In this document: positions 1 through 63,827 of the stretch, one piece after another
Numbering within the stretch: position 1 is the first letter of the stretch
Layout of the letters: each line of letters begins with the position of its first letter
DNA from: Pyrinomonadaceae bacterium
GTDB taxonomy: Bacteria; Acidobacteriota; Blastocatellia; Pyrinomonadales; Pyrinomonadaceae
Length of the DNA: 63,827 nucleotides
Direction of reading: 5' to 3'
Assembly: GCA_049799955.1 (NCBI GenBank)
Contig: JBARIW010000075.1
Coordinates: 1 to 63,827, forward strand
Notes under the pieces: generated by a model
Seen by the model: only the letters and a program-made list of their open reading frames with translations
The model's database searches: none
Told to the model about the DNA's origin: nothing
Made by a program: the position numbers and the translations under genes

Positions 1-113
1 AAAGTCTTTGAATGATGAATAATGTTCGGTTTTAGAATAACTTAAAAGCGTAATTCCGAACATTATTCACTTTATCAAACTTTTACAGACGAATATTCGG
101 CTCTTCCTGAGTA

Positions 114-875
114 TTGGTGCAAAGCCATAAAGTGATGCTTTATCAAACAATACCGATGCGGTTGTTTCCTTTTAGTGCCAGATTTAAGCTGCGATTAGTG
201 TCGAGAAGCGGACTCGTTGCCGCCGTTGCTCTCGCCTGTTTTTTATCGTTGCCGGTTTGCGCACAGCAGACAGATTCCGGCGAGTCGCCGGTCGTGGTGC
301 AGCCCGGAGCGCCGGGTCAGACAACCCGAATATTGCCGACGACGACGAGAGCAAAACTGCCTGTCCGTTCACCGAAGGATGTGGAGTTTATGCAGGGAAT
401 GATTATGCATCACGCGCAGGCGGTCGAGATGACGGCGCTCATCGAATCGCGCACGGAGAACAAGCATCTTCGCCTTCTCGGAGCGCGCATCAGCCAATCA
501 CAGTCTGACGAAATGAAATTTATGAAACGATGGCTCGAACTGAGGGGCGAGTCGATTTCGATGCCGATGCCGGACATGTCGATGATGGATATGCCGGGCA
601 TGGACATGTCGAGCCATCACCAGCATCTGATGCCCGGAATGCTGACCGCGGAACAAATGGACGCTTTGAAAAAAGCGAAGGGCGCGGAGTTCGACCGTCT
701 GTTTTTGACCGGAATGATTCAGCACCACAACGGCGCGTTGAAGATGGTCAAGGATTTGTTCGAGACGACCGGCGCGGGGCAGGATGCCGAGCTGTTCAAT
801 TTCGCGACGGACGCCGACAGCGGGCAGCGCGCTGAGATTAGGATTATGCAAACCATGTTGGGTGAAAAACCGTAA
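114..875 (+). CDS. DUF305 family secreted protein (ferritin-like; two HH-containing motifs 'MHHAQAVEM' and 'MIQHHNGALKM')
   Basis: 762-nt ORF; N-terminal hydrophobic signal-like segment (LVAAVALACFLSLPVCAQQ); duplicated DUF305-type histidine motifs. The true start may be an internal Met. Confidence 0.7.
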   Translation: MVQSHKVMLYQTIPMRLFPFSARFKLRLVSRSGLVAAVALACFLSLPVCAQQTDSGESPVVVQPGAPGQTTRILPTTTRAKLPVRSPKDVEFMQGMIMHHAQAVEMTALIESRTENKHLRLLGARISQSQSDEMKFMKRWLELRGESISMPMPDMSMMDMPGMDMSSHHQHLMPGMLTAEQMDALKKAKGAEFDRLFLTGMIQHHNGALKMVKDLFETTGAGQDAELFNFATDADSGQRAEIRIMQTMLGEKP

Positions 876-882
876 AAAAACT

Positions 883-2802
883 ATGAATCAAGTACAAAAT
901 ATCGCTTTCCGTTTATTAACAGTTTTCTTTGTTTTGTTCTCGTGTTTTGCCGCCGCGACGCCGGCACAAGGTGAGCTTCAATCGGCACCGCCGCTGCCGG
1001 CGGGGATGACCGGTTCAAATATTAATGACCCGCGCTTCAAACTGTCGCCCGGATTGTACGATGCCGGTGAAGCCGCGATGGGCATCAAGCATCTGATGCT
1101 GCTCAAAAAGCCGGACGCCTTTCAGCTCGGCACCAACGACGCTGATAGTCCGAATGTACAAAAAACACTGGGTCTGCTCGGCATCGGCGACTCCTCGAAG
1201 ATGCCAAAGCCTTTCCAGTTAGTCATTGCCCAGCTCGCTTTTGCCAACTCGGACCTTGCGTTTCAGGGCAATTACCTGTTTCAGGGAAACTTTTACGGCG
1301 TCAGCATTTATGACATCTCTAATCCGTCGATGACCAAATTGCTGACCTCGATGGTGTGTCCGGGCGGGCAGGGCGACGTATCCGTTTACAAAAATCTGAT
1401 GTTTATGTCGGTCGAGATGCCGAACGGACGACTTGATTGCAGCGCGGAAGGTTTTCCGCCCCTGCCTCCGCCCGTTGCGGGACAGGAACACAAGCCGGAC
1501 GTGCAAAAAGACCGTTTCCGCGGAGTCAGAATTTTCGACATTTCCGACATCAGGAGTCCGAAGCAGGTCGGCGCGGTGCAAAGCTGTCGCGGCTCGCACA
1601 CGCATACGCTGGTAGTCGATCCGAAAGATAAGAATAACGTTTACATCTACGTTTCGGGCACATCTTTCGTCCGTCCGGGCGAAGAGCTGGCTGGATGCTC
1701 GGGTGAGACTCCGGACAAAAATCCGAATACGGCGCTCTTTCGCATCGACGTGATTAAGGTGCCGCTCGCGTCGCCGCAAACTGCAAAGATAGTGTCGAGT
1801 CCACGAGTATTTATGGATTCGAGAACCGGTGTTATTAACGGACTCAATAACGGTGGCTCACACGACAACCAAAACCCGTCCGATACCAACCAGTGCCACG
1901 ATATTACCGTGTATTCGGCAATCGGACTCGCTGCCGGCGCCTGTTCGGGCAATGGAATTCTGCTCGACATCAAAGACCCGGTCAATCCGAAGCGCGTTGA
2001 CGCGGTAAACGATCCGAACTACTCGTACTGGCACTCAGCCGCGTTTTCGAACGACGGGAAAAAGGTCGTGTTTACCGATGAATGGGGCGGCGGACTCGGC
2101 GCGCGCTGTCGCGCGAACGATCCGAATGTCTGGGGCGCGAATGCGATTTTCAATTTGGCGAATAATAAGCTGAGCTTCGCGAGCTATTACAAGCTGCCGT
2201 CGGCACAGGGCGACAGCGAGAACTGCGTCGCGCATAACGGCTCGCTCGTTCCGATTCCGGGGCGGGACGTTAAGGTACAAGCCTGGTATCAGGGCGGCAT
2301 CTCCATCATGGATTTCACAGACGCGAGCCATCCGATTGAGATTGCATATTTCGACCGTGGACCGATTGATCCGAAGATGCTCATACTCGGAGGCGACTGG
2401 TCGGCTTACTGGTACAACGGACACATTTACGCGTCGGAAATCGCGCGCGGCTTGGACATCTTTGAGCTGACGCCGACCGAGTTCCTGACGCAAAACGAAA
2501 TCGACGCCGCGAAAGCAGTTCGGGTGGCTGAATTGAACGTGCAGAATCAGCAGAAAATTGAGTATCCGCGAAACTTAGTCGTGGCGAAGGCATACATCGA
2601 CCAGATTGAGCGCTCGCAGGCTTTGCCCGCCGACCGAATCACAGTCCTGCGGGAAGCGATTCAAAAAGCGGAGAGTTCAAAATCTCTCGGAAAACTCAAA
2701 AAACTCGCGTCGCCGTTGGAAAAAGATGCTCTGACCAAGAGCGGAGCGGACTCAACTCGATTGCAGGCATTGGCTGAAATCTTAAAACGACCTGCGCTTT
2801 GA
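883..2802 (+). CDS. secreted beta-propeller protein with LVIVD-type repeats
   Basis: Long ORF. Start chosen at the Met preceding the signal peptide (MNQVQNIAFRLLTVFFVLFSCFAAATPAQG). Recurring 'xDISxPxxPKxV' motifs (YDISNPSMTKL, FDISDIRSPKQV, LDIKDPVNPKRV) are typical of LVIVD repeats. It lies 8 bp after the DUF305 gene. Confidence 0.6.
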   Translation: MNQVQNIAFRLLTVFFVLFSCFAAATPAQGELQSAPPLPAGMTGSNINDPRFKLSPGLYDAGEAAMGIKHLMLLKKPDAFQLGTNDADSPNVQKTLGLLGIGDSSKMPKPFQLVIAQLAFANSDLAFQGNYLFQGNFYGVSIYDISNPSMTKLLTSMVCPGGQGDVSVYKNLMFMSVEMPNGRLDCSAEGFPPLPPPVAGQEHKPDVQKDRFRGVRIFDISDIRSPKQVGAVQSCRGSHTHTLVVDPKDKNNVYIYVSGTSFVRPGEELAGCSGETPDKNPNTALFRIDVIKVPLASPQTAKIVSSPRVFMDSRTGVINGLNNGGSHDNQNPSDTNQCHDITVYSAIGLAAGACSGNGILLDIKDPVNPKRVDAVNDPNYSYWHSAAFSNDGKKVVFTDEWGGGLGARCRANDPNVWGANAIFNLANNKLSFASYYKLPSAQGDSENCVAHNGSLVPIPGRDVKVQAWYQGGISIMDFTDASHPIEIAYFDRGPIDPKMLILGGDWSAYWYNGHIYASEIARGLDIFELTPTEFLTQNEIDAAKAVRVAELNVQNQQKIEYPRNLVVAKAYIDQIERSQALPADRITVLREAIQKAESSKSLGKLKKLASPLEKDALTKSGADSTRLQALAEILKRPAL

Positions 2803-2819
2803 TTTTTTCGGCAGCGAAC

Positions 2820-3647
2820 TTAAATCGGAGACAAATCCGATTCTTTCCGTTGCAGCCAATTTTGCCCGGGATAGAAAGCTTTGCCGTCGATTGTATGAAT
2901 AGAATATGCCTGCCGCGACCGACCGCTCGTGTTGGGCAGGCTGTAATGAGGGAGCAAACCATCGAGAACGATGCAGGCTCCCTTTTTCACTTCGAGAGGT
3001 CGCATGCCTTCCGTTTCGAACGGAGTATTGTCAAAGGTTTGAAATTCCGTTCCGCCCGCATCTTTTCTTTTGAACCACGAACGCAAGTTGGTTCGGTGTC
3101 CTCCCGGCTTTGCCCACAGGCAGCCGTTTTCCGCGCTCGCGTCTTCGAGAGCAAACCAAAATCCGGTGCATGATTTGGGTTCGGTGTATAAAAAGGTAGA
3201 ATCCTGATGAACGTCCACCACGCCGCCGATTTGGGCGTGCTTGAAAATGTACATGCTTTGTATTATCAGAGCCCCGGACAATTCAAGCTCCGCAGCCAGC
3301 CTTTTCATCTGGGGCGACCGTGAAAATTTGTTGAAAACCGGGTCTAAATCATGCATTGCGTGTCCGATTTTGTTGAGCGAATGAAAAAGGTCGTTCTTAA
3401 GCCTGCCATTATCCCCGAATGCGTCCTTTTCGAAAAAGAAAGAGATTCGGTTGCCGGAGTTCAGAAAATAATCATCGCTGGTTCGCTCCTGCGCGGAGGT
3501 CTGAAAAACGGACGGATGCCCGTCATAATCAAAATTGGCTGTCAGTTCTGCCGCCCGATTTATCAGCTCATTACACTCCAATTCCGAATTGAACCCTTCA
3601 AGAATGAGAAACCCATCGCTCTGAAACTGTTCGAACTGTTTACCCAT
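2820..3647 (-). CDS. phytanoyl-CoA dioxygenase (PhyH) family Fe(II)/2-oxoglutarate oxygenase
   Basis: 275-aa ORF; the N-terminal 'FEQFQSDGFLILEGF' and overall pattern are typical of the PhyH family. Confidence 0.7.
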   Translation of the reverse strand: MGKQFEQFQSDGFLILEGFNSELECNELINRAAELTANFDYDGHPSVFQTSAQERTSDDYFLNSGNRISFFFEKDAFGDNGRLKNDLFHSLNKIGHAMHDLDPVFNKFSRSPQMKRLAAELELSGALIIQSMYIFKHAQIGGVVDVHQDSTFLYTEPKSCTGFWFALEDASAENGCLWAKPGGHRTNLRSWFKRKDAGGTEFQTFDNTPFETEGMRPLEVKKGACIVLDGLLPHYSLPNTSGRSRQAYSIHTIDGKAFYPGQNWLQRKESDLSPI

Positions 3648-3814
3648 AATATTTTTATAATAACTGAAACCGGAAAATGATTGCAGGTCAAATCGGGACG
3701 CGCAATCCGGGGCTGCGAGACAACGAATATACTGCTTAAAACTATCAAATGAGTAATCCGATTTAACATTCAGACACTAATATCTTATAACTGAAACTGT
3801 TAATATTAAAGACA

Positions 3815-5203
3815 ATGACTAAAACAAAAACAATTTCGCAAACCGAATCACCTTTAAATATCTCTTCGGAAATTGGTGAGAAAATCGTTCAGGACAATCT
3901 TGATTACACTTTATTTTCCTGGAGTAAACAAAAGGGAATAAATCCAATCGCAGTAAAACACGGCGAAGGAGTTTACCTGTTCGATTATGACGGCAAGCGT
4001 TATCTTGATTTTTCATCGGGGCTGATGAACGTCAATATCGGGCACGGCGACCAGAGAATAACTGAAGCGGTCATTAAACAGATGCGTGAGGTGAGCTATG
4101 TTACACCTTCCTGCGTTACAAAGGCGCGCGGCGAGCTGGGCAGGAAATTGGCGGAAATCTGTCCGGGCGATTTGAATAAGGCATTTTTTACCGTATGCGG
4201 CGCGTCTGCGATTGAAAATGCGATTAAGCTGGCAAGGCTTTATACGGGACGGCACAAGATACTGACGCGCTACCAGTCATACCACGGAGCTTCGAGCGGC
4301 GCGATGACGGCAAGCGGCGACCCGCGCAAACTTCCCGTTGATTCGCAGCAAGCGCCAAACTTCGTTCATTTTGACCTTCCGTATTTATACCGCTGGGAAT
4401 ACGGCGAAGAAAATTTATTGAAAGAAAGCGTAACAAGCCTCGAACGGATAATCGCTTATGAAGGCGCGGGCAACATCGCTGCTATTTTGCTCGAAGGCGA
4501 ATCAGGTTCGTCGGGCTGTCTGAAATATCCGGTCGGATATTTGCGGCAGGTTAGAGAAATATGCGACAAAAACGGCATTCTGCTGATAATAGACGAAGTG
4601 ATGAGCGGCTTTGGCAGGACGGGAAAGTGGTTTGGTTTTGAAAATCACGACATTGTGCCGGATATGATAGCGATGGCAAAAGGACTCACATCGGGTTATT
4701 TGCCTTTCGGCTGTTTGATGGTGTCGGAGAAAATAGCCGCAAAATATGATGAAACTATGCTGGCGTTGGGATTGACTTACTCTGCTCATCCGGTTTGCTG
4801 CGCCGCCGCTTTAGAAACATTGAAAATATATGAGGACGATAATTTAATCTTCAACGCCGCTGCGATGGGCGAATATGTGGATTCACAAGTCGAAAAATTA
4901 AAACAAAGTCATCCGAGCATCGGCGACTGGAGAAATACCGGACTTTTGGGCTGTCTCGAATTGGTAAAAAACAAAACCACCAAAGAGCCGATGGCGCCTT
5001 TTAATGCAAAACCCGACGAAATGAGCGTGATGAACAAAGTCGCGGCAAAAATCAGGGAATTAGGCATGTATACGTTTGTCAGGTGGAATTATATTTTTAT
5101 TGCTCCGCCGCTTTGCATCAGCAAGCCGCAGGTAGATGAAGGATTGGAGATAATCAGCGAGGCAGTCAAGCTTGCCGATGAATATACAAATTCTTTAAGT
5201 TGA
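3815..5203 (+). CDS. class-III (PLP-dependent) aminotransferase
   Basis: 462 aa, aspartate-aminotransferase-fold class III pattern (…DEVMSGFGRTGKWFGFE…, …MAKGLTSGYLP…). Confidence 0.85.
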   Translation: MTKTKTISQTESPLNISSEIGEKIVQDNLDYTLFSWSKQKGINPIAVKHGEGVYLFDYDGKRYLDFSSGLMNVNIGHGDQRITEAVIKQMREVSYVTPSCVTKARGELGRKLAEICPGDLNKAFFTVCGASAIENAIKLARLYTGRHKILTRYQSYHGASSGAMTASGDPRKLPVDSQQAPNFVHFDLPYLYRWEYGEENLLKESVTSLERIIAYEGAGNIAAILLEGESGSSGCLKYPVGYLRQVREICDKNGILLIIDEVMSGFGRTGKWFGFENHDIVPDMIAMAKGLTSGYLPFGCLMVSEKIAAKYDETMLALGLTYSAHPVCCAAALETLKIYEDDNLIFNAAAMGEYVDSQVEKLKQSHPSIGDWRNTGLLGCLELVKNKTTKEPMAPFNAKPDEMSVMNKVAAKIRELGMYTFVRWNYIFIAPPLCISKPQVDEGLEIISEAVKLADEYTNSLS

Positions 5204-5400
5204 AGACGTTCGGGTTAATTAAAAAAGCAAATAAACATCTCCAGCCGAACAACGATTTCCGGTTTTACGAGCTGGAATTTAAGCGCGGGTAAGAGGCGCG
5301 CAGTTTTGTAAACTCGACAAGTCTTGCCCTGTGTGTCAAAATTCGTGTAATATAAACAACTTTATTACACGATTTAATTTAAGGAGATTTTTTAAAATAG

Positions 5401-5637
5401 ATGTCAGCAGAAAACGCAGCAGAAACGGCGACGGACGCGAATAATACAGCCGCCGAAACCACAGAAACTACAGAAACCACAACCGAGCATCAGCAGGATG
5501 TTTCCTATCACGCGGTCGAAAAAGACGGCGACGTAACGGCAATCTGGGAAATGCAGGGACAAAAACACCTTCGCACAATCGACCCGCGCTCGAACGAAGG
5601 AAAACAAATTCTCGCGCTGTTTGAAACGGCAGGGTAA
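5401..5637 (+). CDS. small acidic hypothetical protein (Thr/Glu-rich N-terminus)
   Basis: 78-aa ORF with a good SD (aaggag, 14 nt upstream of ATG), followed directly by the hairpin at 5642-5720. Confidence 0.5.
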   Translation: MSAENAAETATDANNTAAETTETTETTTEHQQDVSYHAVEKDGDVTAIWEMQGQKHLRTIDPRSNEGKQILALFETAG

Positions 5638-5641
5638 AAAT

Positions 5642-5720
5642 AGTGAACAACGAAAAGTGAATAGTGAATAGTGAAGAAAAAATCTTTCACTGTTCACTAT
5701 TCACTTTTCGCTGTTCACTT
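5642..5720. repeat. palindromic hairpin built from tandem heptamers (AGTGAAY x3 / RTTCACT x4); terminator-like between convergent genes
   Basis: agtgaacaacgaaaagtgaatagtgaatagtgaag-aaaaaatc-tttcactgttcactattcacttttcgctgttcactt; overlaps the stop codon of the minus-strand gene 5715..7124. Confidence 0.85.
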
Positions 5721-7124
5721 TCTGAAATTTTCCCAGTCGCCCCAGACCGCGAATGTCGCGCCGACGTTTTGGAGATTGAAGAATAATATTTTGCCGTCTT
5801 TTGAAAAGGTCGAACCGGCAAATTCGCTGGTTTCGAGCTTCGGCGTGATGTTTTTGGCAAAATCGGCAATACGCCCGTCCGGTGTTAAAATTTTCATATA
5901 ATTTTCCGGCGAGCCGCCCGCTCCGGCATAATCGCTGTCTTCGCAGATAAAAAGATGGTTACTTTTCGGGCGCATATACATATTGTCGGGCATATCCAGA
6001 ATTTCGCGGCTCGGCGATTCGAACAGCAAAGTAAGGCGTCCTTCGTCTCTGCTTAAAGGTTCATACATCCAGATTTGCCCGCCGCCGTTGTCGCCGCCGC
6101 TGGTCGAATCAAAATAAATCCTTCCTTTTTTATCGGCAAAACTGCCTTCCAGACGCAGAAATATCGCCGCGTCTTTCGCTTGTCCCTGTTTCTGCACGGC
6201 GAACGGGTCGGTATCTGCTTCCGCCGGGTCGGAATTATCAATCGTTATCCAGTTTGTGATAAGACTTGTTCCGGCTTTCTGACCCTTTCGGGTGTCGTAA
6301 TTCGGTTTATCTTTAACCGCGAGCATCTGCAAAATGCCGCCTTCAGCCAGACGTTTGTTGCGTTTCGGTAAAAAGCGGTAAAATCCGGCGGGCGTCTGGT
6401 CTTCGGTCATGTAAACGACGCCGGAATTTTTATCGACCGCGATGGTTTCGTGTTCAAAACGTCCCATCGCCTTGAGCGGCACAGGCGAGACGGGCGAATT
6501 TGCCGAAGCCGAAACCTCGAAGCAATAACCGTGCGGCTTGGCAAATCCGCCTGTTTGTTTGCCTTTTTTGTCGGTTCTGACGGTTTGTCCGAGCGTCGTT
6601 TCCTCGCACGAAATCCAGCTTCCCCAGGGCGTTCTGCCGCCGCTGCAATTTACCAGAGTTCCGCTCAGGCTGACAAAATCGCGGACGATTTCGCGTGTTT
6701 TCGGATTGATAACGAGCGTCGTCGTGCCGCCGCCAGCCGTTTCGTCGTACGGATTTGCGCCGATTGGCGAACCCGGAATCGGGACTTTTCCGTTTGTAAT
6801 TTCGTGATTGCGAACGACTCGAAGCTCTCCGCGCACCTTAAAAGCCGCCATTCCGTCGTGTTTCGCGGGCGTGCTGTTTTTGTCCGTCATCGGGCTGCCA
6901 ATCTTTCCGATGACGTTGTATTCAAAATCTTTCGGCAACGCAAGGTAAGTTTCGCCCGTATTTTTTGCCGCAACGGGAACGAGCTCGCCGTAGCCGTAAG
7001 CTTTGAAATTCGACAAATCTCCCGTCTGCGCGAAAACTTCGGCGCGCCTTGTCAGACTGCCGCTCGCCAACGCCAAACCGCCCGAAAATAAGCCTAAACG
7101 ATATAAAAATGAGCGTCTGTCCAT
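5715..7124 (-). CDS. phoX: PhoX-family (DUF839) secreted phosphatase with Tat signal
   Basis: N-terminus MDRRSFLYRLGLFSGGLALASG (RRxFL twin-arginine motif). Internal 'NCSGGRTPWGSWISCEE' matches the PhoX/DUF839 signature. Confidence 0.7.
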   Translation of the reverse strand: MDRRSFLYRLGLFSGGLALASGSLTRRAEVFAQTGDLSNFKAYGYGELVPVAAKNTGETYLALPKDFEYNVIGKIGSPMTDKNSTPAKHDGMAAFKVRGELRVVRNHEITNGKVPIPGSPIGANPYDETAGGGTTTLVINPKTREIVRDFVSLSGTLVNCSGGRTPWGSWISCEETTLGQTVRTDKKGKQTGGFAKPHGYCFEVSASANSPVSPVPLKAMGRFEHETIAVDKNSGVVYMTEDQTPAGFYRFLPKRNKRLAEGGILQMLAVKDKPNYDTRKGQKAGTSLITNWITIDNSDPAEADTDPFAVQKQGQAKDAAIFLRLEGSFADKKGRIYFDSTSGGDNGGGQIWMYEPLSRDEGRLTLLFESPSREILDMPDNMYMRPKSNHLFICEDSDYAGAGGSPENYMKILTPDGRIADFAKNITPKLETSEFAGSTFSKDGKILFFNLQNVGATFAVWGDWENFRK

Positions 7125-7125
7125 A

Positions 7126-7223
7126 ATTCAAGATTCAAGATTCAAGATTCAAGATTCAAGATTTAAGATTTAAGATTTTGTCTTTCAATTTTGAATTTTG
7201 AATCTTGAATCTTGAATCTTGAA
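7126..7223. repeat. CAAGATT-family palindromic heptamer-repeat element (copy 1)
   Basis: (ATTCAAG)x5-ATTTAAGATTTAAGATTTT-gtctttc-AATTTTGAATTTTGAATCTTGAATCTTGAATCTTGAA; near-perfect ~45-bp arms. It sits between the stop of 7231..8280 and the start codon of phoX (7122-7124). Confidence 0.9.
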
Positions 7224-7230
7224 CTAGCTA

Positions 7231-8280
7231 CTATTTTACGTCCTCGCGCCTCGTTCCTTCAATCTCCAGAATAAAATCCGCGCCGTAGCATTTCGCCGGA
7301 GTTTGAAAACCGGCGCAAAAATTTCCCGAAAGAATCTTTCCGGCAACTTTTAGCGCGGTCTGGGCGGTCGTTGTGTAGCCTTCCGGTCCCTGCTGTCGCG
7401 CTTCGACTTTGTTTCCCTGCGCGTCCGACGCTTCGCCCCAGAGATACGTTTTGCCTTTGGCGCGTTCTTCGTCGTTCGGTCCGCCCGTCGGAATTTGTTT
7501 TTGCAGGTAACTTTGAAACGGTTTTGTCGCCAGAATCCAGCCGATATAACGGCTCATCTTTAACATTTTCAGATTTGACGCGGGCATCACCGTATAAACT
7601 TCGATGTTCGGAATTCCGGTCGAATAAAACGCGGTCGAAACGTCGCCCCAAGGAATCGTTACACCCGTTTTCTGAATTTCGCCAAAGTCGATTTCGCGTG
7701 TTTTATAAGCCGCCGGAACGCTCGTTATTTCACCATTTTTTCTAATCGCGCCGCCTTTCCCGACGTTCATCGTCATCGTCGCCTGCGTCCCGTGCGAGAT
7801 TCTGCCCATGCCGTAAAAAGCGAGCGTCAAATGCGTCGCTGCCGGCAATTTATCTTTCAGGTATTTTGCCAGACAATCCGACGGTACAACGTCAAACCCG
7901 ACGCCCGGCATAATCATAATTCCGGCTTCTTTCGCCTTTTTATCGAGCCTCGCCATCGTCTCGAAAACGGCGATTTCGCCCGTGATATCGAGATAATGAC
8001 GCTTGTTTCTGAGACACGCTTCGACCATCGGCTTTGAAGTCAAAGAAAAAGGTCCGGCGCAGTGCAGAACAAACTCCGTTTCCTGCAACGCCGCGTCAAG
8101 CTTTGCCGAATCGTTTAAATCAAAAACGCGAAAATCGAAATCGTATCGTTTCGCAAGCTCTTCGACTTTCGCCTGATTTCTGCCCGCCAGAATCGGTTTC
8201 AATCCTTGTTCAGCCGCAAAGCGCGTAATCAATTCGCCCGTGTAACCGTTTGCGCCGTAGATTAGAAAAGTTTTAGACAT
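7231..8280 (-). CDS. saccharopine dehydrogenase-like NAD(P)-binding protein
   Basis: N-terminal Rossmann motif 'LIYGANGYTGELI'; typical size (349 aa). Confidence 0.8.
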   Translation of the reverse strand: MSKTFLIYGANGYTGELITRFAAEQGLKPILAGRNQAKVEELAKRYDFDFRVFDLNDSAKLDAALQETEFVLHCAGPFSLTSKPMVEACLRNKRHYLDITGEIAVFETMARLDKKAKEAGIMIMPGVGFDVVPSDCLAKYLKDKLPAATHLTLAFYGMGRISHGTQATMTMNVGKGGAIRKNGEITSVPAAYKTREIDFGEIQKTGVTIPWGDVSTAFYSTGIPNIEVYTVMPASNLKMLKMSRYIGWILATKPFQSYLQKQIPTGGPNDEERAKGKTYLWGEASDAQGNKVEARQQGPEGYTTTAQTALKVAGKILSGNFCAGFQTPAKCYGADFILEIEGTRREDVK

Positions 8281-8409
8281 AAATTTATATTAAAGTTTTT
8301 TGCGAGATTATTATAAAGCAAAAAGTCGGTTATTTATGATATTTTCACGGTTTTCGGTTTAATCCGAAGTTAATTTGCCCGAAACTCGTTCAGATTAGCA
8401 TTTTCAGCC

Positions 8410-8649
8410 CGTAAATAAACTTTTCAACACGTAAATAGACATTTAATGTCGTAGATGAACTTTTCCACGCGTAGATGGATTTTTCCGCTCATAGATAGAC
8501 TTTGCACGCCGTACATGGAGTTTGCACACCGTAGATAGACTTAGTACGCCGTAGATGGAATAAGTACAGCTTAGATAGACTTAGTACAGTGTATATAGAC
8601 TTTTCCGCTCGTAAATGCGCTTTTCCGTTCGCAGACAGACTTTAATTTT
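8410..8649. repeat. degenerate tandem array, 12 units x 20 bp (consensus CGTAGATAGACTTTTCCACG)
   Basis: Exact 20-bp phasing from 8410 to 8649. The units are cgtaaataaacttttcaaca, cgtaaatagacatttaatgt, cgtagatgaacttttccacg, cgtagatggatttttccgct, catagatagactttgcacgc, cgtacatggagtttgcacac, cgtagatagacttagtacgc, cgtagatggaataagtacag, cttagatagacttagtacag, tgtatatagacttttccgct, cgtaaatgcgcttttccgtt and cgcagacagactttaatttt. The array is non-coding, lying between the 5' region of 7231..8280 and the stop of 8642..8845. Confidence 0.85.
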
Positions 8650-8845
8650 CGTCAGTCAAAATTTCCTGCACGCGCCCGACTTGCCCGTCCGTTAAGCGAA
8701 CTTTTATGCCGTGAGGGTGAAAGTTTGAATTGGTCAGCAAATCTTTTACCGTTCCGATTGTTTGTCTTCCGGTTCGCTGGTCTTGTTTGAGGACGATGGC
8801 GACTTTTAATCCGGCGCGGATGTTTTTTCTTTCACGATGCGGCAT
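8642..8845 (-). CDS. YwbE-like small conserved protein (DUF2196)
   Basis: 67 aa; 'TIGTVKDLLTNSNFHPHGIKVRLTDGQVGRV' resembles the YwbE family. Confidence 0.65.
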   Translation of the reverse strand: MPHRERKNIRAGLKVAIVLKQDQRTGRQTIGTVKDLLTNSNFHPHGIKVRLTDGQVGRVQEILTDEN

Positions 8846-9313
8846 TTATTTTTTCTCCAGAGTTCGCATTAAAAAAGCGATTTGTCCAAGATGATAAGCG
8901 TTGTGGTCGGCGACGAGCAAGGCTTCGCGAAAAACGGTTTGCCCGGTTCCGTGCGGGATTTTGGCGAAAAGGTCGGTTTCGTCGTCCGAGATTAAATCGC
9001 GCATCGCTTGTAAATCGTCCGAAATTTGTTTCGCCGATGTTTGCCAGTCTTCCGGCGTTCCGGTGGATTTATTCCAGTATCCGTCGGGAAATTTCGGCGA
9101 AACGTGATTCGCGTCGCGGCTAAACTCGACAATATCCCACTGCGCGATTCTGAGATGTTCGACGAGTTCCCATGCGGTGTGCGGCGCGTTTTCGAGTCTG
9201 GTGTTGATTTCTTCGACCGGAAATTCGTTCAAAACTTTTTCCAAAGCGATGTGCGCCGATTTGCCTTCGAGAAGTTCGAGCAGATGCTCGCGTATGTTTT
9301 TTTGCGTGTCCAT
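8846..9313 (-). CDS. DinB/YfiT-like four-helix-bundle metalloprotein family
   Basis: 155 aa with DinB_2-like His motifs (…HLRIAQWD…, …DHNAYHLGQIAFLMR…). Confidence 0.65.
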   Translation of the reverse strand: MDTQKNIREHLLELLEGKSAHIALEKVLNEFPVEEINTRLENAPHTAWELVEHLRIAQWDIVEFSRDANHVSPKFPDGYWNKSTGTPEDWQTSAKQISDDLQAMRDLISDDETDLFAKIPHGTGQTVFREALLVADHNAYHLGQIAFLMRTLEKK

Positions 9314-9319
9314 AATTTG

Positions 9320-10009
9320 TCAGAAAAGCTTTAAATTATCCGCCTGAGCTTTCTCCAGTTTATCAAGGAATTCTTCGCGCCGAATCTCGGTCGCGCCGAA
9401 AACTTCAAAATGCGGCGTCATTACCTGAACGTCGAGCCACGTCGCGCCGCGCTGGTTTAAATGCTCGACGAGAAAAAGCAGCGCTAATTTCGATGCGTTC
9501 GGACTCTTAAAAAACATACTTTCGCCGCAGAAAACGCCGCCCGCGTCAACGCCGTAAAGCCCGCCGACAAGCTCATCATTTTCCCAGACTTCGATGCTGT
9601 GCGCGTCGCCCGCCGCGTGAAATTCACAATAAGCGCGGATAAAATCTGCCGTAATCCACGTTCCGTAACCGTCGCTCCGGCGCGTCCGGGCGCAGTTTTC
9701 GATGACGGCGCGAAAATCTTTATCAATCGTGAAAGTAAAATTCGTCTTTTCCCGCGTTTTTCTGAGGCTTTTCGGGATGTGCAGATTGGCAAATTCCAAA
9801 ACGGCGCGCTTCTCAGGGCAAAACCACGGCAAAGGCAGACCGTGGATATGCCACGGAAAAATGCCCTGACGATAAGCGTTCCGCAGATTTTCCGTTGTTA
9901 AAACGCCGCCGAAAAAGATGATGTCGCTGGCGTCGTAATAATATTCGCCGAACAAAGTCCAGTCGGCAAATTCGTGCGTGCGCGGGTTTGGGAAAATTAT
10001 TTCAGTCAT
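9320..10009 (-). CDS. aat: leucyl/phenylalanyl-tRNA--protein transferase
   Basis: Strong L/F-transferase pattern (GIFPWHIHGLPLPWFCPEKRAVL…, …WENDELVGGLYGVDAGGVFCGESMF). Confidence 0.9.
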   Translation of the reverse strand: MTEIIFPNPRTHEFADWTLFGEYYYDASDIIFFGGVLTTENLRNAYRQGIFPWHIHGLPLPWFCPEKRAVLEFANLHIPKSLRKTREKTNFTFTIDKDFRAVIENCARTRRSDGYGTWITADFIRAYCEFHAAGDAHSIEVWENDELVGGLYGVDAGGVFCGESMFFKSPNASKLALLFLVEHLNQRGATWLDVQVMTPHFEVFGATEIRREEFLDKLEKAQADNLKLF

Positions 10010-10072
10010 TTTCGCAACAAAACTTAAAAACCTTTGTGTAACGAAAATAACAAATCTGTGAGGTAAAGAAAA

Positions 10073-10459
10073 ATGAAAAATTTTATAAAAGGTCTGCTTA
10101 CCAATCGTTTCGGAATAGTTTTAGCCGCGCTGAATGTTTGTTATTTTCTTTCCGAAAATACCATCCGCCTTATTTTGCAGCATTCACACGGAGAAAATTG
10201 TCTGACTTCCAGCCGTCATATTTTGTTTTGGATGCAGGCAAGTTTCAGCAAACTGATTTTTGCAAATATAAACTCTCCGGCAATACTTCTTTCCGTCTTG
10301 CCCGGCAAGTTTATGCAGATGAATTTTCCCGATTTGTGCATTTTCACGCTGGCAAAGTTCCAGATTATTTTCTTTATCTTTTTCGTTACGCTTCAATGGC
10401 TTTTCATCGGCTGGCTGGCTAAAACTACTGCCGGGAAGCTCCAATCGATGAAAAGCTAA
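10073..10459 (+). CDS. hypothetical small membrane protein (doubtful)
   Basis: 128-aa ORF with a GAGGT SD-like sequence 8 nt upstream. It is the only plus-strand ORF between two minus-strand genes and overlaps the MATE gene end. Confidence 0.3.
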   Translation: MKNFIKGLLTNRFGIVLAALNVCYFLSENTIRLILQHSHGENCLTSSRHILFWMQASFSKLIFANINSPAILLSVLPGKFMQMNFPDLCIFTLAKFQIIFFIFFVTLQWLFIGWLAKTTAGKLQSMKS

Positions 10460-11880
10460 ATCTTTTTCGTCTTCCATTTCCCGCGCCGGAAAAGAAGCGT
10501 TGCGACGACTGCCAGAACGCAGAAGGCAACCAGAATCGCCCAGAAAATGCCGTGTTCTTTGAGTCCGAAATGATAAGCCAGAATGTATGCGAGCGGAATC
10601 TCTAACAGCCAGAAGATAAAAATATTCAGATAAGTCGGCGTAACGGTGTCGCCCGCGCCGTTGAACGACATCTGCATGACCATTCCGAAAGCGTAAAACG
10701 TAAAACCGAGCGCGACGATGCGCAGGCAGTCCGTTCCGATACTTAAAACAGCCGGTTCGGTCGTGAAAAATCCGATAATCGTGTGCGCGAAAACGGCGAG
10801 CAGGATGCCGATAGCGGTTAAAAAACAGGTGTTGTAAAACGCCGCTTTCCAGACCGCTTCTTCAGAGCGTTCGGGCTTGCCCGCGCCGAGATTTTGCCCG
10901 ACCAGAGTTGCCGCCGCGCTGCTCATTCCGACCGAAGGCAGAAGCGCGAAAACTATCACGCGGATTCCGATTTGATAACCCGCGATAGCGTCGGTTCCGA
11001 AGCCGGAAATGATTTTGACAAGAAACGTCCAGCTCGCCATTCCGATGACGGTTTGAAACGAAGCCGAAGCTGAAAGCTTGGTTAAATGCCAGATTAATTT
11101 CGGTTGAACGGCGAAATGCCGGCGCTCGATTTTTAAGCGTTCTTCGCGCCGGAGAAGATACTGCATCGCGAATAAAACGCCGCATCCGCGACCAATCGTT
11201 GTGCCGACTGCCGCGCCCGTTACGCCCAGTTCGGGAAAAATCCAGACGCCGAAGATAAACATCGGCGCGAGAATGATGTTGAGCGTATTCGACAAAATCA
11301 GAACGCGCATCGCTATCGCCGCATCGCCTGCGCCGCGAAAAATTCCGTTTATCAGAAACAGAAAAACGATAACGATATTTCCGCCGAGCATTATCCGCGC
11401 AAATGTCGTTCCCTGCGCTACGACGTTTGGTTCCGCGCCCATCAAGCCGAGAAGATTCGGCGCGAAAATCACGCCGAATATGCCGAGAATAACTGAAATA
11501 ATCATTCCCAGATAAAGAACCTGAATCGCCGTTTCCGAAGCCGCGTCGCGATTTTTTTCACCGATTCGACGCGCAACCGTCGCCGATGCGCCGATAGAAA
11601 CTCCAATCGCCAGCGCATAGATAATTACAATCATCGCTTCGGTCAAACCGACGACCGCGACCGCGTCAGCGCCGAGTTTTGAGACAAAGAAAATATCGCA
11701 GATAGCGAAAAGGCTTTCCATTCCCATCTCCATAATCATCGGAATGGCGAGAAGAAAAATCGCATACTTAATCGGCGTATTCGTTAAATCGCGTTTTGTT
11801 CCCGCAATGGCTTCGCGGATGATTGCCCAAAAAGAATTATTCTCCGTCTGAACGGAAATATTTTCAGAAGTGTTTAGCAT
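10456..11880 (-). CDS. MATE-family multidrug/sodium efflux transporter
   Basis: 474 aa, 12 TM-like segments, MATE-type sequence. Confidence 0.9.
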   Translation of the reverse strand: MLNTSENISVQTENNSFWAIIREAIAGTKRDLTNTPIKYAIFLLAIPMIMEMGMESLFAICDIFFVSKLGADAVAVVGLTEAMIVIIYALAIGVSIGASATVARRIGEKNRDAASETAIQVLYLGMIISVILGIFGVIFAPNLLGLMGAEPNVVAQGTTFARIMLGGNIVIVFLFLINGIFRGAGDAAIAMRVLILSNTLNIILAPMFIFGVWIFPELGVTGAAVGTTIGRGCGVLFAMQYLLRREERLKIERRHFAVQPKLIWHLTKLSASASFQTVIGMASWTFLVKIISGFGTDAIAGYQIGIRVIVFALLPSVGMSSAAATLVGQNLGAGKPERSEEAVWKAAFYNTCFLTAIGILLAVFAHTIIGFFTTEPAVLSIGTDCLRIVALGFTFYAFGMVMQMSFNGAGDTVTPTYLNIFIFWLLEIPLAYILAYHFGLKEHGIFWAILVAFCVLAVVATLLFRRGKWKTKKI

Positions 11881-12073
11881 AAAAATATTCGATTGTATTT
11901 AAGAAAAAGACCTAAAGCGAGATTTGTTCGTCTGAATTAACACAAACGAAACAAATCGAGAAATTTGCGCGGGCGGTTTTAGCTGACAAGTATTTTCATA
12001 GTGTCTGAAAATATATCACGGATGAAATATCATTTCAACGCCGAAAGTTATTTTTTAAATTCACATATTTTAG

Positions 12074-12673
12074 CTAGATAAAATTAATCATTTTGAGCAG
12101 AAAAATTCCGGCAGCTGCGCCGAGCAAAGCGCCGCTTACGACCTGCGCCGTTGTGTGTCGCTTGAGAATTACGCGCGAGAAACCGACCGTGATTGCGAGC
12201 AAAATAAATCCTACGCCAATCCAAAGACCGACAGCAATTAGCGAAACGGCGCAGTAAAAAGCGAAAATCAGATGAAGCGAAATCTTCGAGCGGCGATTGA
12301 TAATCATTGCCGTGACGAGCAGAAAAAGACTGATTATCATTCCAAGCAGGAGCGGTCGCGGAAAATTTAGAAACCAGAAAAGAACGGACGAAAGCGCGAC
12401 GATAATAATAACAATCGTATAAAAATTGCCGCGCTCCGAGCGTTCGGAAACGTCGTGGTCGCTCCATTTTCCGGCTTTTACCCGCCGGCGAATAATAAAA
12501 AGCAGCGGGAAAACGGTTGCCAGAACGGTTACGCCGCTGATTGTAAAAGCGCGCGCCGGCGAAGCGTTCTGAAGCGTGGCGATAACAGTCGTCAGCGGCA
12601 GCAAAACGAACGGATGACCGATAACCGAAACGATTTGCGCCGCTTTGAATAGATTTGTTTGTTCCGTTTTCAT
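12074..12673 (-). CDS. PAP2-like (acid phosphatase / lipid phosphatase superfamily) membrane protein
   Basis: 199 aa, multi-TM; C-terminal 'SRVILKRHTTAQVVSG' resembles PAP2 motif 3 (SRx5Hx3D, D replaced by Q). ATGA overlap with the upstream gene. Confidence 0.45.
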   Translation of the reverse strand: MKTEQTNLFKAAQIVSVIGHPFVLLPLTTVIATLQNASPARAFTISGVTVLATVFPLLFIIRRRVKAGKWSDHDVSERSERGNFYTIVIIIVALSSVLFWFLNFPRPLLLGMIISLFLLVTAMIINRRSKISLHLIFAFYCAVSLIAVGLWIGVGFILLAITVGFSRVILKRHTTAQVVSGALLGAAAGIFLLKMINFI

Positions 12674-13506
12674 CTATTTTCCGCAGCTTTCTCCGTTACG
12701 ACGATTTGTTTGCCGAGAAGCGGTTTTCCCTTGAGCGCCTGCACAAAAATCAATGTAAAAGACGCCATATAAACGAGCGCGAAAATGATTGTAAAAGCCG
12801 TCGGACGAAGCGGCGAAAAGCGTTTTTGCAGCCAAACGAGCATTAAAGAAAATATAGGAATCGTCTGAAACGCGTGCATTCCGACAAAATGCGCGGCGCG
12901 AAGGTCGCCGCCTTCCGTTGACCAGTTTACAACGGGAAGTCCCGCGCCGCCGTCCGCCACGCCGACCGCGTGTCCAACCTGCGCCGACATATATCCGCCT
13001 TCGACGCTCGCCAGCAGAAACAAAATCAAACCGAGACGCATTCCCCAGACAATCGCTTTCGGCAATTCCGGATTCGCGCGGAAATATATGTAAGTCAGGT
13101 AAACGATTAAAATTGTATTAATCGCAATGAGAAAGCCCATCGTGCTGAAAACCATCGCGTCAAACGGTTTGGCGACGTTAAAATGCGAAGTCGTCCCGCG
13201 AGCCGCCTGCATCACGACCAGAAATATCTCACCCGCAAACAGCGTCGAAATGCCCCAGCCGATAACGCGTTTCGATTTTTCGTAACCGTTTATAAAATTC
13301 AGGTAAACGGCGACTGTCCAGAGATAAACCCACGTCGAAAAGGTAAATTTCATCGGCTTTATCCAGCGATTGATGCCGAGAATCTGCTGCGAATCGAAAA
13401 GCGAAACGATTGCCAAAATCACAAACAATACCAGCATAAACAAGCCTGTCGCCATCAAAGCGCGATGCTTTTGCCATAAATCTTTCCAGAGTTCTTTGAT
13501 ATTCAT
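12670..13506 (-). CDS. hypothetical polytopic membrane protein
   Basis: 278 aa, about 8 hydrophobic segments; translationally coupled to its neighbours by 4-bp overlaps. Confidence 0.6.
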   Translation of the reverse strand: MNIKELWKDLWQKHRALMATGLFMLVLFVILAIVSLFDSQQILGINRWIKPMKFTFSTWVYLWTVAVYLNFINGYEKSKRVIGWGISTLFAGEIFLVVMQAARGTTSHFNVAKPFDAMVFSTMGFLIAINTILIVYLTYIYFRANPELPKAIVWGMRLGLILFLLASVEGGYMSAQVGHAVGVADGGAGLPVVNWSTEGGDLRAAHFVGMHAFQTIPIFSLMLVWLQKRFSPLRPTAFTIIFALVYMASFTLIFVQALKGKPLLGKQIVVTEKAAENR

Positions 13507-13940
13507 TCCGTTTCTCCTTTCGCGTTTTTGTTCACCGCGACGAGCCGCAAAATGTTATAAAGCAGAAATCCGATTGGACCGAGCAGAAATGTCAGAATCA
13601 GACACGGTATGACGAACCAGTGCGAAATTCCGCGAGATTGCGCGTCCTTTACTTCCCAGCTTCCGACGAACAAATCGAACGCGAGATAATGAATCCAGCC
13701 TGCCAGAAGCGCCCATTGATTCGAAAAAAGTTTCGACACGTCGGCGAGCGAGCCGAAACCGCCTTCCGATTTGCCAAAAAATAAAATAATCAAAATCAGA
13801 TAAGCGACCGACAAAAGCAGCGGAAGCGCGCCCGAAAGGACGATTTTCCGCGTCCAGGTCCAGCGCGGCGCAAAGACGAGCAAAATCCAGCCCGCCATAG
13901 CCGTAAAATTCGCGATTGAAAAAATTGTTTCTGCGTTCAT
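13503..13940 (-). CDS. DUF4281 (ABA4-like) membrane protein
   Basis: 145 aa, 4 TM; 'WIHYLAFDLFVGSWEVKD' is characteristic of the DUF4281/ABA4-like family. Confidence 0.6.
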   Translation of the reverse strand: MNAETIFSIANFTAMAGWILLVFAPRWTWTRKIVLSGALPLLLSVAYLILIILFFGKSEGGFGSLADVSKLFSNQWALLAGWIHYLAFDLFVGSWEVKDAQSRGISHWFVIPCLILTFLLGPIGFLLYNILRLVAVNKNAKGETE

Positions 13941-13959
13941 AATTTCTCCTTAAAAAATC

Positions 13960-13977
13960 AATTAACACTGTTAAGTT
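13960..13977. promoter_or_regulatory. TetR operator candidate, palindrome TTAACACTGTTAA, copy 1 (upstream of the DUF4281 operon)
   Basis: The 18-mer aattaacactgttaagtt recurs at 14618..14635. It has a perfect 6-1-6 inverted repeat and lies between the TetR stop and the start of 13503..13940. Confidence 0.6.
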
Positions 13978-13992
13978 GAAAGTCAAAATTTT

Positions 13993-14613
13993 TTATTCTT
14001 TCCTGTCTCCCGTAGTTAAGCCTTTCAGCATCGTATCAATTACCGAATCAATCAAAACTTTTTTATCGACAAACGGAAAACCTTCGTGCCCGATAAGCAG
14101 CGACGTTATGCCGTGAATTCCTGCCCAGAGCGTCTGGCTGATAAGGTCAACGTCGCCTTCCGCAATCTCGCCGCTCGCCATACATTCCGCCACGCCGTTT
14201 CGCAAAAAATCGAACGCCTTTTTTCCCGACGTATCATCGAATCCGGTTTCGCTCAATTTTCCGGTCAAAGGCAGCATAAAAGTTACCTCGTAATGTTTCG
14301 GATGCTCCAAGCCGAACTCGACATAAGCCAATAAACCGGCGCGAAAACCTTCGAGCGTCTTGCCGTGTATTTTGCCGATTGAGTAAATTTTTTGTCCGAG
14401 CCGGGCAAACGTTTCATCGCAAATCTGCCGGAGCAAATCGTTTTTGTCCTTAAAATAAAGATAAATCGTCGTCGGGCTATATTCGATTTTATCGGCGATT
14501 TTCCGCATCGAAACCTGTCCGTAGCCTTCGTCGGCAAACATCTCGCGCGCGGTATCGAGAATCGTCTGCCGCAAGTTTTCCTTTTCTCTCAGTTTTCTTT
14601 GCTTAACGCTCAT
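13993..14613 (-). CDS. TetR/AcrR-family transcriptional repressor
   Basis: N-terminal HTH 'LDTAREMFADEGYGQVSMRKIADKIEYSPTTIYLYFKDKNDLL'. Confidence 0.85.
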   Translation of the reverse strand: MSVKQRKLREKENLRQTILDTAREMFADEGYGQVSMRKIADKIEYSPTTIYLYFKDKNDLLRQICDETFARLGQKIYSIGKIHGKTLEGFRAGLLAYVEFGLEHPKHYEVTFMLPLTGKLSETGFDDTSGKKAFDFLRNGVAECMASGEIAEGDVDLISQTLWAGIHGITSLLIGHEGFPFVDKKVLIDSVIDTMLKGLTTGDRKE

Positions 14614-14617
14614 AAAT

Positions 14618-14635
14618 TAATTAACACTGTTAAGT
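14618..14635. promoter_or_regulatory. TetR operator candidate, copy 2 (8 bp upstream of the TetR start codon)
   Basis: The same 18-mer as at 13960, containing palindrome TTAACACTGTTAA. Confidence 0.6.
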
Positions 14636-14686
14636 TAAATTATAAACAAAACGTTGTCAAGAAGATTTTGAGAAAATCGCATTTGT

Positions 14687-16228
14687 TTAGAAAGTCCGGG
14701 CTAAATAATTTTCGACGACATTCGTTGAAATATCCGAAGAAATCGTTCCGATATAATTGTCCGGTCTGAGCAAAACGCTGAAGCTTTTCTCCGCGCCGAA
14801 GATTTCCGAAACGTGCGGATATAAAGGCAGCTCGTGAAAATCGACCAAATCGGCGTATTTGCTTTGTCCTTCAGCGGTTAATTCCGGCGCTGCGTTTTTC
14901 CCGTCGAGAAATGTCAGAAGATGAAATTTCGGCTCGCGCAGGCGTTCGTAAATGCTCGCGCCTTCGACTTCGAAGTACGGCATTCTGTCGCCTTCGTTCA
15001 CGTCGAAGCTTTCGCTGTTTATGCTCAGAGAGCTGCTCCGGTAATTGATTCCGATTTGCGAAATACGCGGGAAAACGAATTTTTTAACCGCGTCGATACT
15101 AAAGGCGGCACCCGCGATATACGGGAAAACGTGCGTCCGCAGATAGCTCAGAACCGGTTCGGGACTGGCGACGAGATTGAAGAAACGGTCGGTCGTTTTC
15201 AGCAGATTTTCGGCGTTTTCGAGTCGTTCCTGATTATAAGTTTCTAAAATTTTAGCGTCCGCCGCGCCGCGCAAAACCATTGCAGTCTTCCACGCGAGAT
15301 TGTAGCCGTCCTGAATTCCCGTGTTCATTCCCTGCGCTCCGGCGGGCGTGTGAATGTGCGCCGCGTCGCCCGCGAGAAAGCATCTGCCCGAAGAAAATTT
15401 TTCGACGTGGCGCGTGTGAACTTTGTAGGTCGAAAACCAGTTGACGTTTGTTATGTCGAGCTCGGTTTCCGAGTCTTTTTTGATTTGCGCTTCGATTTCT
15501 TCGTACAAAACGTCGCCTTCGTCCCTGGCGAATTCTTCGGGAAAAGTGCCGACGATGCGAAAATGCCTGTCGCTTCCGACCATCGGAAAAAACGCGAGCA
15601 GGTTGTTTTTCATCAAAAAAACCATCAGCGCGTCGTGCGGAAATTTCCAGTCAATCTGCACGTCGGCGACATAAAACATCCGCTCGAACGTGCTTCCTTC
15701 AAACTTGAGTCCGAGCGTGTGTCGAACCGGGCTTTTCGCGCCGTCGCAGCCGACGAGAAATTTGGCTTCGATTGTTTCGGTTTCGCCATTCGAATTTTTA
15801 ATATTCGCGCTGACGCCCGATTCGTTTTGCGTGAAGCTTTCAAGCTCCGTATTCCACAAAACATCTTTGCCGCCGGATTTAATAAAATCGTACAAAAGCT
15901 TTTCGTGCTTGCCCTGTTCGACGAGAAGCACATACGGATAGGCGCTCATTCCTTTGCCGATTTCGCTGAATTCGACTTCGCCGCGCACCTCGCCGCCGAC
16001 AATCATTCGCGCTTTTACGGCAATCGCGCCCTGCTCAATCAATCTGTCAGCCAAATCGATTTGCTCGTAAATTTCGAGCGTTCGCGCCTGAACGCCGATT
16101 GCCTTCGAATGCGGCGTAGTTGTTTCCTTTTTATCGAAAATCACAAAATCGACGCCGTACCTGATAAATTGTCCTGCCAGCGCAAGCCCGGTCGGTCCCG
16201 CGCCGACGATAATCACATCGGTTTTCAT
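14687..16228 (-). CDS. FAD-dependent monooxygenase (PHBH-like aromatic-ring hydroxylase family)
   Basis: N-terminal 'DVIIVGAGPTGLALAGQF' dinucleotide-binding motif, 513 aa. Confidence 0.85.
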   Translation of the reverse strand: MKTDVIIVGAGPTGLALAGQFIRYGVDFVIFDKKETTTPHSKAIGVQARTLEIYEQIDLADRLIEQGAIAVKARMIVGGEVRGEVEFSEIGKGMSAYPYVLLVEQGKHEKLLYDFIKSGGKDVLWNTELESFTQNESGVSANIKNSNGETETIEAKFLVGCDGAKSPVRHTLGLKFEGSTFERMFYVADVQIDWKFPHDALMVFLMKNNLLAFFPMVGSDRHFRIVGTFPEEFARDEGDVLYEEIEAQIKKDSETELDITNVNWFSTYKVHTRHVEKFSSGRCFLAGDAAHIHTPAGAQGMNTGIQDGYNLAWKTAMVLRGAADAKILETYNQERLENAENLLKTTDRFFNLVASPEPVLSYLRTHVFPYIAGAAFSIDAVKKFVFPRISQIGINYRSSSLSINSESFDVNEGDRMPYFEVEGASIYERLREPKFHLLTFLDGKNAAPELTAEGQSKYADLVDFHELPLYPHVSEIFGAEKSFSVLLRPDNYIGTISSDISTNVVENYLARTF

Positions 16229-16352
16229 ATTGGTTTCCTTAAGCTAGAAGTATAACCCGAAATTAAAAATTTGTACCTTTTTTCGCGTTTTTTGTGGTAA
16301 TCTACTGCTGAACTTAGATTTAACTAATACAAACAAGGGGATGGTAAACATA

Positions 16353-16862
16353 ATGGCAGCAAAAAAAGACAGTAAGGCATCGACAACCAAAAAATCGACT
16401 TCGACGAAATCGAAAACAACAAAAAAGAGTTCATCGGGCATCATGGATAAAGTTAAGGATGCGGCGGGTGAAATTCTGACGAATGCGGCGCAGGTTGCGG
16501 CAGCCGGAGCGTTGAATATCGCGGCTGAAGCCGTCAGCGATATGCTGAGCGGCAAAAAGAGCGGCGGAAAAAGCTCTTCGACAAAAGCCAAAACCGGCGG
16601 CGACGCGGGCACGAAGGGAACCGGAAGCGCGGGCAAATCAACAAAAAGCAGCGCAAAGAAACCCGGCGGTGATGCAGGCACAAAAGGTACGGGAAGTGCC
16701 GGAAAATCGACCAAAGCCAAAACCGGCGGAGATGCGGGAACCAAAGGAACGGGCAGCGCAGGCAAATTGACCAAAAGCGACGCAGGTAAAACGGGCGGCG
16801 ACGCCGGAACTAAAGGAACCGGAAGCGCCGGAAAAACATCGAAAAGCGGCAAAGGCAAATAA
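16353..16862 (+). CDS. Lys/Gly/Thr-rich repetitive basic protein (4 x ~19-aa 'KTGGDAGTKGTGSAGKSTK' repeats)
   Basis: SD-like caagggga upstream of ATG at 16353, with an intrinsic terminator directly after. The antisense ORF 16244..16858 is a Pro/Leu shadow of the repeats. Confidence 0.6.
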   Translation: MAAKKDSKASTTKKSTSTKSKTTKKSSSGIMDKVKDAAGEILTNAAQVAAAGALNIAAEAVSDMLSGKKSGGKSSSTKAKTGGDAGTKGTGSAGKSTKSSAKKPGGDAGTKGTGSAGKSTKAKTGGDAGTKGTGSAGKLTKSDAGKTGGDAGTKGTGSAGKTSKSGKGK

Positions 16863-16884
16863 ACCTTCGCCGCAAAAAATAAAA

Positions 16885-16924
16885 ATCCTTAATTCGACAC
16901 AGGTGCGAATTAAGGATTTTTTTA
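16885..16924 (+). terminator. rho-independent terminator (atccttaattcg-loop-cgaattaaggat + T7)
   Basis: Perfect 12-bp stem followed by a T-run. Confidence 0.8.
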
Positions 16925-16944
16925 CTTTCTTCATTTAAAAATTA

Positions 16945-17619
16945 TTACAATTTTAAACCGAGTCTCTCGTCTTTTTCTTTATCGGAAGAAATCCTTAAAG
17001 TGAATTTCATCAGGTTGTTTTTGTGAAATTCGTACCGCGCGAAATAGCTGAAACGATTCGTTTTCGTCGCGTCGGTTTCGTCGGGCAGCTCGACGTTTGC
17101 GAGATTATAGCTCACCGTCTCGTCGTCGCCCGTTTTAACGCGTTCGGTCGGTTCGCCTTTTTTCTTAATCACGTCTTTCGGTCCGATTATGTCGTTGCGC
17201 GTTACGCCCGGCAAGCCGATTAGCATCGACGCAGCCGATTGCTGGTAGCCGATAAAAATCTTCTTTTCGGTCTGGAAAAAACCTATTTTTTCGGCGACAT
17301 AATGCTGCGTTTGATAGCTTTTGTCCACCGCAAAAACCTCGATTTCCATAATAAAAAACGGGTCTTCCGTTGAAGCGCCGGTCAGTTTCATCACCTGCGT
17401 TCCGAATTTGTTGTAAAAGAAAAAGGCGGGTCGCCCGTCGTCCTGTTTGCGCGCCGAATATCCTTCGAGAAAAACCTTCGCCGAAGCGCGGTCGCCGAGC
17501 TTAATTTTCGAAACGCTCAATTCCGGCAGGACATTTTTTTCCTGCGCCGATACGCTAAAACCGAGAACCGCAATCATCGCCGCGCACAGCACGAGGCGAA
17601 AATATCTTTGTTTTGTCAT
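16945..17619 (-). CDS. secreted hypothetical protein
   Basis: 224 aa with signal peptide (MTKQRYFRLVLCAAMIAVLGFSVSAQE). Confidence 0.6.
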   Translation of the reverse strand: MTKQRYFRLVLCAAMIAVLGFSVSAQEKNVLPELSVSKIKLGDRASAKVFLEGYSARKQDDGRPAFFFYNKFGTQVMKLTGASTEDPFFIMEIEVFAVDKSYQTQHYVAEKIGFFQTEKKIFIGYQQSAASMLIGLPGVTRNDIIGPKDVIKKKGEPTERVKTGDDETVSYNLANVELPDETDATKTNRFSYFARYEFHKNNLMKFTLRISSDKEKDERLGLKL

Positions 17620-18110
17620 AAATCAAATACCTTTTGTTGTAAATTTAGGATGCTCTGTGGAAAGAATAAGAGGCTTAAAAAAGGAAAGCTTGTCTTATTG
17701 AAAGAGTCGAAGCAAATGCGTCGGACTAACTATATTTTACCAGATTGAGCGTGCGGCGTTCAATATAAAAAATTCCCCGGATTTACTACTCTTTGACGAG
17801 ATTTCCCGCATTAAATCGCTGGTCTATTTTCGATTTTGTCGAAGCGTCAAGCCTTTTCGCCCGTAAAATGCGCGTCGGAAATGCCCGTTTCGCTTAATAA
17901 AGGCTCTGTGTCTTCAACGTCAATCTCGCCGCTTAAAACCCGCTCCGCCCGCTGCGCGTGCATTTCTGTTTTAGTCGGGATAGAACCGAATTTTAGCAGT
18001 AAAAACGTTAATCGGGAAATTTATTCGGAAAATTAACAGACCGGCAAAATAAAAAAGGCGGAAGTTAATCTGCCTTTTCTTTGTAGAGATTTTTAACAAA
18101 CTATCTGCTA

Positions 18111-18182
18111 AAAATTCAAAACCAGCTCGTTGCTATTCTAATCGACCGAGACGCTTCCGCCATCAGTAGTTTTCAAAGAGAA
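18111..18182. repeat. decayed duplicate (about 80% identity) of the last ~70 bp of clpA, direct repeat of 18649..18725
   Basis: aaaaattcaaaac…tcgaccgaNacgcttccgccatc…agttt is shared. Copy A would encode …TDGGSVSVD* against clpA …TDGGSVSVEEKDGELVLNF*. Confidence 0.7.
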
Positions 18183-18413
18183 TCAAGCCGCAATTCTAAA
18201 ACTTTCCTGAACCGCCTGCGGCAATTCGACCGGATAAAAATAGATTGCGGGATAAAGATAATCTTCGCCCGATTCGTCAATCACGCGGATATAATCGTCT
18301 TCGGCGGCTTTTTCGTCGGGCAGGACTTCGTAGATTTTACGAAGCTGCAAATCTTCGCAGTCATCATTTTTAATACAAACTACAAAGTAAATTTTCGAAT
18401 CTTCGTTTTTCAT
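18183..18413 (-). CDS. small acidic hypothetical protein (antitoxin-like)
   Basis: 76 aa, pI clearly acidic; lies inside the short insertion between the duplicated clpA ends. Confidence 0.4.
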   Translation of the reverse strand: MKNEDSKIYFVVCIKNDDCEDLQLRKIYEVLPDEKAAEDDYIRVIDESGEDYLYPAIYFYPVELPQAVQESFRIAA

Positions 18414-18419
18414 AGTTTT

Positions 18420-18608
18420 AATCCAGATAACTCTTGATTTTCATTTTTCTTTTGCCGATGCCGTGCGCTTCATACCAATGAACTTCGACGCGACGAATTC
18501 TGCCATTTATGAGACGAACGCTTGTTTCGCCTTTCAATTTCCGCCAACGTCCTTGTCCAAACTCCCCGCGCAAACGAGCGATTTCCCTGATTTTATTCCA
18601 ATGGCAAT
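18420..18608 (-). pseudogene. basic toxin-like ORF fragment without ATG start (…RRVEVHWYEAHGIGKRKMKIKSYLD*)
   Basis: 63-codon open frame directly upstream of 18183..18413 on the same strand, with no in-frame ATG/GTG/TTG start; looks like the remnant of a toxin-antitoxin pair. Confidence 0.3.
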
Positions 18609-18652
18609 AACTTTGACATTAATAATTTCGCTGATAATTTCAAAAATCATCT

Positions 18653-20908
18653 TCAAAAATTCAAAACTAATTCGCCGTCTTTCTCTTCGACCGAAACGCT
18701 TCCGCCATCGGTTAGTTTGCCGAAAAGAATTTCCTGCGCGAGCGGCTGTTTGATTTTTTCGTGAATCAGACGCGCCATCGGACGCGCGCCGTATTTGCCG
18801 TCGAAACCGTGTTCGGCGAGCCAGACTTTCGCGCTTTCGGTGAGTTGTACGAGAACGCGTTTTTCGGCAAGCTGACCGTTTAGCTCGTTGATAAATTTAT
18901 CGACGATGAGCGTGATATGTTCGAGTTCGAGCGCTTTGAACGGCACCCACGCGTCGAGACGATTACGGAATTCGGGCGTGAATGTGCGTTCTATCGCTCC
19001 TTTTGCCTGACCTTTCGAGCTTGCCTGATTGCGAAAACCGACGCCGCCCGAAGATAATTCTCTCGCGCCCGCGTTGGTCGTCATAATCAAAATCACGTTG
19101 CGGAAATCGGCTTTTTTGCCGTTGTTGTCGGTCAGAGTCGCCGAATCCATCACCTGCAAGAGCAAATTAAAAAGGTTCGGATGCGCTTTTTCGATTTCGT
19201 CAAGAACGAGAACGGCGTGCGGCGTGCGCATAATCGCTTCGGTAAGAAGCCCGCCCTGGTCGTAGCCGACGTATCCCGGCGGCGCGCCGATGAGCCGCGA
19301 AACGGTGTGCGGCTCGGCATATTCGCTCATGTCGTAGCGCATAAATTCGATGCCGAGCTGTTCCGCTAATTGCTTTGAAAGCTCGGTTTTGCCAACGCCG
19401 GTCGGACCGCTGAAAAGAAACGAGCCGACGGGTTTTGTTTCGTGTCCGAGACCGGCGCGTGAAATCTGAATCGCGTTGACAATCTGGTCAATCGCTTCGT
19501 CCTGACCGAAAATTACGCCTTTCAAATCCGGCTTGAGCGTCTTCAAACGGTCTTTTTCGTCGGCGACAACCGTTTTCGGCGGAATTTTCGCCATCCGCGC
19601 AATCGCGTTTTCGACCATCTGAACGGAAATAAATTTCGGGCGCGTTTCGACGGGCAAAAGCTTCGTCGCCGCGCCGACCTCATCGATTACGTCAATCGCC
19701 TTGTCGGGCAAATGACGGTCGTTGATGTATTTTCCGGCGAGTTCGGCGGCGACTTTTAAAGCTTCGTCCGAATATTTTACGCCGTGATGTTCTTCGTAAA
19801 ATTTCTTTAAGCCTTTTAAGATTTCGTAAGTTTCGTCAATCGTCGGCTCGCCGATTTCGATTTTCTGAAAGCGTCTCGCAAGTGCGCGGTCGCGTTCAAA
19901 AGCGGCTTTGTATTCGCTGTATGTGGTCGAGCCGATACAGCGCAGAGCGCCGTCGGCAAGCGCGGGTTTTAAGATATTCGAAGCGTCCATCGCGCCGCCC
20001 GAAACCGCGCCCGCGCCGACGATTGTATGAATTTCGTCGATAAAAAGAATCGAATTTTCGTGTTTTTGCAGCTCGCTGATAATCGCTTTGAAACGCTGTT
20101 CGAAATCGCCGCGATAACGCGTTCCGGCAAGAACCGCGCCCATATCGAGCGCGAAAACTTTCGCGTCTTTTAAGACTTCCGGCACATTTCCCTCGCTGAT
20201 TTTCAGCGCCAAACCTTCCGCCAGCGCGGTTTTGCCGACGCCCGGCTCGCCGACGTAAAGCGGATTGTTTTTCTTTCGGCGGCAGAGAACCTGAATAGTT
20301 CTTTCGATTTCCTCCATCCGCCCGATTATCGGGTCAATTTCGCCTTTCGCCGCTTTTGCGACCAATTCGACGGTGAAAGATTCGAGCGGTTTTCTCTTTT
20401 TCGGTCGCGCGCGTTCTTCGGCAAATTCCTCGTCTTCCATCCCTTCGCCAATCGGGTCGAAATCCAGACCGTTATCGATTTTCGAGATGCCGTGCGCGAT
20501 ATAATTCATAATATCGAGCCGTGTTATGCTCTGCTGTTTGAGCAGATAAACAGCATAGCTTTGCTCTGCCTGATAAATTGCGGCGAGAATATTTCCGCCG
20601 TCAACGGCTCGCTGACCGCTGCCTTCCGCCTGCAAAACCGCGTATTGAATCGTCGCCTGAAACGTCGAAGTAAGCTCCGGCATCATCTTTGAGCCGTCGG
20701 GCATTTTCTCCAGAACGTCGGTGAAGTATTCCTCTAAAGATTTGGCTATTTCCTCAATTTTCGCGCCGCAGTTAAACAAAATATCGCGCGCGGCGGTGTC
20801 TTCGAGCAAAGCGAAAAGCAGATGCTCAAGCGTTACATATTCGTGTTTGTGCTTGACGGCTTCATCGACCGCAAAGCTTAACGTTTCTTCTAATTCTCTT
20901 GTCAACAT
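18653..20908 (-). CDS. clpA: ATP-dependent Clp protease ATP-binding subunit ClpA
   Basis: 751 aa, N-domain 'MLTRELEETLSFAVDEAVKHKHEYVTLEHLLFALLED', two AAA+ modules. Confidence 0.95.
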   Translation of the reverse strand: MLTRELEETLSFAVDEAVKHKHEYVTLEHLLFALLEDTAARDILFNCGAKIEEIAKSLEEYFTDVLEKMPDGSKMMPELTSTFQATIQYAVLQAEGSGQRAVDGGNILAAIYQAEQSYAVYLLKQQSITRLDIMNYIAHGISKIDNGLDFDPIGEGMEDEEFAEERARPKKRKPLESFTVELVAKAAKGEIDPIIGRMEEIERTIQVLCRRKKNNPLYVGEPGVGKTALAEGLALKISEGNVPEVLKDAKVFALDMGAVLAGTRYRGDFEQRFKAIISELQKHENSILFIDEIHTIVGAGAVSGGAMDASNILKPALADGALRCIGSTTYSEYKAAFERDRALARRFQKIEIGEPTIDETYEILKGLKKFYEEHHGVKYSDEALKVAAELAGKYINDRHLPDKAIDVIDEVGAATKLLPVETRPKFISVQMVENAIARMAKIPPKTVVADEKDRLKTLKPDLKGVIFGQDEAIDQIVNAIQISRAGLGHETKPVGSFLFSGPTGVGKTELSKQLAEQLGIEFMRYDMSEYAEPHTVSRLIGAPPGYVGYDQGGLLTEAIMRTPHAVLVLDEIEKAHPNLFNLLLQVMDSATLTDNNGKKADFRNVILIMTTNAGARELSSGGVGFRNQASSKGQAKGAIERTFTPEFRNRLDAWVPFKALELEHITLIVDKFINELNGQLAEKRVLVQLTESAKVWLAEHGFDGKYGARPMARLIHEKIKQPLAQEILFGKLTDGGSVSVEEKDGELVLNF

Positions 20909-20914
20909 ATGCTA

Positions 20915-21184
20915 CTAATTTTTTGCTGCTTCTTGATTAGCTCTTTCCTCTAACCATAAATTAACTAAAGTTTCCGTTGATACGCCTTTCTTTTCGGCAA
21001 TCGTGTGAAGCTTAGATGAAAGCGAAGTCTCAACCGCGTAATAAAAAACGTCGGATTCTAAATCAATTTCAAATTTCGCTTCCTCGGTTTTATCCCAAAC
21101 TTCGCCCAAATCGTGCGAATCCCAATACTCGCCAATTTCCTGATAAGATTTCGCTTCTGAAATTGAACTTTTATTTTCTGCCAT
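20915..21184 (-). CDS. brnA: BrnA-like antitoxin (RHH C-terminus)
   Basis: 89 aa; '…YQEIGEYWDSHDLGEVWDKTEEAKFEIDL…TLVNLWLEE' is the typical partner of BrnT. Overlaps brnT by 14 bp. Confidence 0.7.
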   Translation of the reverse strand: MAENKSSISEAKSYQEIGEYWDSHDLGEVWDKTEEAKFEIDLESDVFYYAVETSLSSKLHTIAEKKGVSTETLVNLWLEERANQEAAKN

Positions 21185-21455
21185 ACTGTTTTCTTTCCCT
21201 TTCGGTCATATCTCTTGCCGATAAAATCAAAGCGCGTCTGTCATTTTTATAGACGAAAAAACAAATCAAATAACGTCCCGAATCGGTTTGACCAAATGCC
21301 GCATATACATTTTCACCTTTTCGATGCCCTTTTTCAACAAAACGAATACGTGGATTATTGAGAAAAAGCTCGCGCACTTCTTCCGTTTCAACGGAATGTT
21401 TCCAAATCAATTTCTGAACGATTTCTTCGAGCCAAACGAATCCGGTAATTTTCAT
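21171..21455 (-). CDS. brnT: BrnT (DUF497) ribonuclease toxin
   Basis: 94 aa; MKITGFVWLEEIVQKLIWKHSVETEEVRELF … LILSARDMTERERKQY matches the BrnT pattern (W…KHG..F.E…F … IISARKAT..ER..Y). Confidence 0.8.
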   Translation of the reverse strand: MKITGFVWLEEIVQKLIWKHSVETEEVRELFLNNPRIRFVEKGHRKGENVYAAFGQTDSGRYLICFFVYKNDRRALILSARDMTERERKQYGRK

Positions 21456-21456
21456 T

Positions 21457-21789
21457 TTACTCTTCCTCGACCGTGCAGAGAAGCGGGTATTCGTGCGCCT
21501 TTGATAAATTCATCGCTTTTTCGGCTTTCATCGTGGCGACTTCGAACGAATAAACGCCCGCGACGCCAATGCCTTCGTTATGAACCTGGAACATAATCGT
21601 AAAAGCTTCGATGTCGGAGCGCATAAAGACGGTTTTGAGTATAAAAACGACAAAATCCATCGTCGTAAAATCATCGTTGTGAAGGATGACTTTATACATT
21701 TTCGGCTTTTCGAGCTTTGTCTCGCTCTCGGTCAGAACGTCGCTGTCTTGTTCAATATCGGGAAAATCCGGCATATTATCATTTATCAT
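21457..21789 (-). CDS. clpS: ATP-dependent Clp protease adaptor ClpS
   Basis: MYKVILHNDDFTTMDFVVFIL…HEYPLLCTVEEE is canonical ClpS. Confidence 0.9.
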   Translation of the reverse strand: MINDNMPDFPDIEQDSDVLTESETKLEKPKMYKVILHNDDFTTMDFVVFILKTVFMRSDIEAFTIMFQVHNEGIGVAGVYSFEVATMKAEKAMNLSKAHEYPLLCTVEEE

Positions 21790-21850
21790 TTATCATTGAA
21801 CATCTACCAAATGATTTAATAATAAATGATAAATGTTCAATGATAAATGT
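21777..21850. repeat. palindromic heptamer-repeat hairpin (ATCATTT x3 … AAATGAT) overlapping the clpS start codon
   Basis: tcatttatcattgaacat … atgttcaatgataaatg is a 17-bp perfect inverted repeat. The 5' arm encodes the clpS N-terminus MINDN. Confidence 0.85.
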
Positions 21851-22969
21851 TTAGATTTTATTAACTTCAAAATACGCTTTAATGGCGTTGTATTTGCTCG
21901 AATTGTCTAAGATGTCAAAAATCTTTTCATAGTTTTCCAAGCCTTCGACCTTGTGCGTCAGCATACGGGAAAGCCAGCCCGCGTACATCGCTTCGCAGAG
22001 CGCCAAATCTTTTACGCCAAGCTCGAAATGCTCGCGGTTGGCGTTGACCGTTCCGACCATTGCGCGATTTCCCAGAACGAACATCTGATTGATTTTGTCC
22101 GAAGGAACGGCGTCGGTTTTGCGCTCGCCGCCGGTTACGGAAGCGAGAATCAAAATGCCGTTTTCGTTCAAACTCTGCATCGCGTCGAAGATAATCGGCG
22201 AATAGCCCGTGCATTCAAAAACGAGGTCGTATTCGCCGTATTTTTTCGTACTTTCGGCAATCGATACATCGTCGGTCGAATCGTAAGTCGCGCCGATTGC
22301 TTCGATTAAATCCGCGTTCAGATAGCCTTCGCGCTTTTGCTTGCCGAAGCCGTGAACTTCGTAGCCGCGCAGGCGCAAAGCCATTATGGTCAGCAGCCCG
22401 ACGTTTCCCGTTCCGAGAACGGCGGCGGTTTTCGGATGCCAGATTTTCAAGCGTTCCTGGATGTCGCTCGCCTGTTTCAAGCCTTTTTCGATAATCGAAA
22501 GCGGTTCGAGAAGAACGGCGATTTCTTTAATCGCGGGCGGAATTTTTATTAAAAAATCTGCGCTTTCAGCGTAAAATTCCGACATATAGCCGTGCAGACG
22601 CGAGATTCCGCGCTCGTAATATTTGTCGTCGGTCGTAAAATCCTGCTCGCCGATTTTATCGTAAATGCTCGAACCGCGCGGACGCCTGACGGTGGCGACG
22701 ACGAAATCGCCTTTTTGTAATTCCTTTACATTTTCGCCCGTTTCGACGACGCGCCCGAAGTTTTCGTGTCCGAGAACGAGAAAATCGAAGCCTTTCGGCG
22801 CGACGCCGTATTCGCCGTTGTTTATTTCTCTGTCCGTTCCGCACGCTCCGACGCGCAAAACTTCGACCAGAACGCCGCGCCCGTCTTTAATTTCATCAAT
22901 TTCCGGTTTCTTCATTTGAACCAGCTTCACTGATTTCGCCTGTTTCGGCGTAACTGCTACTGCTTTCAT
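21851..22969 (-). CDS. zinc-dependent alcohol dehydrogenase family (glucose 1-dehydrogenase / threonine-DH-like)
   Basis: 372 aa; 'VGACGTDREI' catalytic-zinc motif, Rossmann fold. Confidence 0.8.
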   Translation of the reverse strand: MKAVAVTPKQAKSVKLVQMKKPEIDEIKDGRGVLVEVLRVGACGTDREINNGEYGVAPKGFDFLVLGHENFGRVVETGENVKELQKGDFVVATVRRPRGSSIYDKIGEQDFTTDDKYYERGISRLHGYMSEFYAESADFLIKIPPAIKEIAVLLEPLSIIEKGLKQASDIQERLKIWHPKTAAVLGTGNVGLLTIMALRLRGYEVHGFGKQKREGYLNADLIEAIGATYDSTDDVSIAESTKKYGEYDLVFECTGYSPIIFDAMQSLNENGILILASVTGGERKTDAVPSDKINQMFVLGNRAMVGTVNANREHFELGVKDLALCEAMYAGWLSRMLTHKVEGLENYEKIFDILDNSSKYNAIKAYFEVNKI

Positions 22970-23021
22970 AAATTATCCTCTTTAACTTTAGAGTTTAGCG
23001 TTTGTGCGGAAAAAGATTAAA

Positions 23022-23092
23022 TGCAGAGACGCTGGAGACGCGGAGAAAAGAAAATTTATTTCTTAAAATCTCTGCGTCTCCAGCGTCTTTGC
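23022..23092. repeat. GCAGAGACGC-family palindromic element (intergenic copy), terminator position
   Basis: tgcagagacgctggagacgcggaga-loop-tctctgcgtctccagcgtctttgcg; 22/25 complementary arms, and the loop is itself palindromic (aagaaa…tttctt). Confidence 0.85.
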
Positions 23093-23121
23093 GTTAAAAA
23101 AATACTTAATTTGCAATGACA

Positions 23122-26100
23122 TTAAACTTTTACTGCGACCGTCGCTTTGCGTTCCAGCTTGCCCCAACCGACGAGCGCGCCGCGAATTGCGGTCAGAACC
23201 GATTTGACCATCACCCAATACATTACCTGACGATAACCGAAACGCTGCAAGAGAAGCCAGCCGAGCAATCGTTTCTGCTCGCGTTTCTCCATCATAAACG
23301 CGGCGAACGCGCCGAACCAGTCAACCGCCAGAAAAAGCGCGTAATAAAACATCACCGCGCCCAGATTTGTCGGCGTATGCGCGTATTCTTTTTGATGTTC
23401 GAGATAGCCGATAAGCACGGAAACAAGCGTCCAGACGAACATCAAATCCATAAGCGGCGAAATGAGCGGAAACAAAACCTGAAAAATCCAGACGTTCGGC
23501 ATCGCGACGAAACCGAGCGCGCCGTATTTCGGATTGAGAAACGCCCGTTTGTGTTTCCACATACACTGTAAAGTTCCGAACGACCAGCGAAATCTCTGTT
23601 TTGCAAGCCCGCGAAGCATGTCGGGCGCTTCGGTCAGACCGACTGCGTTTTCTTCATAACCGATGTAATAGCCGAGCTTGCGAACCTGAATCGTTAAATC
23701 CTGGTCTTCGGCGAGCGTGTCGGACGAAAATCCGCCGATTTTTTCCAGAACCTCGCGCCGCCACGCGCCGACCGAACCGGGAACAACCGTGATGCAGTTC
23801 AGGGACGCAAAAGCGCGGCGGTCGAAATTCTGCGAAGTAACGTATTCGAGCGCCTGCCATTTGGTAACGATATTTATACGGTTTCCGACCTTCGCATTTC
23901 CGGCTACCGCGCCGATTGTTTTATCGGCAAAACGGCGCGCGAGCGCGGAAATCGTCTGCGATTCAAAAAGCGTGTCGGCATCGAGCGCGACGATAATCTC
24001 GCCTTTCGCCAGCCGCCAGCCGAAATTCAATGCCTCGGCTTTCCCGCCGTTTTCTTTACGAAAAATCGAAACTTTTTTGTTCGCGCCGAAATTTTCACGG
24101 GCAAGTTCAAACGTGTTATCGCCCGAGCCGTCGTCAACGACGATAACCTCAAAATTCGGGTAATCGGATTCAAGCAGGCTTTCAATAGTTCGGACGATTA
24201 CTTTTCCTTCGTTAAAAGCCGGAACGACGACCGAAACGCGCGGCTCGTATTTTTCGCCGAAATGGTCGTGCTCGCGCCTTCTTGAGCGCAGATATTGAGC
24301 GAAAGCAAGAATGCCGATGAGCGCCATCCGGCTCAAACCCAAAACGATTCCGATGATAAACGTCCACTGCATCAGCCAGCCGCCGATTGATATTCCGTAG
24401 AAAACAAACGAATCGGTTTCGGCGTAAAACGTCCGATTTTCGGGAACTTGCGGCATCGCCTGCTCGCGCGAAATATCCGCTAAATCGGAAACGGTCGTGA
24501 ACTCGAAACCACGCGCTTTTAGTTCGTGAATAATTCGCGGCAAAGCTTCGACGGTCGCCGAACGGTCGCCGCCGCCATCGTGCAGCAAAACTATCTCGCC
24601 GCGCGCTTCGAGCGTTGTAACTGCCGCCGCCGCAAGGGTTTCGTTGACCAAATCATCGGCATTGCGCGGCGTTCCATCGTCGTTTTTCAATTTCCAGTCG
24701 TCCGGGTCGATATGCAAGCCGACGGAAATATAACCTAAATTCTGCGCCTGAATGGTTGGCTCGACCTCGTCCGGCGTGCGCGGCTCGGCATCGCCGAAAT
24801 AAGGCGCGCGGAAAAGACGCGTCGAATGTCCGGTCAGCGATTCGATAAGGCGCTGGGTCGCGTTTAGTTCGATGTCTGTAACCTGACGCGGAACTTCGCC
24901 CAGATTCGGATGCGTGAACGAATGATTGCCGATTTCGTGACCTTCGGCGACGATTCGTTTGATTAAATCGGGATTTGCCTGACCGTTTTCGCCGACGACG
25001 AAAAACGCGGCTTTGACGTTTTCCTGTTTTAGAATATCGAGAATTTTCGGCGTCCAGACCGGGTCGGGTCCGTCATCGAAAGTCAGAACGATTTTCCCGA
25101 TTTTATCGCCCGTTCGCTGGATGACGTAAGACGACGGAACCTGCCGGTAAATTTCATTTGTAACCGCGCCGCCGGCGTCCGATTTCAAATCGCGCACGCC
25201 GTCCTGCGGCTCGGCTTTGACCTGAAGAATCTCGCCCGTTCCTTCAAAATCGACATCGTAGCCGTATTTGATAATTTTTAAATCATCCGACAAAAAACTC
25301 TGATTGTCCGCGCCGAATATTTTCCACAAACTCGGGTCTTCGCTGCCCAGACGCCACAGCGCAAAACCTGCGACTTTATAAGGTTCTGCGGATTGAATTT
25401 CGTTGTAAGCCGTAACCGCGTCGAGAAACCAGACGTTGTGCGTTTTGCCATCGTCCTCGACGTAGCTGAAATACGGATTTTTCGATGCGCTGTCAAACTT
25501 TATTTCGGTCGGGCTGTCCAGAGATTCTTTCGCGGCGAGTACGGACTGCTGAAACGAAATGTCTTCGGCTTCCTTCGCGCCGTTTGTCCAGTTGTAGCCG
25601 TAATTGCCGAAACAGACGACGGTTTTGGCTGGCGCAAGCTCCGTCATACGCTTTTTCAAAATCGTTTCAAACCATTCCTGACCGGCAATCGAACCGGCTT
25701 CGCCCGTCGACCAGTGCTGGTCATAAGCCATCAGCATCAGATAATCGATTACATTTGCGTAAGCGCGATAATTCCAGTCGGGATTGTCGAAGGGAACTGC
25801 CTGCGCGAGCGTCAAATTTCGTTTTTGAAACTCCGCGTGCAGCTCTTCCATAAATGTGAAAAGACTCGTCTGCGCGCTCGCCGGAACTTCCTCGATGTCA
25901 ATCGTGATGCCGCCGAATTTGTATTTCGCAATCGTTTCGAGCAATGATTTTATAAGTTTTTGGCGCGCGTCCTCCGTTGAAACGGCTTTTGCCAGAATTG
26001 CCGAATTCCATTGCTCGTTTTTATAGTTTTGCAAAAGCGGCAGAACCGGCATATCAGGCTTTTCCTGCTGAATCAAATCGAGCGCCTGTTGGTCAATGTC

Positions 26101-26694
26101 CAGAACGAGCGGGTTTTCATCGTCGCCCGAAAGCCGAATCCATTCGGGAACGAGCCAATCAAGCCTGTTGATATTCTGCTTGAGCGAAGCATAGCTGGAA
26201 TCGTCCCAGTTGACGTAAAAACCGATTGCCAGGGGCTTTCCGTTTGTATTTAAAGGCGGCGTCGGCGCGGGCTTGGTCGCCAGAAACATTTCTTTGTCGG
26301 ATAATTTTTGCCGCTTGATTTCGTCTCGTTTGCTCTTTTCAAGCTTTACCTGTTTGAGCAGCGAGTCATGTTTGCCGAGTTTAGGTATTTCGGGAAGCTG
26401 AATCTGCGTGTCTTCCTGCTGCGGCAAAAGCACCGACGGTTTTAAGCGAATTTGCGGAAGAAACGGATTTATCAGGACGCTGACGACGAAAAAGACGAAA
26501 AAAGCCGTTATTACGATTGCCAGCACAAGTCCGAGATAATTAAAAACACGCCAGCGTCTGCCTTTTTTGTCAAAAAAGACAGGTTTTTTGTTGTCCAAAA
26601 GCGAATCGTTTATCATATTTTTTAAAACCAGATAATAGATGCATAAACGAGATTTGGAGGCTAATGTTTTGAGTTTTTTATTCCTCGGAAGCAA
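23122..26694 (-). CDS. tri-domain membrane polysaccharide synthase: GH18-like hydrolase domain + NodB-type (CE4) polysaccharide deacetylase + family-2 glycosyltransferase (PgaC/IcaA/NodC-like)
   Basis: 1190 aa. N-terminal TM then a GH18-like domain ([11 protein letters not shown]…[10 protein letters not shown]); CE4 NodB motifs (TFDDGP…, …[11 protein letters not shown]); GT2 (VVVPAFNEG…VVDDGSGD… with processive 'QRFRWSFG' motif) plus C-terminal TM helices. The start overlaps the upstream GH63-like gene by 17 bp. Confidence 0.8.
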
Positions 26695-29476
26695 TTTCTG
26701 AAGTTTCGATATGCCTGCCGCTTTTTTCGTCTTCGTATTCGCCGATTTGCTGTAATAATTTGCCGATTAAACCTGTCCAGCCCGTCTGATGGCTCGCGCC
26801 GAGACCTGAGCCGCGGTCGCCGTGAAAATATTCGTAAAACAAAATATAGTCGCGCCAATGTTCATCCGTTTGAAATTTTTGGGTGCTGCCGTGAACGGCG
26901 CGGATTCCTTCCTCATCTTTTAAGAAAATGTTTGAAAGACGTTTCGATAATTCCTGCGAAACTTCCCAGAGCGTCAGCATTTTTTCAGAACCTGTCGGAA
27001 ATTCGATTTTAAAGTCTTCGCCGTAAAAGAAATCGAATTTCTGTAAACTCTCGATTAAAAGATAGTTGACCGGAAACCAGATTGGACCGCGCCAGTTCGA
27101 ATTTCCGCCGAACATTCCGCTTCGGGACTCGGCAGGCTCGTATTCGACCGTGTGTTTTGTTCCATCCATTTCTAAAATGTAAGGATTTGTTTTGTGAAAG
27201 CGCGAAAGCGCGCGAATGCCGTAATCGGACAAAAACTCGGTTTCCGAGAGCATATAGCGCAAAATGCTTTGCAGTTTTTCGCGCGTAACGATTGAGAGAA
27301 TCCGCCTTTTTTCTCTGCCTTCTTCCTGCATACAGGCGATGTCGTCGGTCAAATCGGGGCGGTTTTTGAGAAACCATTCGGTTCGTTTTCTGAATTCGGG
27401 CAGATTTTCAAGCCATTCTTCTTCGATGGTTTCGACCGCGAAAAGCGGAATCAGCCCGACCATCGAGCGCAGCTTTATAGGAATATTTCGCTGAGCCGGA
27501 AGGTGCAGAACGTCGTAATAAAAACCGTCGCGCTCGTTCCAAAGCTCGGTATTTTCGTTGCCGAGATTGTTCATCGCGTCGGAAATATAAACGAAATGCT
27601 CGAAAAATTTGCTGGCGACATCTTCATAAACCTTGTCTTCTTTGGCGAGTTCGAGCGCGATTGCGAGCATATTCAGGCAATACATCGCCATCCAGCTCGT
27701 TCCGTCGGATTGTTCCAAAAATCCGCCGCCCGGCAGCTTCGTGCTGCGGTCGAAAACTCCGATATTGTCGAGTCCGAGAAATCCGCCTTCAAAAACGTTA
27801 TTGCCTTCCTCGTCCTTTCGATTCACCCACCACGTAAAATTGAGAAGCAGTTTGTGAAAAACTTTCTCCAGAAAATCACGGTCTGTCGCGCCGCGCCTTT
27901 TTGCTTCGATTTGATAAACTCTGAGCGCCGCCCACGCGTGAACCGGCGGATTGACATCGCCGAAAGCCCATTCATACGCCGGAATCTGACCGTTCGGATG
28001 CATATACCATTCGCGCAGAAGCAGAATAAGCTGCTTTTTCGCAAAATCCGAATCGACCAGCGCGAGCGGAATCGTGTGAAAAGCCAAATCCCAAGCCGCG
28101 TACCACGGATATTCCCATTTGTCGGGCATCGAGACGATATCATCGTTGTAAAGATGTTTCCAATCCTTGTTTCGCCCGCTGAATCTCTCTTTCGGCGGCG
28201 GCGAAAACGCGCTGTCGCCTTCGAGCCAGTCTTTAACGATGTATTGATAAAACTGCTTCGACCAGAGCATTCCGGCTAAGCTTTGCCGCATCACGTTTTT
28301 TTCGTCGTCGGACAAATTATTTGGAATAATTTCAGTATAAAAATCATTGGCTTCGGCAATTCGCCGCTGGAAAATCGCTTCGCAGTCGGCGATGAATTCA
28401 TCGTGGGAAATTTCGCCGCAGAGACGCAGAGACGCGGAGTTTTTTTCAATTATTTCATCTTGATTCGTTTTTGAATTTTCTCTCAGCGTCTCTGCGTCTC
28501 TGCGGTTCAAATCCTTTTTGCACAAGCGCAAGTAAATCGTTTCGCTCGAATCAGGCGCAAGTTCAAAAGCATAATGCGCGGCGGCTTTCGTTCCCGTTTG
28601 CTTTGGATTGACGGCGTTTCTGTTGCCGCCGACGACATAATCGTTGATGCCGTCTTTGGCAAAGGGCGATTTATTTTCGCCGCCGTAAAGTTTTTGAAAG
28701 TTCGTCTCGTTTTCGCAGAAAAGCAAGGTTGAAGAGCCTTCCGCGCAAAGAATATATTCGCCGATTGGAGATTCGAGATGCACTAGCGAGAGATTTTCCG
28801 CGCTCGTTTCCGCTTTTTTCAAAATCGGTTTTTTTGCGCTTTCCGTCCAAGACCAGTTATTGCGAAACCAGACGGTCGGCAAAATATGAAGCGGCGCGGG
28901 TTCTTCCGAGCGATTAAAAGCGGTGATTTTAATGCAAATATCTTCCGCGTCCGCCTTTGCGTATTCTACAAAGACATCGAAATATTTGTTTTCGTCAAAC
29001 GCGCCCGTGTCCATCAATTCAAATTCCGGCTGCGATTTGTCGCGCCGGAGATTTTCGTCTTTGAGAATTTTGTAGGGAAATTCGCTCTGCGGGTATTTGT
29101 AGAGATATTTCATGTAGGAATGCGTCGGCGTGTTGTCGAGATAAAAATAATATTCTTTTACGTCTTCGCCGTGATTTCCCTGATTACCGCCGACGCCGTA
29201 AAGTCTTTCCTTTAGAACCCGGTCTTTGCCGTTCCATAAAGATAAAGCGAAGCAGATGTGCTGTTTGCGGTCGCAAATGCCGGCGATTCCGTCTTCGTTC
29301 CAGCGATAAGTTTTCGAAACTGCCTGCTCGAACGGGAAATAATCCCACGCCGCGCCGTCAGCCGAATAATCTTCGCGCACCGTTCCCCAGGCTCGTTCCG
29401 AAACGTAACAGCCCCATTGCTTCCAGTCTTTTTCTTTTTTTCGTGCTTCTTCGAGCCGTTTTTCTTCCGCCTGCAA
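26678..29476 (-). CDS. GH63-like (MGH1/processing-alpha-glucosidase-like) glycoside hydrolase
   Basis: 932 aa; '…[17 protein letters not shown]…' N-domain and an (alpha/alpha)6-barrel-like C-domain ('[14 protein letters not shown]…'). Family assignment is from memory of the fold pattern. Confidence 0.65.
28416..28506. repeat. GCAGAGACGC-family palindromic element inserted in-frame inside the GH63-like CDS
   Basis: ccgcagagacgcagagacgcggag-43 nt-ctcagcgtctctgcgtctctgcgg; encodes …[30 protein letters not shown]… on the minus strand. Confidence 0.8.
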
Positions 29477-29692
29477 CGCTTTTTCCTCAAAAAAATTAGT
29501 GTATTAAAAGAATGTCATAAAGAATTTTTTACGTCTAGCCTTATTTAGATAAATAAAATTTATGGACGAACGGGAAAAAATCTGTTAAATTTCAATATTG
29601 GATATACCAATTTCTGAGACTACCCCTAAAAAAAAAGATTTTCTTGCTGAAATAAAGATTGGATTAGTAGTTTTATCTCCTTAACTAGAGCA

Positions 29693-32600
29693 ATGAAAAA
29701 AAGTTCCCTTTCGACCAAAGAATATTTCAAGTCGGAAAACGCCTCCCATTTTGGCGCGAAGGCTGACTCGCGCTTTCGTAAAGTGAGAGCCATCTCCGAC
29801 GAGAAATTAGCAGACAATATAACCGAAGTCCGGCTCAAACTGGACGAAGGACTTTCCGGCGCGGCTGAAAAAATCATCCGCGAGACGCTGGAAAATTTTT
29901 CGCTTGACGCCGAGCAGCAGGCGACGTTACAGCATCTTTTGTCTTACACGCTGGAAACGCAGGGACGCTACCCGGAAGCGCTCGAAGTTATCGCGGCTTT
30001 CGAAGACGAAGCGGCTTTAACCAATCTCAAAGACGAAACGCGAATTTACGTCCTTGTTCAGCTCGCCATCTCGCACAACAATCAGACGGATTTTCCGAAA
30101 GCCGTCGCGCTTCTGAAAAAAAGCCGCGAAGAAGCCGAAGCAAAAAAACTGACATCTCTTTTGGGAAGCATTTTCGTCGCGCTGGCGCGTGTTTACCGCA
30201 AGCTTAACGAATTTCCGATTGCCCGCGACCACGCCGAAAAAGCTTTGAATTATTTCCGCGAGCAAGGCGACTGGCGCGGAATGGCGGAAAGCTATTTTCT
30301 GATTGCCACCACGCTTCATCAGGAAGGCGACAGCGCAAAATCTCTGGAATATTTTCAGCAGGCAATCAAAATTATCGGCTCGCGCAGCGCTTTGTTTCTG
30401 CTCGGCAAGATTTATTCCGACCTCTCGGGCGCATACTGGTTTTTGCGCCGCCCGCAGGAAGGCATCGCGTGTCTCGAAAAATCGATTAAATTCTTTGACC
30501 GTACCGAACATAAAATTCACTCAATCGCCGCGTATAACAATCTCGGAATCAACCTGATGCTGCTCGGCGAATGGACAAAAGCCGAAAGCGTCATCAAACG
30601 CGCGCTGGAATTGGCTTTTGAAACGAATCACGTTCACATCGCGGGAATTCTGGATTCACTGGGCGAGCTAAAGCTTCTTAGAGGCGATTTGGATGAAGCG
30701 CAAAAACTTCTGGAACGCGGCGTTACCATCGCGCAGGAGCGCAAAAAGGAATGGTACGAAATTCAGGCTTCGCGCAATCTGGCGAGAACGCTTCTGGCGC
30801 AGGGAAATCTGACCGAAGCAACGGAGCGGGCGCAGGAAACAATCGAGATTTGCCGCCGAATCGGCGAGCGTCAGATTTCCAATATGGCGAGCCTCGTGCT
30901 GGCGGAAGCTTACCTGCAAAAAGGCAAATTTATCGATTGTGAGAGCGAGCTCGAAGCGATTGAAAAAAACGAGCCGAGCTCCGACTTTTTCGTGCTCGGC
31001 AACGTTCAGCGTATTCGCGGGCTTCTTTCGCTCGAATACAGGGACAAGGAGCTTGCTGCTCATCATTTCAGCCGCGCTTTGACGATTTTCGAGACGGCGG
31101 AAGATTTATATCACACGGCTCTGGCGCATTTTCTGGTTGGAAAAACCGTTTTCGCGGGCGAACCGGAACGCGCGCTGAAGCATTTGACTTCGGCAAGCGA
31201 GATTTTCCGCAAGCTCGACGTTAAGCCGCTTCTAAAGGAAACGCAGGAAATTCTCGAAGAACTCAAAACGGTCGAAACGGGAAACAAAACTACTTCGTCA
31301 GCCGGTTCGCAGCTTTTGATGCTTCGTCTGGCGGAAGCGACCGCCTCGCGCGAGCTTCTTTTCCGCGAGCTTGTCGCCATTTTGCAGCAGGAAAGCAAGG
31401 CGAAGAAAATCATCGTCGCCGAGATGAACGACCAGAAAAGATTTTACCCGTTTATTACGCACGGCTATGTTCCCGCCGAGAGTATGGAGCTTGTCTCCAA
31501 ATTTCACGAAGCGCAGATAAAAAATGAAGTAGAAATTTTCGCCAAAACAAAAAATTTACAGGTTTACCAGCTTCGCTCGCCGAGCGCTTCGCCCGCGATT
31601 TTGATGATAAGCCCGCAGTCAGGCGCGGTTTTAAACGACGAAAGCTCGATTCAGCCGCTTCTGCGCGTCGTCGAGCTTGGAATGGACGTTTGCGCTTTGC
31701 GCGATAAAGACAAAACCAACATCGGCGAGCAGGCGACAAGTTCGTTTACTTCCAATAGTTTAATGCCCGGTTTTATTCATTCTTCGCCCGCGATGACATC
31801 TCTGGTCGAAGAAGTTTATAAAATCCGCTCGTCCGACGTAACGGTTTTGGTTACGGGCGAATCGGGAACGGGCAAAGAGCTTGTCTCGCGCGCGATTCAC
31901 ACGATTTCTTCCCGTAAGGATAAAATTTTCGTGCCGTTTAACTGCACCGCCGTTCCCAAAGAATTAGCCGAGGGTCATCTTTTCGGTTATCGCAAAGGCT
32001 CGTTTACCGGCGCGGTAACGGATTCGCAGGGAATGATTCGCGCGGCTGATGGCGGAACTTTGTTTTTAGACGAAGTCGGCGATTTGCCGCTCGACGTTCA
32101 GCCAAAACTATTAAGATTTCTTCAGGAAGGCGAAATTCAGCCGCTCGGCGAAAAACGCCCGATAAAAGTTGACGTTCGCATCATCGCCGCGACCAATATG
32201 CCGCTCGAAGCGAAAGTTGCCGACGGCAGCTTCCGCGAAGATTTATATTATCGCCTGAACGTCATCCGCCTGCGCGTTCCGCCTCTGCGCGAACGTCGCT
32301 CGGAAATTCCGCCGATAATCAATTATTACGTCAATCATTACGCGGCAAAATTCGGTCGGCGCAACATAACGATTACGCCGCAGACGATAGATTTGCTGAT
32401 GGTCTGCGATTGGGACGGCAATGTGCGCCAGCTTTGCAACGAGATTCAGCGCGTCGTCGCCCGCGCCGAAGACGGCGAAACGATAACGCCCGACCATCTC
32501 TCGTCCGAACTGAAACGCAGCGCGACGCCGATTTCGTCGCTCGCAACCAACAGCGGTAACGTGCGTCAGATTGCTTCTTACGACAAATCATACAGCAGCT

Positions 32601-32782
32601 TTAATATCGGCTCGGAAAGCGGAACGCTCGAAGAAGCTGTTTCGGAATTGGAAACGCAGATGATAAACGATTCATTAGGAAGACATAACTGGAACATCTC
32701 AAAAGTCGCCCGTGAATTAGGCTTAACCAGACGCGGTCTGTATATGAAAATCGCCCGCTACGGCATCGAAAAATCGGCGTGA
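29693..32782 (+). CDS. sigma-54-dependent transcriptional activator with a ~650-aa N-terminal TPR-repeat sensor region
   Basis: AAA+ sigma-54 interaction domain (GESGTGKELVSRAIH; 'GSFTGA' variant of GAFTGA; ESELFGH-like) and a C-terminal Fis-type HTH (…NISKVARELGLTRRGLYMKIARYGI). Confidence 0.85.
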   Translation: MKKSSLSTKEYFKSENASHFGAKADSRFRKVRAISDEKLADNITEVRLKLDEGLSGAAEKIIRETLENFSLDAEQQATLQHLLSYTLETQGRYPEALEVIAAFEDEAALTNLKDETRIYVLVQLAISHNNQTDFPKAVALLKKSREEAEAKKLTSLLGSIFVALARVYRKLNEFPIARDHAEKALNYFREQGDWRGMAESYFLIATTLHQEGDSAKSLEYFQQAIKIIGSRSALFLLGKIYSDLSGAYWFLRRPQEGIACLEKSIKFFDRTEHKIHSIAAYNNLGINLMLLGEWTKAESVIKRALELAFETNHVHIAGILDSLGELKLLRGDLDEAQKLLERGVTIAQERKKEWYEIQASRNLARTLLAQGNLTEATERAQETIEICRRIGERQISNMASLVLAEAYLQKGKFIDCESELEAIEKNEPSSDFFVLGNVQRIRGLLSLEYRDKELAAHHFSRALTIFETAEDLYHTALAHFLVGKTVFAGEPERALKHLTSASEIFRKLDVKPLLKETQEILEELKTVETGNKTTSSAGSQLLMLRLAEATASRELLFRELVAILQQESKAKKIIVAEMNDQKRFYPFITHGYVPAESMELVSKFHEAQIKNEVEIFAKTKNLQVYQLRSPSASPAILMISPQSGAVLNDESSIQPLLRVVELGMDVCALRDKDKTNIGEQATSSFTSNSLMPGFIHSSPAMTSLVEEVYKIRSSDVTVLVTGESGTGKELVSRAIHTISSRKDKIFVPFNCTAVPKELAEGHLFGYRKGSFTGAVTDSQGMIRAADGGTLFLDEVGDLPLDVQPKLLRFLQEGEIQPLGEKRPIKVDVRIIAATNMPLEAKVADGSFREDLYYRLNVIRLRVPPLRERRSEIPPIINYYVNHYAAKFGRRNITITPQTIDLLMVCDWDGNVRQLCNEIQRVVARAEDGETITPDHLSSELKRSATPISSLATNSGNVRQIASYDKSYSSFNIGSESGTLEEAVSELETQMINDSLGRHNWNISKVARELGLTRRGLYMKIARYGIEKSA

Positions 32783-32870
32783 AGATTTAAGATTCAAGAT
32801 TTAAGATTCAAGATTTAAGATTTTGTCTTTCAATTTTGAATCTTAAATCTTGAATCTTAAATTTCGAATC
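32783..32870. repeat. CAAGATT-family palindromic heptamer-repeat element (copy 2), convergent-gene terminator position
   Basis: agatttaagattcaagatttaagattcaagatttaagatTTTGTCTTTCAATTTTGAAtcttaaatcttgaatcttaaatttcgaatc. It shares the centre ttttgtctttcaattttgaa with copy 1 and is translated as the C-terminal tail of 32808..34553. Confidence 0.9.
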
Positions 32871-34553
32871 ACAAAGAAATACGCTCAAGCTCATTAAAAT
32901 AAAGAAAACCATTGCAACTTCCTGGTCGCCGAGATTGTAATGTACAAGACCACTCGTAAAAAATCCGACTAAGCCGCCGAGCGAGCCGAGAACTACACCT
33001 TTTTCAATCAGGGAAGAGGAGAAAAGGAGAGGAGGAGAAGAGGAGATTTCTGACCGATTTGCAATAGCCTTTTCTCCTCGTCTCCTTTTCTCCTCGTCTC
33101 CTTTTCTCAAAATCAGCACTTTCGCATAACGCCACAAAATCCAGAGCCAGAGAAGCAGCGCGGGCAAACCGCGTTCGACCAGTAATTGCAAAGGCGTCGA
33201 ATGAAAATGTCCCTGCGGAAGCCGTCCGCTGTCGTATAAATTCCAGTCCTTCCAGTAGCGCTGAATCGAATCCATTCCGACGCCGAGCGTGAAATTTCGC
33301 GCATCTTGCGTCCAGAGTCGAAAACCGTCGCGCCACATCGTTTGCCGGTAAGCGGTCGAATCGTCCTTCGCGTCGAAAAACCCGACATTCCGGCTCTGCT
33401 GAAGAAAAATCAGCCCGCCGACGGCAACCGGCAAAATTATCGCGGCTAGAGCCAAAAGCAATTTGCGTCTGCCGCTTGCCAGCACGATTGCAACAGCCGA
33501 GATGAGAAATGCTAATTGCGAAGCGCGCGTAACGGTCAAAAGCAGCGCGAGCGACATCAATACTACGCAAATAAAAGTGAGAAGTGAGAAGTGAGAAGTG
33601 AAAAGTGAAGAATTAGATTTCTTTTCTTCCTTTGCGCCTTTGCGCCTTTGCGGGAAAAAACTCGCAATGAACAACCCGAATGTTAAAGATAAAATCAACT
33701 GCAAAACTTCCGCATACGTCGCGTAGTGTCCGAAAAATCCGCTTGAGCGCCAGTTTCTGCTTTTTTTCCAGCTTTGGATGCCGAGCCGTTCGAGCGCGTT
33801 CGCGCCGCTTAATAAATTCTCTCGCTTTATATCGACGGCAAATTCAAAATCCGGTCGATAAAATGTAACTTTCGAACTCTCGTTTTGCTCGATTTGCGCG
33901 ACCAAATCTTCGGGCGAGCTTAGTTTTTTGCCGTTGGCGGCGAGCAATGCGTCGCCTTCAATCAAAACGGCTTTTGCCAGAGGACTGTTTGGCGCGACGC
34001 CGTGAATCTCGACGCCGCGCCCGATTATTCGTTGAACCGGCGTCCAAAGAACGTTGACCATACACGAAAAAATCATCGCCAGCGCCAGAAATCGTACCGC
34101 GCGCTTTGTTCGGAGATTATTTATGACAAAATAAAAAATCAGAAAAAGCGCCGCGCCGCGCAGCTTATTCACGGAAATTTCGGGCGCGTAGGAAAATGCG
34201 GACGAAATGACAGACCAGCCGAAAAACGCCCACAAAGGAATGTCCAGAGCCGTCTTGACGAATTTCGGGCGCGGTTTTATAAAAAGGCGAACTATCCAGA
34301 CAAACATTCCGGTTATCCACGCCGTTTGCGAGGCGGCAATCGAATGCGGCGCGGATAAAATCATCAAAATCAGAAAAGCAAACGCGATTCGCTCACACCA
34401 TCGCGCCGCGTTGTTTTCAGTTTCGATTCCGGCTAATTCATCAAATTTTTTGAGAAAATCGCGCATAGAAAGAGAAAGTTTCCCACAAAGCGCAGAAACA
34501 CGCAAAAACAAAGCGATTTTGACATTTCCGGTTTGGCTAAAGTAGTCTGACAA
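32808..34553 (-). CDS. polytopic membrane protein, O-antigen-ligase (Wzy_C)-like with an embedded PDZ domain
   Basis: 581 aa, more than 10 TM segments. The PDZ-like segment is 'GVEIHGVAPNSPLAKAVLIEGDALLAANGKKLSSPEDLVAQIE'. Contains in-frame repeat insertions at 33003-33105 and 33573-33655. Confidence 0.5.
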   Translation of the reverse strand: MSDYFSQTGNVKIALFLRVSALCGKLSLSMRDFLKKFDELAGIETENNAARWCERIAFAFLILMILSAPHSIAASQTAWITGMFVWIVRLFIKPRPKFVKTALDIPLWAFFGWSVISSAFSYAPEISVNKLRGAALFLIFYFVINNLRTKRAVRFLALAMIFSCMVNVLWTPVQRIIGRGVEIHGVAPNSPLAKAVLIEGDALLAANGKKLSSPEDLVAQIEQNESSKVTFYRPDFEFAVDIKRENLLSGANALERLGIQSWKKSRNWRSSGFFGHYATYAEVLQLILSLTFGLFIASFFPQRRKGAKEEKKSNSSLFTSHFSLLTFICVVLMSLALLLTVTRASQLAFLISAVAIVLASGRRKLLLALAAIILPVAVGGLIFLQQSRNVGFFDAKDDSTAYRQTMWRDGFRLWTQDARNFTLGVGMDSIQRYWKDWNLYDSGRLPQGHFHSTPLQLLVERGLPALLLWLWILWRYAKVLILRKGDEEKRRRGEKAIANRSEISSSPPLLFSSSLIEKGVVLGSLGGLVGFFTSGLVHYNLGDQEVAMVFFILMSLSVFLCDSKFKIQDLRFKIERQNLKS

Positions 34554-34567
34554 TTACTCGTCTAGCT

Positions 34568-35377
34568 ATGGAAAAATTCTTAAAAAAACTGCCTGACAAT
34601 TTTGATTCATTTGTCGAAAATTTGCTCAGAGAAGTCGCCGGCGTAGAAGGCTATCTCGCGCCGAACGAGATGCGTTTTCTCGCTCTGATGGCTGCGTGTC
34701 CGACCGCCGACGGAGAAATTCTCGAAATCGGTTCTTTCAAAGGAAAATCGACCGTAATTCTGGCAAAATCAGCCGCTCTAGCCGGAAACTCAAAAGTTAA
34801 CGCGGTTGACCCGATGACCGCGCCTTCGGAAACCGACCCGGATTTGCGCGGCGACGCGAGTTCTTTTAATGATTTTCGAAAGAACATCGAAACGCACGAA
34901 GTTGCCGGCAGAATCGAGTTTCACCAGACATTTTCTTATGAATTGGCAAAGATTTGGGACAAACCGATACGGCTTTTGTGGATTGACGGCGACCATACAT
35001 ACAAGGGAACGAAGCTCGATTTTGACGGTTTCGCGCCGCATTTAAACGACGGCGCGATTGTCGCGATTCACGACGTTCTGCACGAATTCGACGGCGGAAT
35101 CCGCGTTTTTATGGAAGACGTTTTGCTTTCGCCCGATTTCGGCGCGTGCGGTTTTTGCGGCTCGATTGCGTGGGCGCAGTTTCACGCGGACGAGGAGAAA
35201 GGTTTTGATTTTCGGGAAGAAAAACTCGCGCTGTATGAAAAATTGAGCTGGCTCATTCCGTTTGTCGTTTTCAAAAAAGAATTGAAAGGTTTTGAGAAGA
35301 AAAAATATAAATTCTTTCGTTCGCGCGTGCCGCACGGCGCGGTTAATCCGCAGGAATGGCTCAAAAAAGTCAGATAA
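34568..35377 (+). CDS. class I SAM-dependent methyltransferase (Methyltransf_24-like)
   Basis: 269 aa; 'EILEIGSFKGKSTVILAK' glycine-rich SAM motif. Confidence 0.55.
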   Translation: MEKFLKKLPDNFDSFVENLLREVAGVEGYLAPNEMRFLALMAACPTADGEILEIGSFKGKSTVILAKSAALAGNSKVNAVDPMTAPSETDPDLRGDASSFNDFRKNIETHEVAGRIEFHQTFSYELAKIWDKPIRLLWIDGDHTYKGTKLDFDGFAPHLNDGAIVAIHDVLHEFDGGIRVFMEDVLLSPDFGACGFCGSIAWAQFHADEEKGFDFREEKLALYEKLSWLIPFVVFKKELKGFEKKKYKFFRSRVPHGAVNPQEWLKKVR

Positions 35378-36051
35378 ATTTTATGTTGGAAACCGATTTA
35401 TTTTTTAAAACCGAAATCAGGCTTTATTACGATTTGTTCGTTCCCGAAAACGCGCCGCCCGCCGCGCCTTTGCTTTTAACGGTTCACGGCTACGGCGCGA
35501 ACAAACGCTATATGATGAGCGAAGCAAAAAAGGTCGCGCCGGAAAATTTCGTTATCGCGTCGGTTCAAGCGCCTTACCAGCATTTTCGCGAGACGGATAA
35601 AGGTTACAGAACAGGTTTCGGCTGGCTGACCGATTATAAATCGGAAGAATCGGTTTCGATTCATCACAATTTTCTTCTCGAACTTATCGAAAAACTCAGA
35701 AGCGAAAACGTAATCGATATGAATAAAATTTATCTTTACGGATTTTCGCAAGCCTGCGCGCTGAATTTTCGCTTTGCTTTCACGTTTCCGTCGCTTTTGC
35801 GCGGCGTCATCGGCGTTTGCGGCGGAATTCCTTCGGATTTGGAGACGAACGAGATTTATAAACCTCTGGCGGCGGACGTTTTTTATCTATACGCGAACGG
35901 GGACGAGTTTTATCCGCTCGAAAAATACCGGAATTTCAAGGAAAAGCTGAAAAGTCGGCTGAATATTTTTACGTCGAAGGAATATGATGCAAAGCACGAA
36001 ATCACGGACGAGATGCGCGAGGACGTGGAAACATGGCTGAAGGGAAGATAA
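35356..36051 (+). CDS. phospholipase/carboxylesterase-family alpha/beta hydrolase
   Basis: 231 aa; nucleophile elbow 'GFSQA', Abhydrolase_2-like. Confidence 0.7.
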   Translation: MAQKSQINFMLETDLFFKTEIRLYYDLFVPENAPPAAPLLLTVHGYGANKRYMMSEAKKVAPENFVIASVQAPYQHFRETDKGYRTGFGWLTDYKSEESVSIHHNFLLELIEKLRSENVIDMNKIYLYGFSQACALNFRFAFTFPSLLRGVIGVCGGIPSDLETNEIYKPLAADVFYLYANGDEFYPLEKYRNFKEKLKSRLNIFTSKEYDAKHEITDEMREDVETWLKGR

Positions 36052-36061
36052 GAATTAGCCA

Positions 36062-36128
36062 CGAACAAACACGAAAGAACACGAAAAAGAAGTAAATAAT
36101 TTTTCGTGTTCTTTTTGTGTTTGTTCGT
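36062..36128. repeat. long near-perfect hairpin (about 33-bp arms) between convergent genes
   Basis: ttagccacgaacaaacacgaaagaacacgaaaaa-gaagtaaataa-tttttcgtgttctttttgtgtttgttcgtggctaa. Confidence 0.85.
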
Positions 36129-36145
36129 GGCTAATTTCTTAACGC

Positions 36146-37060
36146 TTAATGATTGTAGCGATAAGTCGTGAACTGCGAATCCATTCTCGTGTCCTGTCCG
36201 GTTGTGAACGTGAACATGCAGGAATCGTCCGTGTAGTCCATAAAGTTCGTTATCGGGTCGTTTCCTGTCGTGTTGCAGGTGTTGCGTCCGGTCGGGCAGC
36301 CGAAAGCCGCGCTTTTTTCCGCCGGAGTGTCGGAGACGAAATCGCCGTTTCCGTTGCATCCGCCCTGAAATGTGTGATACAAGCCCATCCAGTGTCCGAC
36401 TTCGTGCGTTGCCGTGTCGCCGAGATTATACGGCGCGGCGCTTCCGCCCGGAAGCGAGCTGTAAAGAATTACAACGCCGTCGATTTTCGGTGCGCTGTTG
36501 TAGCTCGAAGGAAACGTTGCGTAGCCTAAAATTCCCCCCGAAGGATTACAGGTGTAGATATTTAAATCGTCCGCCGTTCCCTGATGCAGCGCGTTTTTCA
36601 TCGCGCTTTCGCTCGAACCGTAGCAGCCGTTGTACCAAGTCGTATTCGTCGTACGATTTGTCGATACAAGATTAAAACTCCAGCCTTTGCTCGAATAAGC
36701 ATTGTTGAGAACGCTCATTTGATTGTTAATCATCGTCGTCGTGATGTCGCCGTTGGCAATGCCGGTTCCTTTATTGATAACGTGGAAATAGACGTTAATC
36801 GTTCCGCCGGTAACGTTGGCGACAGGCTCGCCGCTTCTTGCCGCAAGCTGCCGCCGACTTAGAAAATCTCTCTCCATCTGCGCGATTTTTACGGGGTTAT
36901 GGTCTGTTCCGCAAAAGCGCTCGCCTTTGACAATTAAAGGTTCTTTGATTTGTTTTTCCTGATTGGAAAATTCAGCATTGGCTGTGTATTGAAACGCCAA
37001 AAAGACCAGAGCAAGCGCAAATGCGCCCGCAAAAGCAACTAAAACACGTAATTTGTTCAT
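36146..37060 (-). CDS. secreted zinc metalloprotease, M43 (pappalysin/cytophagalysin-like)
   Basis: Signal peptide, '[13 protein letters not shown]' HExxHxxGxxH motif. Confidence 0.8.
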
Positions 37061-37239
37061 CTGTCGGTTATCTCCCTTGAATGTTTTTTTTTGAATTTAG
37101 GAAAACGATTTGTATAAATTATAAAACACCGACTGCAAAAAGGGTTTTATTAACAATACAAGATTGCGGGCAGAGAGGTCAACACATTTTTTCGCCGCAA
37201 ACGAATTGCAGGATTTTAATTTATAAAAGAAAAATCTAA

Positions 37240-37911
37240 ATGCGTAGTATAAAAATAATTATCGTTTTTTGTCTTTGTCTTATCTTTTTCGCAGCTTGTG
37301 AGAAAATCAATTCTCAGCTCGAAAAATCGACGGAGTCGAGCCTTTTTTCCGGCTCGGAGACGGAGAAGCCGAAAATTGCCGAAATTTCTTCCGCAGAAAT
37401 CCGCAAATTGCTCGAAAGCGCGAACAGGCAGACGGAAATCACCAAAAATTACACTCAGGATTATTATGTAATTCCTTATCCGAACGGCGATGTTCCGGCT
37501 GAGACGGGCGCTTGCACCGATGTCGTCGTTCGCGCATTTCGGGCGGCGGGCATCGATTTGCAAAAGGAAGTTCACGAAGACATGACGCAGAATTTCGCGC
37601 TTTACCCGGCAAAATGGGGCTTGCCGAAACCCGATACGAACATCGACCACCGGAGAGTTCCGAATCTGCAAACCTTTTTCACGCGCAAAGGAAAATCTCT
37701 GCCGGTTACGGACAAAGCGAAAGATTACCAGCCCGGCGATGTTGTTTCGTGGGATTTGGACGGCAAGGGAATGACGCACATCGGGGTCGTTTCAAACATC
37801 TTTAACGAAAAAACGCGCAAATATTCAATCATCCACAACATCGGCGGCGGCGCGCGTCTTGAAGACCGCCTGTTTGAATGGAAAATCACCGGGCATTACA
37901 GGTACTTCTGA
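37240..37911 (+). CDS. DUF1287-family lipoprotein
   Basis: Lipobox (LIFFAAC); the 'DVVSWDLDGKGMTHIGVVSN' region is typical of DUF1287. Confidence 0.6.
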   Translation: MRSIKIIIVFCLCLIFFAACEKINSQLEKSTESSLFSGSETEKPKIAEISSAEIRKLLESANRQTEITKNYTQDYYVIPYPNGDVPAETGACTDVVVRAFRAAGIDLQKEVHEDMTQNFALYPAKWGLPKPDTNIDHRRVPNLQTFFTRKGKSLPVTDKAKDYQPGDVVSWDLDGKGMTHIGVVSNIFNEKTRKYSIIHNIGGGARLEDRLFEWKITGHYRYF

Positions 37912-38375
37912 TTGTTTTTTTCAAATTGATACGCTTTTATCGATAAAACAATCGTCGTCGCATAACCGGAAATAACGGCGAGAACGAAGCCGATTGATGT
38001 CCAATTATCATACGAAGCATATCCGTTAAGAAAATCTTTAACAGTAATCAATGCTATCCCAAGCACCGGAAGCAGCAGAACGCCATTGTAAACGGCACTC
38101 GCAATCCATAGAGCGCGAACCCGTTTTTCCTCAAGTCTGCCGCGCGAATGCTTGAAATATCCGACAAGCAAAACGAAACCGAAGAGGAAAATCGCATAAA
38201 TTAAAAACGTGAACCACGGCGCGTCTTTTATCAACATCGACGCCGCAAACACGCCGAAACCGGCGGGAATCAGCAGCAAATAACCGGCAATTTCAAATGC
38301 TCTCGCAATTTTTTGTGAATAATTCATTTTCAATCTCCTTTGAAGCTTTTCCGGCTTCGCAAAATCTATTCGCAA
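37896..38375 (-). CDS. hypothetical membrane protein
   Basis: 159 aa, 4 hydrophobic segments. Confidence 0.5.
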   Translation of the reverse strand: MRIDFAKPEKLQRRLKMNYSQKIARAFEIAGYLLLIPAGFGVFAASMLIKDAPWFTFLIYAIFLFGFVLLVGYFKHSRGRLEEKRVRALWIASAVYNGVLLLPVLGIALITVKDFLNGYASYDNWTSIGFVLAVISGYATTIVLSIKAYQFEKNNQKYL

Positions 38376-38493
38376 CGCGTGTGCCAGTCGCTAAAAAATA
38401 CAAAACCCCTGTAATTACGACATTTTTGCGCGATTCGTTTTTTGCAAACTGACTAAAGAAAGGTCTTTTATTTTGCAAATTGACAAAAAATGT

Positions 38494-39018
38494 CTAGCGC
38501 TCAAGCAAATTTGTAGTATTTTCGGTAACGCTCGGCGGCTGAATCATTTCCGCCGTATTCAGGTTCGGCATAATCAAATCCGCCGCCGGAATGCCGCGCG
38601 CTTCGGGCAAAGCGTTTTTACCGCGTGAAGTAAATTTGGAAAATGTTTTCGAAACGGAAAAATCGTCCGTCGCAGGCGCAGAATTATCGGCGCGCAGAAA
38701 ATATTGGATTATCGGCTTAATATTTATCAAAAGCGTCAGAATAAGCCACGCTGCGAAGAGCAAAACGATGCGCGAGCTGTGCGAAGGCGGCATATCGACC
38801 GTAATTGCCGCCGCGATAAGCGCGAAAAAGAACATAACGCCCGCGCCGATGGTCATATCGCGCTTGCGCAAACTGCGGTCTGCCTTTTGAATTTCGGCGG
38901 GTTGCGGCGCGTCGTCGCTCGCGAGCAGCGCTTTGACGATGTTTAGCTGAAAACCGCAGCGCGAGCAAAATCTGGTTTCATCGGAAATCTGTTGTTGACT
39001 GCATTTTGGACAGAACAT
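38494..39018 (-). CDS. zinc-ribbon domain membrane protein
   Basis: N-terminal CPKC…CSRCG zinc ribbon followed by 2 TM helices. Confidence 0.55.
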   Translation of the reverse strand: MFCPKCSQQQISDETRFCSRCGFQLNIVKALLASDDAPQPAEIQKADRSLRKRDMTIGAGVMFFFALIAAAITVDMPPSHSSRIVLLFAAWLILTLLINIKPIIQYFLRADNSAPATDDFSVSKTFSKFTSRGKNALPEARGIPAADLIMPNLNTAEMIQPPSVTENTTNLLER

Positions 39019-39088
39019 AAAAACCTCGCAAGTTTTCGAATTTGAGAAGAACCGTTTTAAGAAATTACGAAACGCGGGCGGATAAAGT

Positions 39089-39466
39089 TCATTCGTGAAA
39101 GATTAATTTCTTTTCCAGCCGGAAACGATAAAAAAGAAATGATAAAGCAACACCGGCAAAACTTGCCAGAATGTCGAGATAATCAAACGTTTCCGCGCCT
39201 TCAAAAGGTCTTATAATCTCAAAACCGATTAAAAGCAGAAGCGTCGCAATACACGATAATGCGAAATATTTTCGGGCTTCAGTTAATGTCAAAAGCTTCG
39301 GGCGAATAAGGACGCAAAACGGGAAACAGAATCCGATAATCAAATTTGGAGCCGAATCAAGAAAAACTGAATGAACTCCGAGACGCGGTCGCGCAAATTG
39401 CTGAATAAAAAGCACTATTAAACCGCTCGAAAAAGAAATCAGAAGCGGGAGAATATTAAAATTCAT
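39089..39466 (-). CDS. VanZ-like small membrane protein (tentative)
   Basis: 125 aa, 4 TM, with the 'DYLDILASFAGVALSFL' C-terminal motif seen in the VanZ-like family. Confidence 0.4.
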   Translation of the reverse strand: MNFNILPLLISFSSGLIVLFIQQFARPRLGVHSVFLDSAPNLIIGFCFPFCVLIRPKLLTLTEARKYFALSCIATLLLLIGFEIIRPFEGAETFDYLDILASFAGVALSFLFYRFRLEKKLIFHE

Positions 39467-40468
39467 TTAATTATTTTCGCTCAAACTTAACTCCTCGCCT
39501 GCTTCGATTTGCCTTTTGCTGTCGCGGCAAAAATCCGAGACGACGCGGGCGAAGAGTTCGGGCTTTTCTTCCTGCGGAACGTGCCCGCAGTTTTTGAAAA
39601 AGACGAGGCGCGAATTCAAAATCGAATCAAAAAGCTTTTCGCCGTTGTGAGGATGAATAACCGTGTCTTTTTCGCCCCAGATAATCAAGGTCGGCTGTTT
39701 GATATACTGCGCGTCGTCCTGAATCCGGCAGGCGTCCCACGCGCGAGCCGTTTCCAGAAACGAATGATGCGCGTCCGCCGCCGCCTGCGGGCGATGAACC
39801 GATTCGAGGCGGTCTTTTGTAATAAGATGATGATTTTCCGGCGCGAGCGTATTTTGCATCCGATATTTGAGGAAAAATTTTGAATCGACCAGAAACGGCG
39901 CGAGAAGCTCGCCTACGCCCGGAATCGCCGTAAGTTTCAGAATTGGATGACTCAAAGCTTCGTCATTGCAGACTGCATCGACCAGAACGAGCTTTTCGAC
40001 GCGTTCGGGATAATCGAGCGCGACGGTCGAAGCCACCGCGCCGCCGTAAGAACTGCCGACAATCGTTGCTTTGCCGATGCCGAGACGATTCATAAAACGC
40101 TCGATTACGTGTGCCTGCGAAGCAATCGAATAATCAAACCAAGCGGGTTTGTCCGAGTAGCCGAAGCCGATTAAATCAAGCGCGACGACGTGAAAGCCCT
40201 CGTCAGCGAAAGCCGGCGCAACCGAATGCCATACAAACGTCGAAGCTGTATAGCCGTGAATAAGCAGCAATGTCGGGTCGCTTTCGTCACCAAATTCCTG
40301 AAAATGAATGGTCGCGCCGTCAATTTCCACAAAATGCGAATTTTCCGCGTGATGAATCTTATCGGCATAGTCGCTCCAGTTAACGCTTCCGGCGCGAGTC
40401 AAAAACTTCCAAGCCAAAGCCGCGCCGATTGCGCCGCCGACACCTAAAGCCAAATTTTTCTTGTTCAT
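39467..40468 (-). CDS. alpha/beta-fold hydrolase
   Basis: HGYTASTF…GSSYGG nucleophile motif. Start placed at the first ATG (the ORF-finder TTG start is at 40489). Confidence 0.8.
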   Translation of the reverse strand: MNKKNLALGVGGAIGAALAWKFLTRAGSVNWSDYADKIHHAENSHFVEIDGATIHFQEFGDESDPTLLLIHGYTASTFVWHSVAPAFADEGFHVVALDLIGFGYSDKPAWFDYSIASQAHVIERFMNRLGIGKATIVGSSYGGAVASTVALDYPERVEKLVLVDAVCNDEALSHPILKLTAIPGVGELLAPFLVDSKFFLKYRMQNTLAPENHHLITKDRLESVHRPQAAADAHHSFLETARAWDACRIQDDAQYIKQPTLIIWGEKDTVIHPHNGEKLFDSILNSRLVFFKNCGHVPQEEKPELFARVVSDFCRDSKRQIEAGEELSLSENN

Positions 40469-40475
40469 AATTGTA

Positions 40476-40579
40476 AATTCAAGATTCAAAAGATTTAAGA
40501 TTCAAGATTCAAGATTCAAGATTGGGAATGCTGTTTTCTAATCTTAAATTTTAAATCTTAAATTTTGAATCTTAATTTT
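40476..40579. repeat. CAAGATT-family palindromic heptamer-repeat element (copy 3)
   Basis: aaattcaagattcaaaagatttaagattcaagattcaagattcaagatt-gggaatgctgttttct-aatcttaaattttaaatcttaaattttgaatcttaatttt. It lies between the truB stop and the start of the alpha/beta hydrolase gene. Confidence 0.9.
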
Positions 40580-41477
40580 ATACCAAAACTATTTTCGGCT
40601 GCACAAATTTTTCCGCCGCATTATAGAATCCGACGGCGATTAAATTTTCTTTTTCGTCAATCATCCTGACGGGCTGATTTTCTTCGATTTCAACGCTTTC
40701 AAATTTTAACTTGATTCCGCTTTGAGTTTTTTTGATGTCGGATTCGCTTAAAACGACTTTCGGCAGATGCGAAATCGCTTCGTTCATCGAAATTAAAGCG
40801 TCATCGAGCCGGTTGTCTATAACGATTTCTTCGAGCTTTTCCAGCGTAACCACTTTCGATAAATCAAATTTCCCGGCACGCGTTCGCCTCAGTTCGGCAA
40901 GATGCGCTCCCGTTTTTAATTTTCGTCCGATGTCTTCCGCCAAAGTTCTGATGTAGGTTCCCGCCGAACATAAAACTCTAATCGAAACATCCGAGCTTTG
41001 AACTTTGAACTTTGAACTTTGAACTTCTAATTCGTAAATCGTAATATTCACCGGCTTGCGCTCGATTTCAATGCCTTTTCGCGCCAGTTCGTAAAGCTTT
41101 TTGCCTTCGACTTTTTTCGCCGAATACATCGGCGGCGTTTGCTCGATTTTGCCGCGAAATTCAGGCAAAATATTTTCAATTTCTTCAATCGAAACGTCTC
41201 GTAATTCGTAATTCGTAATTCGTAATTCGCCCGTCCTGTCGCCTGTGTCTGTTTCAGAACCAAACCGAACCATTGCTTCATATTCCTTCGCGTCTTTGTC
41301 GAGAAATCGCGCGAGCCGCGTCGCTCGTCCGACCATAATCACCATCACGCCGGTCGCAAACGGGTCGAGCGTTCCGGTGTGCCCGATGCGTTTTGTACGC
41401 AGAATCCGGCGGCAGCGCGCGACAACATCGTGCGAAGTAAATCCTTCGGGCTTATCTATGATTAAAAATCCGTTCAT
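40578..41477 (-). CDS. truB: tRNA pseudouridine(55) synthase TruB
   Basis: MNGFLIIDKPEGFTSHDVVARCRRILRTKRIGHTGTLDPFATG… is canonical. It contains two in-frame heptamer tandem arrays (40997-41027 TTTGAAC x4; 41199-41226 TCGTAAT x4). Confidence 0.9.
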   Translation of the reverse strand: MNGFLIIDKPEGFTSHDVVARCRRILRTKRIGHTGTLDPFATGVMVIMVGRATRLARFLDKDAKEYEAMVRFGSETDTGDRTGELRITNYELRDVSIEEIENILPEFRGKIEQTPPMYSAKKVEGKKLYELARKGIEIERKPVNITIYELEVQSSKFKVQSSDVSIRVLCSAGTYIRTLAEDIGRKLKTGAHLAELRRTRAGKFDLSKVVTLEKLEEIVIDNRLDDALISMNEAISHLPKVVLSESDIKKTQSGIKLKFESVEIEENQPVRMIDEKENLIAVGFYNAAEKFVQPKIVLV

Positions 41478-41876
41478 CTATAAAAACACTCTGTAAGATA
41501 TACTGAAAAATTCGCCGAGTTCTTCTGCTTTATTTTTGCTGATTCGACGCTTGCCTGAACAAATATCGGAAATAATTCCTTCCGATTTGAAAATCGGTAA
41601 AAGCTCTTTCTGCTTCATTCCGCGTTCTTCCAAAAGCGTTTCGAGCAGTTTGTGCGGTTCAGTGTTAATTGCCGGAAAAATTTTCGCCTCATAATTAGAC
41701 ATCAGCGCTGTGATTAAACGATGAAGTTTTATTTGTTCAGGGGACGGCTCGGCAGTGCGAATCAGCCGCGAGCGAATTTCCTGAGCGCGATTGTATTCGG
41801 CTTTTGTTTCAATTGCCACCGGAATAATTTCCGTCAAAAGCTCGGCATATTTCACTTTGTTAAAATTACTTGTCAT
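41478..41876 (-). CDS. higA: HigA-family antitoxin (XRE HTH at C-terminus)
   Basis: 132 aa; C-terminal HTH '…MKQKELLPIFKSEGIISDICSGKRRISKNKAEELGEFF'. Located downstream of the HigB-like toxin. Confidence 0.65.
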   Translation of the reverse strand: MTSNFNKVKYAELLTEIIPVAIETKAEYNRAQEIRSRLIRTAEPSPEQIKLHRLITALMSNYEAKIFPAINTEPHKLLETLLEERGMKQKELLPIFKSEGIISDICSGKRRISKNKAEELGEFFSISYRVFL

Positions 41877-41971
41877 TTTCTTAGCTCCTTAGTTTTTACT
41901 TTTTATCTTAAACAATTAACAATTAATAATTTATCCCTCTGACGGGAGAGATAGGGTAGTTACCCTACTGG

Positions 41972-42271
41972 CTAACAGTCGCAATCTTTTTTCCATTTGT
42001 CTTTGCTATACTGCGCGTGAGTTAAAACAGTGACAACATCGATAGCCTGAAAAACATAATTGATAACGACTATCAATCTGTAATTATTCCCCCTGATATT
42101 AAAGACCGTACAATCTCCGGCGGCATCTGCCGAAGGGTAAGATTTTTTTACATCCACAATATTATTCCATTCAGTTTCCTGCACAATTTTTACCCAAAGC
42201 TCAAGAACTCTTTTTGAATCTGTATATTTGCTCCAAAACTTTATCAACTTACCATAATTATTAATTGTCAT
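41972..42271 (-). CDS. higB: HigB-family (RelE-fold) mRNA-interferase toxin
   Basis: 99 aa; '…YPSADAAGDCTVFNIRGNNYRLIVVINYV…VVTVLTHAQYSK' matches the HigB_toxin family pattern (…FNI.GN.YRLI..I.Y……HAEYDK). Confidence 0.7.
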   Translation of the reverse strand: MTINNYGKLIKFWSKYTDSKRVLELWVKIVQETEWNNIVDVKKSYPSADAAGDCTVFNIRGNNYRLIVVINYVFQAIDVVTVLTHAQYSKDKWKKDCDC

Positions 42272-42285
42272 ACGTTATTTTACTT

Positions 42286-42307
42286 TATCTAAGATATTAT
42301 TATCTTA
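42286..42307. promoter_or_regulatory. operator-like overlapping palindromes TATCT-A-AGATA-TTAT-TATCTTA upstream of higB
   Basis: Perfect 7-4-7 inverted repeat TAAGATAttatTATCTTA, 19 bp upstream of the higB start codon. Confidence 0.45.
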
Positions 42308-42468
42308 CCTAAAAAAGAGAAGTTTGTCAAGTGCGCATTAAATTCAATCTTCACTCATTTCGAGAAGTTTTGAGGGCATAGGTCAGTAAAGTAAGTTAAC
42401 CGTAAGCTTTTTGAATAAATAGCTTTTGTTTAGCTTAAATTTATATTGTTATTGATTTATCTTTTTTT

Positions 42469-43044
42469 TTGCAGGAAAATTCATATATGTTCAAAAAGCG
42501 AAATAGGTGTAAATCTCAACACGAAGAATCAATCGAGAAAGAGCGCGAAATAAATCCCGAAAGAGCGCGGCGGCGAACCTTTGACCGCGCCGTAAATTTA
42601 CTGACTTACAAGCCGCGCTCGATAAAGGAATTGCGCGAGCGCCTGCTCGAAAAAGACTGGACGAATTCGGCGATTGTTGACGGTGTTATCGAAAAGCTCA
42701 AGGAATATAATTATCTGAACGACGCGCAGTTTGCCAAAAGCTTCGCCGCTTCGCAGATTCGGCAGAAACCAATCGGGAAACGCGTTTTGAAAATGAAGCT
42801 TGCAAACAAAAAACTCGACAAGGAAACGGTCGAAGCCGCCGTCGAAAAAGCTCTGGAAGAAACGCCCGAAGAAGAAATCATCGAACGCGCCATCGAAAAA
42901 CGGTTGAGATTAAAAGGCAAGCCCGAAACGCGCGAAGATGCGAAAAAGTTTTACGATTATCTTTTGCGGCAAGGCTTTTCCTACGATTTGGTCAGCAAAA
43001 AAATGCGCGAAATCGCTTCGGGAAATTACGACGAAGAAGAATAG
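42469..43044 (+). CDS. recX: recombination regulator RecX
   Basis: Three-helix-repeat RecX pattern (…LLTYKPRSIKELRERLLEKDW…AQFAKSFAASQ…YDYLLRQGFSYDLV). Confidence 0.85.
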   Translation: MQENSYMFKKRNRCKSQHEESIEKEREINPERARRRTFDRAVNLLTYKPRSIKELRERLLEKDWTNSAIVDGVIEKLKEYNYLNDAQFAKSFAASQIRQKPIGKRVLKMKLANKKLDKETVEAAVEKALEETPEEEIIERAIEKRLRLKGKPETREDAKKFYDYLLRQGFSYDLVSKKMREIASGNYDEEE

Positions 43045-43090
43045 CCCGCGAATAAGCGCTGATTAGGCGGATTTGCGCGGCTAATTTCTT

Positions 43091-43432
43091 ATGAAAATAA
43101 ATTACGACAATCGAATTTTCAAATCCGTTCAAAACTCGGAAACGGGCGAAGTTTCCGGCGAAACTACGTTTCATTATCACCAAAAGGAAAATCTCGTCTG
43201 GGCGGAATATTCGGGCGGCGAGATTGTTTTCGGCAATTTGATTGCGAAAGTTTTGGAAAATAATTCGCTCGAAATGCGTTACCAGCATTTAAATAAAAAA
43301 GGCGCGCTTATGACCGGAAAATGTTTTTCTGCGCCCGAAATTATGGAAAACGGTAATATTCGCCTGCTTGAGAACTGGCAATGGACGAGCGGAGATTTTT
43401 CAAAAGGCGCTTCTGTAGTTGAAGAAATTTAG
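43091..43432 (+). CDS. hypothetical protein
   Basis: 113-aa ORF, no recognisable family. Confidence 0.45.
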   Translation: MKINYDNRIFKSVQNSETGEVSGETTFHYHQKENLVWAEYSGGEIVFGNLIAKVLENNSLEMRYQHLNKKGALMTGKCFSAPEIMENGNIRLLENWQWTSGDFSKGASVVEEI

Positions 43433-43513
43433 AACTTGGTATAAATTTCCTTCGTATCAGTTTATTACGAGGGCAACGCTCGGAAGAAATTTTTTAACGC
43501 TTCAAAGCGCTGC

Positions 43514-44062
43514 TTGGGCAAAATGCTCATCCTTCTTACAATTTTAGTCGTCATCTCGGCGGTCGTAACTATTTCGGTAATTCTGAAAACTCGGAAAGAC
43601 CGAAATTTTCTTACATCGGAAATTCCAAAACAAATCGAATCGATGCAGTTTCGCGGTTTATTTGAGCCTGACGAAGCGGAAATTCGCGCGCTTGAACGTG
43701 AAGAAAAAGCGCGCGCCGAGGCTGAAAAAGCCGAAGAACTCCGCCTTATTGCGGCTCAAAAAGCGGAAAAACTGCGCGAATTTCAGGAGTTTTGGGAAAT
43801 GTCTCCGAACCGGCGAAACACCGTTCAACTGATTTCGCTTGCGGCGCAAACCGAATCGGGAAATTTATTTTCCGAGACGGCGGAAACTGTGATTGGGCAA
43901 TGGAAAGCGAACAAAATTGAAGGTTTTTCGGCGGAGCATCTGGCACAAATTTTAGAAAGCCACTTCTGGCTTCTCCCAAATGAAGAAAGGACTTCGGGCG
44001 TAAGTTTTTGGATAAAACAGGAGATTGCAGGTTTGCGCGGAAGTTCGATAGGAAAAAATTAA
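43514..44062 (+). CDS. membrane-anchored coiled-coil hypothetical protein
   Basis: N-terminal TM, Glu/Lys/Ala-rich coiled coil; directly upstream of the flotillin-like gene. Confidence 0.5.
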   Translation: MGKMLILLTILVVISAVVTISVILKTRKDRNFLTSEIPKQIESMQFRGLFEPDEAEIRALEREEKARAEAEKAEELRLIAAQKAEKLREFQEFWEMSPNRRNTVQLISLAAQTESGNLFSETAETVIGQWKANKIEGFSAEHLAQILESHFWLLPNEERTSGVSFWIKQEIAGLRGSSIGKN

Positions 44063-44090
44063 ACTTGCAGAAATTTTTAAGGAAAATAAA

Positions 44091-46307
44091 ATGCAGAATC
44101 CAGTATTTTTGATAGTTTTGGGTGTTTTGGCGCTTATCGCTTTAGGTGTCGTGTGGTATATCATCACGCGCTTTCTGGTCAACATCGGCGCGACCGAAGT
44201 TGGCATCAAGGAGCGTCGTTATATGGGAAGCAAAATGGCGCAGGGACGCGTCGTGGCGACCGACGGCGAGGTCGGCATTCAAGCCGATGTCTTAAAACCG
44301 GGGCTTCATTTCGTCTTTTACCCGATTGAGCGCGTAACGCAAAAAGTTCCGCTCGTCGAAATCGGCGCGGACGAGCTCGGCGTTATCGAAGCCATCGACG
44401 GTGAGCCGATGCCGATGGGCAGCAATTTCGCGCCCGACCGCGCGCAGAACGCGCATAACAATTTTCAAGACCCGATTGCGTTTATCAAGCAAGGCGGCGT
44501 GAAAGGTATTCAGTTGCGAACGCTTCCGCCCGGAAAATGGGCGATTCACCCTTATTTGTTCAACGTTTCGATTGCGAAAACGACGATGGTTCCGCCCGGA
44601 AAAATCGGCGTGATAACTTCCGCCGACGGCGCGCAGCTCGAACCCGGACGCCTTCACGGCAGCGCCGTCAAAGGACACAAAAATTTTCAGGACGCCGAAA
44701 GCTTCGTTTACGGCGGCGGGCAGAAAGGTCCACAGGTCGAAACTCTGACGCCCGGAACTTATCGTATTCATACGCAGTCCGTTTCGATTGACGACGGCAG
44801 CGACATCAAACCCGGACTTTTTACCGTTCGCCTTTTTGACGCGACGATGATTTCCGAAAACCAAATCGGTCTGGTCGAAGCACTCGACGGCGCACAATTA
44901 GACCCGCGCGATTACGTCGCGCAAGCCGTTACGGGACACGATAATTTTCAGGATTCGAACACATTTATCACCGGCGGCGGGCAGCGCGGACCGCAGAAAG
45001 ATATTCTTTTGCCCGGAACTTATTACATAAATCCTTTGATGTTCAAGGTGATTATGGAATCGGCGAAGGAAGTAAAACCCGGCGAAGTCGCGGTCATCGT
45101 TTCGAACGTCGGCAAAGACCCGGGCGAGGAAATCCGCAAAGTGATGGCGGCGAAAATCCGCGAACGCCTTGAGCGCGAAGAAGAAGAGCAGGTAACAATC
45201 GCGGCTGAAAAGCTCGACAAAGTTGACGGCGACAATCTTTCGATTGAACAGATAAAAGCCGAGCTCGTCAGCGACCCGGCGGACAAACGGCTCGACAGCG
45301 GCGCGCACGAAGCTTACGTCGTGCCCGAAGGTTATCGCGGTATTCAGGAAACGGTCGTCGGTCCCGGGCGTTATTATATGAATACTCTGGCAACGTCGCC
45401 GATTATTATTCCGACTACGAATATGACCGTCGAATGGACGGCTGAAGAAGTCGGCAATTCGTTCGACCCGTTTGCCGTTATTTCGAAAGACGGTTTTACG
45501 ATGCAGCTCGAAGTGCGCGTAGTTTTCCGCGTCAAACCGGAAGACGCGCCGTTTATGGTGGCGAAAATCGGAAGCACCGAGAAATTAGTACAAAATGTGA
45601 TGCATCCGCTAATCGACTCGATTTTCCGCAATCAGGCGTCCGAATCTTCGGCGATGGCGTATTTGCAAAACCGACACGAAGAACAGGAACGCGCCGAAGC
45701 CCGCGTGAGAATGCATCTTTTGAAATATCACGTCGATGTCGTCAACGTGCTGATTTGCCACATTCACCTGCCCGAAGAATTGATGAAAACGCAGACCGAA
45801 AAGATTTTGGCGGAACAGAAACAATCGATGTTCAACGCTCAGCGCGAAGCCGAAATCAAGCGTATCGAACTGGAAAAAACCAGCTCGCAAGCCGACAACC
45901 AGCGCAGTCTTATGGAAGCGACGGTCGGCGTCGAAATCTCCGCCAAACGCTCGGAACAGCGCAAGCGCGAAGCCGACGGCGAAGCCTACTACATCTCGGA
46001 AACGGGTAAATCCGAAGCCGAAAAAGTTCGCTTGATGGGTGAAGCGCAGGGTGTCGCGTATAAAGAACAGGTCGCCGCGCTCGGCGCAAACGGCGTCGCT
46101 CTGGTCGAAACTCTAAAGGTAATCGGCGAAAAAGGCGTTCGCATCACGCCCGACATAATGGCTTCGGGCGGCGGAAACGGCGAAGGCGGCGGCGGAATCG
46201 GAACGCTTCTGCTTCTGAATCTTTTCCGCGACCAGATGCAGAAAAACGGAAACGGCTCGAACGCTAATGTTCCCGCCGTCGCGCCGACAAACGGCGATAA
46301 AGGCTAA
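44091..46307 (+). CDS. flotillin-like SPFH/band-7 protein with a triplicated ~90-aa N-terminal module
   Basis: 738 aa. N-terminal TM, then three repeats carrying 'GH(D/K)NFQD…F…GG…G(P)Q…L.PG.Y.I', then a C-terminal flotillin-type Ala/Glu-rich coiled coil (…AEQKQSMFNAQREAEIKRIELEK…). Confidence 0.75.
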   Translation: MQNPVFLIVLGVLALIALGVVWYIITRFLVNIGATEVGIKERRYMGSKMAQGRVVATDGEVGIQADVLKPGLHFVFYPIERVTQKVPLVEIGADELGVIEAIDGEPMPMGSNFAPDRAQNAHNNFQDPIAFIKQGGVKGIQLRTLPPGKWAIHPYLFNVSIAKTTMVPPGKIGVITSADGAQLEPGRLHGSAVKGHKNFQDAESFVYGGGQKGPQVETLTPGTYRIHTQSVSIDDGSDIKPGLFTVRLFDATMISENQIGLVEALDGAQLDPRDYVAQAVTGHDNFQDSNTFITGGGQRGPQKDILLPGTYYINPLMFKVIMESAKEVKPGEVAVIVSNVGKDPGEEIRKVMAAKIRERLEREEEEQVTIAAEKLDKVDGDNLSIEQIKAELVSDPADKRLDSGAHEAYVVPEGYRGIQETVVGPGRYYMNTLATSPIIIPTTNMTVEWTAEEVGNSFDPFAVISKDGFTMQLEVRVVFRVKPEDAPFMVAKIGSTEKLVQNVMHPLIDSIFRNQASESSAMAYLQNRHEEQERAEARVRMHLLKYHVDVVNVLICHIHLPEELMKTQTEKILAEQKQSMFNAQREAEIKRIELEKTSSQADNQRSLMEATVGVEISAKRSEQRKREADGEAYYISETGKSEAEKVRLMGEAQGVAYKEQVAALGANGVALVETLKVIGEKGVRITPDIMASGGGNGEGGGGIGTLLLLNLFRDQMQKNGNGSNANVPAVAPTNGDKG

Positions 46308-46322
46308 TACGCAAACGAAAAA

Positions 46323-46352
46323 AAGGCTGGATAAATTTATCCAGCCTTTTCC
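46323..46352. terminator. bidirectional rho-independent terminator (aggctggataa-att-tatccagcct + T-run)
   Basis: Perfect stem between convergent genes. Confidence 0.8.
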
Positions 46353-46354
46353 TT

Positions 46355-46861
46355 TTAGTTATAAGCCGCTTTCAGCGTTTCCGCTATTCCGACGGTTTCT
46401 TTTCTCGATTCTTCAAATCTCTCGTCGGTCGATTTTATCTGACGTTTCCCGATAAGCAGCTTTATCAAATTTCCGCCCGCGAAATACAATCGCTTTTCTT
46501 CGATTTTTACGACTTTTACGGGTTTTTTTAAACCAATCTGCGTGTCGTATTTATTAAGTTTGACGTAGGCGAAAATTAATTCCTCGCCCTGATAATAAAA
46601 CTCGCCGGCGGCGTTATAAGTTTCGCCGTACATTTTCGCCGTGATTTTCAGCAATCCTCTGCCCGAACTGTAATAAGTCGCCTGAGTTCCTTCGACCGAA
46701 ATGTCGGCAACGTCTTTTGTTTTTTTCGTGTATTTTCTTAGATTTTTATTGATTTTACTGACTTCATTGCGGATTGATAAAGTATCTTTTTCGGTTTGCG
46801 CGAAAATATTCTGGAAGCCCAGCAGTAAAGCGACGGTTAAAATTAAAAGTTTGATTTTCAT
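46355..46861 (-). CDS. secreted hypothetical protein
   Basis: Start placed at the Met before the signal peptide (MKIKLLILTVALLLGFQNIFAQ). Confidence 0.55.
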   Translation of the reverse strand: MKIKLLILTVALLLGFQNIFAQTEKDTLSIRNEVSKINKNLRKYTKKTKDVADISVEGTQATYYSSGRGLLKITAKMYGETYNAAGEFYYQGEELIFAYVKLNKYDTQIGLKKPVKVVKIEEKRLYFAGGNLIKLLIGKRQIKSTDERFEESRKETVGIAETLKAAYN

Positions 46862-47238
46862 ATTTTTCTGAGACGCGCGGCGATTATTTGCTTTGCCGTT
46901 TTGCGCCAAGCTGCTTTTAATTTACCACGAAATTTTCTAAATTTCGGAATTTCCGTTCCATTAACAATTTCCTTTAATCAAAATTTGAAAGATTCCGCGC
47001 CGTAAAAAGCGTGGAGTAAAAAGGGAGCGGTTAGTGTTTTTGAAGAGAATTAACTAATTGCTTCCTTATTTTTTGTTTACCTGCCGAAGCCATACTTTAA
47101 ACCGTTTCAGAAAGGTTTTATATAACCGAGCCTGACAAAATTTATATCGCTTTTACTACAATTTTGTCGGAAACTTAAAGTTAATCTACAATTTTATAAG
47201 CTGATAAATCGGTTAAACATAAATTTGACGCAAATTTA

Positions 47239-48762
47239 TTGAGAGAAACTGAAAAACTAAAAATTTTATCTAAGATTGGGAAGGCATTCGCTTCAAATAA
47301 TTCCCCGGCGTCAGCCTTGCCGATACTTCTTGAAATATGTCGTGAAGAACTTGATTTCTCGCGGAGCTTTATCGTTTTATACGATGCGGCAACCGAAAAA
47401 TCACGTCCATACGCAACCGACGGAATCAGCGCAGCCGAATTTCGCCGTCTGGAAAATCACATAGAAAAAAGCTTTATCTGGCGGGTTTTTCAAAACAATA
47501 AACCTGTAACGCTGCCAAAAACAAATTTAGAACCTACATTTTTATCGGTTTTTGAAGATAAAAACAACAAAAACGTAGAAACGAGCTGTATTTGCGTTCC
47601 AATTCGATTGGGTGAAAAGGTTATCGGCGCGTTTGGCGTTGAATTCGTTTATGAGAGTCAGTTTGATTATGAAAATTTGTCGGATTTTTTGTCGGTTGCG
47701 GCGACAATGATTTCCCAAGCCTTAAAGGTTACACGCGTCGTACAGGGAGAGAAGGAAAGACTTCTGGCGGAAAATACGAGCCTGCGGCGCGAATTGCGCG
47801 AAAAATACGATTTCAGTCATATCATCGGCAATTCAAGCGCGATGCGCCGGGTTTATGACCGGGTAACGCAGGTTGCGCGCGCTAATGCGACCGTTTTATT
47901 GCGGGGCGAATCGGGAACGGGCAAAGAATTAATTGCCGGTGTCATTCATTATAATTCGCTCCGGGCGAAGAAACCGATAATAAAAATTAGCTGCGCCGCG
48001 CTGCCGGAAACGCTGATTGAAGCCGAGCTTTTCGGTTATGAGAAAGGCGCGTTTACCGGCGCGCAAGCCAGAAAAAAAGGTCGTTTTGAACTGGCTGAAG
48101 GCGGAACGCTTTTTCTGGATGAAATCGGGGATTTATCCGCGCAGACGCAGGTAAAATTACTGCGTGTTCTTCAGGAGAGGGAGTTTGAACGACTCGGCGG
48201 GACGGAAACCATAAAAGCCAACGTCAGGCTTATTACGGCGACCAATAAAAATCTGGAAGAAGCTATCGGCGACGGTTCTTTTCGTGAAGATTTGTTTTAT
48301 CGTCTGAACGTTTTTACGATTTTTCTGCCGCCTTTGAGAGAGCGCAAAGCGGATATTTTGCTGCTCGCGGAAAATTTTGTCGAAAAATATGAACGAGAAC
48401 ACGGCAAACATATCAAGCGCATTTCGACTCCGGCGATTGATATGCTGACGAGCTATCATTTTCCGGGAAATGTTCGCGAGCTTGAGAACGCCATCGAACG
48501 CGCCGTTCTGGTTTGCGACGGAAATGTCATTCACGGGCATCATCTGCCGCCGACTCTGCAAATGGCGGAAGTTACCGGAACCGTAACGCAGTTTTCGCTT
48601 GTCCGGGCGGTCGAAGCCTTTGAAAAAGATTTGATTACGGACGCGCTGAAAACGACTCGCGGTAATTGCTCGAAAGCCGCCAAATTACTCGATACGACCG
48701 AGCGAATTCTTATTTACAAAATTAAAAAATACGCCATCGCGCCGCGCCGGTTCAAAAACTAA
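47239..48762 (+). CDS. sigma-54-dependent activator with N-terminal GAF domain (NifA/FhlA-like architecture)
   Basis: TTG start. It has a GAF-like N-domain, an AAA+ domain (GESGTGKELIAGVIH, GAFTGA, GGTLFLDEIGDL) and a C-terminal HTH. Confidence 0.85.
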   Translation: MRETEKLKILSKIGKAFASNNSPASALPILLEICREELDFSRSFIVLYDAATEKSRPYATDGISAAEFRRLENHIEKSFIWRVFQNNKPVTLPKTNLEPTFLSVFEDKNNKNVETSCICVPIRLGEKVIGAFGVEFVYESQFDYENLSDFLSVAATMISQALKVTRVVQGEKERLLAENTSLRRELREKYDFSHIIGNSSAMRRVYDRVTQVARANATVLLRGESGTGKELIAGVIHYNSLRAKKPIIKISCAALPETLIEAELFGYEKGAFTGAQARKKGRFELAEGGTLFLDEIGDLSAQTQVKLLRVLQEREFERLGGTETIKANVRLITATNKNLEEAIGDGSFREDLFYRLNVFTIFLPPLRERKADILLLAENFVEKYEREHGKHIKRISTPAIDMLTSYHFPGNVRELENAIERAVLVCDGNVIHGHHLPPTLQMAEVTGTVTQFSLVRAVEAFEKDLITDALKTTRGNCSKAAKLLDTTERILIYKIKKYAIAPRRFKN

Positions 48763-48793
48763 GTCGTTAAAATCTCCGTGTAAATCAAAAATG

Positions 48794-49978
48794 TTATTTA
48801 GCGCCGACTATATAACTGTCGCGCGCTCTGACTGCAACGTTTTGTCGATTTACCCTGACTTTTATTTGCTTGCGCTGCCCGCTTTCTCCGACAATTTGGG
48901 GATAATAACCGATGCTGTATTGACTGCGAAGCTCTTCGGCAATTCCTTCAAAAGCGGCGGTTAATCCGCCCGGAGTAGATTCGGGGCGGAAAACTCTGCC
49001 GCCCGTCGCGCCGGCTAATCCTTCCAGATATGCTCTGCCGCGCGTGTAATCCGCGCTCGAAGCGCCCTGACCGCCGCCGCCCAAAGTCGGCAGTCCGATG
49101 GTCGGCGGCGTGCTCATTACGCCGCCTGTTCCGATACCGCGACTGTTCAGAAACGTATTGTAGTAAATCGGGAAAATTACGGAATCCGATTCTTCGGCAT
49201 CGTCCAGCGTGCTGTCAAAGCTCGCGCCGCGCGAGCTCGTATCGACACCGTCGGTGAACAAAACTATTGCTTTGCGTCCTTCTATTTTAGCGAGGCGTTT
49301 GCGAAGCGAATATTTGACGGCTTCGTAAAGCGAAGTGCCGTTGCCGAAACCTGTTTGACGAATTGCTTTGTAAATTTTCTGGCGGTCGTTCGTCAAGTCC
49401 GTTAAAACGCTGACGGATTCGTCGAATTGAATAACCATTACGCTGTCCTGCGGTTTTAACTGGTTGACAAATGCCATTGCCGCGCTCTGAATCTCTTCGA
49501 TTTTATAAGCCGTCGAAGGGCTGACATCGATTAAAAGAATAACGGTGAAAGGTTTTTCGCTCGTTCCGAAATAAGCTATTTCTTGCTCGACGCCGTCCTC
49601 GAAAATCTTAAAATCCGCCTGTCTTAAATTCGGCAAATAAATACCGCTGCGTTCATAAACCGACACCGGAATCGTTATTAAATTCGTTTCTACCTTCAGT
49701 ACATCTTCATCGGCTACGTCAGTATTTTCGGTGTTCGTCTTCGGAGTTGGCTGAGTTTGCGGTTTAGTTTCTTTTTCGGACTTTTTATCCTTTTTAGAAT
49801 TTCTTACGTTCGGACGCGAAATGCTCGGCACGGATTCGGAATAATCGCCTGAATCCTGTTTGTCGGCAATTTGCGGCGTCGGCGTCGGCGTCGATTGAAC
49901 TCTTCTTCCCGATTGTGCCGCGCCAATAGAGGAAAGTCCTGATATAAACAGCAAAATAATAGTTAATCTTTTCATCAT
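48794..49978 (-). CDS. secreted von Willebrand factor A (VWA) domain protein
   Basis: Signal peptide, Pro/Thr-rich linker, MIDAS 'DVSPSTAY…', and '…TDGVDTSS'. Confidence 0.8.
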   Translation of the reverse strand: MMKRLTIILLFISGLSSIGAAQSGRRVQSTPTPTPQIADKQDSGDYSESVPSISRPNVRNSKKDKKSEKETKPQTQPTPKTNTENTDVADEDVLKVETNLITIPVSVYERSGIYLPNLRQADFKIFEDGVEQEIAYFGTSEKPFTVILLIDVSPSTAYKIEEIQSAAMAFVNQLKPQDSVMVIQFDESVSVLTDLTNDRQKIYKAIRQTGFGNGTSLYEAVKYSLRKRLAKIEGRKAIVLFTDGVDTSSRGASFDSTLDDAEESDSVIFPIYYNTFLNSRGIGTGGVMSTPPTIGLPTLGGGGQGASSADYTRGRAYLEGLAGATGGRVFRPESTPGGLTAAFEGIAEELRSQYSIGYYPQIVGESGQRKQIKVRVNRQNVAVRARDSYIVGAK

Positions 49979-50284
49979 TAAATTCCTTTCGATTTCCCTT
50001 TCCGGTTAGTAAGTTTCCTTAGCATATAAGATGCAGGAGATTGAGGTTTCGAATACTTTTTATTTAGTCAGTTTTACGGAAATGTTTTTGACATTCCTTC
50101 GAATAATTCTCGTTTTGCTGCCTGTAGCTGCTCCCGCGATATTGCCGTTTTAATACTTGAAACAGGTGTCGGATAAGGCGAACAACATAATAAAGCCGCG
50201 GCTTGAGCGGTTTGACGGAGTTTTTCTTTTCCCTCAGAATAATATTGACGGCAAAAGTTTTAAGAAAAAGAGTTATCGATAATA

Positions 50285-52978
50285 ATGACAGGAAACGAAG
50301 TTAGACAAAGATTTATAAAATATTTCAATGAGCGCGGTCACAAAATCGTCCATTCCAGCCCGGTTTACCCGCCGGACGACCCGACGATTTTGTTCACCAA
50401 CGCGGGAATGAACCAGTTCAAAGATGTTTTTCTCGGCAACGAGCGGCGCGATTATAAACGCGCTGTTACAAGTCAGAAGTGTCTTCGCGCGGGCGGAAAG
50501 CACAACGACCTCGACGAAGTCGGGAAAACGGCGCGGCATCTGACATTTTTCGAGATGCTCGGCAATTTTTCCTTCGGCGATTATTTCAAGGAAGATGCGA
50601 TAAATTTCGCGTGGGATTATCTCGTTAATGAATTAAAGCTCGATAAAAACCGCCTCTGGTTCACGGTTTTCGGCGGCGACGAAGAAGTTGCGGCTGATGA
50701 AGAAGCCGTCGAGCTTTGGATAAAAGCCGGCGCATCGCCCGACCGTATTTTGCGTTTCGGACGGAAAGATAATTTCTGGCAGATGGCTGACATCGGACCT
50801 TGCGGACCGAGTTCGGAAATCAATTACTATCTGGGCGAAGAGCCGAAAAATCCCGAAAAAAACCGACCCGAATTTGTCAATGCCGACACGGGCGACACGA
50901 CGATGGAAATCTGGAATCTGGTTTTCATGCAGTACAACCGCCTCGAAGACGGAAACGGCGGCTTTCGCCTTGAGCCTCTGCCCGCGCCGTCGGTTGACAC
51001 GGGAATGGGCTTGGAAAGATTTACGACTGTTATTAACGGCTTTGATAGTGTTTACGAAACCGACATTATCAAGCCGATTATCAATTTTATCGCCGAGCTT
51101 GCGGGCAAAGAATACGTTTACGAATCGACGGAAGGCTTTGCCATGCGCGTCGTCGCCGACCACGCGCGCTCGGCGGCTTTTTCAATCACCGACGGAATTT
51201 TGCCCGGCAACGAAGGCAGAAGCTACGTTCTCCGCAAAATAATGCGCCGCGCCATCTATCACGGGCGCGAGCATCTCGGATTCAGCGATTCGTTTTTTTA
51301 CAAAGTCTGCGATTTTGTCGTTGACCAGATGAAAGACGCTTATCCCGAACTCGAAACACAGCGCGAATTCATCAGTAAAATGGTGCGGTTGGAGGAAGAG
51401 AAATTTGGCGCGACGATGACTGTCGGATTACAAAAGCTCAGCGAGTTTTTTGCTAAAAGCAGCGAAGCTGATTTCACCGAATTTGCCAAACTTTACGATA
51501 CTTTTGGAACGCCGCGCGATTTGGTGCGCGTTAAACTGGAAGAAAAAGGAATCGAAATCGGTGAAGAAGAATTTAACAAAAAATTTGATACGGCTTTGCA
51601 GGAAATTCAATCGCAGAGCGCGGTAGGAAAAACCGAGCGTAAATCGGTTGTAAGTCCGATTTATCACGAAATCGCGGAAAAAGTCGGCGCGAATCAGTTT
51701 CACGGCTATGAAACGACGCAGTTTGAAGAGGCGAAAGTTGTCGCTTTGCTCAAAAATGAACAGGAAGCGCAAGAGCTCGCGGAAGGCGAAGAAGGTTTAA
51801 TCGTTTTGTCTGAGACGCCTTTTTACGCCGAATCGGGCGGGCAGGTCGGCGATACGGGATTTTTGTTGAATGAAGCGACGAAGGCGAAAGTTCAGGACAC
51901 TTTCTCGCCCGTCGCGGGTTTGATTCTGCATAAATCGAAAGTTGAAAAAGGCTCGATTAAGGTCGGCGATGTGGTAATGGCGACGGTTGACACGGAAAAA
52001 CGCGACGCGACAAGGCGTAATCATACGGCGACGCATCTGGTTCACGCGGCGCTCAAGGAAGTCGTCGGAACGCACGTCAAGCAAGCCGGTTCGGTCGTCG
52101 CGCCGAACTATTTAAGATTTGATTTCACGCATTATCAGGCTTTGAGCGAAGACGAGATTAAGGAAATCGAGGATTTGGTCAACCGCGAGATTTTGAAAAA
52201 CGACGCGGTGAACACGAACGTGATGGCGATTGAAGAAGCGATGCGAACCGGCGCGGTCGCGCTTTTCGGCGAAAAATACGGCGCTGACGTTCGCGTTTTG
52301 AGCGTCGGCGAAGGCGTTTTTTCAAAAGAACTTTGCGGCGGAACGCACGTTCGGGCGACGGGCGACATCGGCTCGTTTAAAATCACTTCGGACGAGGCGA
52401 TTGCTTCGGGCGTGCGCCGAATCCGCGCGATTACGGGCTTTGATGCGTTCGAGCGTTTCCGCGAAGACGAAAATTTAATCGACAAATCGCTTCAGGCGCT
52501 CAGAACTCAGCGCGATAATCTGCCGTCGGCGATTGAAAAATTGCAGGAAGAATTAAAACGCTTCAAGCGCGAAAACGACGAGCTGAAAATGAAAATCGCC
52601 ACCGGCGCAATCGGAACGGCTCCATCAAATGGCGATGAGGCGAAAGATGTAAACGGTGTGAAGGTTCTGGCGAAAACGGTCGAAGGCTTGGACAAAGGCG
52701 GAATGCGTCATTTGTCCGACACGCTTCTGGCAAAAATGAAATCCGGCGTGGTCGTTCTGGCGCGAACCGAGGAAGACAAAGTTTCGTTTATCGTGCGCGT
52801 ATCGGACGATTTGACCGACCGCGTGAAAGCAGGAAAAATCGTGCAGGAAATCGCGCCGATTGTCGGCGGTCGCGGCGGCGGCAAACCCGACATGGCGGAA
52901 GGCGGCGGAACGGACGCGAGCAAATTAAACGACGCTTTACAGGCAAGTTACGGTGTCGTCGAGAAAATGTTAGACTAA
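50285..52978 (+). CDS. alaS: alanine--tRNA ligase
   Basis: 897 aa; 'RQRFIKYFNERGHKIVHSSPV…LFTNAGMNQFKDVFLG' is canonical AlaS. Confidence 0.95.
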   Translation: MTGNEVRQRFIKYFNERGHKIVHSSPVYPPDDPTILFTNAGMNQFKDVFLGNERRDYKRAVTSQKCLRAGGKHNDLDEVGKTARHLTFFEMLGNFSFGDYFKEDAINFAWDYLVNELKLDKNRLWFTVFGGDEEVAADEEAVELWIKAGASPDRILRFGRKDNFWQMADIGPCGPSSEINYYLGEEPKNPEKNRPEFVNADTGDTTMEIWNLVFMQYNRLEDGNGGFRLEPLPAPSVDTGMGLERFTTVINGFDSVYETDIIKPIINFIAELAGKEYVYESTEGFAMRVVADHARSAAFSITDGILPGNEGRSYVLRKIMRRAIYHGREHLGFSDSFFYKVCDFVVDQMKDAYPELETQREFISKMVRLEEEKFGATMTVGLQKLSEFFAKSSEADFTEFAKLYDTFGTPRDLVRVKLEEKGIEIGEEEFNKKFDTALQEIQSQSAVGKTERKSVVSPIYHEIAEKVGANQFHGYETTQFEEAKVVALLKNEQEAQELAEGEEGLIVLSETPFYAESGGQVGDTGFLLNEATKAKVQDTFSPVAGLILHKSKVEKGSIKVGDVVMATVDTEKRDATRRNHTATHLVHAALKEVVGTHVKQAGSVVAPNYLRFDFTHYQALSEDEIKEIEDLVNREILKNDAVNTNVMAIEEAMRTGAVALFGEKYGADVRVLSVGEGVFSKELCGGTHVRATGDIGSFKITSDEAIASGVRRIRAITGFDAFERFREDENLIDKSLQALRTQRDNLPSAIEKLQEELKRFKRENDELKMKIATGAIGTAPSNGDEAKDVNGVKVLAKTVEGLDKGGMRHLSDTLLAKMKSGVVVLARTEEDKVSFIVRVSDDLTDRVKAGKIVQEIAPIVGGRGGGKPDMAEGGGTDASKLNDALQASYGVVEKMLD

Positions 52979-52998
52979 TCTCGCAATTTAAAATTTAA

Positions 52999-53053
52999 GG
53001 CTTTGCCTGAGAACTAGCACTTGCCCGAAAAGTGCTTAACCTTGCCCGAAAAC
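52999..53053. repeat. left boundary repeats of the alaS-downstream islet: GGCTTTGCCTGAGAACT (inverted copy at 55967..55983) plus GAGAACT-N-TTGCCCGAAAA(C) direct-repeat units (two TTGCCCGAAAA copies)
   Basis: 52999-53015 ggctttgcctgagaact; 53016-53036 hairpin agcacTTGCCCGAAAagtgct; 53042-53053 ttgcccgaaaac. Confidence 0.7.
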
Positions 53054-53439
53054 TACCATTTAAGATTTAGGTCTGATACTTTTGATGCTCTTATTGCTAT
53101 ATCAAAGCTAATATCATCAGTTCTTGTTGATTCAAGATGACACTCGTTTCTACATTCTGGATGCATATATGAAGCGCAATATTTTGAAACGGTGGCGTAG
53201 AGAGTAGCGAATGGATAAACGGTATCACCTATCCAAATCATACGAAACGCCTTACTTCGCTTTTCGCCTTGCTGATGAGCAATTTTTGCAATTTTTTGCA
53301 GGTCTAAGAGTTGGACTTCAATCCACTCAGGCAAATTATTTATTACTTCTTTCTCGCCAGAAGTATCTTCCTGAGTAAAACAAGGAATCCCGCCTGTTAT
53401 TAAACCCTCAAACGACATTTCAAAAGTGATTTTATCCAT
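53053..53439 (-). CDS. hypothetical protein (128 aa), second gene of a two-gene module with the Zn-ribbon protein
   Basis: ORF 4 bp downstream of 53443..53634 on the same strand; no recognisable family. Confidence 0.45.
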   Translation of the reverse strand: MDKITFEMSFEGLITGGIPCFTQEDTSGEKEVINNLPEWIEVQLLDLQKIAKIAHQQGEKRSKAFRMIWIGDTVYPFATLYATVSKYCASYMHPECRNECHLESTRTDDISFDIAIRASKVSDLNLKW

Positions 53440-53442
53440 AGC

Positions 53443-53634
53443 TTACTTCTCAGATTTTACGATTTTACGCGGTTTGTTCCAATACGGGCTTTTGCACTTC
53501 GGGCAAACCGCAGGCTCGTTCTCAATATCACGCGGAATCCAAACGTGATTGCACCTCTCACAGGTATTTCTCCAGACTGTTATTTTTTCTCTTGCCACAA
53601 AATCAAATATATACCTAAAATAATATACTGTCAA
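53443..53634 (-). CDS. small zinc-ribbon protein (C-x2-C-x15-C-x2-C; YgiT/MqsA-type ribbon-like)
   Basis: 63 aa from a TTG start; 'CERCNHVW…CPKCKSPYW'. A palindrome gtcaacc-aagttctt-ggttgac overlaps its start. Confidence 0.4.
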   Translation of the reverse strand: MTVYYFRYIFDFVAREKITVWRNTCERCNHVWIPRDIENEPAVCPKCKSPYWNKPRKIVKSEK

Positions 53635-53639
53635 CCAAG

Positions 53640-55090
53640 TTCTTAGGTTGACTTACTGCTATACCTATAGTAATATAGTTAAGGTAGTTAAATTAAATCT
53701 TTTGAGGTATTTAAGCGATGAACGAACAACGAATTTTAGAAAGAAAACAACGCGGTTATGACATCTCCCAAAGATACACGATTCGACAAGACGGTAATTT
53801 CTGGTTTGTTCCGTCAAGCAAAAGCGGAAAGTATAAAGTCGATTTGAAACGGCAGACCTGCAACTGTATGGATTTTGAAACACGAAAAATGAAGTGCAAA
53901 CATCTTTGGGCGGCAGAATTTCACTACGAGCGCGAAGTTTTAAAAGCTATTGATGATGTTCCCGAAGCTGTTAAAGAAGTTCCGAAGAAAAGAACTTATG
54001 CGCAACCGAATTGGTCTGCATATCACAAATCGCAGACTTGCGAAAAAGGGCAATTCCTTTACCTTTTGCGAGAACTTACCAAAGGAATTGAAAGCCCGAC
54101 TCAAAAGACTGGCAGAACGCGGCATAATTTCTCGGATTTGATTTTCTCAATGTGTTACAAAGTTTATTCGTGCTTTAGCTCACGCCGCTTTATGACAGAC
54201 CTTAAAACCGCTTTTGATACTAACTACCTTGAACGGCTTCCGAGCTACAATTCACTAATCGAAGCGTTTTCTCTGGAAGAAATCACGCCTTTACTGCATT
54301 ACTTAATCGAAATGAGTTCTTTGCCGCTTGCGGCAATCGAAAAGGATTTCTGCGTTGATTCGACTGGACTTTCAACGTGTCGTTTCTATCGTTGGTTTCA
54401 CGCGAAATACACAGATAAGCGATTGATTGACCACAGAGATTGGGTAAAACTTCACGCGATGTCGGGCGCGAAAACGAACGTCATTACAGCCGTTGAAATT
54501 TCAAACCGATACGAACACGATTCTAATTACTTCAAACCGCTTGTTGATAAAACGGCTCTGAGATTTGCGATTGATGAAGTCAGCGCAGATAAGGCGTATT
54601 CAAGCGAAAAGAATATGCAGACCGTTTTGAATCACGGCGCGATACTCTTTCATCGCTTTCAAGAAAAACGCGACCTCTGGGCACTTCTACACGGGCGAGA
54701 CTTGGAAAAACTGCTTTCACTACTACTCGCTGAATCAAGAGAAATTCCTACAGCACTACCACAAAAGAAGTAACGCCGAAACTGTTTTCAGTATGATAAA
54801 AGCGAAATTTGGTGATTCTTTGAGAAGCAAAACGGAAACGGCTCTGATTAACGAAACTTTAGCGAAAGTCGTTTGTCATAACATCTGCGTTTTAATAACG
54901 AGTATGCACGAATTAGGATTAAAGCCGAAGTTTCGGGAAAACTTAAAGTAGAACGTTAGACTACACTATATGTAGTGTACCACGAATGAGACAACGTATT
55001 GACTTTAAAGGGCTTTGAGAGAATAATAAAGGCTAGGTTGTTGTAGCAACCTAGCCTAGAACCTGTTAGCGGGTGCAAAACAAGTAGGGC
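53640..55090 (+). mobile_element. IS element (IS4/IS5-superfamily DDE transposase with N-terminal SWIM zinc finger), probably inactive; ends uncertain
   Basis: Transposase ORF plus about 150-bp flanks. Imperfect terminal inverted-repeat candidates are …caaGTTCTTAGGTTGac (left, 53636-53652) and caGGTTCTAGGctaggttg (right, reverse complement of about 55040-55075). AT-rich. Confidence 0.45.
53718..54951 (+). pseudogene. frameshifted DDE transposase (SWIM zinc finger 'CNCMDFETRKMKCKHLW' + DDE_Tnp_1-like core)
   Basis: The ORF 53718..54773 carries the D…D region (…FCVDSTGLS…, …ADKAYSS…). The conserved C-terminus (…GHFYTGETWKNCFHYYSLNQEKFLQHYHKRSNAETVFSMIKAKFGDSLRSKTETALINETLAKVVCHNICVL…) is in the +1 frame from about 54636 to the stop at 54949-54951. 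Confidence 0.6.
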
Positions 55091-55348
55091 GCGACCTAAG
55101 CTTAATTTAAGCATTTCGTTCTCTTTTGTCAAGAAGGAATCAACCGCTTCGGTTTATATCTACTCTCTTTAACTAACAGGTTCACCAAAAAGGTAAACAA
55201 CTACAATCAACGGCGACGCTAGTATTTTCACCTGCTTTCTAGGTCAGAAAGTAAAGAACTAGCTTAGCGATGCGTCGGAATTGCTCGACGTTATTGCGAC
55301 AATCGTTTGTGTGTAGGCGACCTATTTTTTAGGGAGAAGAAACATATT

Positions 55349-55688
55349 ATGAAATATGTAAATTTGTACGAAGTGCGAGACTATCTACCCTTTTAAAGGG
55401 ACTGACGAGGCAACTAAACTTGCCGTTTGGGAAAAAGGTGCGCCGCTATCAGACAAGGATGAGAAAGGCAATTTGTTATATCATCCTGCCGTATGGCGGC
55501 GCGATGCGTGTGGACACGCTATGCGTTATACCGACCACGGAAATACTAATTCCGAGTTTGGTTGGGAAATCGACCACATTTACCCAGAAGCGCGTGGCGG
55601 TAAAACTGTATTGGGTAATTTACAGCCTTTATATTGGAAAACTAATCGCCAAAAAAGCGATACTTATCCTTGGTCTTGTGAGGATTGA
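55349..55688 (+). pseudogene. HNH endonuclease (~113 aa) disrupted by a 1-nt frameshift in a T4A3 homopolymer run
   Basis: SD aggga + ATG at 55349 gives MKYVNLYEVRDYLPF*. The HNH domain (…CGHAMRYTDHGNTNSEFGWEIDHIYPEARGGKTVLGNLQPLYWKTNRQKSDTYPW) is open in the +1 frame from 55362. Removing one T in cccTTTTaaaggg (55388-55400) restores one ORF. Confidence 0.6.
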
Positions 55689-55870
55689 ATGACGGACGTA
55701 GATACTTTCAGATACACAATGTCTTGAAAGTCATCGTAAACAGGCTCTACATATAACCCGAAATTAAGTAAGGTTTTGTAGAGCCTTTCATTTCGCGCCC
55801 ATTTATCCAGATGAATCGGAAATGTTTCTTCTATCGGTTTTGTTTCGTTCTGTTCTACTTTGATACTCAT
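55664..55870 (-). CDS. hypothetical small protein
   Basis: 68-aa ORF, no SD; overlaps the HNH 3' end. Confidence 0.3.
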   Translation of the reverse strand: MSIKVEQNETKPIEETFPIHLDKWARNERLYKTLLNFGLYVEPVYDDFQDIVYLKVSTSVIQSSQDQG

Positions 55871-55924
55871 ATTTATTTGTTACGCAAAAACTGTGCTATT
55901 GTTTGAATAAATTGAATTTTGACC

Positions 55925-55983
55925 GAGAACTGTTTAAGATTGCCCGAAAACAAGTGGAATTTTTGGAGTTCTCAGGCAAAGCC
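55925..55983. repeat. right boundary repeats of the islet: GAGAACT-N8-TTGCCCGAAAAC (direct copy of left boundary) followed by AGTTCTCAGGCAAAGCC (inverted copy of 52999..53015)
   Basis: 55925-55931 gagaact; 55940-55951 ttgcccgaaaac; 55967-55983 agttctcaggcaaagcc. Confidence 0.7.
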
Positions 55984-56004
55984 AAAATTTAAGGAGAAAA
56001 AACT

Positions 56005-56334
56005 ATGAATGCAGCAGGTATGACTTTTGTTCTCACCGGGGTTTATTCGGTTCTACAGATGCCGTTTTATCAATCAATCGTAACGAACGGCAGCGTTTCT
56101 CAGAGTGAATTTGACGGAACGGCAAAAGATTTAAACAGTATTATCACGACTTTGAAAAACACGCCCGGAGATAAAATCGAGGCGATGGTTGAACAGTATA
56201 ATAATGAACTGACCAACCACCTTAACAACTTTAACAGCGGATGGGGAAGCGATTTGCTCGCCGCATTCAGAGAAGCGCAGACGATGGTGGGATTTGTTAC
56301 GTCGGTTATGGCAAAATCCGGTATTTCAGATTAG
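56005..56334 (+). CDS. hypothetical small helical protein
   Basis: 109 aa, strong SD (aaggag) 8 nt upstream of ATG. Confidence 0.5.
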   Translation: MNAAGMTFVLTGVYSVLQMPFYQSIVTNGSVSQSEFDGTAKDLNSIITTLKNTPGDKIEAMVEQYNNELTNHLNNFNSGWGSDLLAAFREAQTMVGFVTSVMAKSGISD

Positions 56335-56367
56335 GCGATTTATAGAAATCCAATAAGGTTGGTAAAG

Positions 56368-57387
56368 TTATTCCGAAGCCGGTAATGCCCGGCAGTCTGT
56401 TTTCGACGTTTGAGATTCGTGAATCTCGATTTTCTCTTCCGAATTGCCTTCGTCTTTGTTCTCCGATGTTATCAGCACGACCGAGCCGACAATCACGCCC
56501 GCGCCGACGAGCATTTGTCCCGTAAATGATTCGCCCGCGATGAGCCAGCCGAGAAAAACGGCGATAATCGGGTTGACATAGGCATAAGTCGCAACCATTG
56601 CGGGCTGCGCGTTTTTTAAGAGCCAACTGTAAGCCGTAAAGCTGATGAGCGAGCCGAAAATGATTAGATAAACGAGTCCGAGCCACGAATTTGCCGAAAC
56701 CTGAGCGATATTAAAATTCGACCATTCGCCCAAAATTAAACTCACGAAAAGCAAAACCAAGCCGCCCGAAAACATCTGCATTCCCGCCGTTTGAATCGAA
56801 GATTTGGGAACGGGCGAGCGCAGACCGTAAATCGAGCCGGTCGCCCACGAAAGAGCCGCGACAATGACGGCAATCGTGCCGAAAAGCTGCATCGAACCGG
56901 AATCTGTCGATTCGACGCCTTCCGCCTGACCGTTGATTAAAAACCACACGCCGAAAAATCCGATTGCAATTCCCAAAACTGCTTTCAGATTCGGTCGCGC
57001 GCCTTTCAGCCAGAGCCAGCTTAAAAGTACAATCCAGAAAGGCTCGGTGGCGACGAGAAGCGCGGCGAGACTCGACGAAATATAGTGTTCGGCAAAGACT
57101 ACGCCGCCGTTTCCGCCCAGAAGCAGAAGCGTTCCGACGATAAAGCTCGTTTTCCAATGCGCGGCTTTCGGGCGTTCGTAATCTTTGGCAAATCTCGCCC
57201 AAAGCATCAGAATCGCGCCCGCAAAAGTGAATCTCGCGCCCGCCATCAGAAACGGCGGAAGCGTTTCAATCGCGTATTTAATCGCCAGATAAGTCGAACC
57301 CCAGAAGATATAAACCGCCGCAAACGCCGCGATTAATAAAATCAGGCTGCGGTTAGGATTAATTTTTGTGATTTGTGTGTTCTGCAT
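56368..57387 (-). CDS. EamA/DMT-family transporter
   Basis: 339 aa, 10 TM, two EamA-like halves. Confidence 0.85.
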   Translation of the reverse strand: MQNTQITKINPNRSLILLIAAFAAVYIFWGSTYLAIKYAIETLPPFLMAGARFTFAGAILMLWARFAKDYERPKAAHWKTSFIVGTLLLLGGNGGVVFAEHYISSSLAALLVATEPFWIVLLSWLWLKGARPNLKAVLGIAIGFFGVWFLINGQAEGVESTDSGSMQLFGTIAVIVAALSWATGSIYGLRSPVPKSSIQTAGMQMFSGGLVLLFVSLILGEWSNFNIAQVSANSWLGLVYLIIFGSLISFTAYSWLLKNAQPAMVATYAYVNPIIAVFLGWLIAGESFTGQMLVGAGVIVGSVVLITSENKDEGNSEEKIEIHESQTSKTDCRALPASE

Positions 57388-57411
57388 TTCAAACCCCTTG
57401 TTTCTCTAAAA

Positions 57412-57903
57412 TCATTTGCTCTTCGCGGATTTTTTCGGAGCTTCCACGTCGTCGGAATCCGCAATCGGCAGCGCCGTTGTTTCCTTTATCGTCTGCAAAA
57501 CGACGGTCGTTTTGGTCGATGCCACGTTCGGCACGTTCTTTAGCCTTTCTCTAAGAAGCCGCGACAAGCCTTCCGTATTTTTGACACGCACTTTGAGCAG
57601 GTAAGAATCTTCGCCCGCAACGTCGTGAACTTCCAGAACTTCGGGAATTTCCGCCAGAAATTTATCGGTTTCGCCGCAGCATTCGTGCGTCCGAACGGCG
57701 ACAAACGCCGTCAGACCGAATCCGGCTTCGACCGCGTCGATTTCCGTCGCGTAGCCGCGAATCACGCCGCGCTCTTCGAGTTTTCGCACGCGTTCCAGAA
57801 CGGCGGACGGTGCAAGCCCGACCTGTCGCGCAATTTCCGCATTGCTGATTCGCGCATCTTTCTGAATAATATTCAATATTTGTCTGTCAACTTCGTTAAT
57901 CAT
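57412..57903 (-). CDS. Lrp/AsnC-family transcriptional regulator
   Basis: Start at the internal Met preceded by a gggaga SD. HTH 'ISNAEIARQVGLAPSAVLERVRKLEERGVI' plus a RAM domain. Confidence 0.85.
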   Translation of the reverse strand: MINEVDRQILNIIQKDARISNAEIARQVGLAPSAVLERVRKLEERGVIRGYATEIDAVEAGFGLTAFVAVRTHECCGETDKFLAEIPEVLEVHDVAGEDSYLLKVRVKNTEGLSRLLRERLKNVPNVASTKTTVVLQTIKETTALPIADSDDVEAPKKSAKSK

Positions 57904-58061
57904 TCGGCAAATCTCCCAATTAGAAGAATAATATTCGGTAAACAATTTGTCAAGCAAATAATGAATCCGAAAAATTGATTCCGGCGATTATTAGAATTGA
58001 GATTTTCGATTTATATTTATGAAACAAACGAGTAAGTTTTCATAAACGAAGGAGCAAAACT

Positions 58062-59642
58062 ATGAGCGCGGTACTTTCTTTTCCGCAGGCAGAAGACGAA
58101 ATTATTTCCTATAATCCGGCGACGAACGAGGAAATCGGCAGAGCCCGAAATACTTCCGCCGAAGACGTTCGCGAATCGGTCGAAAAATCGCGCGCGGCTT
58201 TTTCCGGGTGGCGCAAGACTTCGTTTGCCGAACGAAGGCGATTTGTGATGAAAGCGCGCGATGTAATTTTGAACGAGCTCGATGAAATTGCGCGCCTTAT
58301 TTCGGACGAAGCGGGCAAGCCCGTTGCCGAATCGCTCTCGATGGAAATTTCGCCGGTTCTCGATTTAATGCAGTATTTTGCGAAAAACGCGCCGAAAATT
58401 CTCAAGCCGCACAAAATCAATATCGGTCTTTACGTGACGCTCGGACGCACTTCGAAAATCATATACCAGCCGCTCGGCGTAGTCGGCATTATTCCGGCGT
58501 GGAATTACCCGTTTTCGATTCCGCTCGGCGAAATGTCGATGGCTTTGATGGCGGGCAACACGGTCGTTCTAAAACCTTCGGAGCTGACATCGTTTATCGG
58601 TCTGAAAATCGGCGAGATTTTCAAAAAAGCCGGATTGCCGGAAAACGTCGTGCAGGTCGTTACGGGCGACGGACGAACGGGCGCGGCGCTGGTCGATTCC
58701 GCGCCGGATAAAATTATGTTCACCGGAAGCGTGGCGACGGGCAAGAAAATCGCCGAAGCCGCCGCGAAAAATTTAACGTCGGTCGTATTGGAACTCGGCG
58801 GCAAAGACCCGATGATTGTTTTTGAAGACGCAAATCTCGAACTCGCCGCGCAGGGCGCAATCTGGGGCGCGTTTTGCAATTCCGGTCAGTCGTGCTCGTC
58901 GGTCGAAAGATTGTATGTGCAGGAATCGGTCGCGGAAGAATTGACTAAAAAGATAGTCGAAAAAACTAAAGTGTTAAAGCAAAATCTCGGAAGCATTGAT
59001 TCGACCGACATCGGCGCGATGTCTTCGGAAAGACAAGTGCAAATCGTCGAAGACCACGTTGAAGATTTTCGAAGGAGCGGCGCGAAAATTCTCACGGGCG
59101 GCAAGCGAAACACGCGCTTTACGGGAACGTTTTACGAACCGACGGTTATCGGCGGCGCGACGAACGAGATGCGCGGGATGATGGAAGAAACTTTCGGTCC
59201 GACGCTTCCGATTGCCGTTTTCAAAACCGAAGAAGAAGCGATTCGCCTTGCCAACGAAAGCGAATTCGGCTTGACGGCGAGCGTCTGGACAAAAGATTTG
59301 GCAAAAGGAAAACGCGTCGCCGAGCGAATCGAAGCCGGAACGGTCTGCGTCAACGAAGTTTTATACACGCACGGCATCGGGCAAACGCCTTGGGGCGGAT
59401 TCAAAAATTCGGGAAACGGCAGAACTCACGGGCGCGAAGGCTTGATGGAGCTTGTCCAGCCGCAGCACATACACGTCAATCGTTTTGCGGTTCTGCCGAA
59501 CGCGTGGTGGATGCCTTACGGCGCGACGGCTCTCGAAACTTTTCGCGGTTTCGCCAAATATTTCGCCACCGGCTCGCTTTTTCAAACCTCAAAGCTCGCG
59601 CCGCAGCTTTTGAAAAGAATTAAAGAACTGCGAAGAAAATAA
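58062..59642 (+). CDS. NAD(P)+-dependent aldehyde dehydrogenase
   Basis: 526 aa; 'ELGGKDPMIV' and catalytic-Cys region 'FCNSGQSCSSVERLYV'. Divergent from the Lrp gene. Confidence 0.9.
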   Translation: MSAVLSFPQAEDEIISYNPATNEEIGRARNTSAEDVRESVEKSRAAFSGWRKTSFAERRRFVMKARDVILNELDEIARLISDEAGKPVAESLSMEISPVLDLMQYFAKNAPKILKPHKINIGLYVTLGRTSKIIYQPLGVVGIIPAWNYPFSIPLGEMSMALMAGNTVVLKPSELTSFIGLKIGEIFKKAGLPENVVQVVTGDGRTGAALVDSAPDKIMFTGSVATGKKIAEAAAKNLTSVVLELGGKDPMIVFEDANLELAAQGAIWGAFCNSGQSCSSVERLYVQESVAEELTKKIVEKTKVLKQNLGSIDSTDIGAMSSERQVQIVEDHVEDFRRSGAKILTGGKRNTRFTGTFYEPTVIGGATNEMRGMMEETFGPTLPIAVFKTEEEAIRLANESEFGLTASVWTKDLAKGKRVAERIEAGTVCVNEVLYTHGIGQTPWGGFKNSGNGRTHGREGLMELVQPQHIHVNRFAVLPNAWWMPYGATALETFRGFAKYFATGSLFQTSKLAPQLLKRIKELRRK

Positions 59643-59826
59643 ATTCCATCAAGATTAAACTTGCAGGCTTAATAAGGCGCTAAAACCGATTTTTATTGAC
59701 TTTCGTGCTGAATGTCGAGTATAAATGATTCGGTATAACACGAATTTAATCCGGTTTAATACAAAATTACGGGTTGGCTTTTAAATTTAAGCTTGCCTTC
59801 TTTTGCGTGAAGAGGGGAAACACACA

Positions 59827-60243
59827 ATGAAACTTAAGCTAAGCATTTACCCCGACGAAGGATTACTCTACGCAACCTATTCAGGAAAATTCTTATTGGC
59901 GGATTCGGAAAGAATTTTTCTGCAAATCATTGAGGCTGGTAAGCGGCATAAAGTCCAAAAAGTGCTCGTAGACGGCAGAGCGGTTACCGGAAGTCTTCAA
60001 ACCCTGGAAAGGTTTTGCTATGGCGCATTTGTGGCGGAAAAAGCCTTTGAACTTTCCTGCCATGCCAAATTCGCCTATGTTCTTAAAGAGCCGGTGCTCG
60101 ACCCTGAGAGATTTGGCGAAACAGTTGCTATCAACCGGGGTATGTTTGTAAAGGCATTCGACAACATCAAAGACGCTGAGCAATGGCTCGGCACAAACCT
60201 GGATAATAAATCAATCGCACTCGACGACGCCATAAAAAATTGA
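59827..60243 (+). CDS. hypothetical protein
   Basis: SD agagggga then ATG at 59827; 139 aa; no family recognised. Confidence 0.5.
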   Translation: MKLKLSIYPDEGLLYATYSGKFLLADSERIFLQIIEAGKRHKVQKVLVDGRAVTGSLQTLERFCYGAFVAEKAFELSCHAKFAYVLKEPVLDPERFGETVAINRGMFVKAFDNIKDAEQWLGTNLDNKSIALDDAIKN

Positions 60244-60305
60244 TAATTGATAATTGATAATTGGAAGACTCTTTCTTAATTATCAATTATCAATTATCAA
60301 TTATC
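60241..60305. repeat. palindromic heptamer-repeat hairpin (TGATAAT x3.5 … ATTATCA x4) between convergent genes
   Basis: ttgataattgataattgataattgg-aagactctttctt-aattatcaattatcaattatcaattatcaa. Confidence 0.9.
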
Positions 60306-60312
60306 AATTTTC

Positions 60313-61242
60313 TTACTCTTGTTCCGCCATCTGCTTTTTCGCCTGCACGATGAATGAGCGCACCATTGTCGCTTCGTCGGCGTCGGGGAAAACGCGCAGG
60401 AATTCTTCATAAACATTGATGGCTTCCTGAAACATTTTCATTCTCTCAAAAGTGTCGCCGAGCAGTTGATAAACGACAATCGCGTCGGGCGCGCCGGAAA
60501 GCTGCGCGACGGCTTTTTTCAATTCGGCGGCGGCAAGCCCGTAAAATTCCTTCTCGCTTTCAAAATCGCCTGCTCCGGCGAAATCATCAGCCTTTTCGCG
60601 GTAAATTGTGCCGAGTCCCGTGTGCGCTTCGGGCTGAAAGCCTTTGCCTTCGGTGATGGCGCGTTTATAGGCGGCAATCGCTTCTTTTTCTTCGCCGGCG
60701 GCGCTGTAAATTCTGCCTTCGACCGCCGACGTTTCCGCAAAAGCCGGACGCATTTTTCGAGCTTCCCTGACGGCTGCGAGCGCCGCGTCCATATCGCCTG
60801 CGGCAGACAAAACGCGCGCCAGACCGAGCTGCGCGTCGAGATATTTCGGGCGTAATTTGACGGCTTTTTTATACATCTCGACGGCTTTTTCGCGGTCAGT
60901 CGAAGCAAAAGATTCGGCTTGCTGAAAGGCAATCTCGGCTTCGTCAGTGGTTTTTGTCAGGGCGATTTTTATCTCGCCCTTTTGCGCTGGCAAAAGATTT
61001 TGCGCGGTTTCCTTAAAACCGTCGGCGCGGACGCGCAGCTTCTTCGCTCCGTTTGACGCGATTTTTACGGTCAATTTTCCGTCCGCGTCCGTCGTGCCGT
61101 ACCTGAGGTCGTTTACCCAGACAATCGCATTCGGCTCGCTGGAAATCGTGATTGTCCTTGTCTGCGAAAGAGCGGCGGCGGCAAATATCAAACAAAATAA
61201 AAGAGCGAAAAAATGAATTTTGATACGCATAACTTTATTCAT
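60313..61242 (-). CDS. secreted PEGA-domain + TPR-repeat protein
   Basis: Signal peptide, a PEGA-like beta domain (RTITISSEPNAIVWVNDLRYGTTDADGKLTVK), then 4-5 TPR-like Ala-rich repeats. Confidence 0.65.
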   Translation of the reverse strand: MNKVMRIKIHFFALLFCLIFAAAALSQTRTITISSEPNAIVWVNDLRYGTTDADGKLTVKIASNGAKKLRVRADGFKETAQNLLPAQKGEIKIALTKTTDEAEIAFQQAESFASTDREKAVEMYKKAVKLRPKYLDAQLGLARVLSAAGDMDAALAAVREARKMRPAFAETSAVEGRIYSAAGEEKEAIAAYKRAITEGKGFQPEAHTGLGTIYREKADDFAGAGDFESEKEFYGLAAAELKKAVAQLSGAPDAIVVYQLLGDTFERMKMFQEAINVYEEFLRVFPDADEATMVRSFIVQAKKQMAEQE

Positions 61243-61388
61243 CGCAAAGCTTTTGATTATAAATAAGCAATCGTCGGTTGCCTCTCTGGCGGCGTTAAAA
61301 ATATCCTTCGACTTCGATTATTGCTTTAACTTTATGATAAGCAAGCCGGACGATTTGAGGCAAAAGTAGAAATCCGATTGCTGAAAGC

Positions 61389-61416
61389 TTGATTTTTTCA
61401 GGCGAGGATTTATAAT
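61389..61416 (+). promoter_or_regulatory. sigma-70 promoter of the tRNA gene: -35 TTGATT, 16-nt spacer, -10 TATAAT
   Basis: TTGATT at 61389-61394 and TATAAT at 61411-61416; the tRNA 5' end is 12 nt downstream of the -10 box. Confidence 0.7.
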
Positions 61417-61427
61417 CAAATGTTCGT

Positions 61428-61504
61428 GGCTGGGTAGCTCAGCTGGTTAGAGCGTCGGATTCATAACCCGAAGGACGAGTGTTCAAGTCACTCTCCAGCC
61501 ACCA
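61428..61504 (+). tRNA. tRNA-Met (anticodon CAT); could alternatively be tRNA-Ile2 (lysidine)
   Basis: 77 nt including the encoded CCA. The cloverleaf has a 7-bp acceptor stem (GGCTGGG/TCCAGCC with G7·U), a D-arm GCTC/GAGC, anticodon loop TTCATAA and a T-arm GAGTG-TTCAAGT-CACTC. The 1:72 positions are paired, so it is not an initiator. Confidence 0.9.
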
Positions 61505-61518
61505 TATTTAATAGATTC

Positions 61519-61884
61519 TTAGGAGCGATTATGCTCCTTTTCTTTTTGCTTATAATGTTCTTTTCGATGACAGTTTGAGCATAAAACTTGACACTTTGCG
61601 ATTTCTTTTTGTAATAATTTCACACTCAGAAATTTATTAACTCTTCCTAAGGCAAACTCCTTTTCATTTGGATTAATATGATGGAAATCCAGGCAAGCCG
61701 GATGATTTTCTTCGCAAATTTCACATTTTAACGTCGCTTTATATTCTTTCAGCCAAGTCTTAATTTTCTTATCTCTGTTTCTTACGTAGGTAATGTGTTT
61801 TGCTTTATTTTCCTGATACCATTTACGCATGTATTCGCGTTGGTATTCGCGGCGTTTCTGCTTATTTTTAATCGGCATAGACAA
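61519..61884 (-). CDS. HNH endonuclease-family small basic protein
   Basis: 121 aa; 'CEICEENHPACLDFHHINPNEKEF…CQVLCSNCHRKEH' carries the CxxC…HH…N…CxxCH His-Me finger pattern. AT-rich and tRNA-adjacent. Confidence 0.55.
   Translation of the reverse strand: MSMPIKNKQKRREYQREYMRKWYQENKAKHITYVRNRDKKIKTWLKEYKATLKCEICEENHPACLDFHHINPNEKEFALGRVNKFLSVKLLQKEIAKCQVLCSNCHRKEHYKQKEKEHNRS
61521..61548. terminator. rho-independent terminator after the tRNA (aggagc-gattat-gctcct + T-run), shared with the convergent HNH gene
   Basis: 6-bp GC-rich stem followed by tttctttttg. Confidence 0.7.
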
Positions 61885-61997
61885 ATATTATTCAAAATAA
61901 GTTTTATAAACAAGCTAAGTGTTATAAATCTTAAAGCGGTAAGTCTTTGATTCTTACCGTTTTATTTTTGCGCGGAAATCGGTATCATCTTGTATCT

Positions 61998-63320
61998 ATG
62001 AAGCTCTTTTTAACTGCTTTGATTACGCTTTCAATTTTTCTGGCAGGCGCGGAAACATACTCACAGACGCCGAAAGATTTGGCGGAGATGTGGGAAAAGA
62101 AGCATATCACGAACATTTTTCCTTCAAACGTCAGGCATAAAGATTTAAAAAATTATCTCGAACAGCTTAAAAAGCTTGAAATAAAAGTCGAAGAAGTCGG
62201 GCGCAGCTACGGCAACCGCGAGATTTACCAGATGGAATGGGGAAAAGGCGCGACCCGAATTTTTCTGTGGTCGCAGATGCACGGCGACGAGCCGACGGCG
62301 ACTTCCGCGCTGGTTGATATGTTCGCCTTTTTGCAGAAAAACCGCGATAAAGGCTGGGTTAGAAAACTGGAAGAAACGCTGACGATTCGCGCCGTTCCGA
62401 TGCTTAATCCCGACGGTGCGGAACTTTACCAGCGCAGAAATCTGCAATATATTGACATCAACCGCGACGCTTCGAATCTGCAAACGCCCGAAGCGCAGCT
62501 TCTCAAACGTCTGCGCGACGCGTGGCAACCCGTTATCGGTTTTAACCTGCACAATCAACAGTCTTTGACGACCGTTAGCGGCTCGACCAATCAGGCGGCG
62601 ATTTCGTTTCTGGTCGTCGAGGGAAATCCCGAATTTCGTAACAACGAGGGAAACGAGCGTAACAAACGCCTCTGCGCGGCAATGATTATCGCGCTGCAAA
62701 GCTTTATGCGCGGAAACATCGGGCGCTACGTCGATGCGTATAATCCGACCGCTTTCGGCGACAAATTTTCCGATTGGGGCACGCCGACGATTTTGATTGA
62801 AACCGGCGCGCTCTACGGCAAAGATGAAATGTTTCTGGTCAAAATGAATTTTATCGCTTACTTAACCGCGCTGAATTCGCTGGTTGACGGCAGCGAGAAG
62901 ATTTTAAGCCCGATGAATTACGAATTTATTCCGAATAACAGTTCGGGAAATCTTTTCAATTTTATTTTCCGCCGCGCTAACGTCGTCAATAATTCCGCCG
63001 AAACTGTTCAGATTCAATCCGCCGATGTCGCCGTCAATACGCAGCGCCGACGCGCCGGAGAATACACATCGGCATTTGTTCAGACGACGGGCAGCTTACT
63101 AAATTCCAGAGGCTTGGAAGAATACGATGCGAGCAATTTTTATCTCGTTCCGAGATTCAGCGGCGTTACCGTCCGCGCCGGCGCGTTGGGCGAATTTTTC
63201 TTTTACCGCAAAGACCGAGCAATCGATTGGAAAGCGATTGATTTGGAAAAACAGTTTCCGCCCGACGCAATTTTCAGCGGCGGCAAATGGATAAAAGGCG
63301 AGCTGACAAAATTAAAATAA
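61998..63320 (+). CDS. secreted M14-family zinc carboxypeptidase
   Basis: Signal peptide; 'WSQMHGDEPTATSAL' (HxxE zinc site) and 'PMLNPDGAE'. Confidence 0.8.
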   Translation: MKLFLTALITLSIFLAGAETYSQTPKDLAEMWEKKHITNIFPSNVRHKDLKNYLEQLKKLEIKVEEVGRSYGNREIYQMEWGKGATRIFLWSQMHGDEPTATSALVDMFAFLQKNRDKGWVRKLEETLTIRAVPMLNPDGAELYQRRNLQYIDINRDASNLQTPEAQLLKRLRDAWQPVIGFNLHNQQSLTTVSGSTNQAAISFLVVEGNPEFRNNEGNERNKRLCAAMIIALQSFMRGNIGRYVDAYNPTAFGDKFSDWGTPTILIETGALYGKDEMFLVKMNFIAYLTALNSLVDGSEKILSPMNYEFIPNNSSGNLFNFIFRRANVVNNSAETVQIQSADVAVNTQRRRAGEYTSAFVQTTGSLLNSRGLEEYDASNFYLVPRFSGVTVRAGALGEFFFYRKDRAIDWKAIDLEKQFPPDAIFSGGKWIKGELTKLK

Positions 63321-63338
63321 TGGTTTTCGCCGCAGGGG

Positions 63339-63425
63339 AAAAAATTAACAGGGATAACAGGATGAACAGGGATAAAACAAATTATTTAAATATCCCTGTC
63401 TATCTTGTTATCCCTGTTAATTTTT
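63339..63425. repeat. palindromic hairpin built from tandem AACAGGGAT units (terminator position after the M14 gene, upstream of recN)
   Basis: aaaaattaacagggataacaggatgaacagggataaaac-aaattatttaaat-atccctgtctatcttgttatccctgttaattttt; about 31-bp arms with 2 mismatches. Confidence 0.85.
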
Positions 63426-63485
63426 CTTAAAAATCTCTGTGTGCTCTGTGCCTCTGTGGTGAAATTTTCTTATAATCAAAATCGA

Positions 63486-63827
63486 TATGCTTTCTCTGCT
63501 CAAAATCAAAAATATCGCGCTGATTGATGAAATCGGGCTTGAATTTGCCAATGGCTTGAATCTTTTAACGGGCGAAACCGGCTCGGGAAAATCGATTATC
63601 GTTGACAGTCTGGGCGCGCTGACGGGCGAGCGGGTTTCGTCCGATTTAATCAAGGAAGGCGAGAAAAACGCGCAGATTGAAGGACTTTTCAACATATTTT
63701 TAAACAAAGATTTGCGGCGGATTTTTGACGAAAGCGGCATCGAACTCGATGACGCGGAAGAAATCGACATCATCGTTCGACGCGAGCTTTCGGCGACGGG
63801 GAAAAACCGGATTTTTGTTAATAATCA
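63486..63827 (+). CDS. recN: DNA repair protein RecN (N-terminal part; continues beyond the window)
   Basis: MLSLLKIKNIALIDEIGLEFANGLNLLTGETGSGKSIIVDSLGALTGER… is the canonical RecN Walker-A N-terminus. Confidence 0.85.

Follow-up and report, generated by a model that had tools for sequence, protein, structure and literature searches.

Hairpins with tandem-unit arms in a Pyrinomonadaceae contig

The contig analyzed here (63,827 nt, hereafter the window) comes from a metagenome-assembled genome of a soil Pyrinomonadaceae bacterium (Acidobacteriota). Between and within its genes lie at least 11 hairpins whose arms consist of 7- to 9-base tandem units, along with three elements that consist of arrays only.

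5642 to 5719: AGTGAAY heptamer palindrome, ~5 units per arm, 10-nt loop, convergent genes on either side
7124 to 7226: CAAGATT-family palindrome, 7.4 versus 5.3 units, from the Sacchrp_dh stop to the PhoX start codon
21773 to 21856: ATCATTT-unit palindrome (z = -6.9), ADH stop on one side and ClpS start on the other
23017 to 23098: GAGACGC-family palindrome of 8/9-nt units (z = -10.1), flanked by a 1,190-aa GH18/deacetylase/GT2 gene and ADH
28416 to 28505 (minus strand): GAGACGC-family palindrome of CGCAGAGA 8-mers, 90 nt, in frame within a GH63-like gene
32782 to 32875: CAAGATT/TAAGATT palindrome with a 14-nt higher-order repeat, convergent sigma-54 activator and O-antigen ligase genes
33013 to 33108 (minus strand): GAGAAAAGG/GAAGAGGA palindrome with a 16-nt higher-order repeat (z = -4.8), in-frame loop of the O-antigen ligase (site 2)
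33575 to 33652 (minus strand): two adjacent noncomplementary arrays, AAGTGAR (5 units) and CCTTTGCG (3 units), in frame in the O-antigen ligase (site 1)
36053 to 36136: palindrome of irregular CACGAA-type units, ~40 bp paired, convergent Abhydrolase_2 and peptidase M43 genes
40477 to 40580: CAAGATT-family palindrome, from the TruB stop to the start of the next gene
40996 to 41026 (minus strand): lone array of 4.4 TTCAAAG units (coding strand), in frame in TruB (EVQSSKFKVQSS)
41199 to 41229 (minus strand): lone array of 4.4 ATTACGA units (coding strand), in frame in TruB (ELRITNYELR)
60236 to 60311: AATTGAT/TGATAAT heptamer palindrome, 28-nt arms (100% complementary), 3.7 versus 4.6 units (z = -10.5)
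63340 to 63425: AACAGGGAT 9-mer palindrome, irregular 9-8-10 units, mirrored (z = -11.3)

A scan of the window for stems of at least 16 bp retrieved 12 hairpins, 9 of which are internally periodic, against means of 1.8 such hairpins and 0.15 periodic ones in 20 dinucleotide shuffles. The preliminary description had named five palindromes beyond the CAAGATT family (5642, 21773, 36053, 60236, and 63340); all are present at the coordinates given. The observation is real and was understated; six further members had been missed (23017 to 23098, 28416 to 28505, 33013 to 33108, 33575 to 33652, 40996 to 41026, and 41199 to 41229), five of them in frame within coding sequence. RNA folding of the five gave -28 to -54 kcal/mol (z = -6.9 to -14.3; e.g., -53.9 kcal/mol and z = -14.3 for 36053 to 36136 and -49.8 kcal/mol and z = -11.6 for 5642 to 5719), and none of 200 shuffles was equally stable. 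They had been called perfect, but arm complementarity ranges from 76 to 100%, and only 60236 to 60311 has perfect arms: the 34-nt arms at 5642 and the 35-nt arms at 63340 are 94% and 91% complementary, and those at 21773 hold a 17-nt perfect core within 34 nt at 76%. The unit is 7 nt long in 28 of 42 tabulated elements, and at least nine different units occur within 64 kb, which bears out the notion of one architecture with many units, a pattern that a single transposing element cannot explain. The same class is present in independent assemblies (NCBI, Logan, and JGI), and palindromes of the AATTGAT/TGATAAT unit also occur in unrelated IMG/VR contigs.

Position at gene ends

In the window, the intergenic copies are found only at the 3' ends of genes, with five of the nine at convergent junctions, four at tandem junctions, and none at divergent ones. 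As had been reported, four of the five named palindromes are located between convergent genes, with the fifth between tandem genes. Some reach into the genes themselves: the PhoX stop codon (TGA, 5715 to 5717) is part of the outermost unit of the 5642 palindrome, and the one at 32782 adjoins the sigma-54 activator stop and codes for the C terminus of the O-antigen ligase. The palindromes at 60236 and 63340, both between convergent genes, are flanked by an A-run and a T-run. The ordinary GC-stem/T-run terminators noted earlier do exist (16881 to 16921, 46321 to 46350, and ~61521), but the one at 16881 is AT rich. Their proposed separation from the palindromes as a distinct class does not hold up; the elements sit at terminator positions, and one such site, the sigma-54 activator/ligase junction, is occupied in the related contig L087 by an ordinary terminator with an A-run, a GC stem, and a T-run.

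Judged from the sequence, the long intergenic stems, often with an A-run before and a T-run after, are probably uni- or bidirectional terminators or 3'-end stabilizers. Such a candidate role would imply that selection keeps a hairpin at the site rather than a sequence. Against a role in termination, the stems comprise 28 to 40 AU-rich bp, unlike canonical intrinsic terminators, and the copies at 7124 and 40477 abut start codons, which would require read-through or a promoter within the element. No preference for G·U pairs on the transcribed strand was detected; the tendency is, if anything, the opposite.

Elements in frame within genes

Within genes, only open-frame variants survive: a unit free of stops in both orientations gives full palindromes, and any other gives single or mismatched arrays. 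All units of the full palindromes in coding sequence (three, including those at 28416 and 33013, and an ATTCCGG palindrome at ligase site 2 of L086) are stop-free on both strands, and units with a stop are found there only as half-arrays in the open orientation. AAGTGAR, for instance, has a stop in one orientation, and the other alone is present at 33575 to 33652, where no hairpin is formed (z = -1.4); TTCAAAG, a unit found identically in both palindromes of L081, likewise has a stop in its other orientation. The element in the GH63-like gene encodes a peptide of roughly RRDAETLRE...SASLRLCGE and amounts to an insertion of ~30 aa not present in the closest genome homologs; in other lineages, the loop holds a different insert, ~25 aa long and peculiar to them, and L085 has an element of CGGAGACG units at the same site. 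Site 2 of the O-antigen ligase is hypervariable among 24 homologs. No intergenic array-only intermediates were found in the 64 kb, which counts against the interpretation favored below and suggests that the formation of arrays is closely tied to that of palindromes or is under a strong filter.

Turnover at orthologous sites and copying between arms and loci

Relatives usually retain a hairpin at the orthologous site, with a unit that is sometimes identical and sometimes different. The 5642 site has AGTTCAA units in L081; the units of the 7124 spacer differ from those of the window in L081, L082, and L084; in the 36053 spacer, L085 and L086 have GGATGAR units, and L087 has AATTACG units; and the L085 spacer after ADH has, in place of ATCATTT units, a AAACAGGAT 9-mer palindrome of the same family as AACAGGGAT in the window. 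Over 7.5 kb that align with L081 at 91.3% identity, there are three internal blocks of strong divergence; the two palindromes are the largest, and the remaining one is a short intergenic stretch of 33 nt. The unit sequence changes quickly between close relatives. The CAAGATT-type unit is nevertheless kept at the sigma-54 activator/ligase site in L085 and L086, as it is at the 40477 site in L085. Of the TruB arrays, the one at 41199 is identical in L085 despite differing flanking codons, and the one at 40996 is conserved there save for three T/C differences that recur at one unit position. The preliminary description had held that conservation of the same unit in related genomes would indicate ordinary REP families; the differing units at orthologous sites favor its view, but the recurrence of units at other loci and in other genomes, described next, comes close to that outcome.

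Slippage is visible in arms that differ in copy number and in the perfect 14- and 16-nt higher-order repeats. Copying from arm to arm is indicated by irregular variant units in mirrored positions, as in the 5642 palindrome and with the CTGG unit at 23017, and between the window and L085, the GH63 element shows the same A/G change in two units and in both arms. Nor are the units unrelated, as had been claimed. CAAGATT has three copies in the window, those at 7124 and 32782 having centers identical over roughly 33 nt that are missing from the orthologs of either site, and the loop of the 40477 copy resembles that of the L085 sigma-54 activator/ligase copy. GAGACGC occurs twice in the window, and AACAGGGAT has a homolog, loop included, at a different locus in L082 (8741 to 8826) besides its recurrence in L085. 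The GAGAAAAGG family occupies ligase site 2 in the window and site 1 in L085, and ATTACGA recurs in both L085 and L087 at ligase site 2, as well as in one L087 palindrome. Arrays of AATTACG, AAGTGAA, AATTGAT, and GAGACGCG are found again in other genomes. The units CAAGATT, GAGACGC, AACAGGGAT, AATTACG, and AAGTGAA turn up both at further loci and in further genomes, in some cases with an identical loop. At the level of sequence, these cases demonstrate copying between loci as such. The AATTACG unit extends across phyla, being present in Acidobacteriota, cyanobacteria (with hairpins in a Fischerella prophage), and a Mu-like phage contig, which is unexpected under a purely mutational model.

Origin of the elements

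We interpret the elements, with a probability of about one-half, as STRR-like heptamer-array hairpins, i.e., lineage-wide, fast-evolving palindromic microsatellites that likely act as terminators and evolve by slippage, template switching, and inter-locus copying. Slipped-strand mispairing, as the pattern shows, adds, removes, and homogenizes the 7- to 9-nt units of an arm. Intramolecular template switching or hairpin-directed correction, an established quasipalindrome mechanism, would copy one arm onto the other, a mechanism that we infer from the mirrored pattern. The spread of unit families, and sometimes of whole centers, between loci could occur by ectopic gene conversion or by template switches from one array to another. 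In genes, a reading-frame filter decides between a full palindrome and a single or mismatched array. The earlier proposal of slipped-strand expansion followed by template-switch inversion is thus retained for slippage, arm-to-arm copying, and unit change at orthologous sites but not for a purely local origin. Such an origin, by heptamer expansion and then inversion with every unit independent, is improbable: it would fit the diversity of units, their differences at orthologous sites, and the persistence of arrays where the arms cannot be complementary, and passages in PMC4692102 and PMC4679880 (citing Mrazek 2007) ascribe the heptamer excess of many bacteria to polymerase slippage, but shared centers, along with loops and irregular unit patterns common to nonorthologous loci, largely contradict it, as do the same units in several genomes and phyla.

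The recurrence of families and loops at nonorthologous loci within and between genomes could also be produced by nonautonomous mobile elements resembling MITEs, REPINs, or foldback elements, for which a transposase encoded elsewhere in the genome, such as a RAYT or a hairpin-recognizing HUH enzyme of the IS200/IS605 type, would act in trans, a possibility that we regard as doubtful. The families would then be subfamilies, site turnover would be repeated insertion at hairpin hot spots, and the tandem units would be secondary. The ~30-aa GH63 insertion and the presence of one family in different ligase-gene loops of different genomes agree with it, and in-frame palindromic insertions are known from the Rickettsia RPEs; the array ends, however, are ragged, with no defined termini or target-site duplications found, insertion of a ready-made palindrome would hardly yield the lone arrays or the mismatched arms in coding sequence, and in no close relative was a clean empty site seen. 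REPINs are hairpin doublets mobilized by RAYTs (PMC3116915), but the window and the Pfam-annotated genes of L081 to L087 yielded no Y1/RAYT gene, and the sole transposase is that of a DDE IS with unrelated ends. It is unlikely that the arrays are written or propagated by a dedicated machinery open to horizontal transfer (e.g., a templated polymerase, a reverse transcriptase, or a nuclease-ligase system) that is common to cyanobacteria, Acidobacteriota, and others and acts on whatever DNA the cell contains, including prophages. We know of no biochemical precedent for it, and no candidate for the repeat-generating enzyme suggested earlier was seen in the window or syntenic loci. The sharp 7-nt preference would suit it, as would the fact that Pyrinomonadaceae, Fischerella, Nostoc, and phage-like contigs have one architecture, and even one unit (AATTACG/ATTGCGA), in common (PMC2408588) and the multiphylum spread of TAACTGA repeats, earlier read as suggesting horizontal transmission (PMC4679880); yet arbitrary heptamers also give tens of IMG/VR matches, so that shared units may be less special. 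We have very little confidence that the arrays are protein-binding sites rather than structural hairpins, with heptamers read by, e.g., a nucleoid protein, a regulator, or a binder of single-stranded RNA or DNA of the cold-shock type. Three heptamers span two helical turns by our reasoning, and CspB binds directly repeated heptamers, one protein to each (reviewed in PMC4679880), but the units are too diverse for one binder, divergent promoter spacers lack elements, and complementarity is kept wherever coding allows, with variants mirrored. Palindromes and tandem repeats can be misassembled from short metagenomic reads; such an artifact is scarcely credible here, as contigs that differ in sample and assembler show the same class at syntenic sites, and the in-frame copies leave long open reading frames that NCBI annotates as coding.

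Comparison with known repeat systems

Rickettsia palindromic elements (RPEs), which Ogata et al. reportedly described in 2000, are likewise palindromic repeats in frame within protein-coding genes that add loop peptides; unlike the present elements, they form 100- to 150-bp unique-sequence families without short-unit arrays and belong to a different lineage. Drosophila foldback (FB) transposons have inverted arms themselves made of short tandem repeats, an analogy of architecture only, as they are eukaryotic, kilobase sized, and sometimes endowed with coding capacity. Rho-independent terminators share the position after stop codons, especially between convergent genes, the A-run/T-run of several elements, and, through the classical one noted above, an orthologous site; the present stems are 3 to 5 times longer, AU rich, and repetitive, and some copies lack a T-run or lie within genes. 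REP/REPIN sequences with their RAYTs are also short intergenic hairpin families, dispersed within genomes, with proposed roles in termination and mRNA stability (PMC3116915, PMC3733652), but their arms are unique 20- to 40-bp sequences with GTAG or CGTC heads and no tandem arrays; here, no RAYT was seen, and CGTC is found only in the GAGACGC family, by chance.

Other bacterial heptamers include GGGAATC in Xanthomonas, GGGGAYT in Nostoc, and TAACTGA in Beggiatoaceae, cyanobacteria, and Bacteroidetes (PMC4692102, PMC4679880). These, too, are mostly intergenic arrays, and close relatives differ in their length and sequence; inverted pairs are found among the Xanthomonas arrays (PMC4692102), and TAACTGA arrays within ORFs have only the stop-free orientation (PMC4679880). 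They are, however, single-unit families, mostly of direct repeats 5' of genes, whereas in the present case many units coexist and the 3'-end inverted pair is the rule.

By their sequence organization, the Pyrinomonadaceae hairpins are very similar to those that STRR heptamers, themselves unexplained, form in filamentous cyanobacteria. Both have tandem 7-bp units in several families per genome, mostly intergenic, with inverted arrays that can pair as hairpins (PMC2670836), and one unit, AATTACG/ATTGCGA, is common to both (PMC2408588, Table 3). In Nostoc PCC 7120, ATTGCGAATTG occurs 79 times (PMC2408588), and a passage of PMC4692102 cites Calothrix heptamers. Palindromes of (AATTCGT)n(ACGAATT)n, AAGTAGC, and GAGTCAA adjoin genes in L128, and the Fischerella contig L151 has AATTACG and GGCAGAG palindromes. 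The present elements differ in being acidobacterial and in the commonness of 8- and 9-nt units. To the STRR picture, they add in-frame occupancy of protein loops, the stop codon rule, and unit turnover at orthologous sites, some of which may already be known for the cyanobacterial repeats.

Array hairpins in the window

Five intergenic palindromes of the window had been put forward in the preliminary description as a class built from tandem arrays. Their coordinates are correct in the window sequence and the class is real, with more members than had been listed. The array elements (forward-strand coordinates; TruB units given on the coding strand) are as follows.

5642, palindrome, AGTGAAY units
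7124, palindrome, CAAGATT units
21773, palindrome, ATCATTT units
23017-23098, additional palindrome
28416-28505, additional palindrome, in the GH63-like gene
32782, palindrome, CAAGATT units
33013-33108, additional palindrome, in the O-antigen ligase gene
33575-33652, paired noncomplementary arrays, in the O-antigen ligase gene; no hairpin (fold z = -1.4)
36053, palindrome, CACGAA-type units
40477, palindrome, CAAGATT units
40996-41026, lone array in TruB, TTCAAAG units
41199-41229, lone array in TruB, ATTACGA units
60236-60311, palindrome, AATTGAT/TGATAAT units
63340, palindrome, AACAGGGAT 9-mer units

At least nine distinct units are present in these 64 kb, with CAAGATT used three times and GAGACGC twice. 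The arms of the five originally named elements are 17 to 35 nt long and 76 to 100% complementary, and they are tandem arrays with a period of 7 nt except at 63340 (9 nt) and 36053 (irregular); the term "perfect palindromes" applied to them fits 60236-60311 alone. Their RNA folds have energies of -28 to -54 kcal/mol (z = -6.9 to -14.3), with none of 200 shuffles per element being as stable, and the folds of the 11 window palindromes range in z from -4.8 to -14.3. Twelve hairpins of the window have stems of 16 bp or longer, and 9 of these are internally periodic, against mean expectations of 1.8 and 0.15, respectively, in 20 dinucleotide-preserving shuffles. Among 42 periodic hairpins from the window and related loci, the unit period is 7 in 28, 8 in 6, 9 in 5, and 6 in 3. 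A search of the window against Rfam at gathering thresholds recovered tRNA-Met and no other known RNA family.

We also observed a threefold CTCTGTGC half-array at 63435-63458, just after the AACAGGGAT palindrome. Repeats of a different kind, 60, 69, and 129 nt in length, lie at 16578-16848 within an ORF (16244-16858; 204 aa, no match in the Pfam search) whose product is presumably a low-complexity protein.

Gene context and relation to terminators

The nearest genome relatives of the window are Pyrinomonadaceae and Chloracidobacterium, and Pfam searches with 50 window ORFs recovered ordinary housekeeping genes. The ligase protein is 100% identical to an NCBI entry labeled Pyrinomonadaceae bacterium; a lookup of TruB by exact sequence had no match. 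Intergenic palindromes occupy five of nine convergent junctions and four tandem junctions, and none lies in a divergent spacer. Palindromes touch or overlap the stop codons of PhoX, the sigma-54 activator, and the ligase (at its C terminus), and two of them likewise abut or overlap the start codon of the following gene. Intrinsic terminators have a short, GC-rich stem with a U-tract behind it and demonstrated termination, whereas the array stems are long and AU-rich; the likeness lies in their position at gene 3' ends and in the A-run and T-run that frame the convergent palindromes 60236, 63340, and 5642. The array palindromes had been set apart from terminators as a separate class, a separation that is not borne out, given that they occupy terminator positions and that a classical terminator is present at one orthologous site (in the relative's contig L087; see the table below). 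Judging from these two observations, the hairpin at gene 3' ends is probably kept by selection, in a role as terminator or 3' stabilizer. As a side observation, a BrnT toxin/CopG-type antitoxin pair is encoded at 20915-21455, between ClpA and ClpS.

Orthologous sites in relatives

Homologs of PhoX and of the ligase pointed to six contigs in synteny with the window, drawn from three independent sources. Those found through PhoX are L081 (Logan; 95% protein identity), L082 (Logan; 80%), and L084 (JGI; 80%), and those found through the ligase are L085 (JGI; 79%), L086 (NCBI; 81%), and L087 (JGI; 75%). L081 runs colinear with the window for 7.5 kb (91.3% nucleotide identity), a stretch that contains three strongly divergent internal blocks; the two largest are the palindromes flanking PhoX, and the third is a 33-nt intergenic stretch.

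Table. Units at orthologous sites of the window and its relatives
PhoX 3' end: window, AGTGAAY; L081, AGTTCAA; L082, AGTCCAG-like; L084, AAAAGGY
PhoX 5' spacer: window, CAAGATT; L081, AAGTTCA; L082, TGAAAAC; L084, TGGAAAA
Sigma-54/ligase spacer: window, CAAGATT; L085 and L086, CAAGATT; L087, ordinary A-run/GC-stem/T-run terminator
TruB 3' spacer: window, CAAGATT; L085, CAAGATT
GH63 loop: window, CAGAGACG palindrome; L085, CGGAGACG palindrome; L087, lone GGTCAGC array
M43 3' spacer: window, CACGAA-type; L085 and L086, GGATGAR; L087, AATTACG
ADH 3' spacer: window, ATCATTT; L085, AAACAGGAT

A hairpin or array thus persists at a site, and its unit is variously maintained, altered in concert, or exchanged for another. 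The compared sites are filled by another family or a terminator rather than being empty.

Other differences between the contigs were noted in passing. At the break of synteny with L081, the window has a nonperiodic hairpin with a 14-bp stem (16-69). The DUF2196/Sacchrp_dh spacer (8380-8640) carries about 12 tandem copies of a nonpalindromic 20-nt unit (roughly GTCTATCTACGnnGTnCAAA); in the relatives, this spacer has a AACAGGGAT palindrome (L082) or a GACGAGT palindrome (L084). L082 carries additional small genes 3' of PhoX (11504-13550) that the window and L084 lack; an HNH endonuclease is among them, and the group may be a small mobile insertion. A 1,190-aa GH18/polysaccharide deacetylase/GT2 fusion gene (23122-26694) stands between GH63 and ADH in the window; these two adjoin directly in L085, without the fusion gene. 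In L085, a CTGTGTG motif follows the AAACAGGAT palindrome at about 19020-19035.

Arrays within genes

Two palindromes, 28416-28505 and 33013-33108, lie inside genes and keep the ORFs open. The first, 90 nt long and in frame, constitutes an insertion of ~30 aa in the GH63-like protein that is absent from the nearest genome homologs; other lineages bear their own, different insert of ~25 aa in the same loop. In the O-antigen ligase, one loop is a palindrome and another is the double array, and an alignment of 24 homologs showed that both loops and the C terminus are hypervariable in length, with the hypervariable segments resembling translated heptamer arrays (RITNYELRI, FSLFTFHFSLFTF, and SKIQNLKSKIE). 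The DNA of L085, L086, and L087 has arrays at both ligase loops, of a family that differs in almost every genome. The ligase and GH63 inserts are missing only from distant homologs. The two lone TruB arrays are conserved in L085 although adjacent codons differ.

The full palindromes found in coding sequences have units (CGCAGAGA, CGGAGACG, GAGAAAAGG, and ATTCCGG) that are all stop-free on both strands, a property of ~47% of random heptamers. Units that contain a stop when read in one orientation, namely AAGTGAR, TTCAAAG, and ATTACGA, occur in coding sequences solely as half-arrays in the open orientation, the partner arm being absent or a different array, even one of another period. A reading-frame filter shapes which in-gene arrays survive.

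Separately, we noted that ATTACGATTTACGAATTA, which encodes the conserved TruB motif ITIYEL (41027-41047, minus strand), resembles 2.5 ATTACGA units and sits immediately upstream of the GTTCAAA array; ATTACGA is also the unit of the second TruB array, at a distance of 170 nt.

Signs of slippage and copying

The two arms of an element can differ in copy number (7.4 versus 5.3; 3.7 versus 4.6), and the arrays contain perfect higher-order repeats of 14 and 16 nt. Irregular variant units are mirrored in both arms of 5642, 23017, and 28416 and, by inspection, of 63340 and 36053; between the window and L085, the GH63 element shows an A/G change common to two units in both arms. Mirrored changes of this sort are what template switching at quasipalindromes, an established mechanism (Ripley; Lovett laboratory), would yield. 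At 7124 and 32782, the CAAGATT copies have in common an identical center of ~33 nt, including the loop, that is missing at both orthologous sites (L081; L085 and L086), so one or both were overwritten in the window's lineage. The 40477 copy has a loop similar to that of the sigma-54/ligase copy of L085, the AACAGGGAT element recurs, loop and termini included, at a different locus of L082 (its L085 form is AAACAGGAT), and in L081, a single unit on both sides of PhoX is that of a TruB array of the window (TTCAAAG). These are the patterns of slippage, arm-to-arm copying, and inter-locus copying, from which we infer the corresponding mechanisms.

The interpretation in the preliminary description accordingly survives in part: slippage with inversion-type copying is borne out by the unequal arms, higher-order repeats, and mirrored variants, and we agree that one transposing element is insufficient for the pattern. 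Its view of the units as unrelated inventions falls, given the shared CAAGATT center and the AACAGGGAT element found with its loop at another L082 locus, and its view of a nonterminator class is not borne out.

In the minimum-energy folds of the 11 palindromes, plus-strand RNA has 28 G·U pairs and minus-strand RNA has 10. The idea that arm mismatches favor G·U on the transcribed strand was ruled out, as the plus-strand excess occurs in 9 of the 11 irrespective of gene direction; the mismatches between arms are thus, for the most part, G/T on the plus strand, which may reflect a strand-asymmetric mutation bias.

Distribution beyond the window

In a set of 80 GH63 loci spanning all phyla (1.3 Mb), only those labeled Acidobacteriota or subordinate taxa have long heptamer hairpins with periodic arms, and two of them (L004, with two copies, and L011) share an AAGTCAG family; the nonacidobacterial loci gave just two short period-6 matches, in Rokuibacteriota and Nitrospira contigs (L020 and L077). 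A metagenome scan with the ligase as the query recovered 27 mostly short loci at ≤66% identity, adding a few examples but no close relatives; more distant Blastocatellia-like metagenome contigs also have heptamer hairpins. Three window units, searched for exact matches in IMG/VR, turned up as palindromic arrays in many contigs that have other families too. The inverted-array hairpin architecture is also found in contig L128 and in one of the matched contigs, L151 from Fischerella thermalis CCMEE 5273, where (AATTCGT)n(ACGAATT)n palindromes adjoin genes. Contig L279 has TTGTCAG/TTGTTAG arrays like those of Nostoc PCC 7120, a genome with 79 copies of ATTGCGAATTG (PMC2408588). The AATTACG/ATTGCGA unit occurs both in relatives of the window and in cyanobacteria (PMC2408588); however, arbitrary heptamers also have 8 to 42 IMG/VR matches, and such sharing may be less telling than it looks.

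An argument from the IMG/VR counts for a restricted unit vocabulary in the window was dropped, as control heptamers also match: ATCAGTA, picked as a scrambled control, is another abundant array family, so the counts are no proof of such a vocabulary, and a second control had 8 matches. Threefold ATCAGTA was matched by IMG/VR contigs that include L300, L298, and L323; as many as 10 such arrays, on both strands, lie within 9 kb, which makes this a very dense family. A Mu-like phage contig from IMG/VR (L152; 55% GC) has three AATTACG palindromes and lone AATTACG arrays (five exact-match sites in total); its terminase ORF falls ~40 aa short of its homologs, and the relatives of this terminase, which are spread over several phyla (Desulfobulbus, Geobacter, and Acidobacteriota), point to no single host.

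Explanations considered

The main rival reading is that these are MITE- or REPIN-like elements mobilized in trans, which would account for their dispersal. MITEs are characterized by terminal inverted repeats and a target-site duplication, both lacking in the window elements, and REP/REPIN sequences by a GTAG or CGTC head on a 20- to 40-bp imperfect palindrome, whereas the window arms are tandem arrays with ragged ends in which CGTC occurs only at an internal position of GAGACGC units. Comparison of family copies and orthologs recovered no target-site duplications, fixed termini, or clean empty sites. No RAYT (Y1 transposase) was found among the genes of the window and of the annotated loci L081 to L087, and the only transposase among the 50 window ORFs searched with Pfam belongs to a DDE_Tnp_1 insertion sequence (53718-54773), which lies in a low-GC stretch (~43.5%) and has candidate inverted repeats unlike the heptamer arrays. 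Mobilization also leaves the half-arrays in genes unexplained. A further alternative invokes a dedicated, horizontally transferable system, common to cyanobacteria, Acidobacteriota, and other phyla, that writes or propagates hairpin arrays, with a preference for stalled forks or hairpins at the ends of genes and for permissive loops of proteins. It would account for the recurrence of the same unit (AATTACG, for example) in different phyla and in their prophages, and we regard it as improbable.

The best-supported reading is that the elements are array hairpins like the STRRs (short tandemly repeated repetitive sequences) of filamentous cyanobacteria. Their sequence would be free to change by slippage within the arms, arm-to-arm template switching would copy one arm onto the other, and copying between loci would carry units and centers to other sites.

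Comparison with known systems

The in-frame palindromes at 28416-28505 and 33013-33108 recall the palindromic elements that occur in coding sequences of Rickettsia, but the tandem-unit composition of the window elements makes homology to those families implausible. The cyanobacterial heptamer repeats have been known since 1990 and a bacterial excess of 7-nt repeats since 2007. STRRs of filamentous cyanobacteria are "usually made up of 7 bp repeats" and can form hairpins in intergenic regions, with proposed roles in transcript stability, translational coupling, pausing, or termination (PMC2670836). Passages of PMC4692102 and PMC4679880 citing Mrazek 2007 describe heptamer repeats as overrepresented in many bacteria, ascribe this to polymerase slippage, and note that the arrays differ between close relatives; TAACTGA arrays in ORFs take the stop-free orientation (PMC4679880). 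A literature search found no paper on such repeats in Acidobacteriota.

The loci compared here, syntenic at 75 to 95% protein identity, form a natural experiment: the hairpin stays, its unit is retained, drifts in concert, or gives way to another, and coding constraints split palindromes into half-arrays. They make a long-standing question about STRRs testable with respect to terminator function, slippage and template-switch dynamics, and copying between loci. The arrays add or rewrite protein loops and C termini and shift stop codons, and software that calls genes, predicts terminators, or annotates repeats is likely to be confused by them in acidobacterial metagenome-assembled genomes (MAGs).

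The window shares with STRRs arms and arrays built of 7-bp tandem units, several unit families dispersed in one genome, and inverted arrays that pair into intergenic hairpins. It differs in host: STRRs were defined in heterocyst-forming and filamentous cyanobacteria, and the window comes from a Pyrinomonadaceae MAG. On the best-supported reading, the window and its relatives show the STRR class in a second, unrelated phylum.

Follow-up and report, generated by a model that had tools for sequence, protein, structure and literature searches.

The window analysed here comprises one entire contig, 63,827 nt long, from a Pyrinomonadaceae MAG (Acidobacteriota; a soil acidobacterium). At three of its gene ends, beside genes for PhoX, a sigma-54 activator, Wzy_C and TruB, lie palindromes of the form (YAAGATT)n-loop-(AATYTTR)n. 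All three are evident from sequence reading and as arrays in TRF, at the gene 3' ends where the original prediction had placed them. The 13-mer AAGATTYAAGATT (one mismatch or fewer) matches 25 times in the window, always within these three loci, against 0.52 matches expected from shuffles. They are listed without a strand, none being given:

7126-7223, copy 1: hairpin, (YAAGATT)7-core-(AATYTTG)5 (sequence reading, TRF, RNA folding)
32783-32870, copy 2: YAAGATT hairpin where the sigma-54 activator (+) and Wzy_C (-) genes converge (sequence reading, TRF, folding)
40476-40579, copy 3: YAAGATT hairpin in the TruB to alpha/beta-hydrolase spacer, genes on the minus strand (sequence reading, TRF, folding)

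Three long hairpins at gene ends

Each locus folds into a near-perfect hairpin of 42 bp, within the 40-50 bp first claimed, with RNA z scores from -6.8 to -10.2. On the + strand copy 1 consists of 7.4 units of ATTCAAG (7126-7177) and 5.3 units of AATCTTG (7187-7223), with RNA free energies of -53.5 and -47.4 kcal/mol for the + and - strands (z -10.2). The corresponding values are -45.8 and -38.5 kcal/mol (z -9.8 and -9.0) for copy 2, with arms at 32782-32823 (6 units) and 32832-32870, and -31.9 and -32.2 kcal/mol (z -6.8) for copy 3, with arms at 40477-40523 (6.4 units) and 40540-40580. The 5' arm of copy 2 alternates between T and C units, giving a period of 14 that is mirrored by an A/G alternation in the 3' arm.

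Copy 1 fills the spacer from the TAG of a saccharopine-dehydrogenase-like gene (7231-7233) to the ATG of PhoX (7124), both on the minus strand; this ATG is the true PhoX start because the Tat signal MDRRSFLYRLGL... opens there. Copy 3 likewise fills the spacer that runs from the TruB stop (40578-40580) to the hydrolase ATG (40468). The start of copy 2 overlaps the sigma-54 activator TGA (32780-32782), and its 3' arm is crossed by the last 20 codons of Wzy_C (stop 32808), so that it is indeed translated as the C-terminal tail of an ORF. A Logan assembly contig ends in a break inside this copy.

A 32-nt core, AAGATTTAAGATTTTGTCTTTCAATTTTGAAT, is identical in copies 1 and 2 and contains the 20 nt originally described as a loop common to both; the sharing is genuine, but in the fold most of this segment is paired (AAGAU-UUU-GUCUU). 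Judged by this core, the two copies are probably related through a recent copying event.

A class of hairpins with many repeat units

In the window, 11 hairpins have arms of at least 20 nt, against 0.4 expected from shuffles, and in most of them the arms are tandem 7-10-nt units that differ by locus. The three YAAGATT loci form a subset of this larger set, in which most members have other units and which the original prediction had overlooked. The further hairpins (no strand given) and coding arrays are:

5642-5719: AGTGAAY (7 nt) hairpin separating the stop of PhoX from a convergent ORF of 78 aa (hairpin scan, folding)
21776-21846: TTATCAT (7 nt) hairpin, ADH stop to ClpS start (TRF, hairpin scan, folding)
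23017-23098: GCAGAGAC-type 8-mer hairpin, glycosyltransferase stop to ADH start (hairpin scan, folding)
28416-28505: CGCAGAGA (8 nt) hairpin within a GH63/MGH1-like ORF (TRF, hairpin scan, folding)
33013-33106: GAGGAGAA (8 nt) hairpin in frame within Wzy_C (TRF, hairpin scan)
36053-36136: CACGAAMAAA 10-mer hairpin, convergent Abhydrolase_2 / Peptidase_M43 spacer (hairpin scan, folding)
60236-60311: AATTGAT (7 nt) hairpin, convergent spacer (TRF, hairpin scan, folding)
63340-63425: RACAGGRAT 9-mer hairpin, convergent spacer after Peptidase_M14 (hairpin scan, folding)
33575-33652, minus strand: coding arrays in Wzy_C, AAGTGAG x4.9 and CCTTTGCG x3, units as read on the + strand (TRF)
40996-41026, minus strand: coding array in TruB, (GTTCAAA)x4.4, encoding VQSSKFKVQSS (TRF)
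41199-41229, minus strand: coding array in TruB, (GAATTAC)x4.4, encoding ELRITNYELR (TRF)

The 60236-60311 hairpin is complementary at 28/28 positions, with an A-run and a T-run at the base of its stem, and the TTATCAT hairpin is among the few with a pyrimidine-rich 5' arm. Hairpins like the one at 23017-23098 occur at a different locus in L119 (5435-5524) and L120 (9270-9383), a hairpin 79 % identical to 63340-63425 stands behind a non-orthologous gene in L005, and the RACAGGRAT unit recurs at L121 3471, L122 2413 and L122 9249. The window also holds a canonical terminator, AAAAGGCTGG...CCAGCCTTTT at 46321-46350, which fills an equivalent niche; units such as AAAAGGY resemble an amplified half of it.

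The class is found within genes as well as in spacers. Inverted-array hairpins of units other than YAAGATT lie in frame in Wzy_C (33013-33106, encoding KGDEEKRRRGEK...SSSPPLLFSSS in a lineage-variable loop), in the 932-aa GH63/MGH1-like ORF (aa 324-354, an interdomain linker) and in the AlaRS of L121. In-frame tandem arrays in TruB and Wzy_C belong to unit families that they have in common with the hairpins, and they too occupy variable protein loops: the (GAATTAC) array of TruB is perfect in L119 as in the window, degenerating in L120 and L122, and replaced by (AAAGGCA)n in L121, while at the position of the 33575-33652 arrays L119 carries a complete 8-mer hairpin (15460-15539).

A survey of six related genomes (212 kb) gave 46 hairpins, 35 of them tandem-armed and 27 with period 7. 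By gene-table context 24 are co-directional, 16 convergent, 5 within or overlapping ORF calls (4 of these 5 verified in frame) and 1 divergent. Hairpins in divergent spacers are found at L120 9934-9996 and, as verified cases, in L005, L027 and L004; the class otherwise sits almost exclusively directly after stop codons, within spacers that are convergent or co-directional. Of the 46, 43 have a purine- or A-rich 5' arm, and this polarity is strand-independent, an A/purine-rich 5' arm and a T/pyrimidine-rich 3' arm being read on either strand. Among palindromic YAAGATT loci across phyla, 17 have their arms in the order (YAAGATT)n...(AATYTTR)n and 0 in the opposite order. Pyrinomonadaceae hairpins comprise at least ten unit types, YAAGATT among them, and we conclude that the three CAAGATT loci belong to a lineage-wide class whose arms are inverted arrays of short tandem units, mostly of 7 nt.

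The hairpin persists while its unit changes

Copy 2 has an ortholog with a different loop in L119 (16224-16296) and is precisely absent from the same spacer of L121 (hairpin in 2/3 genomes). Orthologs of copy 3 in L119, L120 and L122 have 2.5 to 6.5 units per arm and differing loops, and L121 has only a 20-nt spacer at this site (hairpin in 4/5 genomes). Presence/absence differences, which the original prediction had proposed to look for, thus exist among relatives, with L121 lacking the hairpin at both sites. Since copies 2 and 3 stand at orthologous positions in relatives but with other loops and unit counts, they evolved in place, and they are old and vertically inherited.

At the site of copy 1 the relatives carry hairpins of other units, (GTTCAAA)n in L123, L124 and L125 and (GAAAATG)n in L126; the CAAGATT state is accordingly derived, and what is conserved is the hairpin and not the CAAGATT sequence. 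Copy 1 appears to have replaced a (GTTCAAA)n hairpin that persists in a 91 %-identical relative. Downstream of PhoX, the site orthologous to 5642-5719 holds (GTTCAAA)n in L123, L124 and L125 and (AAAAGGY)n in L126, so that both PhoX flanks bear hairpins in 5/5 genomes, with three unit types per flank; between the window and L123 (92 % background identity) strong divergence over 7.5 kb is confined to these two hairpins. The spacer at 36053-36136 behaves alike, with (AATTACG)n in L119 and L120, (AAAAGGT)n in L121 and a hairpin in 4/4 genomes (three unit types). Across orthologous spacers the hairpin outlasts changes in unit number, in the loop and even in the identity of the unit, and about 23 of 27 orthologous 3' spacers keep one despite complete unit replacement.

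We suggest that the arms lengthen and shorten by replication slippage of the unit, the process to which the excess of heptamer simple-sequence repeats (SSRs) has been ascribed (Mrazek, 2007, as cited in PMC4679880). Complementarity may be maintained by arm-to-arm templating (quasipalindrome template switching), by selection for pairing, or by both; arm co-evolution is seen in L120, whose copy 3 ortholog has a compensated unit (TAGGATT paired with AATCCTA), and in the mirrored period-14 pattern of copy 2. Occasionally one hairpin's sequence would overwrite another, as when the GTTCAAA hairpin at copy 1 was presumably rewritten to a copy-2-like CAAGATT hairpin. All three steps are reconstructed from their end states.

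Discussion

We favour, with somewhat better than even confidence, the view that these are terminator-like 3'-end hairpins of heptamer simple-sequence repeats that turn over in place and are not transposable elements. From position and shape we infer factor-independent, bidirectional stem-loops that would act on the transcript as terminators or by protecting its 3' end. The terminator or stabiliser role first proposed by analogy with REP/BIME elements is the most reasonable functional guess: in the window, 6 of 12 convergent junctions carry strong structure but 0 of 10 divergent spacers do, and across relatives 16 convergent hairpins stand against 1 divergent. The hairpins resemble canonical bidirectional intrinsic terminators in niche (e.g., 46321-46350), in A-rich 5' and T-rich 3' polarity and in a symmetry permitting both directions. 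They may be ordinary A-tract/stem/T-tract terminators in which a unit of A-run plus half-stem became amplified. Against a terminator role, canonical stems measure 5-15 bp and are GC-rich with a discrete U-tract behind them, whereas Pyrinomonadaceae stems measure 25-42 bp, are often AT-rich and have their U-runs spread through the 3' arm; the CAAGATT stems (42 bp, 29 % GC) are without a discrete 3' U-tract. A consensus terminator scan flags only one of the hairpins (5657-5704), and the window scan found no enrichment of canonical terminator sites. Mismatches that G.U pairing would tolerate are biased towards the + strand, also at loci with minus-strand genes. In co-directional spacers, moreover, the hairpin stops so close to the next start codon (1-7 nt) that neither a promoter nor an unstructured ribosome-binding region would fit. 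Hairpin-free convergent junctions, the missing copies in L121 and the hairpins within ORFs and divergent spacers also count against this role.

The hairpins may alternatively be largely non-functional by-products, heptamer slippage and palindrome-templated copying inflating any small palindrome or repeat seed while selection purges the products only where they do harm (promoters, constrained coding), so that they accumulate at 3' ends and within the loops of proteins. We consider this unlikely but worth weighing. It would account for the in-frame arrays in TruB and Wzy_C, for the other-unit hairpins in Wzy_C, GH and AlaRS, for arrays that occupy spacers fully, up to stop and start codons, and for the divergent-spacer hairpins; heptamer arrays, moreover, dominate many unrelated genomes, and YAAGATT is not special among them. 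The hairpins are also dispensable, since half the convergent junctions are hairpin-free and L121 is without copies 2 and 3, with no visible consequence at such sites. A purely neutral process does not, however, predict the arm polarity, and the persistence at orthologous 3' spacers through unit replacement, the compensated variant units (copy 2; L120) and the 16:1 ratio of convergent to divergent hairpins likewise speak against it.

In model bacteria RNA duplexes of such length would be RNase III substrates, a further point against the terminator reading. The stems could alternatively be processing or translation-control sites, cleavage of the inter-cistron duplex uncoupling upstream from downstream message stability and freeing the downstream start region that abuts the stem, a reading to which we give little credence. 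The near-perfect 42-bp stems fit it. So does the position in co-directional spacers, where the hairpin ends 1-7 nt ahead of the next start codon; no Shine-Dalgarno-like sequence was seen by sequence reading between stem and ATG. The post-transcriptional roles that MacGregor proposed for TAACTGA heptamer repeats ending 1 nt before start codons (PMC4679880) are a parallel. About a third of the relatives' hairpins (16/46), however, lie at convergent ends without a downstream cistron, and arm polarity and coding copies are left unexplained.

That the loci form a dispersed mobile or REP/MITE-like family inserting after stop codons, as originally read, now seems very improbable. Such a family would explain three copies in 64 kb with a common unit, two of them with a common core, as well as the assembly break at copy 2, the presence/absence at two sites (L121 versus other genomes) and the recurrence of hairpin types at non-orthologous loci, such as RACAGGRAT in the window, L005, L121 and L122. 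Filled and empty sites, however, differ by no target-site duplication or defined end; hairpin length is not fixed but grades continuously between 2.5 and 7 units; copies 2 and 3 were inherited orthologously and changed in place, and the copy 1 site bore a hairpin of a different unit beforehand. The window encodes no Y1/RAYT transposase, its sole transposase being an ordinary DDE IS, and JGI metagenomes gave 0 exact matches to the core motif. Unit sharing is weak evidence of common descent: more than 117 species from many phyla have YAAGATT arrays, and viral contigs carry them no more often than composition-matched permuted heptamers (39 stretches against 64, 106 and 112). Binding sites for a DNA- or RNA-binding protein recognising the heptamer would suit the regular 7-nt periodicity and the identical units at several loci within one genome, but are highly unlikely, as unrelated units replace one another at a given orthologous site, which leaves no possible conserved sequence-specific reader, and as one genome holds at least ten unit types and 7-nt spacing is mismatched to helical phasing.

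The original prediction recognised no matching named family, which is roughly right, although there is a published precedent, and the closest one: the inverted GGGAATC heptamer arrays of Xanthomonas (PMC4692102). These often form two convergent arrays with stem-loop capacity (70-75 pairs per genome; Rehm et al., 2015, PMC4692102), overlap or lie very near stop codons, retain their gene context between species in 83 % with differing repeat length, and usually preserve the single or inverted type (PMC4692102). Tandem heptamers, inverted pairs, stop-codon proximity and context kept through length change are common to both systems. Xanthomonas, however, has one G-rich unit per genome, studied for its G-quadruplex potential, whereas the Pyrinomonadaceae, in the phylum Acidobacteriota, have at least ten, AT-rich, which are replaced at orthologous sites and also form arrays and hairpins in frame in genes.

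The likeness to cyanobacterial STRR repeats holds as one of general kind, that of long SSRs (5-11 nt), in which the heptamer is the dominant tandem unit (Mrazek, 2007, as cited in PMC4679880; MacGregor, 2015). Long SSRs, including STRR and the TAACTGA repeats of Beggiatoaceae, are described in PMC4679880 as mostly intergenic, often ending by start or stop codons, and sporadic in phylogenetic distribution. The Pyrinomonadaceae arrays share the heptamer dominance, the placement and the proposed slippage. That source presents long SSRs as almost always one-armed direct arrays, with 1 inverted case in 170 sets in the BOGUAY genome, whereas at Pyrinomonadaceae gene ends the palindromic two-arm form is the rule. 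REPs, too, are extragenic palindromes found at the 3' ends of genes, with a proposed role in termination or mRNA stabilisation. They are, however, imperfect palindromes of 20-40 nt that carry a conserved GTAG/CGTC head and are associated with a RAYT transposase (PMC3733652); the hairpins here lack a conserved head, have tandem-array arms and variable length, and come with no RAYT in the window. In-frame palindromes within genes recall the RPEs of Rickettsia, found in unrelated housekeeping genes, and a repeated terminator-like element recalls SPRITE, which resembles a rho-independent terminator (PMC10969869). RPEs, however, form families of about 150 bp with conserved consensus and encoded peptide (PMC10969869), whereas the Pyrinomonadaceae hairpins show no consensus other than the unit itself and evolve as units are gained and lost.

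Read as terminator-like hairpins that turn over in place, the Pyrinomonadaceae loci indicate that the repeat unit of gene-end hairpins can be exchanged wholesale in evolution.

Three YAAGATT hairpins lie at gene ends

Direct reading, Tandem Repeats Finder (TRF) and an inverted-repeat search gave the same picture of three inverted heptamer arrays, as the original prediction had described, and the positions it assigned them relative to genes were likewise correct.

7126-7223: copy 1, between a saccharopine-dehydrogenase-like gene and PhoX; a stop codon lies on one side and the PhoX start on the other
32783-32870: copy 2, between a sigma-54 activator gene and a convergent Wzy_C ORF; starts within the TGA of the activator gene
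40476-40579: copy 3, occupying the whole spacer between TruB and an alpha/beta-hydrolase gene

The PhoX start beside copy 1 is genuine, because translation from it opens with a Tat signal. Wzy_C runs through copy 2 for its last 20 codons, and this C-terminal tail is the only in-frame case among the three loci. Each locus passes from five to seven copies of (C/T)AAGATT through a short core to 4-5.5 copies of the reverse complement; the arms, of 37-47 nt and 5-7 tandem heptamers, begin TTCAAG, and TRF reports 5.1-7.4 copies with 79-97% matches. Of the seven bases in the unit, one is G and one is C. The 13-mer AAGATTYAAGATT, allowing at most one mismatch, occurs 25 times in the window against an expectation of 0.52, and is confined to these loci. 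Each copy folds to a 42-bp hairpin (z from -6.8 to -10.2 against dinucleotide shuffles), and a 32-nt core is identical between copies 1 and 2. A contig from an independent short-read assembly (Logan SRR28041861_3291), 100% identical to the window across 13.1 kb, ends at window position 32811, inside copy 2.

The hairpins belong to a general class

The observation of these three loci therefore stands as first made, and its interpretation only in part: CAAGATT is not a stand-alone element, and the loci are three members of a general class, because most hairpins in the window are built alike from other units. Hairpins whose arms reach at least 20 nt number 11 in the window, against 0.4 in shuffles (maximum 2). 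Besides the three copies these are:

5642-5719: AGTGAAY hairpin
21776-21846: TTATCAT hairpin
23017-23098 and 28416-28505: GCAGAGAC-type 8-mer hairpins
33013-33106: GAGGAGAA hairpin
36053-36136: CACGAAMAAA hairpin
60236-60311: AATTGAT hairpin
63340-63425: RACAGGRAT hairpin

We extended the census to 212 kb from six genomes of the host lineage (Pyrinomonadaceae, Blastocatellia, Acidobacteriota), comprising the window and syntenic loci of five relatives, here numbered by contig as L119 with L124, L120 with L125, L121 with L126, and L122 and L123 separately. L123 is 91% identical to the window in nucleotide sequence; the relatives' TruB proteins are 75-83% identical to that of the window, and their PhoX proteins 77-95%. 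These genomes contain 46 long hairpins, a density near one per 5 kb; 35 have tandem-repeat arms, with a period of 7 in 27, 8 in five, 9 in two and 10 in one. By the gene calls supplied with the loci, 16 hairpins lie between convergent genes, 24 between co-directional genes (one with an unknown partner), five inside or overlapping ORF calls, and one in a divergent spacer. In-frame read-through was verified for four of the five in ORF calls; the fifth (L120 5023-5064) has no tandem arms and a fragmented gene call. The sole divergent case is an (AATCGTG)n hairpin at L120 9934-9996 that fills the 81 nt separating the RecX and TruB starts; among related genomes it alone clearly breaks the 3'-end rule. 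In the window itself, 6 of the 12 convergent junctions have very strong structure (array-type in five cases, a canonical terminator at 46321-46350 in the other), and the 10 divergent spacers have none.

The 5' arm is purine-rich in 43 of the 46 hairpins, a polarity identical on both strands because the arms are complementary. Nearly every unit consists of an A-run and 3-5 other bases, such as AAAAGGY, AAAGTTC, AAGATTC or AATTACG, and each resembles the A-tract with half the stem of a bidirectional terminator (for example AAAAGGCTGG...CCAGCCTTTT). At 7 of the 11 window hairpins the plus-strand RNA is 3-10 kcal/mol more stable than the minus-strand RNA, owing to G.U-compatible mismatches; the flanking genes at these hairpins are mostly on the minus strand, and GC skew is negative. 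We rejected this asymmetry as a sign of RNA-level function, as it does not track gene orientation or the leading-strand C-to-T bias that would be expected.

Hairpins of the RACAGGRAT 9-mer occur at window 63340-63425, L121 3471-3542, L122 2413-2495 and 9249-9366, and L005 3448-3542, a locus of another genome. They sit behind non-orthologous genes with a constant three-unit layout (79% identity between window and L005), and some hairpin types besides CAAGATT thus behave as recurrent families.

Units are replaced at orthologous spacers

At the copy 3 site, L121 has a 20-nt spacer without a hairpin, while the units per arm number 2.5 in L122, 3.5/5.5 in L119, 5/4 in L120 and 5/6.5 in the window; the loops differ between genomes, and L120 carries a compensated variant unit, TAGGATT pairing with AATCCTA. 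At the copy 2 site the hairpin is present, with different loops, in the window and L119, and precisely absent in L121. The copy 1 site has a hairpin in every genome, built from TTCAAGA in the window, GTTCAAA in L123, L124 and L125, and GAAAATG in L126. Directly after the PhoX stop, the corresponding units are AGTGAAY, GTTCAAA and AAAAGGY, and all four genomes compared at the convergent spacer between the M43 and hydrolase genes have a hairpin there, in three unit types. When 7.5 kb of the window is aligned with L123, strong divergence is confined to the two hairpins beside PhoX, which are locally 22-38% identical against a background of 92%.

By parsimony, GTTCAAA would be ancestral at both PhoX sites, with both arrays replaced in the window lineage. 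Copy 2 is older than copy 1, because it is present in L119; given this greater age and the shared 32-nt core, copying from a copy-2-like donor is the simplest account of the shared 'loop', and would have given copy 1 its core. Such spacers, where close relatives carry three unrelated units, provide a clean natural case of conserved structure and replaced sequence, and permit the study of slippage, palindrome-templated repair and ectopic copying in non-coding DNA.

Arrays and hairpins also occur inside genes

Arrays of the same kind are translated within conserved genes:

40996-41026, minus strand: TruB, (GTTCAAA)x4.4, perfect and in frame, encoding VQSSKFKVQSS
41199-41229, minus strand: TruB, (GAATTAC)x4.4, perfect and in frame, encoding ELRITNYELR
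32808..34553, minus strand: Wzy_C ORF, with an inverted 8-mer array at 33013-33106 and two one-armed arrays at 33575-33652, translated
26678..29476: GH63/MGH1-like ORF, with an in-frame 8-mer hairpin at 28416-28505, 24-bp arms, in an interdomain linker
L121 4648-4723: alanyl-tRNA synthetase (AlaRS), a perfect (AGTCGAG)n hairpin forming a 22-aa in-frame insert

Both TruB arrays are 31 nt, that is, 10 nt plus three units. ELRITNYELR is the array read in all three frames, and most TruB proteins of Pyrinomonadaceae have it. In the DNA, the window and L119 have a perfect GAATTAC array, L120 and L122 a decaying one, and L121 has (AAAGGCA)n in its place, of a unit family also found in the hairpins of the genome designated D. 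The TruB proteins P0008 and P0011 have a RITNYEL array at the other of the two sites instead. The AlaRS of the window lacks the 22-aa insert of L121, and that of L122 has a different insert, of 44 aa, in the same loop.

Conserved sequence flanks two variable, array-encoded segments of the O-antigen-ligase-like Wzy_C protein. The full hairpin at 33013-33106 accounts for one, and Wzy_C orthologs have different array-encoded peptides at the two loops. The purine-rich arm of this hairpin encodes K/E/R/G, giving a charged loop, and the pyrimidine-rich arm S/P/L/F, a segment that resembles a membrane helix. In the GH63/MGH1-like ORF, the native YLRLC (GCGCCTCTGC) directly upstream of the hairpin resembles the 3'-arm unit, a hint that the hairpin arose by local inverted duplication.

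The array-making process is therefore at work throughout, with selection determining where its products persist. Through the in-frame arrays and hairpins of TruB, AlaRS, Wzy_C and the GH ORF, simple sequence repeats (SSRs) supply new loop and transmembrane-like peptide segments to conserved proteins.

YAAGATT arrays in other bacteria and viruses

Scanning 185,579 species genomes gave at least 117 YAAGATT array loci in many phyla. Among the matches listed 17 were palindromic, all ordered (YAAGATT)n...(AATYTTR)n, and the loci listed also contained about 100 heptamer arrays of other units. Viral contigs held 39 YAAGATT stretches, against 64, 106 and 112 for three composition-matched permuted heptamers. 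With permuted heptamers commoner and other units abundant in the same loci, the wide occurrence of YAAGATT is general heptamer-SSR background, and we ruled out a single ancient or horizontally spread family. The core shared by copies 1 and 2 (AAGATTTTGNNNTTCAATTNNGAATYTT) had no match in the metagenome scan.

Three of the cross-phylum hairpins (L005, L027 and L004) lie in truly divergent spacers, as checked by ORFs and Pfam, and two (L054 and L072) between co-directional genes; the 3'-end rule therefore describes a strong tendency of this lineage and is no law. In four gammaproteobacterial metagenome-assembled genomes (L004, L018, L113 and L117; e.g., Thioalkalivibrio and Thiohalomonas), a GC-rich inner stem lies between (CAAGATT)n and (AATYTTG)n, for example ...TTCAAAGGG...CCCTTTGAA..., as though arrays had taken the place of the A- and T-tracts in an ordinary terminator.

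Relation to known repeat systems

Cyanobacterial STRRs have consensus units such as CCCCAGT. Our loci are not STRRs proper, their host being an acidobacterium and their unit YAAGATT, but they are heptameric long SSRs of the STRR-like Mrazek class, which have a near-perfect head-to-tail unit of 5-11 nt in three or more copies. We group the class with these SSRs, with cyanobacterial STRRs and with the TAACTGA repeats of Beggiatoaceae (PMC4679880). The closest published case is that of the inverted GGGAATC arrays of Xanthomonas, which form 70-75 convergent inverted pairs per genome, adjoin or overlap stop codons, and are 83% context-conserved between species with differing lengths (PMC4692102). 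The YAAGATT loci share with these the two close convergent arrays of one heptamer, the stop-codon position, and the conserved gene context with length variation, but not the G-rich GGGNATC unit with its G-quadruplex potential. Beyond this precedent are the many unit types per genome, the wholesale replacement of units, and the repertoire common to hairpins and coding arrays.

REPs, in the definition quoted from PMC3733652, are imperfect palindromes of 20-40 nt with a conserved GTAG or CGTC head. REP/BIME elements and the YAAGATT hairpins share an extragenic 3'-end position, but we do not class the hairpins as REP/BIME: the head has no counterpart in the YAAGATT arms, and no RAYT (Y1, IS200-like) transposase was seen among the approximately 45 of 59 window ORFs scanned against Pfam. 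Rickettsia palindromic elements insert in frame into housekeeping genes, as does the class here (Wzy_C, GH, L121 AlaRS), but have a family consensus of 100-150 bp, whereas our hairpins have only the unit in common and differ in loops and lengths. SPRITE is a further repeated terminator-like element (PMC10969869). A likeness to integron attC sites, in that a palindrome follows each gene, was considered and dropped, the genes being syntenic housekeeping genes and the arms, by eye, no fit to RYYYAAC/GTTRRRY cores. Rfam searches (gathering thresholds over the whole window, E-value mode over 17600-18700) returned only tRNA-Met and no hairpin family, and we found no precedent from Pyrinomonadaceae or Acidobacteria in the literature searched.

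Other features of the window

Several further repeats and gene insertions were observed:

5455-5481: (GAAACCACA)x3, a 9-mer array encoding ETTETTETT in a 78-aa ORF convergent with PhoX
8450-8602: a 20-nt unit (CGTAGATGGACTTTGCACGC) repeated in tandem about 5.5 times, with 73-83% matches
16578-16848: repeats of 60, 69 and 129 nt within ORF 16244..16858
17620-18652: 1-kb stretch without an ORF of at least 90 aa on the gene map
20915..21455: BrnT/CopG pair between ClpA and ClpS
41478-42271: HigB-type toxin gene (41972..42271) and a 132-aa ORF between TruB and RecX
53718-54773: DDE_Tnp_1 transposase, where the GC content of the window is lowest (41% at 54-56 kb)

The conserved 78-aa ORF is called in all relatives, with a highly conserved 3' flank. 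The 20-nt array, not of the hairpin type, lies in a 565-nt spacer upstream of the saccharopine-dehydrogenase-like gene and could be regulatory. ORF 16244..16858 has no Pfam match and appears to encode a low-complexity protein. Within 17620-18652, positions 18408-18486 are 79% identical to L030 4395-4476, from another Acidobacteriota genome, and no Rfam match rose above noise at E up to 1. L119, L120, L121 and L122 have RecX and TruB side by side and divergent, so that 41478-42271 looks like a toxin-antitoxin insertion. The DDE_Tnp_1 gene belongs to an ordinary IS and has no connection with the hairpins.

Function and origin

We infer that the hairpins are bidirectional terminator-like or 3'-end-protecting RNA stem-loops, because of their position, polarity, and positional persistence despite sequence replacement. 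Like intrinsic terminators they are stable stem-loops right after stop codons, but they lack the GC-rich stem and immediate U-tract, having instead U-rich 3' arms. Against this reading are the AT-rich 42-bp stems without a discrete U-tract, unflagged by a consensus scan; the abutment of stems on downstream start codons; and the dispensability of hairpins at some sites. The canonical scan flagged none of the three CAAGATT loci and only one class member (5657-5704); its sites were not enriched over shuffles, and it is uninformative for long AT-rich stems.

That the hairpins are neutral by-products, for which their absence at some sites would be no surprise and their persistence in place would be, we consider somewhat unlikely; a role as RNase III or translation-control sites is harder to credit. 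A mobile element is scarcely credible, and the hairpins are not MITEs, which should have fixed ends: YAAGATT hairpins vary from 2.5 to 7 units per arm, and the empty sites of L121, set against filled ones, show neither target-site duplication nor constant boundaries; protein-binding arrays are no more plausible.

As terminator-like stem-loops, the hairpins may have arisen from ordinary A-tract/stem/T-tract terminators by unit amplification. Arrays would grow by slippage, the standard explanation of heptamer SSRs (Mrazek 2007, as cited in PMC4679880). The mirrored period-14 pattern of copy 2, the compensated units and the cassette-like replacements further suggest arm-to-arm templating and ectopic overwriting of hairpins, both proposals of our own. 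Heptamer SSR hairpins have precedent; what is unusual is the pattern of turnover, together with the presence of in-frame copies in essential genes.

If the hairpins are working terminators or 3'-end protectors of this little-studied soil lineage, predictors tuned to a GC-rich stem and U-tract miss them, and Acidobacteriota operon maps are wrong. In practice, short-read assemblies break at the arrays, which also lengthen ORF calls or cut them short, as in the Wzy_C tail and a 501-aa PhoX call in L126.

A bolder and quite unlikely proposal is that Pyrinomonadaceae, and perhaps other heptamer-rich bacteria, have active templated "array-rewriting," in which 3'-end hairpins and tolerant protein loops are overwritten with a genome-specific heptamer repertoire, whether by replication template-switching between distant hairpins or by a dedicated enzyme. 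It is conceivable because units at two sites were replaced wholesale between 91%-identical genomes, because the 32-nt core is identical in copy 1 and the older copy 2, and because the hairpins and coding arrays of one genome use the same unit families (AAAAGGY/AAAGGCA in genome D; GAATTAC and GTTCAAA in others). If true, it would amount to transposase-free concerted evolution of terminator-like hairpins, and would provide new peptide segments in essential proteins such as TruB, AlaRS and Wzy_C.

What the first reader, a model, noticed from the sequence alone, without database searches (positions are those of the whole stretch)
20915..21455. brnT/brnA toxin-antitoxin pair inserted inside the clpS-clpA operon
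clpS (21457-21789) and clpA (18653-20908) are normally adjacent and co-transcribed. Here a BrnT (DUF497) toxin and its BrnA RHH antitoxin sit exactly between them on the same strand, with gaps of 1 and 6 bp, so clpA transcription must pass through the toxin-antitoxin pair. ClpAP is a typical protease that degrades labile antitoxins. Embedding the toxin-antitoxin pair in the operon of its potential degrader is a striking regulatory coupling, or else an addiction strategy that makes clpSA non-deletable.
Basis: partly seen in the sequence, partly recalled or inferred. Interest (0 to 1): 0.6.

Follow-up and report, generated by a model that had tools for sequence, protein, structure and literature searches.

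The report
Toxin-antitoxin pair inside clpS-clpA operon
A real BrnT-type toxin-antitoxin gene pair sits between the protease genes clpS and clpA in this soil acidobacterium, but comparison with relatives shows an old, often-lost passenger in a changeable spot next to clpA rather than a purpose-built link to the protease.

Summary
On the minus strand the order is clpS, brnT (PF04365), a CopG-type antitoxin (PF12441, not the BrnA family PF14384) and clpA, with a 1-nt gap, a 14-nt overlap and a 6-nt gap.

The organism is a Pyrinomonadaceae bacterium (Acidobacteriota). All clpS/clpA-linked brnTA pairs form one clade, so the pair was acquired once. It shows dN/dS of 0.10-0.16 and synonymous divergence like that of clpA. 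The junction to clpS is 0-4 nt everywhere, and the last clpS codons supply an SD-like GAGGAA for brnT.

The pair is not fixed. Only 6 of 41 ClpA-ascertained relatives keep it. Sister lineages lack it, have brnT cleanly deleted (L162-164), or have brnA truncated (L167). In the other intact brnTA loci, 62-1,130 bp, often holding unrelated genes, separate brnA from clpA.

Both flanks of clpA also collect other small cassettes: DUF5678/aspartyl protease, a second BrnT pair, UPF0175/PIN and defence candidate PDC-S11. The window's 6-bp brnA-clpA junction is a derived deletion that removed a conserved clpA leader.

Verdict: an ordinary type II module in an unusual, locally variable position. A functional tie to ClpAP is untested and not favoured.

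The parts
21457..21774 (-). clpS, the ClpAP N-degron adaptor. The ORF is open from 21789, but orthologues start at the ATG at 21774 (105 aa).
   Evidence: PF02617 at 101 bits. The gene call on the public contig is 105 aa. Orthologue starts are shown.
21457..21471 (-). Last 15 nt of clpS (GTC GAG GAA GAG TAA). They place an SD-like GAGGAA (21463-21468) 8-12 nt upstream of the brnT ATG.
   Evidence: The junction is 0-4 nt in all loci that have both genes. Exactly these 15 nt persist in front of brnT in L082, where clpS itself is gone. Their role as a ribosome-binding site is inferred.
21171..21455 (-). brnT, a DUF497/BrnT-family ribonuclease toxin of 94 aa.
   Evidence: PF04365 at 45.1 bits against a 34.5 cut-off. 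The AF2 model has pLDDT 92.4. Foldseek hits are 7vd7_A at TM 0.78 and 3u97 (Brucella BrnT) at TM 0.65/0.78. K19, H20 and E87 are invariant in 45 homologues and correspond to residues required for RNase activity in BrnT-type toxins (PMC10714953; alignment). dN/dS is 0.10.
20915..21184 (-). Antitoxin of 89 aa, a CopG_antitoxin-family protein with a presumed RHH C-terminal half. It overlaps brnT by 14 nt (21171-21184).
   Evidence: PF12441 at 29.1 bits against a 28 cut-off, and the same family is precomputed for most homologues. NCBI names it 'CopG family antitoxin'. The 14-nt overlap is conserved in 7 of 7 orthologous loci. dN/dS is 0.16. The monomer model was unusable at pLDDT 51.
20909..20914 (-). 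Six-nucleotide junction (TAGCAT) between the brnA stop and the clpA ATG. It is a derived deletion that removed the conserved clpA leader.
   Evidence: The leader core (G/T)CATCAAARnnnTTTTnAAAnnATG is present upstream of clpA in 22 aligned loci whatever the upstream gene, and absent in the window and L162. There is no copy anywhere in the window. In the loci it occurs only upstream of clpA.
18653..20908 (-). clpA, the AAA+ unfoldase of the ClpAP protease (751 aa).
   Evidence: TIGR02639 at 1075.8 bits against a 993 cut-off. It is 82-90% identical to Pyrinomonadaceae orthologues.
21773..21856 (-). GDH-clpS spacer. It holds an AT-rich inverted repeat built of short tandem units and the only promoter-like hexamers upstream of the four genes (21853-21819).
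   Evidence: Equivalent hairpins of different sequence occur in relatives with and without brnTA, so this is not a TA operator. Promoter function is inferred only.
18183..18573 (-). Variable slot just downstream of clpA. In the window it holds ORFs of 51 aa (18418-18573) and 76 aa (18183-18413). Relatives carry TA pairs in the same place.
   Evidence: L162 is collinear with the window except here, where it carries a second BrnT-family pair. L028 and L167 carry UPF0175 plus DUF3368/PIN here. The orf76 family has 3857 homologues and no Pfam domain.

Best explanation
This is a genuine and probably active type II toxin-antitoxin module: a BrnT/DUF497 RNase toxin followed by a CopG-type antitoxin. 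An ancestor of the Pyrinomonadaceae acquired it once, directly behind the clpS stop codon. It has no intergenic promoter region of its own there. It rides on the clpS transcript, and brnT is translated from an SD-like GAGGAA supplied by the last clpS codons. brnA is translationally coupled to brnT through a 14-nt overlap.

The module has been inherited vertically under purifying selection, but it behaves like a typical dispensable or selfish TA. It has been lost, toxin-deleted or antitoxin-truncated in many lineages. It lies in a locally hypervariable zone on both sides of clpA that also collects other small cassettes: other TA pairs, a DUF5678/aspartyl-protease pair and defence-candidate genes.

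In the window's lineage, which it shares with L162-164, a later deletion removed everything between the brnA stop and the clpA ATG, including the conserved clpA leader. That produced the compact clpS-brnT-brnA-clpA unit. Here clpA is most likely expressed by read-through from upstream and by termination-reinitiation after brnA.

Shown: gene identities, fold, conserved catalytic residues, selection, monophyly, junction conservation, loss and decay states, cassette diversity, and loss of the leader. Inferred: co-transcription, use of GAGGAA as the ribosome-binding site, translational coupling to clpA, toxicity, and neutralisation.
For: Identity: plus PMC10714953.

Single acquisition: all 14 clpS/clpA-linked BrnT+BrnA pairs form one clade among 74 pairs. 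The other 60, which are at most 74% identical, have no clpS or clpA nearby.

Long residence under selection: dN/dS is 0.10 for brnT, 0.16 for brnA and 0.115 for clpA. The dS of brnTA is about the same as that of clpA, 0.5-1.2.

Conserved coupling to clpS: the gaps are 0-4 nt, and a 15-nt clpS relic persists in L082.

Variable distance to clpA: 6, 62, 183 and 490-725 nt in the genome loci, and about 0.8-1.1 kb in metagenome contigs. The cargo in between is unrelated: SWIM, pentapeptide, SEC-C, PDC-S11 and unknowns.

Patchy presence among the nearest relatives on the ClpA tree.

Decay states: brnT precisely deleted in L162-164, an orphan brnA-like N-terminus in L010, and a frameshifted brnT with truncated brnA in L167.

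Other cassettes at the same junctions.

Unbiased near/far scan of 41 ClpA-ascertained loci: 14 TA-component Pfam hits in 99 kb within 1.3 kb of clpA, against about 1 in 228 kb further out.

The clpA leader is conserved elsewhere and missing here. No terminator-like site lies between clpS and clpA, and no transposon-type repeats flank the pair.
Against: The clpS-brnT junction has stayed at 0-4 nt over dS of about 1. In every locus with enough flank, the pair remains upstream of clpA even where clpS was replaced (L009, L082). That could reflect selection for co-expression with the Clp genes rather than mere inheritance.

The orphan brnA in L162-164 is intact, which hints at a toxin-independent role.

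brnTA keeps a foreign composition, with GC3 of 0.30-0.47 against 0.47-0.63 in the flanks, in all lineages. That sits awkwardly with very long residence, unless weak codon selection or exchange by homologous recombination explains it.

The enrichment of TA genes near clpA rests on only about 3-4 independent events against 1 (p about 0.03-0.09).

The trees are neighbour-joining without support values. Most relatives are MAG contigs. No expression or activity data exist.
Confidence: 0.65

Rival explanations
1. Functional coupling to the protease. ClpAP, possibly with ClpS, is the protease that degrades this antitoxin. Placing the pair in the clpS-clpA transcription unit ties toxin activation to ClpAP level, or lets the RHH antitoxin regulate the operon.
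For: ClpAP does degrade some antitoxins, for example ParD of RK2 (PMC6191456). The pair always lies upstream of clpA in its clade. The coupling to clpS is tight and conserved. Several different TA families lie beside clpA. An intact orphan brnA is retained directly before clpA.
Against: Outside the window's own lineage (the window and L162-164), clpA keeps its own conserved leader in most loci and is separated from brnA by 62-1,130 bp and unrelated genes. The module is lost or degraded repeatedly without visible compensation. The inverted repeat at the clpS promoter region does not track brnTA presence. Neither protein has an evident N-degron or ssrA-like tail (sequence inspection). Nothing links this antitoxin family to ClpAP experimentally.
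Confidence: 0.15
2. Addiction. The pair stabilises the clpS-clpA region by killing cells that delete it.
For: Type II TA modules can stabilise adjacent DNA (general knowledge). The pair sits between two genes that are usually kept together.
Against: The pair is absent from the closest relatives of brnTA-positive genomes (L015 vs L011, L003 vs L061, L012 vs L009). The toxin alone has been excised. clpS has been separated from clpA or replaced in many lineages, including brnTA-bearing ones such as L009 and L082. So neither the module nor the operon is protected from deletion or rearrangement.
Confidence: 0.05
3. Defence islet. The flanks of clpA are a hotspot for anti-phage or abortive-infection genes, and brnTA serves there as a phage-triggered RNase.
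For: A PDC-S11 defence-candidate gene (E = 3e-72) occupies the brnA-clpA gap in L088. Several TA-type cassettes stack co-directionally there. Cargo between conserved genes is variable. The composition is foreign.
Against: BrnT and the antitoxin hit no PADLOC model. Most of the cargo has no defence annotation. There is no phage or integrase signature in the slot. No defence role for BrnT-type toxins came up in the papers read here.
Confidence: 0.15
4. Recent horizontal insertion, or an assembly artefact, specific to this contig.
For: The GC3 of brnTA is 0.33 against 0.59 for its neighbours. The source is a MAG.
Against: The same arrangement occurs on an independent assembly and in at least 13 other loci from different studies. 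The dS between orthologues is about the same as that of clpA. The clade is monophyletic. The 6-bp junction is shared with L162-164.
Confidence: 0.02

Closest known systems
BrnT/BrnA of Brucella abortus (PDB 3U97; Heaton et al. 2012, as cited in PMC10714953)
   Same: The toxin belongs to the same Pfam family (PF04365) and has the same fold. It has the same conserved Lys-His...Glu residues. The two genes are small and the toxin gene comes first. The antitoxin is presumed to be RHH-type.
   Different: The antitoxin belongs to PF12441 (CopG_antitoxin), not to the BrnA_antitoxin family. The toxin is only about 17% identical to Brucella BrnT. Brucella brnTA has its own autoregulated, stress-induced promoter (PMC10714953). 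Here no intergenic region precedes brnT, which abuts clpS, and the pair is followed at 6 nt by clpA.
The same BrnT/CopG_antitoxin subfamily in unrelated genomic contexts (metagenome loci L089-L161)
   Same: BrnT is 60-74% identical and the antitoxin 39-57% identical. The toxin comes first in the same way, mostly with short overlaps.
   Different: None has clpS or clpA within the available flanks. The clpS/clpA-linked copies form a separate single clade.
TA modules co-transcribed with housekeeping genes, for example relA-mazEF in E. coli (from my own knowledge, not checked here)
   Same: A type II module lies directly downstream of a housekeeping gene and shares its transcription.
   Different: Here the module lies inside a two-gene operon, is translationally coupled to the upstream gene, and in this lineage has replaced the downstream gene's leader.
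SocAB of Caulobacter, whose toxin SocB is degraded by ClpXP (PMC5422525)
   Same: It is a documented case in which a TA system and a Clp protease depend on each other.
   Different: SocAB is not encoded in the clp operon. The toxin rather than the antitoxin is the substrate. There is no homology to BrnT or BrnA, and no evidence of any such dependence here.
Accessory-gene or defence hotspots between conserved core genes (general concept, from my own knowledge)
   Same: Gene content is variable between conserved flanks. The slot mixes TA, defence-candidate and unknown small genes. Presence and absence differ among close relatives.
   Different: The slot is very small and sits inside or next to an operon. 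Cassettes are packed with overlapping stop and start codons. No integrase, attC-like site or terminal repeats were found.

Membership tests
BrnT toxin family (Pfam PF04365 / DUF497) | Profile match above the curated threshold over the whole domain | tested here: met
   45.1 bits against a 34.5 cut-off, profile positions 6-77 of 77.
BrnT toxin family (Pfam PF04365 / DUF497) | BrnT fold (solved structure 3U97) | tested here: met
   The AF2 model has pLDDT 92.4. The only Foldseek hits with E < 1e-3 are 7vd7_A (TM 0.78) and 3u97 (TM 0.65/0.78). A sequence-only PDB search found nothing.
BrnT toxin family (Pfam PF04365 / DUF497) | Conserved residues needed for RNase activity and toxicity (Lys-His pair and C-terminal Glu; Phe in Aave_1720) | tested here: met
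   K19, H20 and E87 are invariant in 45 homologues. F31 is invariant in the 7 orthologues. The residues align with the KHG...ER motif of a canonical BrnT. The residue list is from PMC10714953.
BrnT toxin family (Pfam PF04365 / DUF497) | Ribonuclease activity and growth inhibition | not testable with these tools
   Needs expression and RNase assays.
BrnA antitoxin family (Pfam BrnA_antitoxin, PF14384) | Profile match to the BrnA_antitoxin model | tested here: not met
   No BrnA_antitoxin hit at E <= 0.01. The only hit is PF12441. Some NCBI records nevertheless label homologues 'BrnA antitoxin family protein'.
CopG_antitoxin family (Pfam PF12441) | Profile match above the curated threshold | tested here: met
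   29.1 bits against a 28 cut-off, which is marginal. The same family is precomputed for most of 120 homologues and found in 6 orthologues.
CopG_antitoxin family (Pfam PF12441) | Ribbon-helix-helix DNA-binding fold | tested here: inconclusive
   The monomer AF2 model has pLDDT 51. A strand-helix-helix pattern in residues 47-83 is only read from the sequence.
Type II toxin-antitoxin module | Two small adjacent co-directional genes, coupled, co-inherited and both under purifying selection | tested here: met
   The 14-nt overlap is present in 7 of 7 loci. dN/dS is 0.10 and 0.16. The two genes are paired in 74 loci.
Type II toxin-antitoxin module | Own promoter or operator autoregulated by the antitoxin or the complex | tested here: inconclusive
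   No intergenic space lies upstream of brnT (0-4 nt after clpS). Only weak consensus matches were found. The palindrome upstream of clpS does not track brnTA. An operator inside the clpS coding sequence cannot be excluded.
Type II toxin-antitoxin module | Protein antitoxin neutralises the toxin and is protease-labile | not testable with these tools
   Needs co-expression, pull-down and stability assays.
clpS-clpA operon | ClpS adaptor and ClpA unfoldase, adjacent and co-directional | tested here: met
   PF02617 and TIGR02639 are above their cut-offs. The genes are adjacent in 15 outgroup genomes and 7 close relatives. In the window they are separated only by brnTA.
clpS-clpA operon | Co-transcription of all four genes | not testable with these tools
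   Only indirect evidence exists: the gaps are 1 nt, a 14-nt overlap and 6 nt, and there is no terminator-like site.
Mobile cassette (transposon or integron type) | Terminal inverted repeats, target-site duplication or attC-like sites flanking the pair | tested here: not met
   No flanking repeats beyond chance-level short matches. No integrase or transposase lies in the slot.

The most novel reading that the evidence does not exclude
In the window's lineage the antitoxin ORF may have been co-opted as the translational leader of clpA, and possibly as a trans regulator too. After the native clpA leader was deleted, ClpA synthesis would depend on transcription through brnTA and on termination-reinitiation after brnA. 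If ClpAP also degrades the antitoxin, the cell would have a feedback loop linking ClpAP capacity to toxin release. This would explain why an intact orphan brnA is kept directly in front of clpA in L162-164 after the toxin was deleted. It might also explain why several unrelated TA families gather next to clpA in this family.
Probability: 0.1. Interest if true: 0.6.

Novelty: new member of a known kind. Interest (0 to 1): 0.3.

Why it matters
If the reading is right, the locus is a clear natural series for the life cycle of a chromosomal toxin-antitoxin module. It shows one acquisition, long vertical persistence without a promoter region of its own, and then every stage of decay: an intact pair, toxin loss, antitoxin truncation and clean absence. 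All of this happens at a single nucleotide-defined site between two well-known housekeeping genes.

It also shows how an inserted selfish module can end up carrying the expression signals of an essential-type neighbour, since clpA has lost its leader here. It flags the clpA flanks of Pyrinomonadaceae as a small hotspot for accessory cassettes.

It does not by itself reveal a new mechanism. The appealing idea of a protease-TA circuit remains a hypothesis that simple experiments could test.

Tried and rejected
1. Operator idea. The AT-rich inverted repeat between GDH and clpS (21773-21856) might have been the antitoxin's operator. I rejected this because equivalent hairpins, with lineage-specific sequences, occur in loci with and without brnTA.

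2. Transposon or integron-type insertion. No terminal repeats, target duplications or recombinase genes were found.

3. Independent re-insertion in L030. Its brnTA is far more divergent than its clpA. The BrnT+BrnA tree places it inside the single clpS/clpA-linked clade as a long branch, so fast evolution is more likely than a second acquisition.

4. Sequence-only PDB searches for the toxin and the antitoxin found nothing meaningful. Only the fold search worked for the toxin.

6. PADLOC gave no hit for BrnT or the antitoxin.

7. Rfam found no RNA element near the locus.

8. The original BrnT/BrnA paper (Heaton 2012) is not held. Its findings are cited second-hand from PMC10714953.

9. Literature searches for a TA pair between clpS and clpA, or for TA hotspots at clpA, found nothing specific. 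No paper was found for PDB 7VD7.

10. Selection on the orphan brnA. The dN/dS of 0.16 against the window cannot separate time before and after toxin loss, so it is inconclusive.
Full report
**Observation.** On the minus strand the window encodes four genes in a row.
- clpS is 21457-21789. The likely true start is 21774, which gives 105 aa, as in the orthologues and in the public gene call.
- brnT is 21171-21455 (94 aa).
- The antitoxin is 20915-21184 (89 aa).
- clpA is 18653-20908 (751 aa).

The spacings are 1 nt, a 14-nt overlap and 6 nt. Profile searches identify ClpS (PF02617, 101 bits), ClpA (TIGR02639, 1076 bits against a 993 cut-off) and BrnT_toxin (PF04365, 45.1 against 34.5). The antitoxin hits CopG_antitoxin (PF12441, 29.1 against 28) and not the BrnA_antitoxin family.

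**Are the two small genes real?** Yes.
- The toxin has 647 database homologues. The top 120 are at least 68% identical and nearly all are 94 aa. The antitoxin has 206 homologues.
- Among seven orthologous loci, dN/dS is 0.10 for brnT and 0.16 for brnA, comparable with clpA at 0.115.
- An AlphaFold model of the toxin has pLDDT 92.4. Its only strong matches among solved structures are the toxin of a Salmonella TA complex (7VD7, TM 0.78) and Brucella BrnT (3U97, TM 0.65/0.78).
[quoted passage not shown] They correspond to K19, H20, E87 and F31 here. K19, H20 and E87 are invariant in 45 homologues, and F31 is invariant in the seven orthologues.
- The antitoxin monomer model was too poor to use (pLDDT 51).

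**Source organism and relatives.** The window is an NCBI MAG contig of a Pyrinomonadaceae bacterium (Acidobacteriota, Blastocatellia). The same arrangement is on an independent Logan assembly.

A genome scan with ClpA returned 80 loci. In 15 outgroup genomes, with ClpA 51-65% identical, clpS lies immediately upstream of clpA, so adjacency is the ancestral state.

Among the 41 close relatives (ClpA at least 77% identical) the picture is very mixed:
- clpS directly abuts clpA (16-68 nt apart) in 7.
- brnTA lies upstream of clpA in 6 (L009, L011, L016, L027, L030, L061).
- clpS is 0.25-3.6 kb away, with other genes or DNA in between, in 5.
- In the rest, clpA is preceded by quite different genes, such as protein-isoaspartate methyltransferase, an OPT transporter or thrB.

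**One ancient acquisition.** A metagenome scan with a BrnT alignment gave 80 more loci. Copies at least 81% identical to the window's BrnT (L082-L088) are next to clpS and/or clpA. The 73 copies at 60-74% identity have the same toxin-first pair but no clpS or clpA nearby.

In a BrnT+BrnA tree of 74 pairs, all 14 clpS/clpA-linked pairs form a single clade. Synonymous divergence between orthologous brnTA copies (about 0.5-1.2) matches that of the adjacent clpA. The pair therefore entered this site once, in an ancestor of these Pyrinomonadaceae, and has mostly been inherited with its neighbours.

It nevertheless keeps a foreign composition in every lineage, with GC3 of 0.30-0.47 against 0.47-0.63 in the flanks. 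This may reflect weak codon selection, or exchange of the whole slot by homologous recombination.

**What is conserved is the link to clpS.** The clpS stop and the brnT ATG are 0-4 nt apart in every locus that has both genes. The brnT/brnA overlap is 14 nt in all seven genome loci. The last clpS codons, GTC GAG GAA GAG TAA, put an SD-like GAGGAA 8-12 nt before the brnT start.

L082 is one of the closest relatives, at 93% nucleotide identity over brnTA. There clpS has been replaced by an unrelated regulator gene, yet exactly these 15 nt remain in front of brnT. I infer that brnT uses them as its ribosome-binding site, and that the pair is normally expressed from the clpS transcript.

**The link to clpA is not conserved.**
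- The brnA-clpA distance is 6 nt in the window, 62 nt in L030 and 183 nt in L009. It is 490-725 nt in L011, L016, L027 and L061, and about 0.8-1.1 kb in L082 and L086-L088.
- The longer gaps hold unrelated genes: a SWIM-finger protein, a pentapeptide-repeat protein, SEC-C-motif proteins, a PDC-S11 phage-defence candidate (E = 3e-72) and unknowns.
- Most relatives, whatever lies upstream, keep a conserved clpA leader, (G/T)CATCAAARnnnTTTTnAAAnnATG. In the fetched loci this motif occurs only in front of clpA.
- The window has no copy of it. Here the brnA stop is fused to within 6 nt of the clpA ATG.
- The same junction is present in L162-164, so it is a real, derived deletion in this lineage.
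- The scan finds no terminator-like site between clpS and clpA. The only promoter-like hexamers upstream of the four genes lie in the GDH-clpS spacer, and there is one weak match inside brnT. None of this exceeds chance.

In the window, clpA is therefore probably expressed by read-through and termination-reinitiation after brnA. This is inference.

**The module is dispensable and decays.**
- On the ClpA tree, brnTA-bearing loci are scattered, and their nearest neighbours lack the pair (L011 vs L015, L061 vs L003, L009 vs L012).
- L162-164 are collinear with the window at 91-94% nucleotide identity, but brnT is cleanly deleted there. An intact orphan antitoxin remains before clpA.
- L010 retains only a brnA-like N-terminus.
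- In L167, brnT has lost its stop codon by a frameshift. brnA is cut after residue 42 and replaced by a hairpin-rich element.
- clpS itself has been separated from clpA many times.

These facts argue against the 'non-deletable clpSA' idea, and against the pair being an integral regulator of the operon.

**A small hotspot around clpA.** Other cassettes use the same junctions.
- A DUF5678 gene plus a retropepsin-like aspartyl-protease gene lies between clpS and brnT or clpA in L005, L008, L010, L019, L028, L086 and L088. In L010 it starts 1 nt after the clpS stop. In L088 its stop codon overlaps the brnT ATG. Relics of it precede brnT in L009 and L086.
- Directly downstream of clpA, L162, L002 and L021 carry a second, different BrnT-family pair (frameshifted in L021). 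L028 and L167 carry UPF0175 plus DUF3368/PIN, and L005 has UPF0175 at a contig end. The window has two unannotated small ORFs in that place.

I ran an unbiased scan of small ORFs in the 41 ClpA-ascertained loci.
- Within 1.3 kb of clpA (99 kb in total) there were 14 TA-component Pfam hits: BrnT 5, CopG_antitoxin 6, UPF0175 2 and DUF3368 1.
- In the remaining 228 kb there was about 1, a DUF433.

Counted as loci this is 9 against 1, a nominal p of about 2e-4. Counted as independent evolutionary events it is only about 3-4 against 1, or p about 0.03-0.09. The hotspot is therefore suggestive rather than proven. The window also holds an unrelated HigB toxin at 42 kb, so other TA genes occur away from clpA as well.

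**Mechanism.** The best-supported reading is an ordinary type II TA: an RNase toxin neutralised by a CopG-type antitoxin. It was captured once behind clpS, is expressed parasitically from the clpS message, persists by purifying selection and perhaps addiction, and is repeatedly lost.

The window represents a compacted state in which clpA has lost its own leader. ClpAP does degrade some antitoxins (PMC6191456), and a Clp-TA dependence is known for SocAB/ClpXP (PMC5422525). But none of the comparative evidence requires it, and several observations weigh against it.

**Novelty.** The genes are already annotated as a BrnT toxin and a CopG antitoxin. I found no paper describing a TA pair between clpS and clpA. 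I rate it a new member of a known kind in an unusual, well-resolved genomic setting, of modest interest (0.3). The most novel surviving reading is that brnA has become the translational leader or regulator of clpA within a ClpAP feedback loop. I give that about 10% probability.

Noticed in passing
window 18183-18573 (minus strand); L167:4001-4231; L165:4001-4231: Two unannotated small ORFs of 51 aa and 76 aa fill the slot just downstream of clpA. The 76-aa protein belongs to a large uncharacterised family (3857 homologues, no Pfam domain). In L167 it directly follows a UPF0175/DUF3368 TA pair downstream of clpA, and in L165 it sits beside IS1 transposase fragments. The 51-aa ORF has no hits.
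   Followed up: partly
L162:8542-9061; L002:6218-6689; L021:3180-3766: A second, different BrnT-family pair lies 9-10 nt after the clpA stop in L162 and L002. The toxin is 96 aa (PF04365 at 90 bits) and the antitoxin about 81 aa. L021 has the same pair about 65 nt downstream, with the toxin frameshifted.
   Followed up: partly
L088:177-920; L010:3436-4178; L019:3536-4308; L028:4093-4845; L005:4504-4845; L008:4610-4942: A recurrent two-gene cassette lies between clpS and brnT or clpA. It is a DUF5678 protein of about 115 aa followed by a retropepsin-like aspartyl protease of about 130 aa with a DTG motif. Its stop and start codons overlap its neighbours'. It may be an uncharacterised TA-like module.
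   Followed up: partly
Upstream of clpA in 22 loci, e.g. L013:4950-5003 and L011:4975-5003; absent from the window: A conserved clpA leader of about 25-45 nt, (G/T)CATCAAARnnnTTTTnAAAnnATG, often preceded by TTTTGTGAGATAAT, is kept whatever gene lies upstream. It is found only in front of clpA. It may be a promoter or 5'-UTR element, but its function is unknown.
   Followed up: partly
window 21773-21856 and the GDH-clpS spacers of L008, L010, L016, L018, L020, L026, L048, L057: The spacer between the glucose-dehydrogenase-like gene and clpS always forms a long hairpin. Its arms are tandem repeats of a short unit of about 7 nt, and the unit sequence differs between lineages. The structure is conserved but the sequence is not.
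   Followed up: partly
L088:1415-2494; L082:3326-4399; L086:1343-2413: The genes inserted between brnA and clpA include a PADLOC PDC-S11 phage-defence candidate with a NucS-like nuclease domain (E = 3e-72). They also include SEC-C-motif proteins of 356-357 aa whose function is unknown.
   Followed up: partly
L167:640-880: About 200 nt of sequence made of several short perfect hairpins (for example GTCGCTGAAAGCGAC and CGTAGGGTGAAACCCTACG) has replaced the 3' half of brnA. It looks like a MITE or REP-type element.
   Followed up: no
L030:4404-4938: The brnTA copy of L030 is far more divergent than its clpA. Against L027, dN is 0.22 for brnT and 0.36 for brnA, but 0.058 for clpA. It still falls inside the linked clade. 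This is either accelerated evolution or allele replacement.
   Followed up: partly
window 41478-42271 (minus strand): An unrelated TA candidate: a HigB-family toxin (PF09907, 88 bits) at 41972-42271, with a 132-aa putative partner that has no Pfam hit at 41478-41876.
   Followed up: partly
window 20915-21455 and its orthologues: brnTA keeps a GC3 of 0.30-0.47 against 0.47-0.63 for the flanking genes in all seven lineages, despite synonymous divergence of about 1 between them. Composition has not ameliorated over a long residence.
   Followed up: partly
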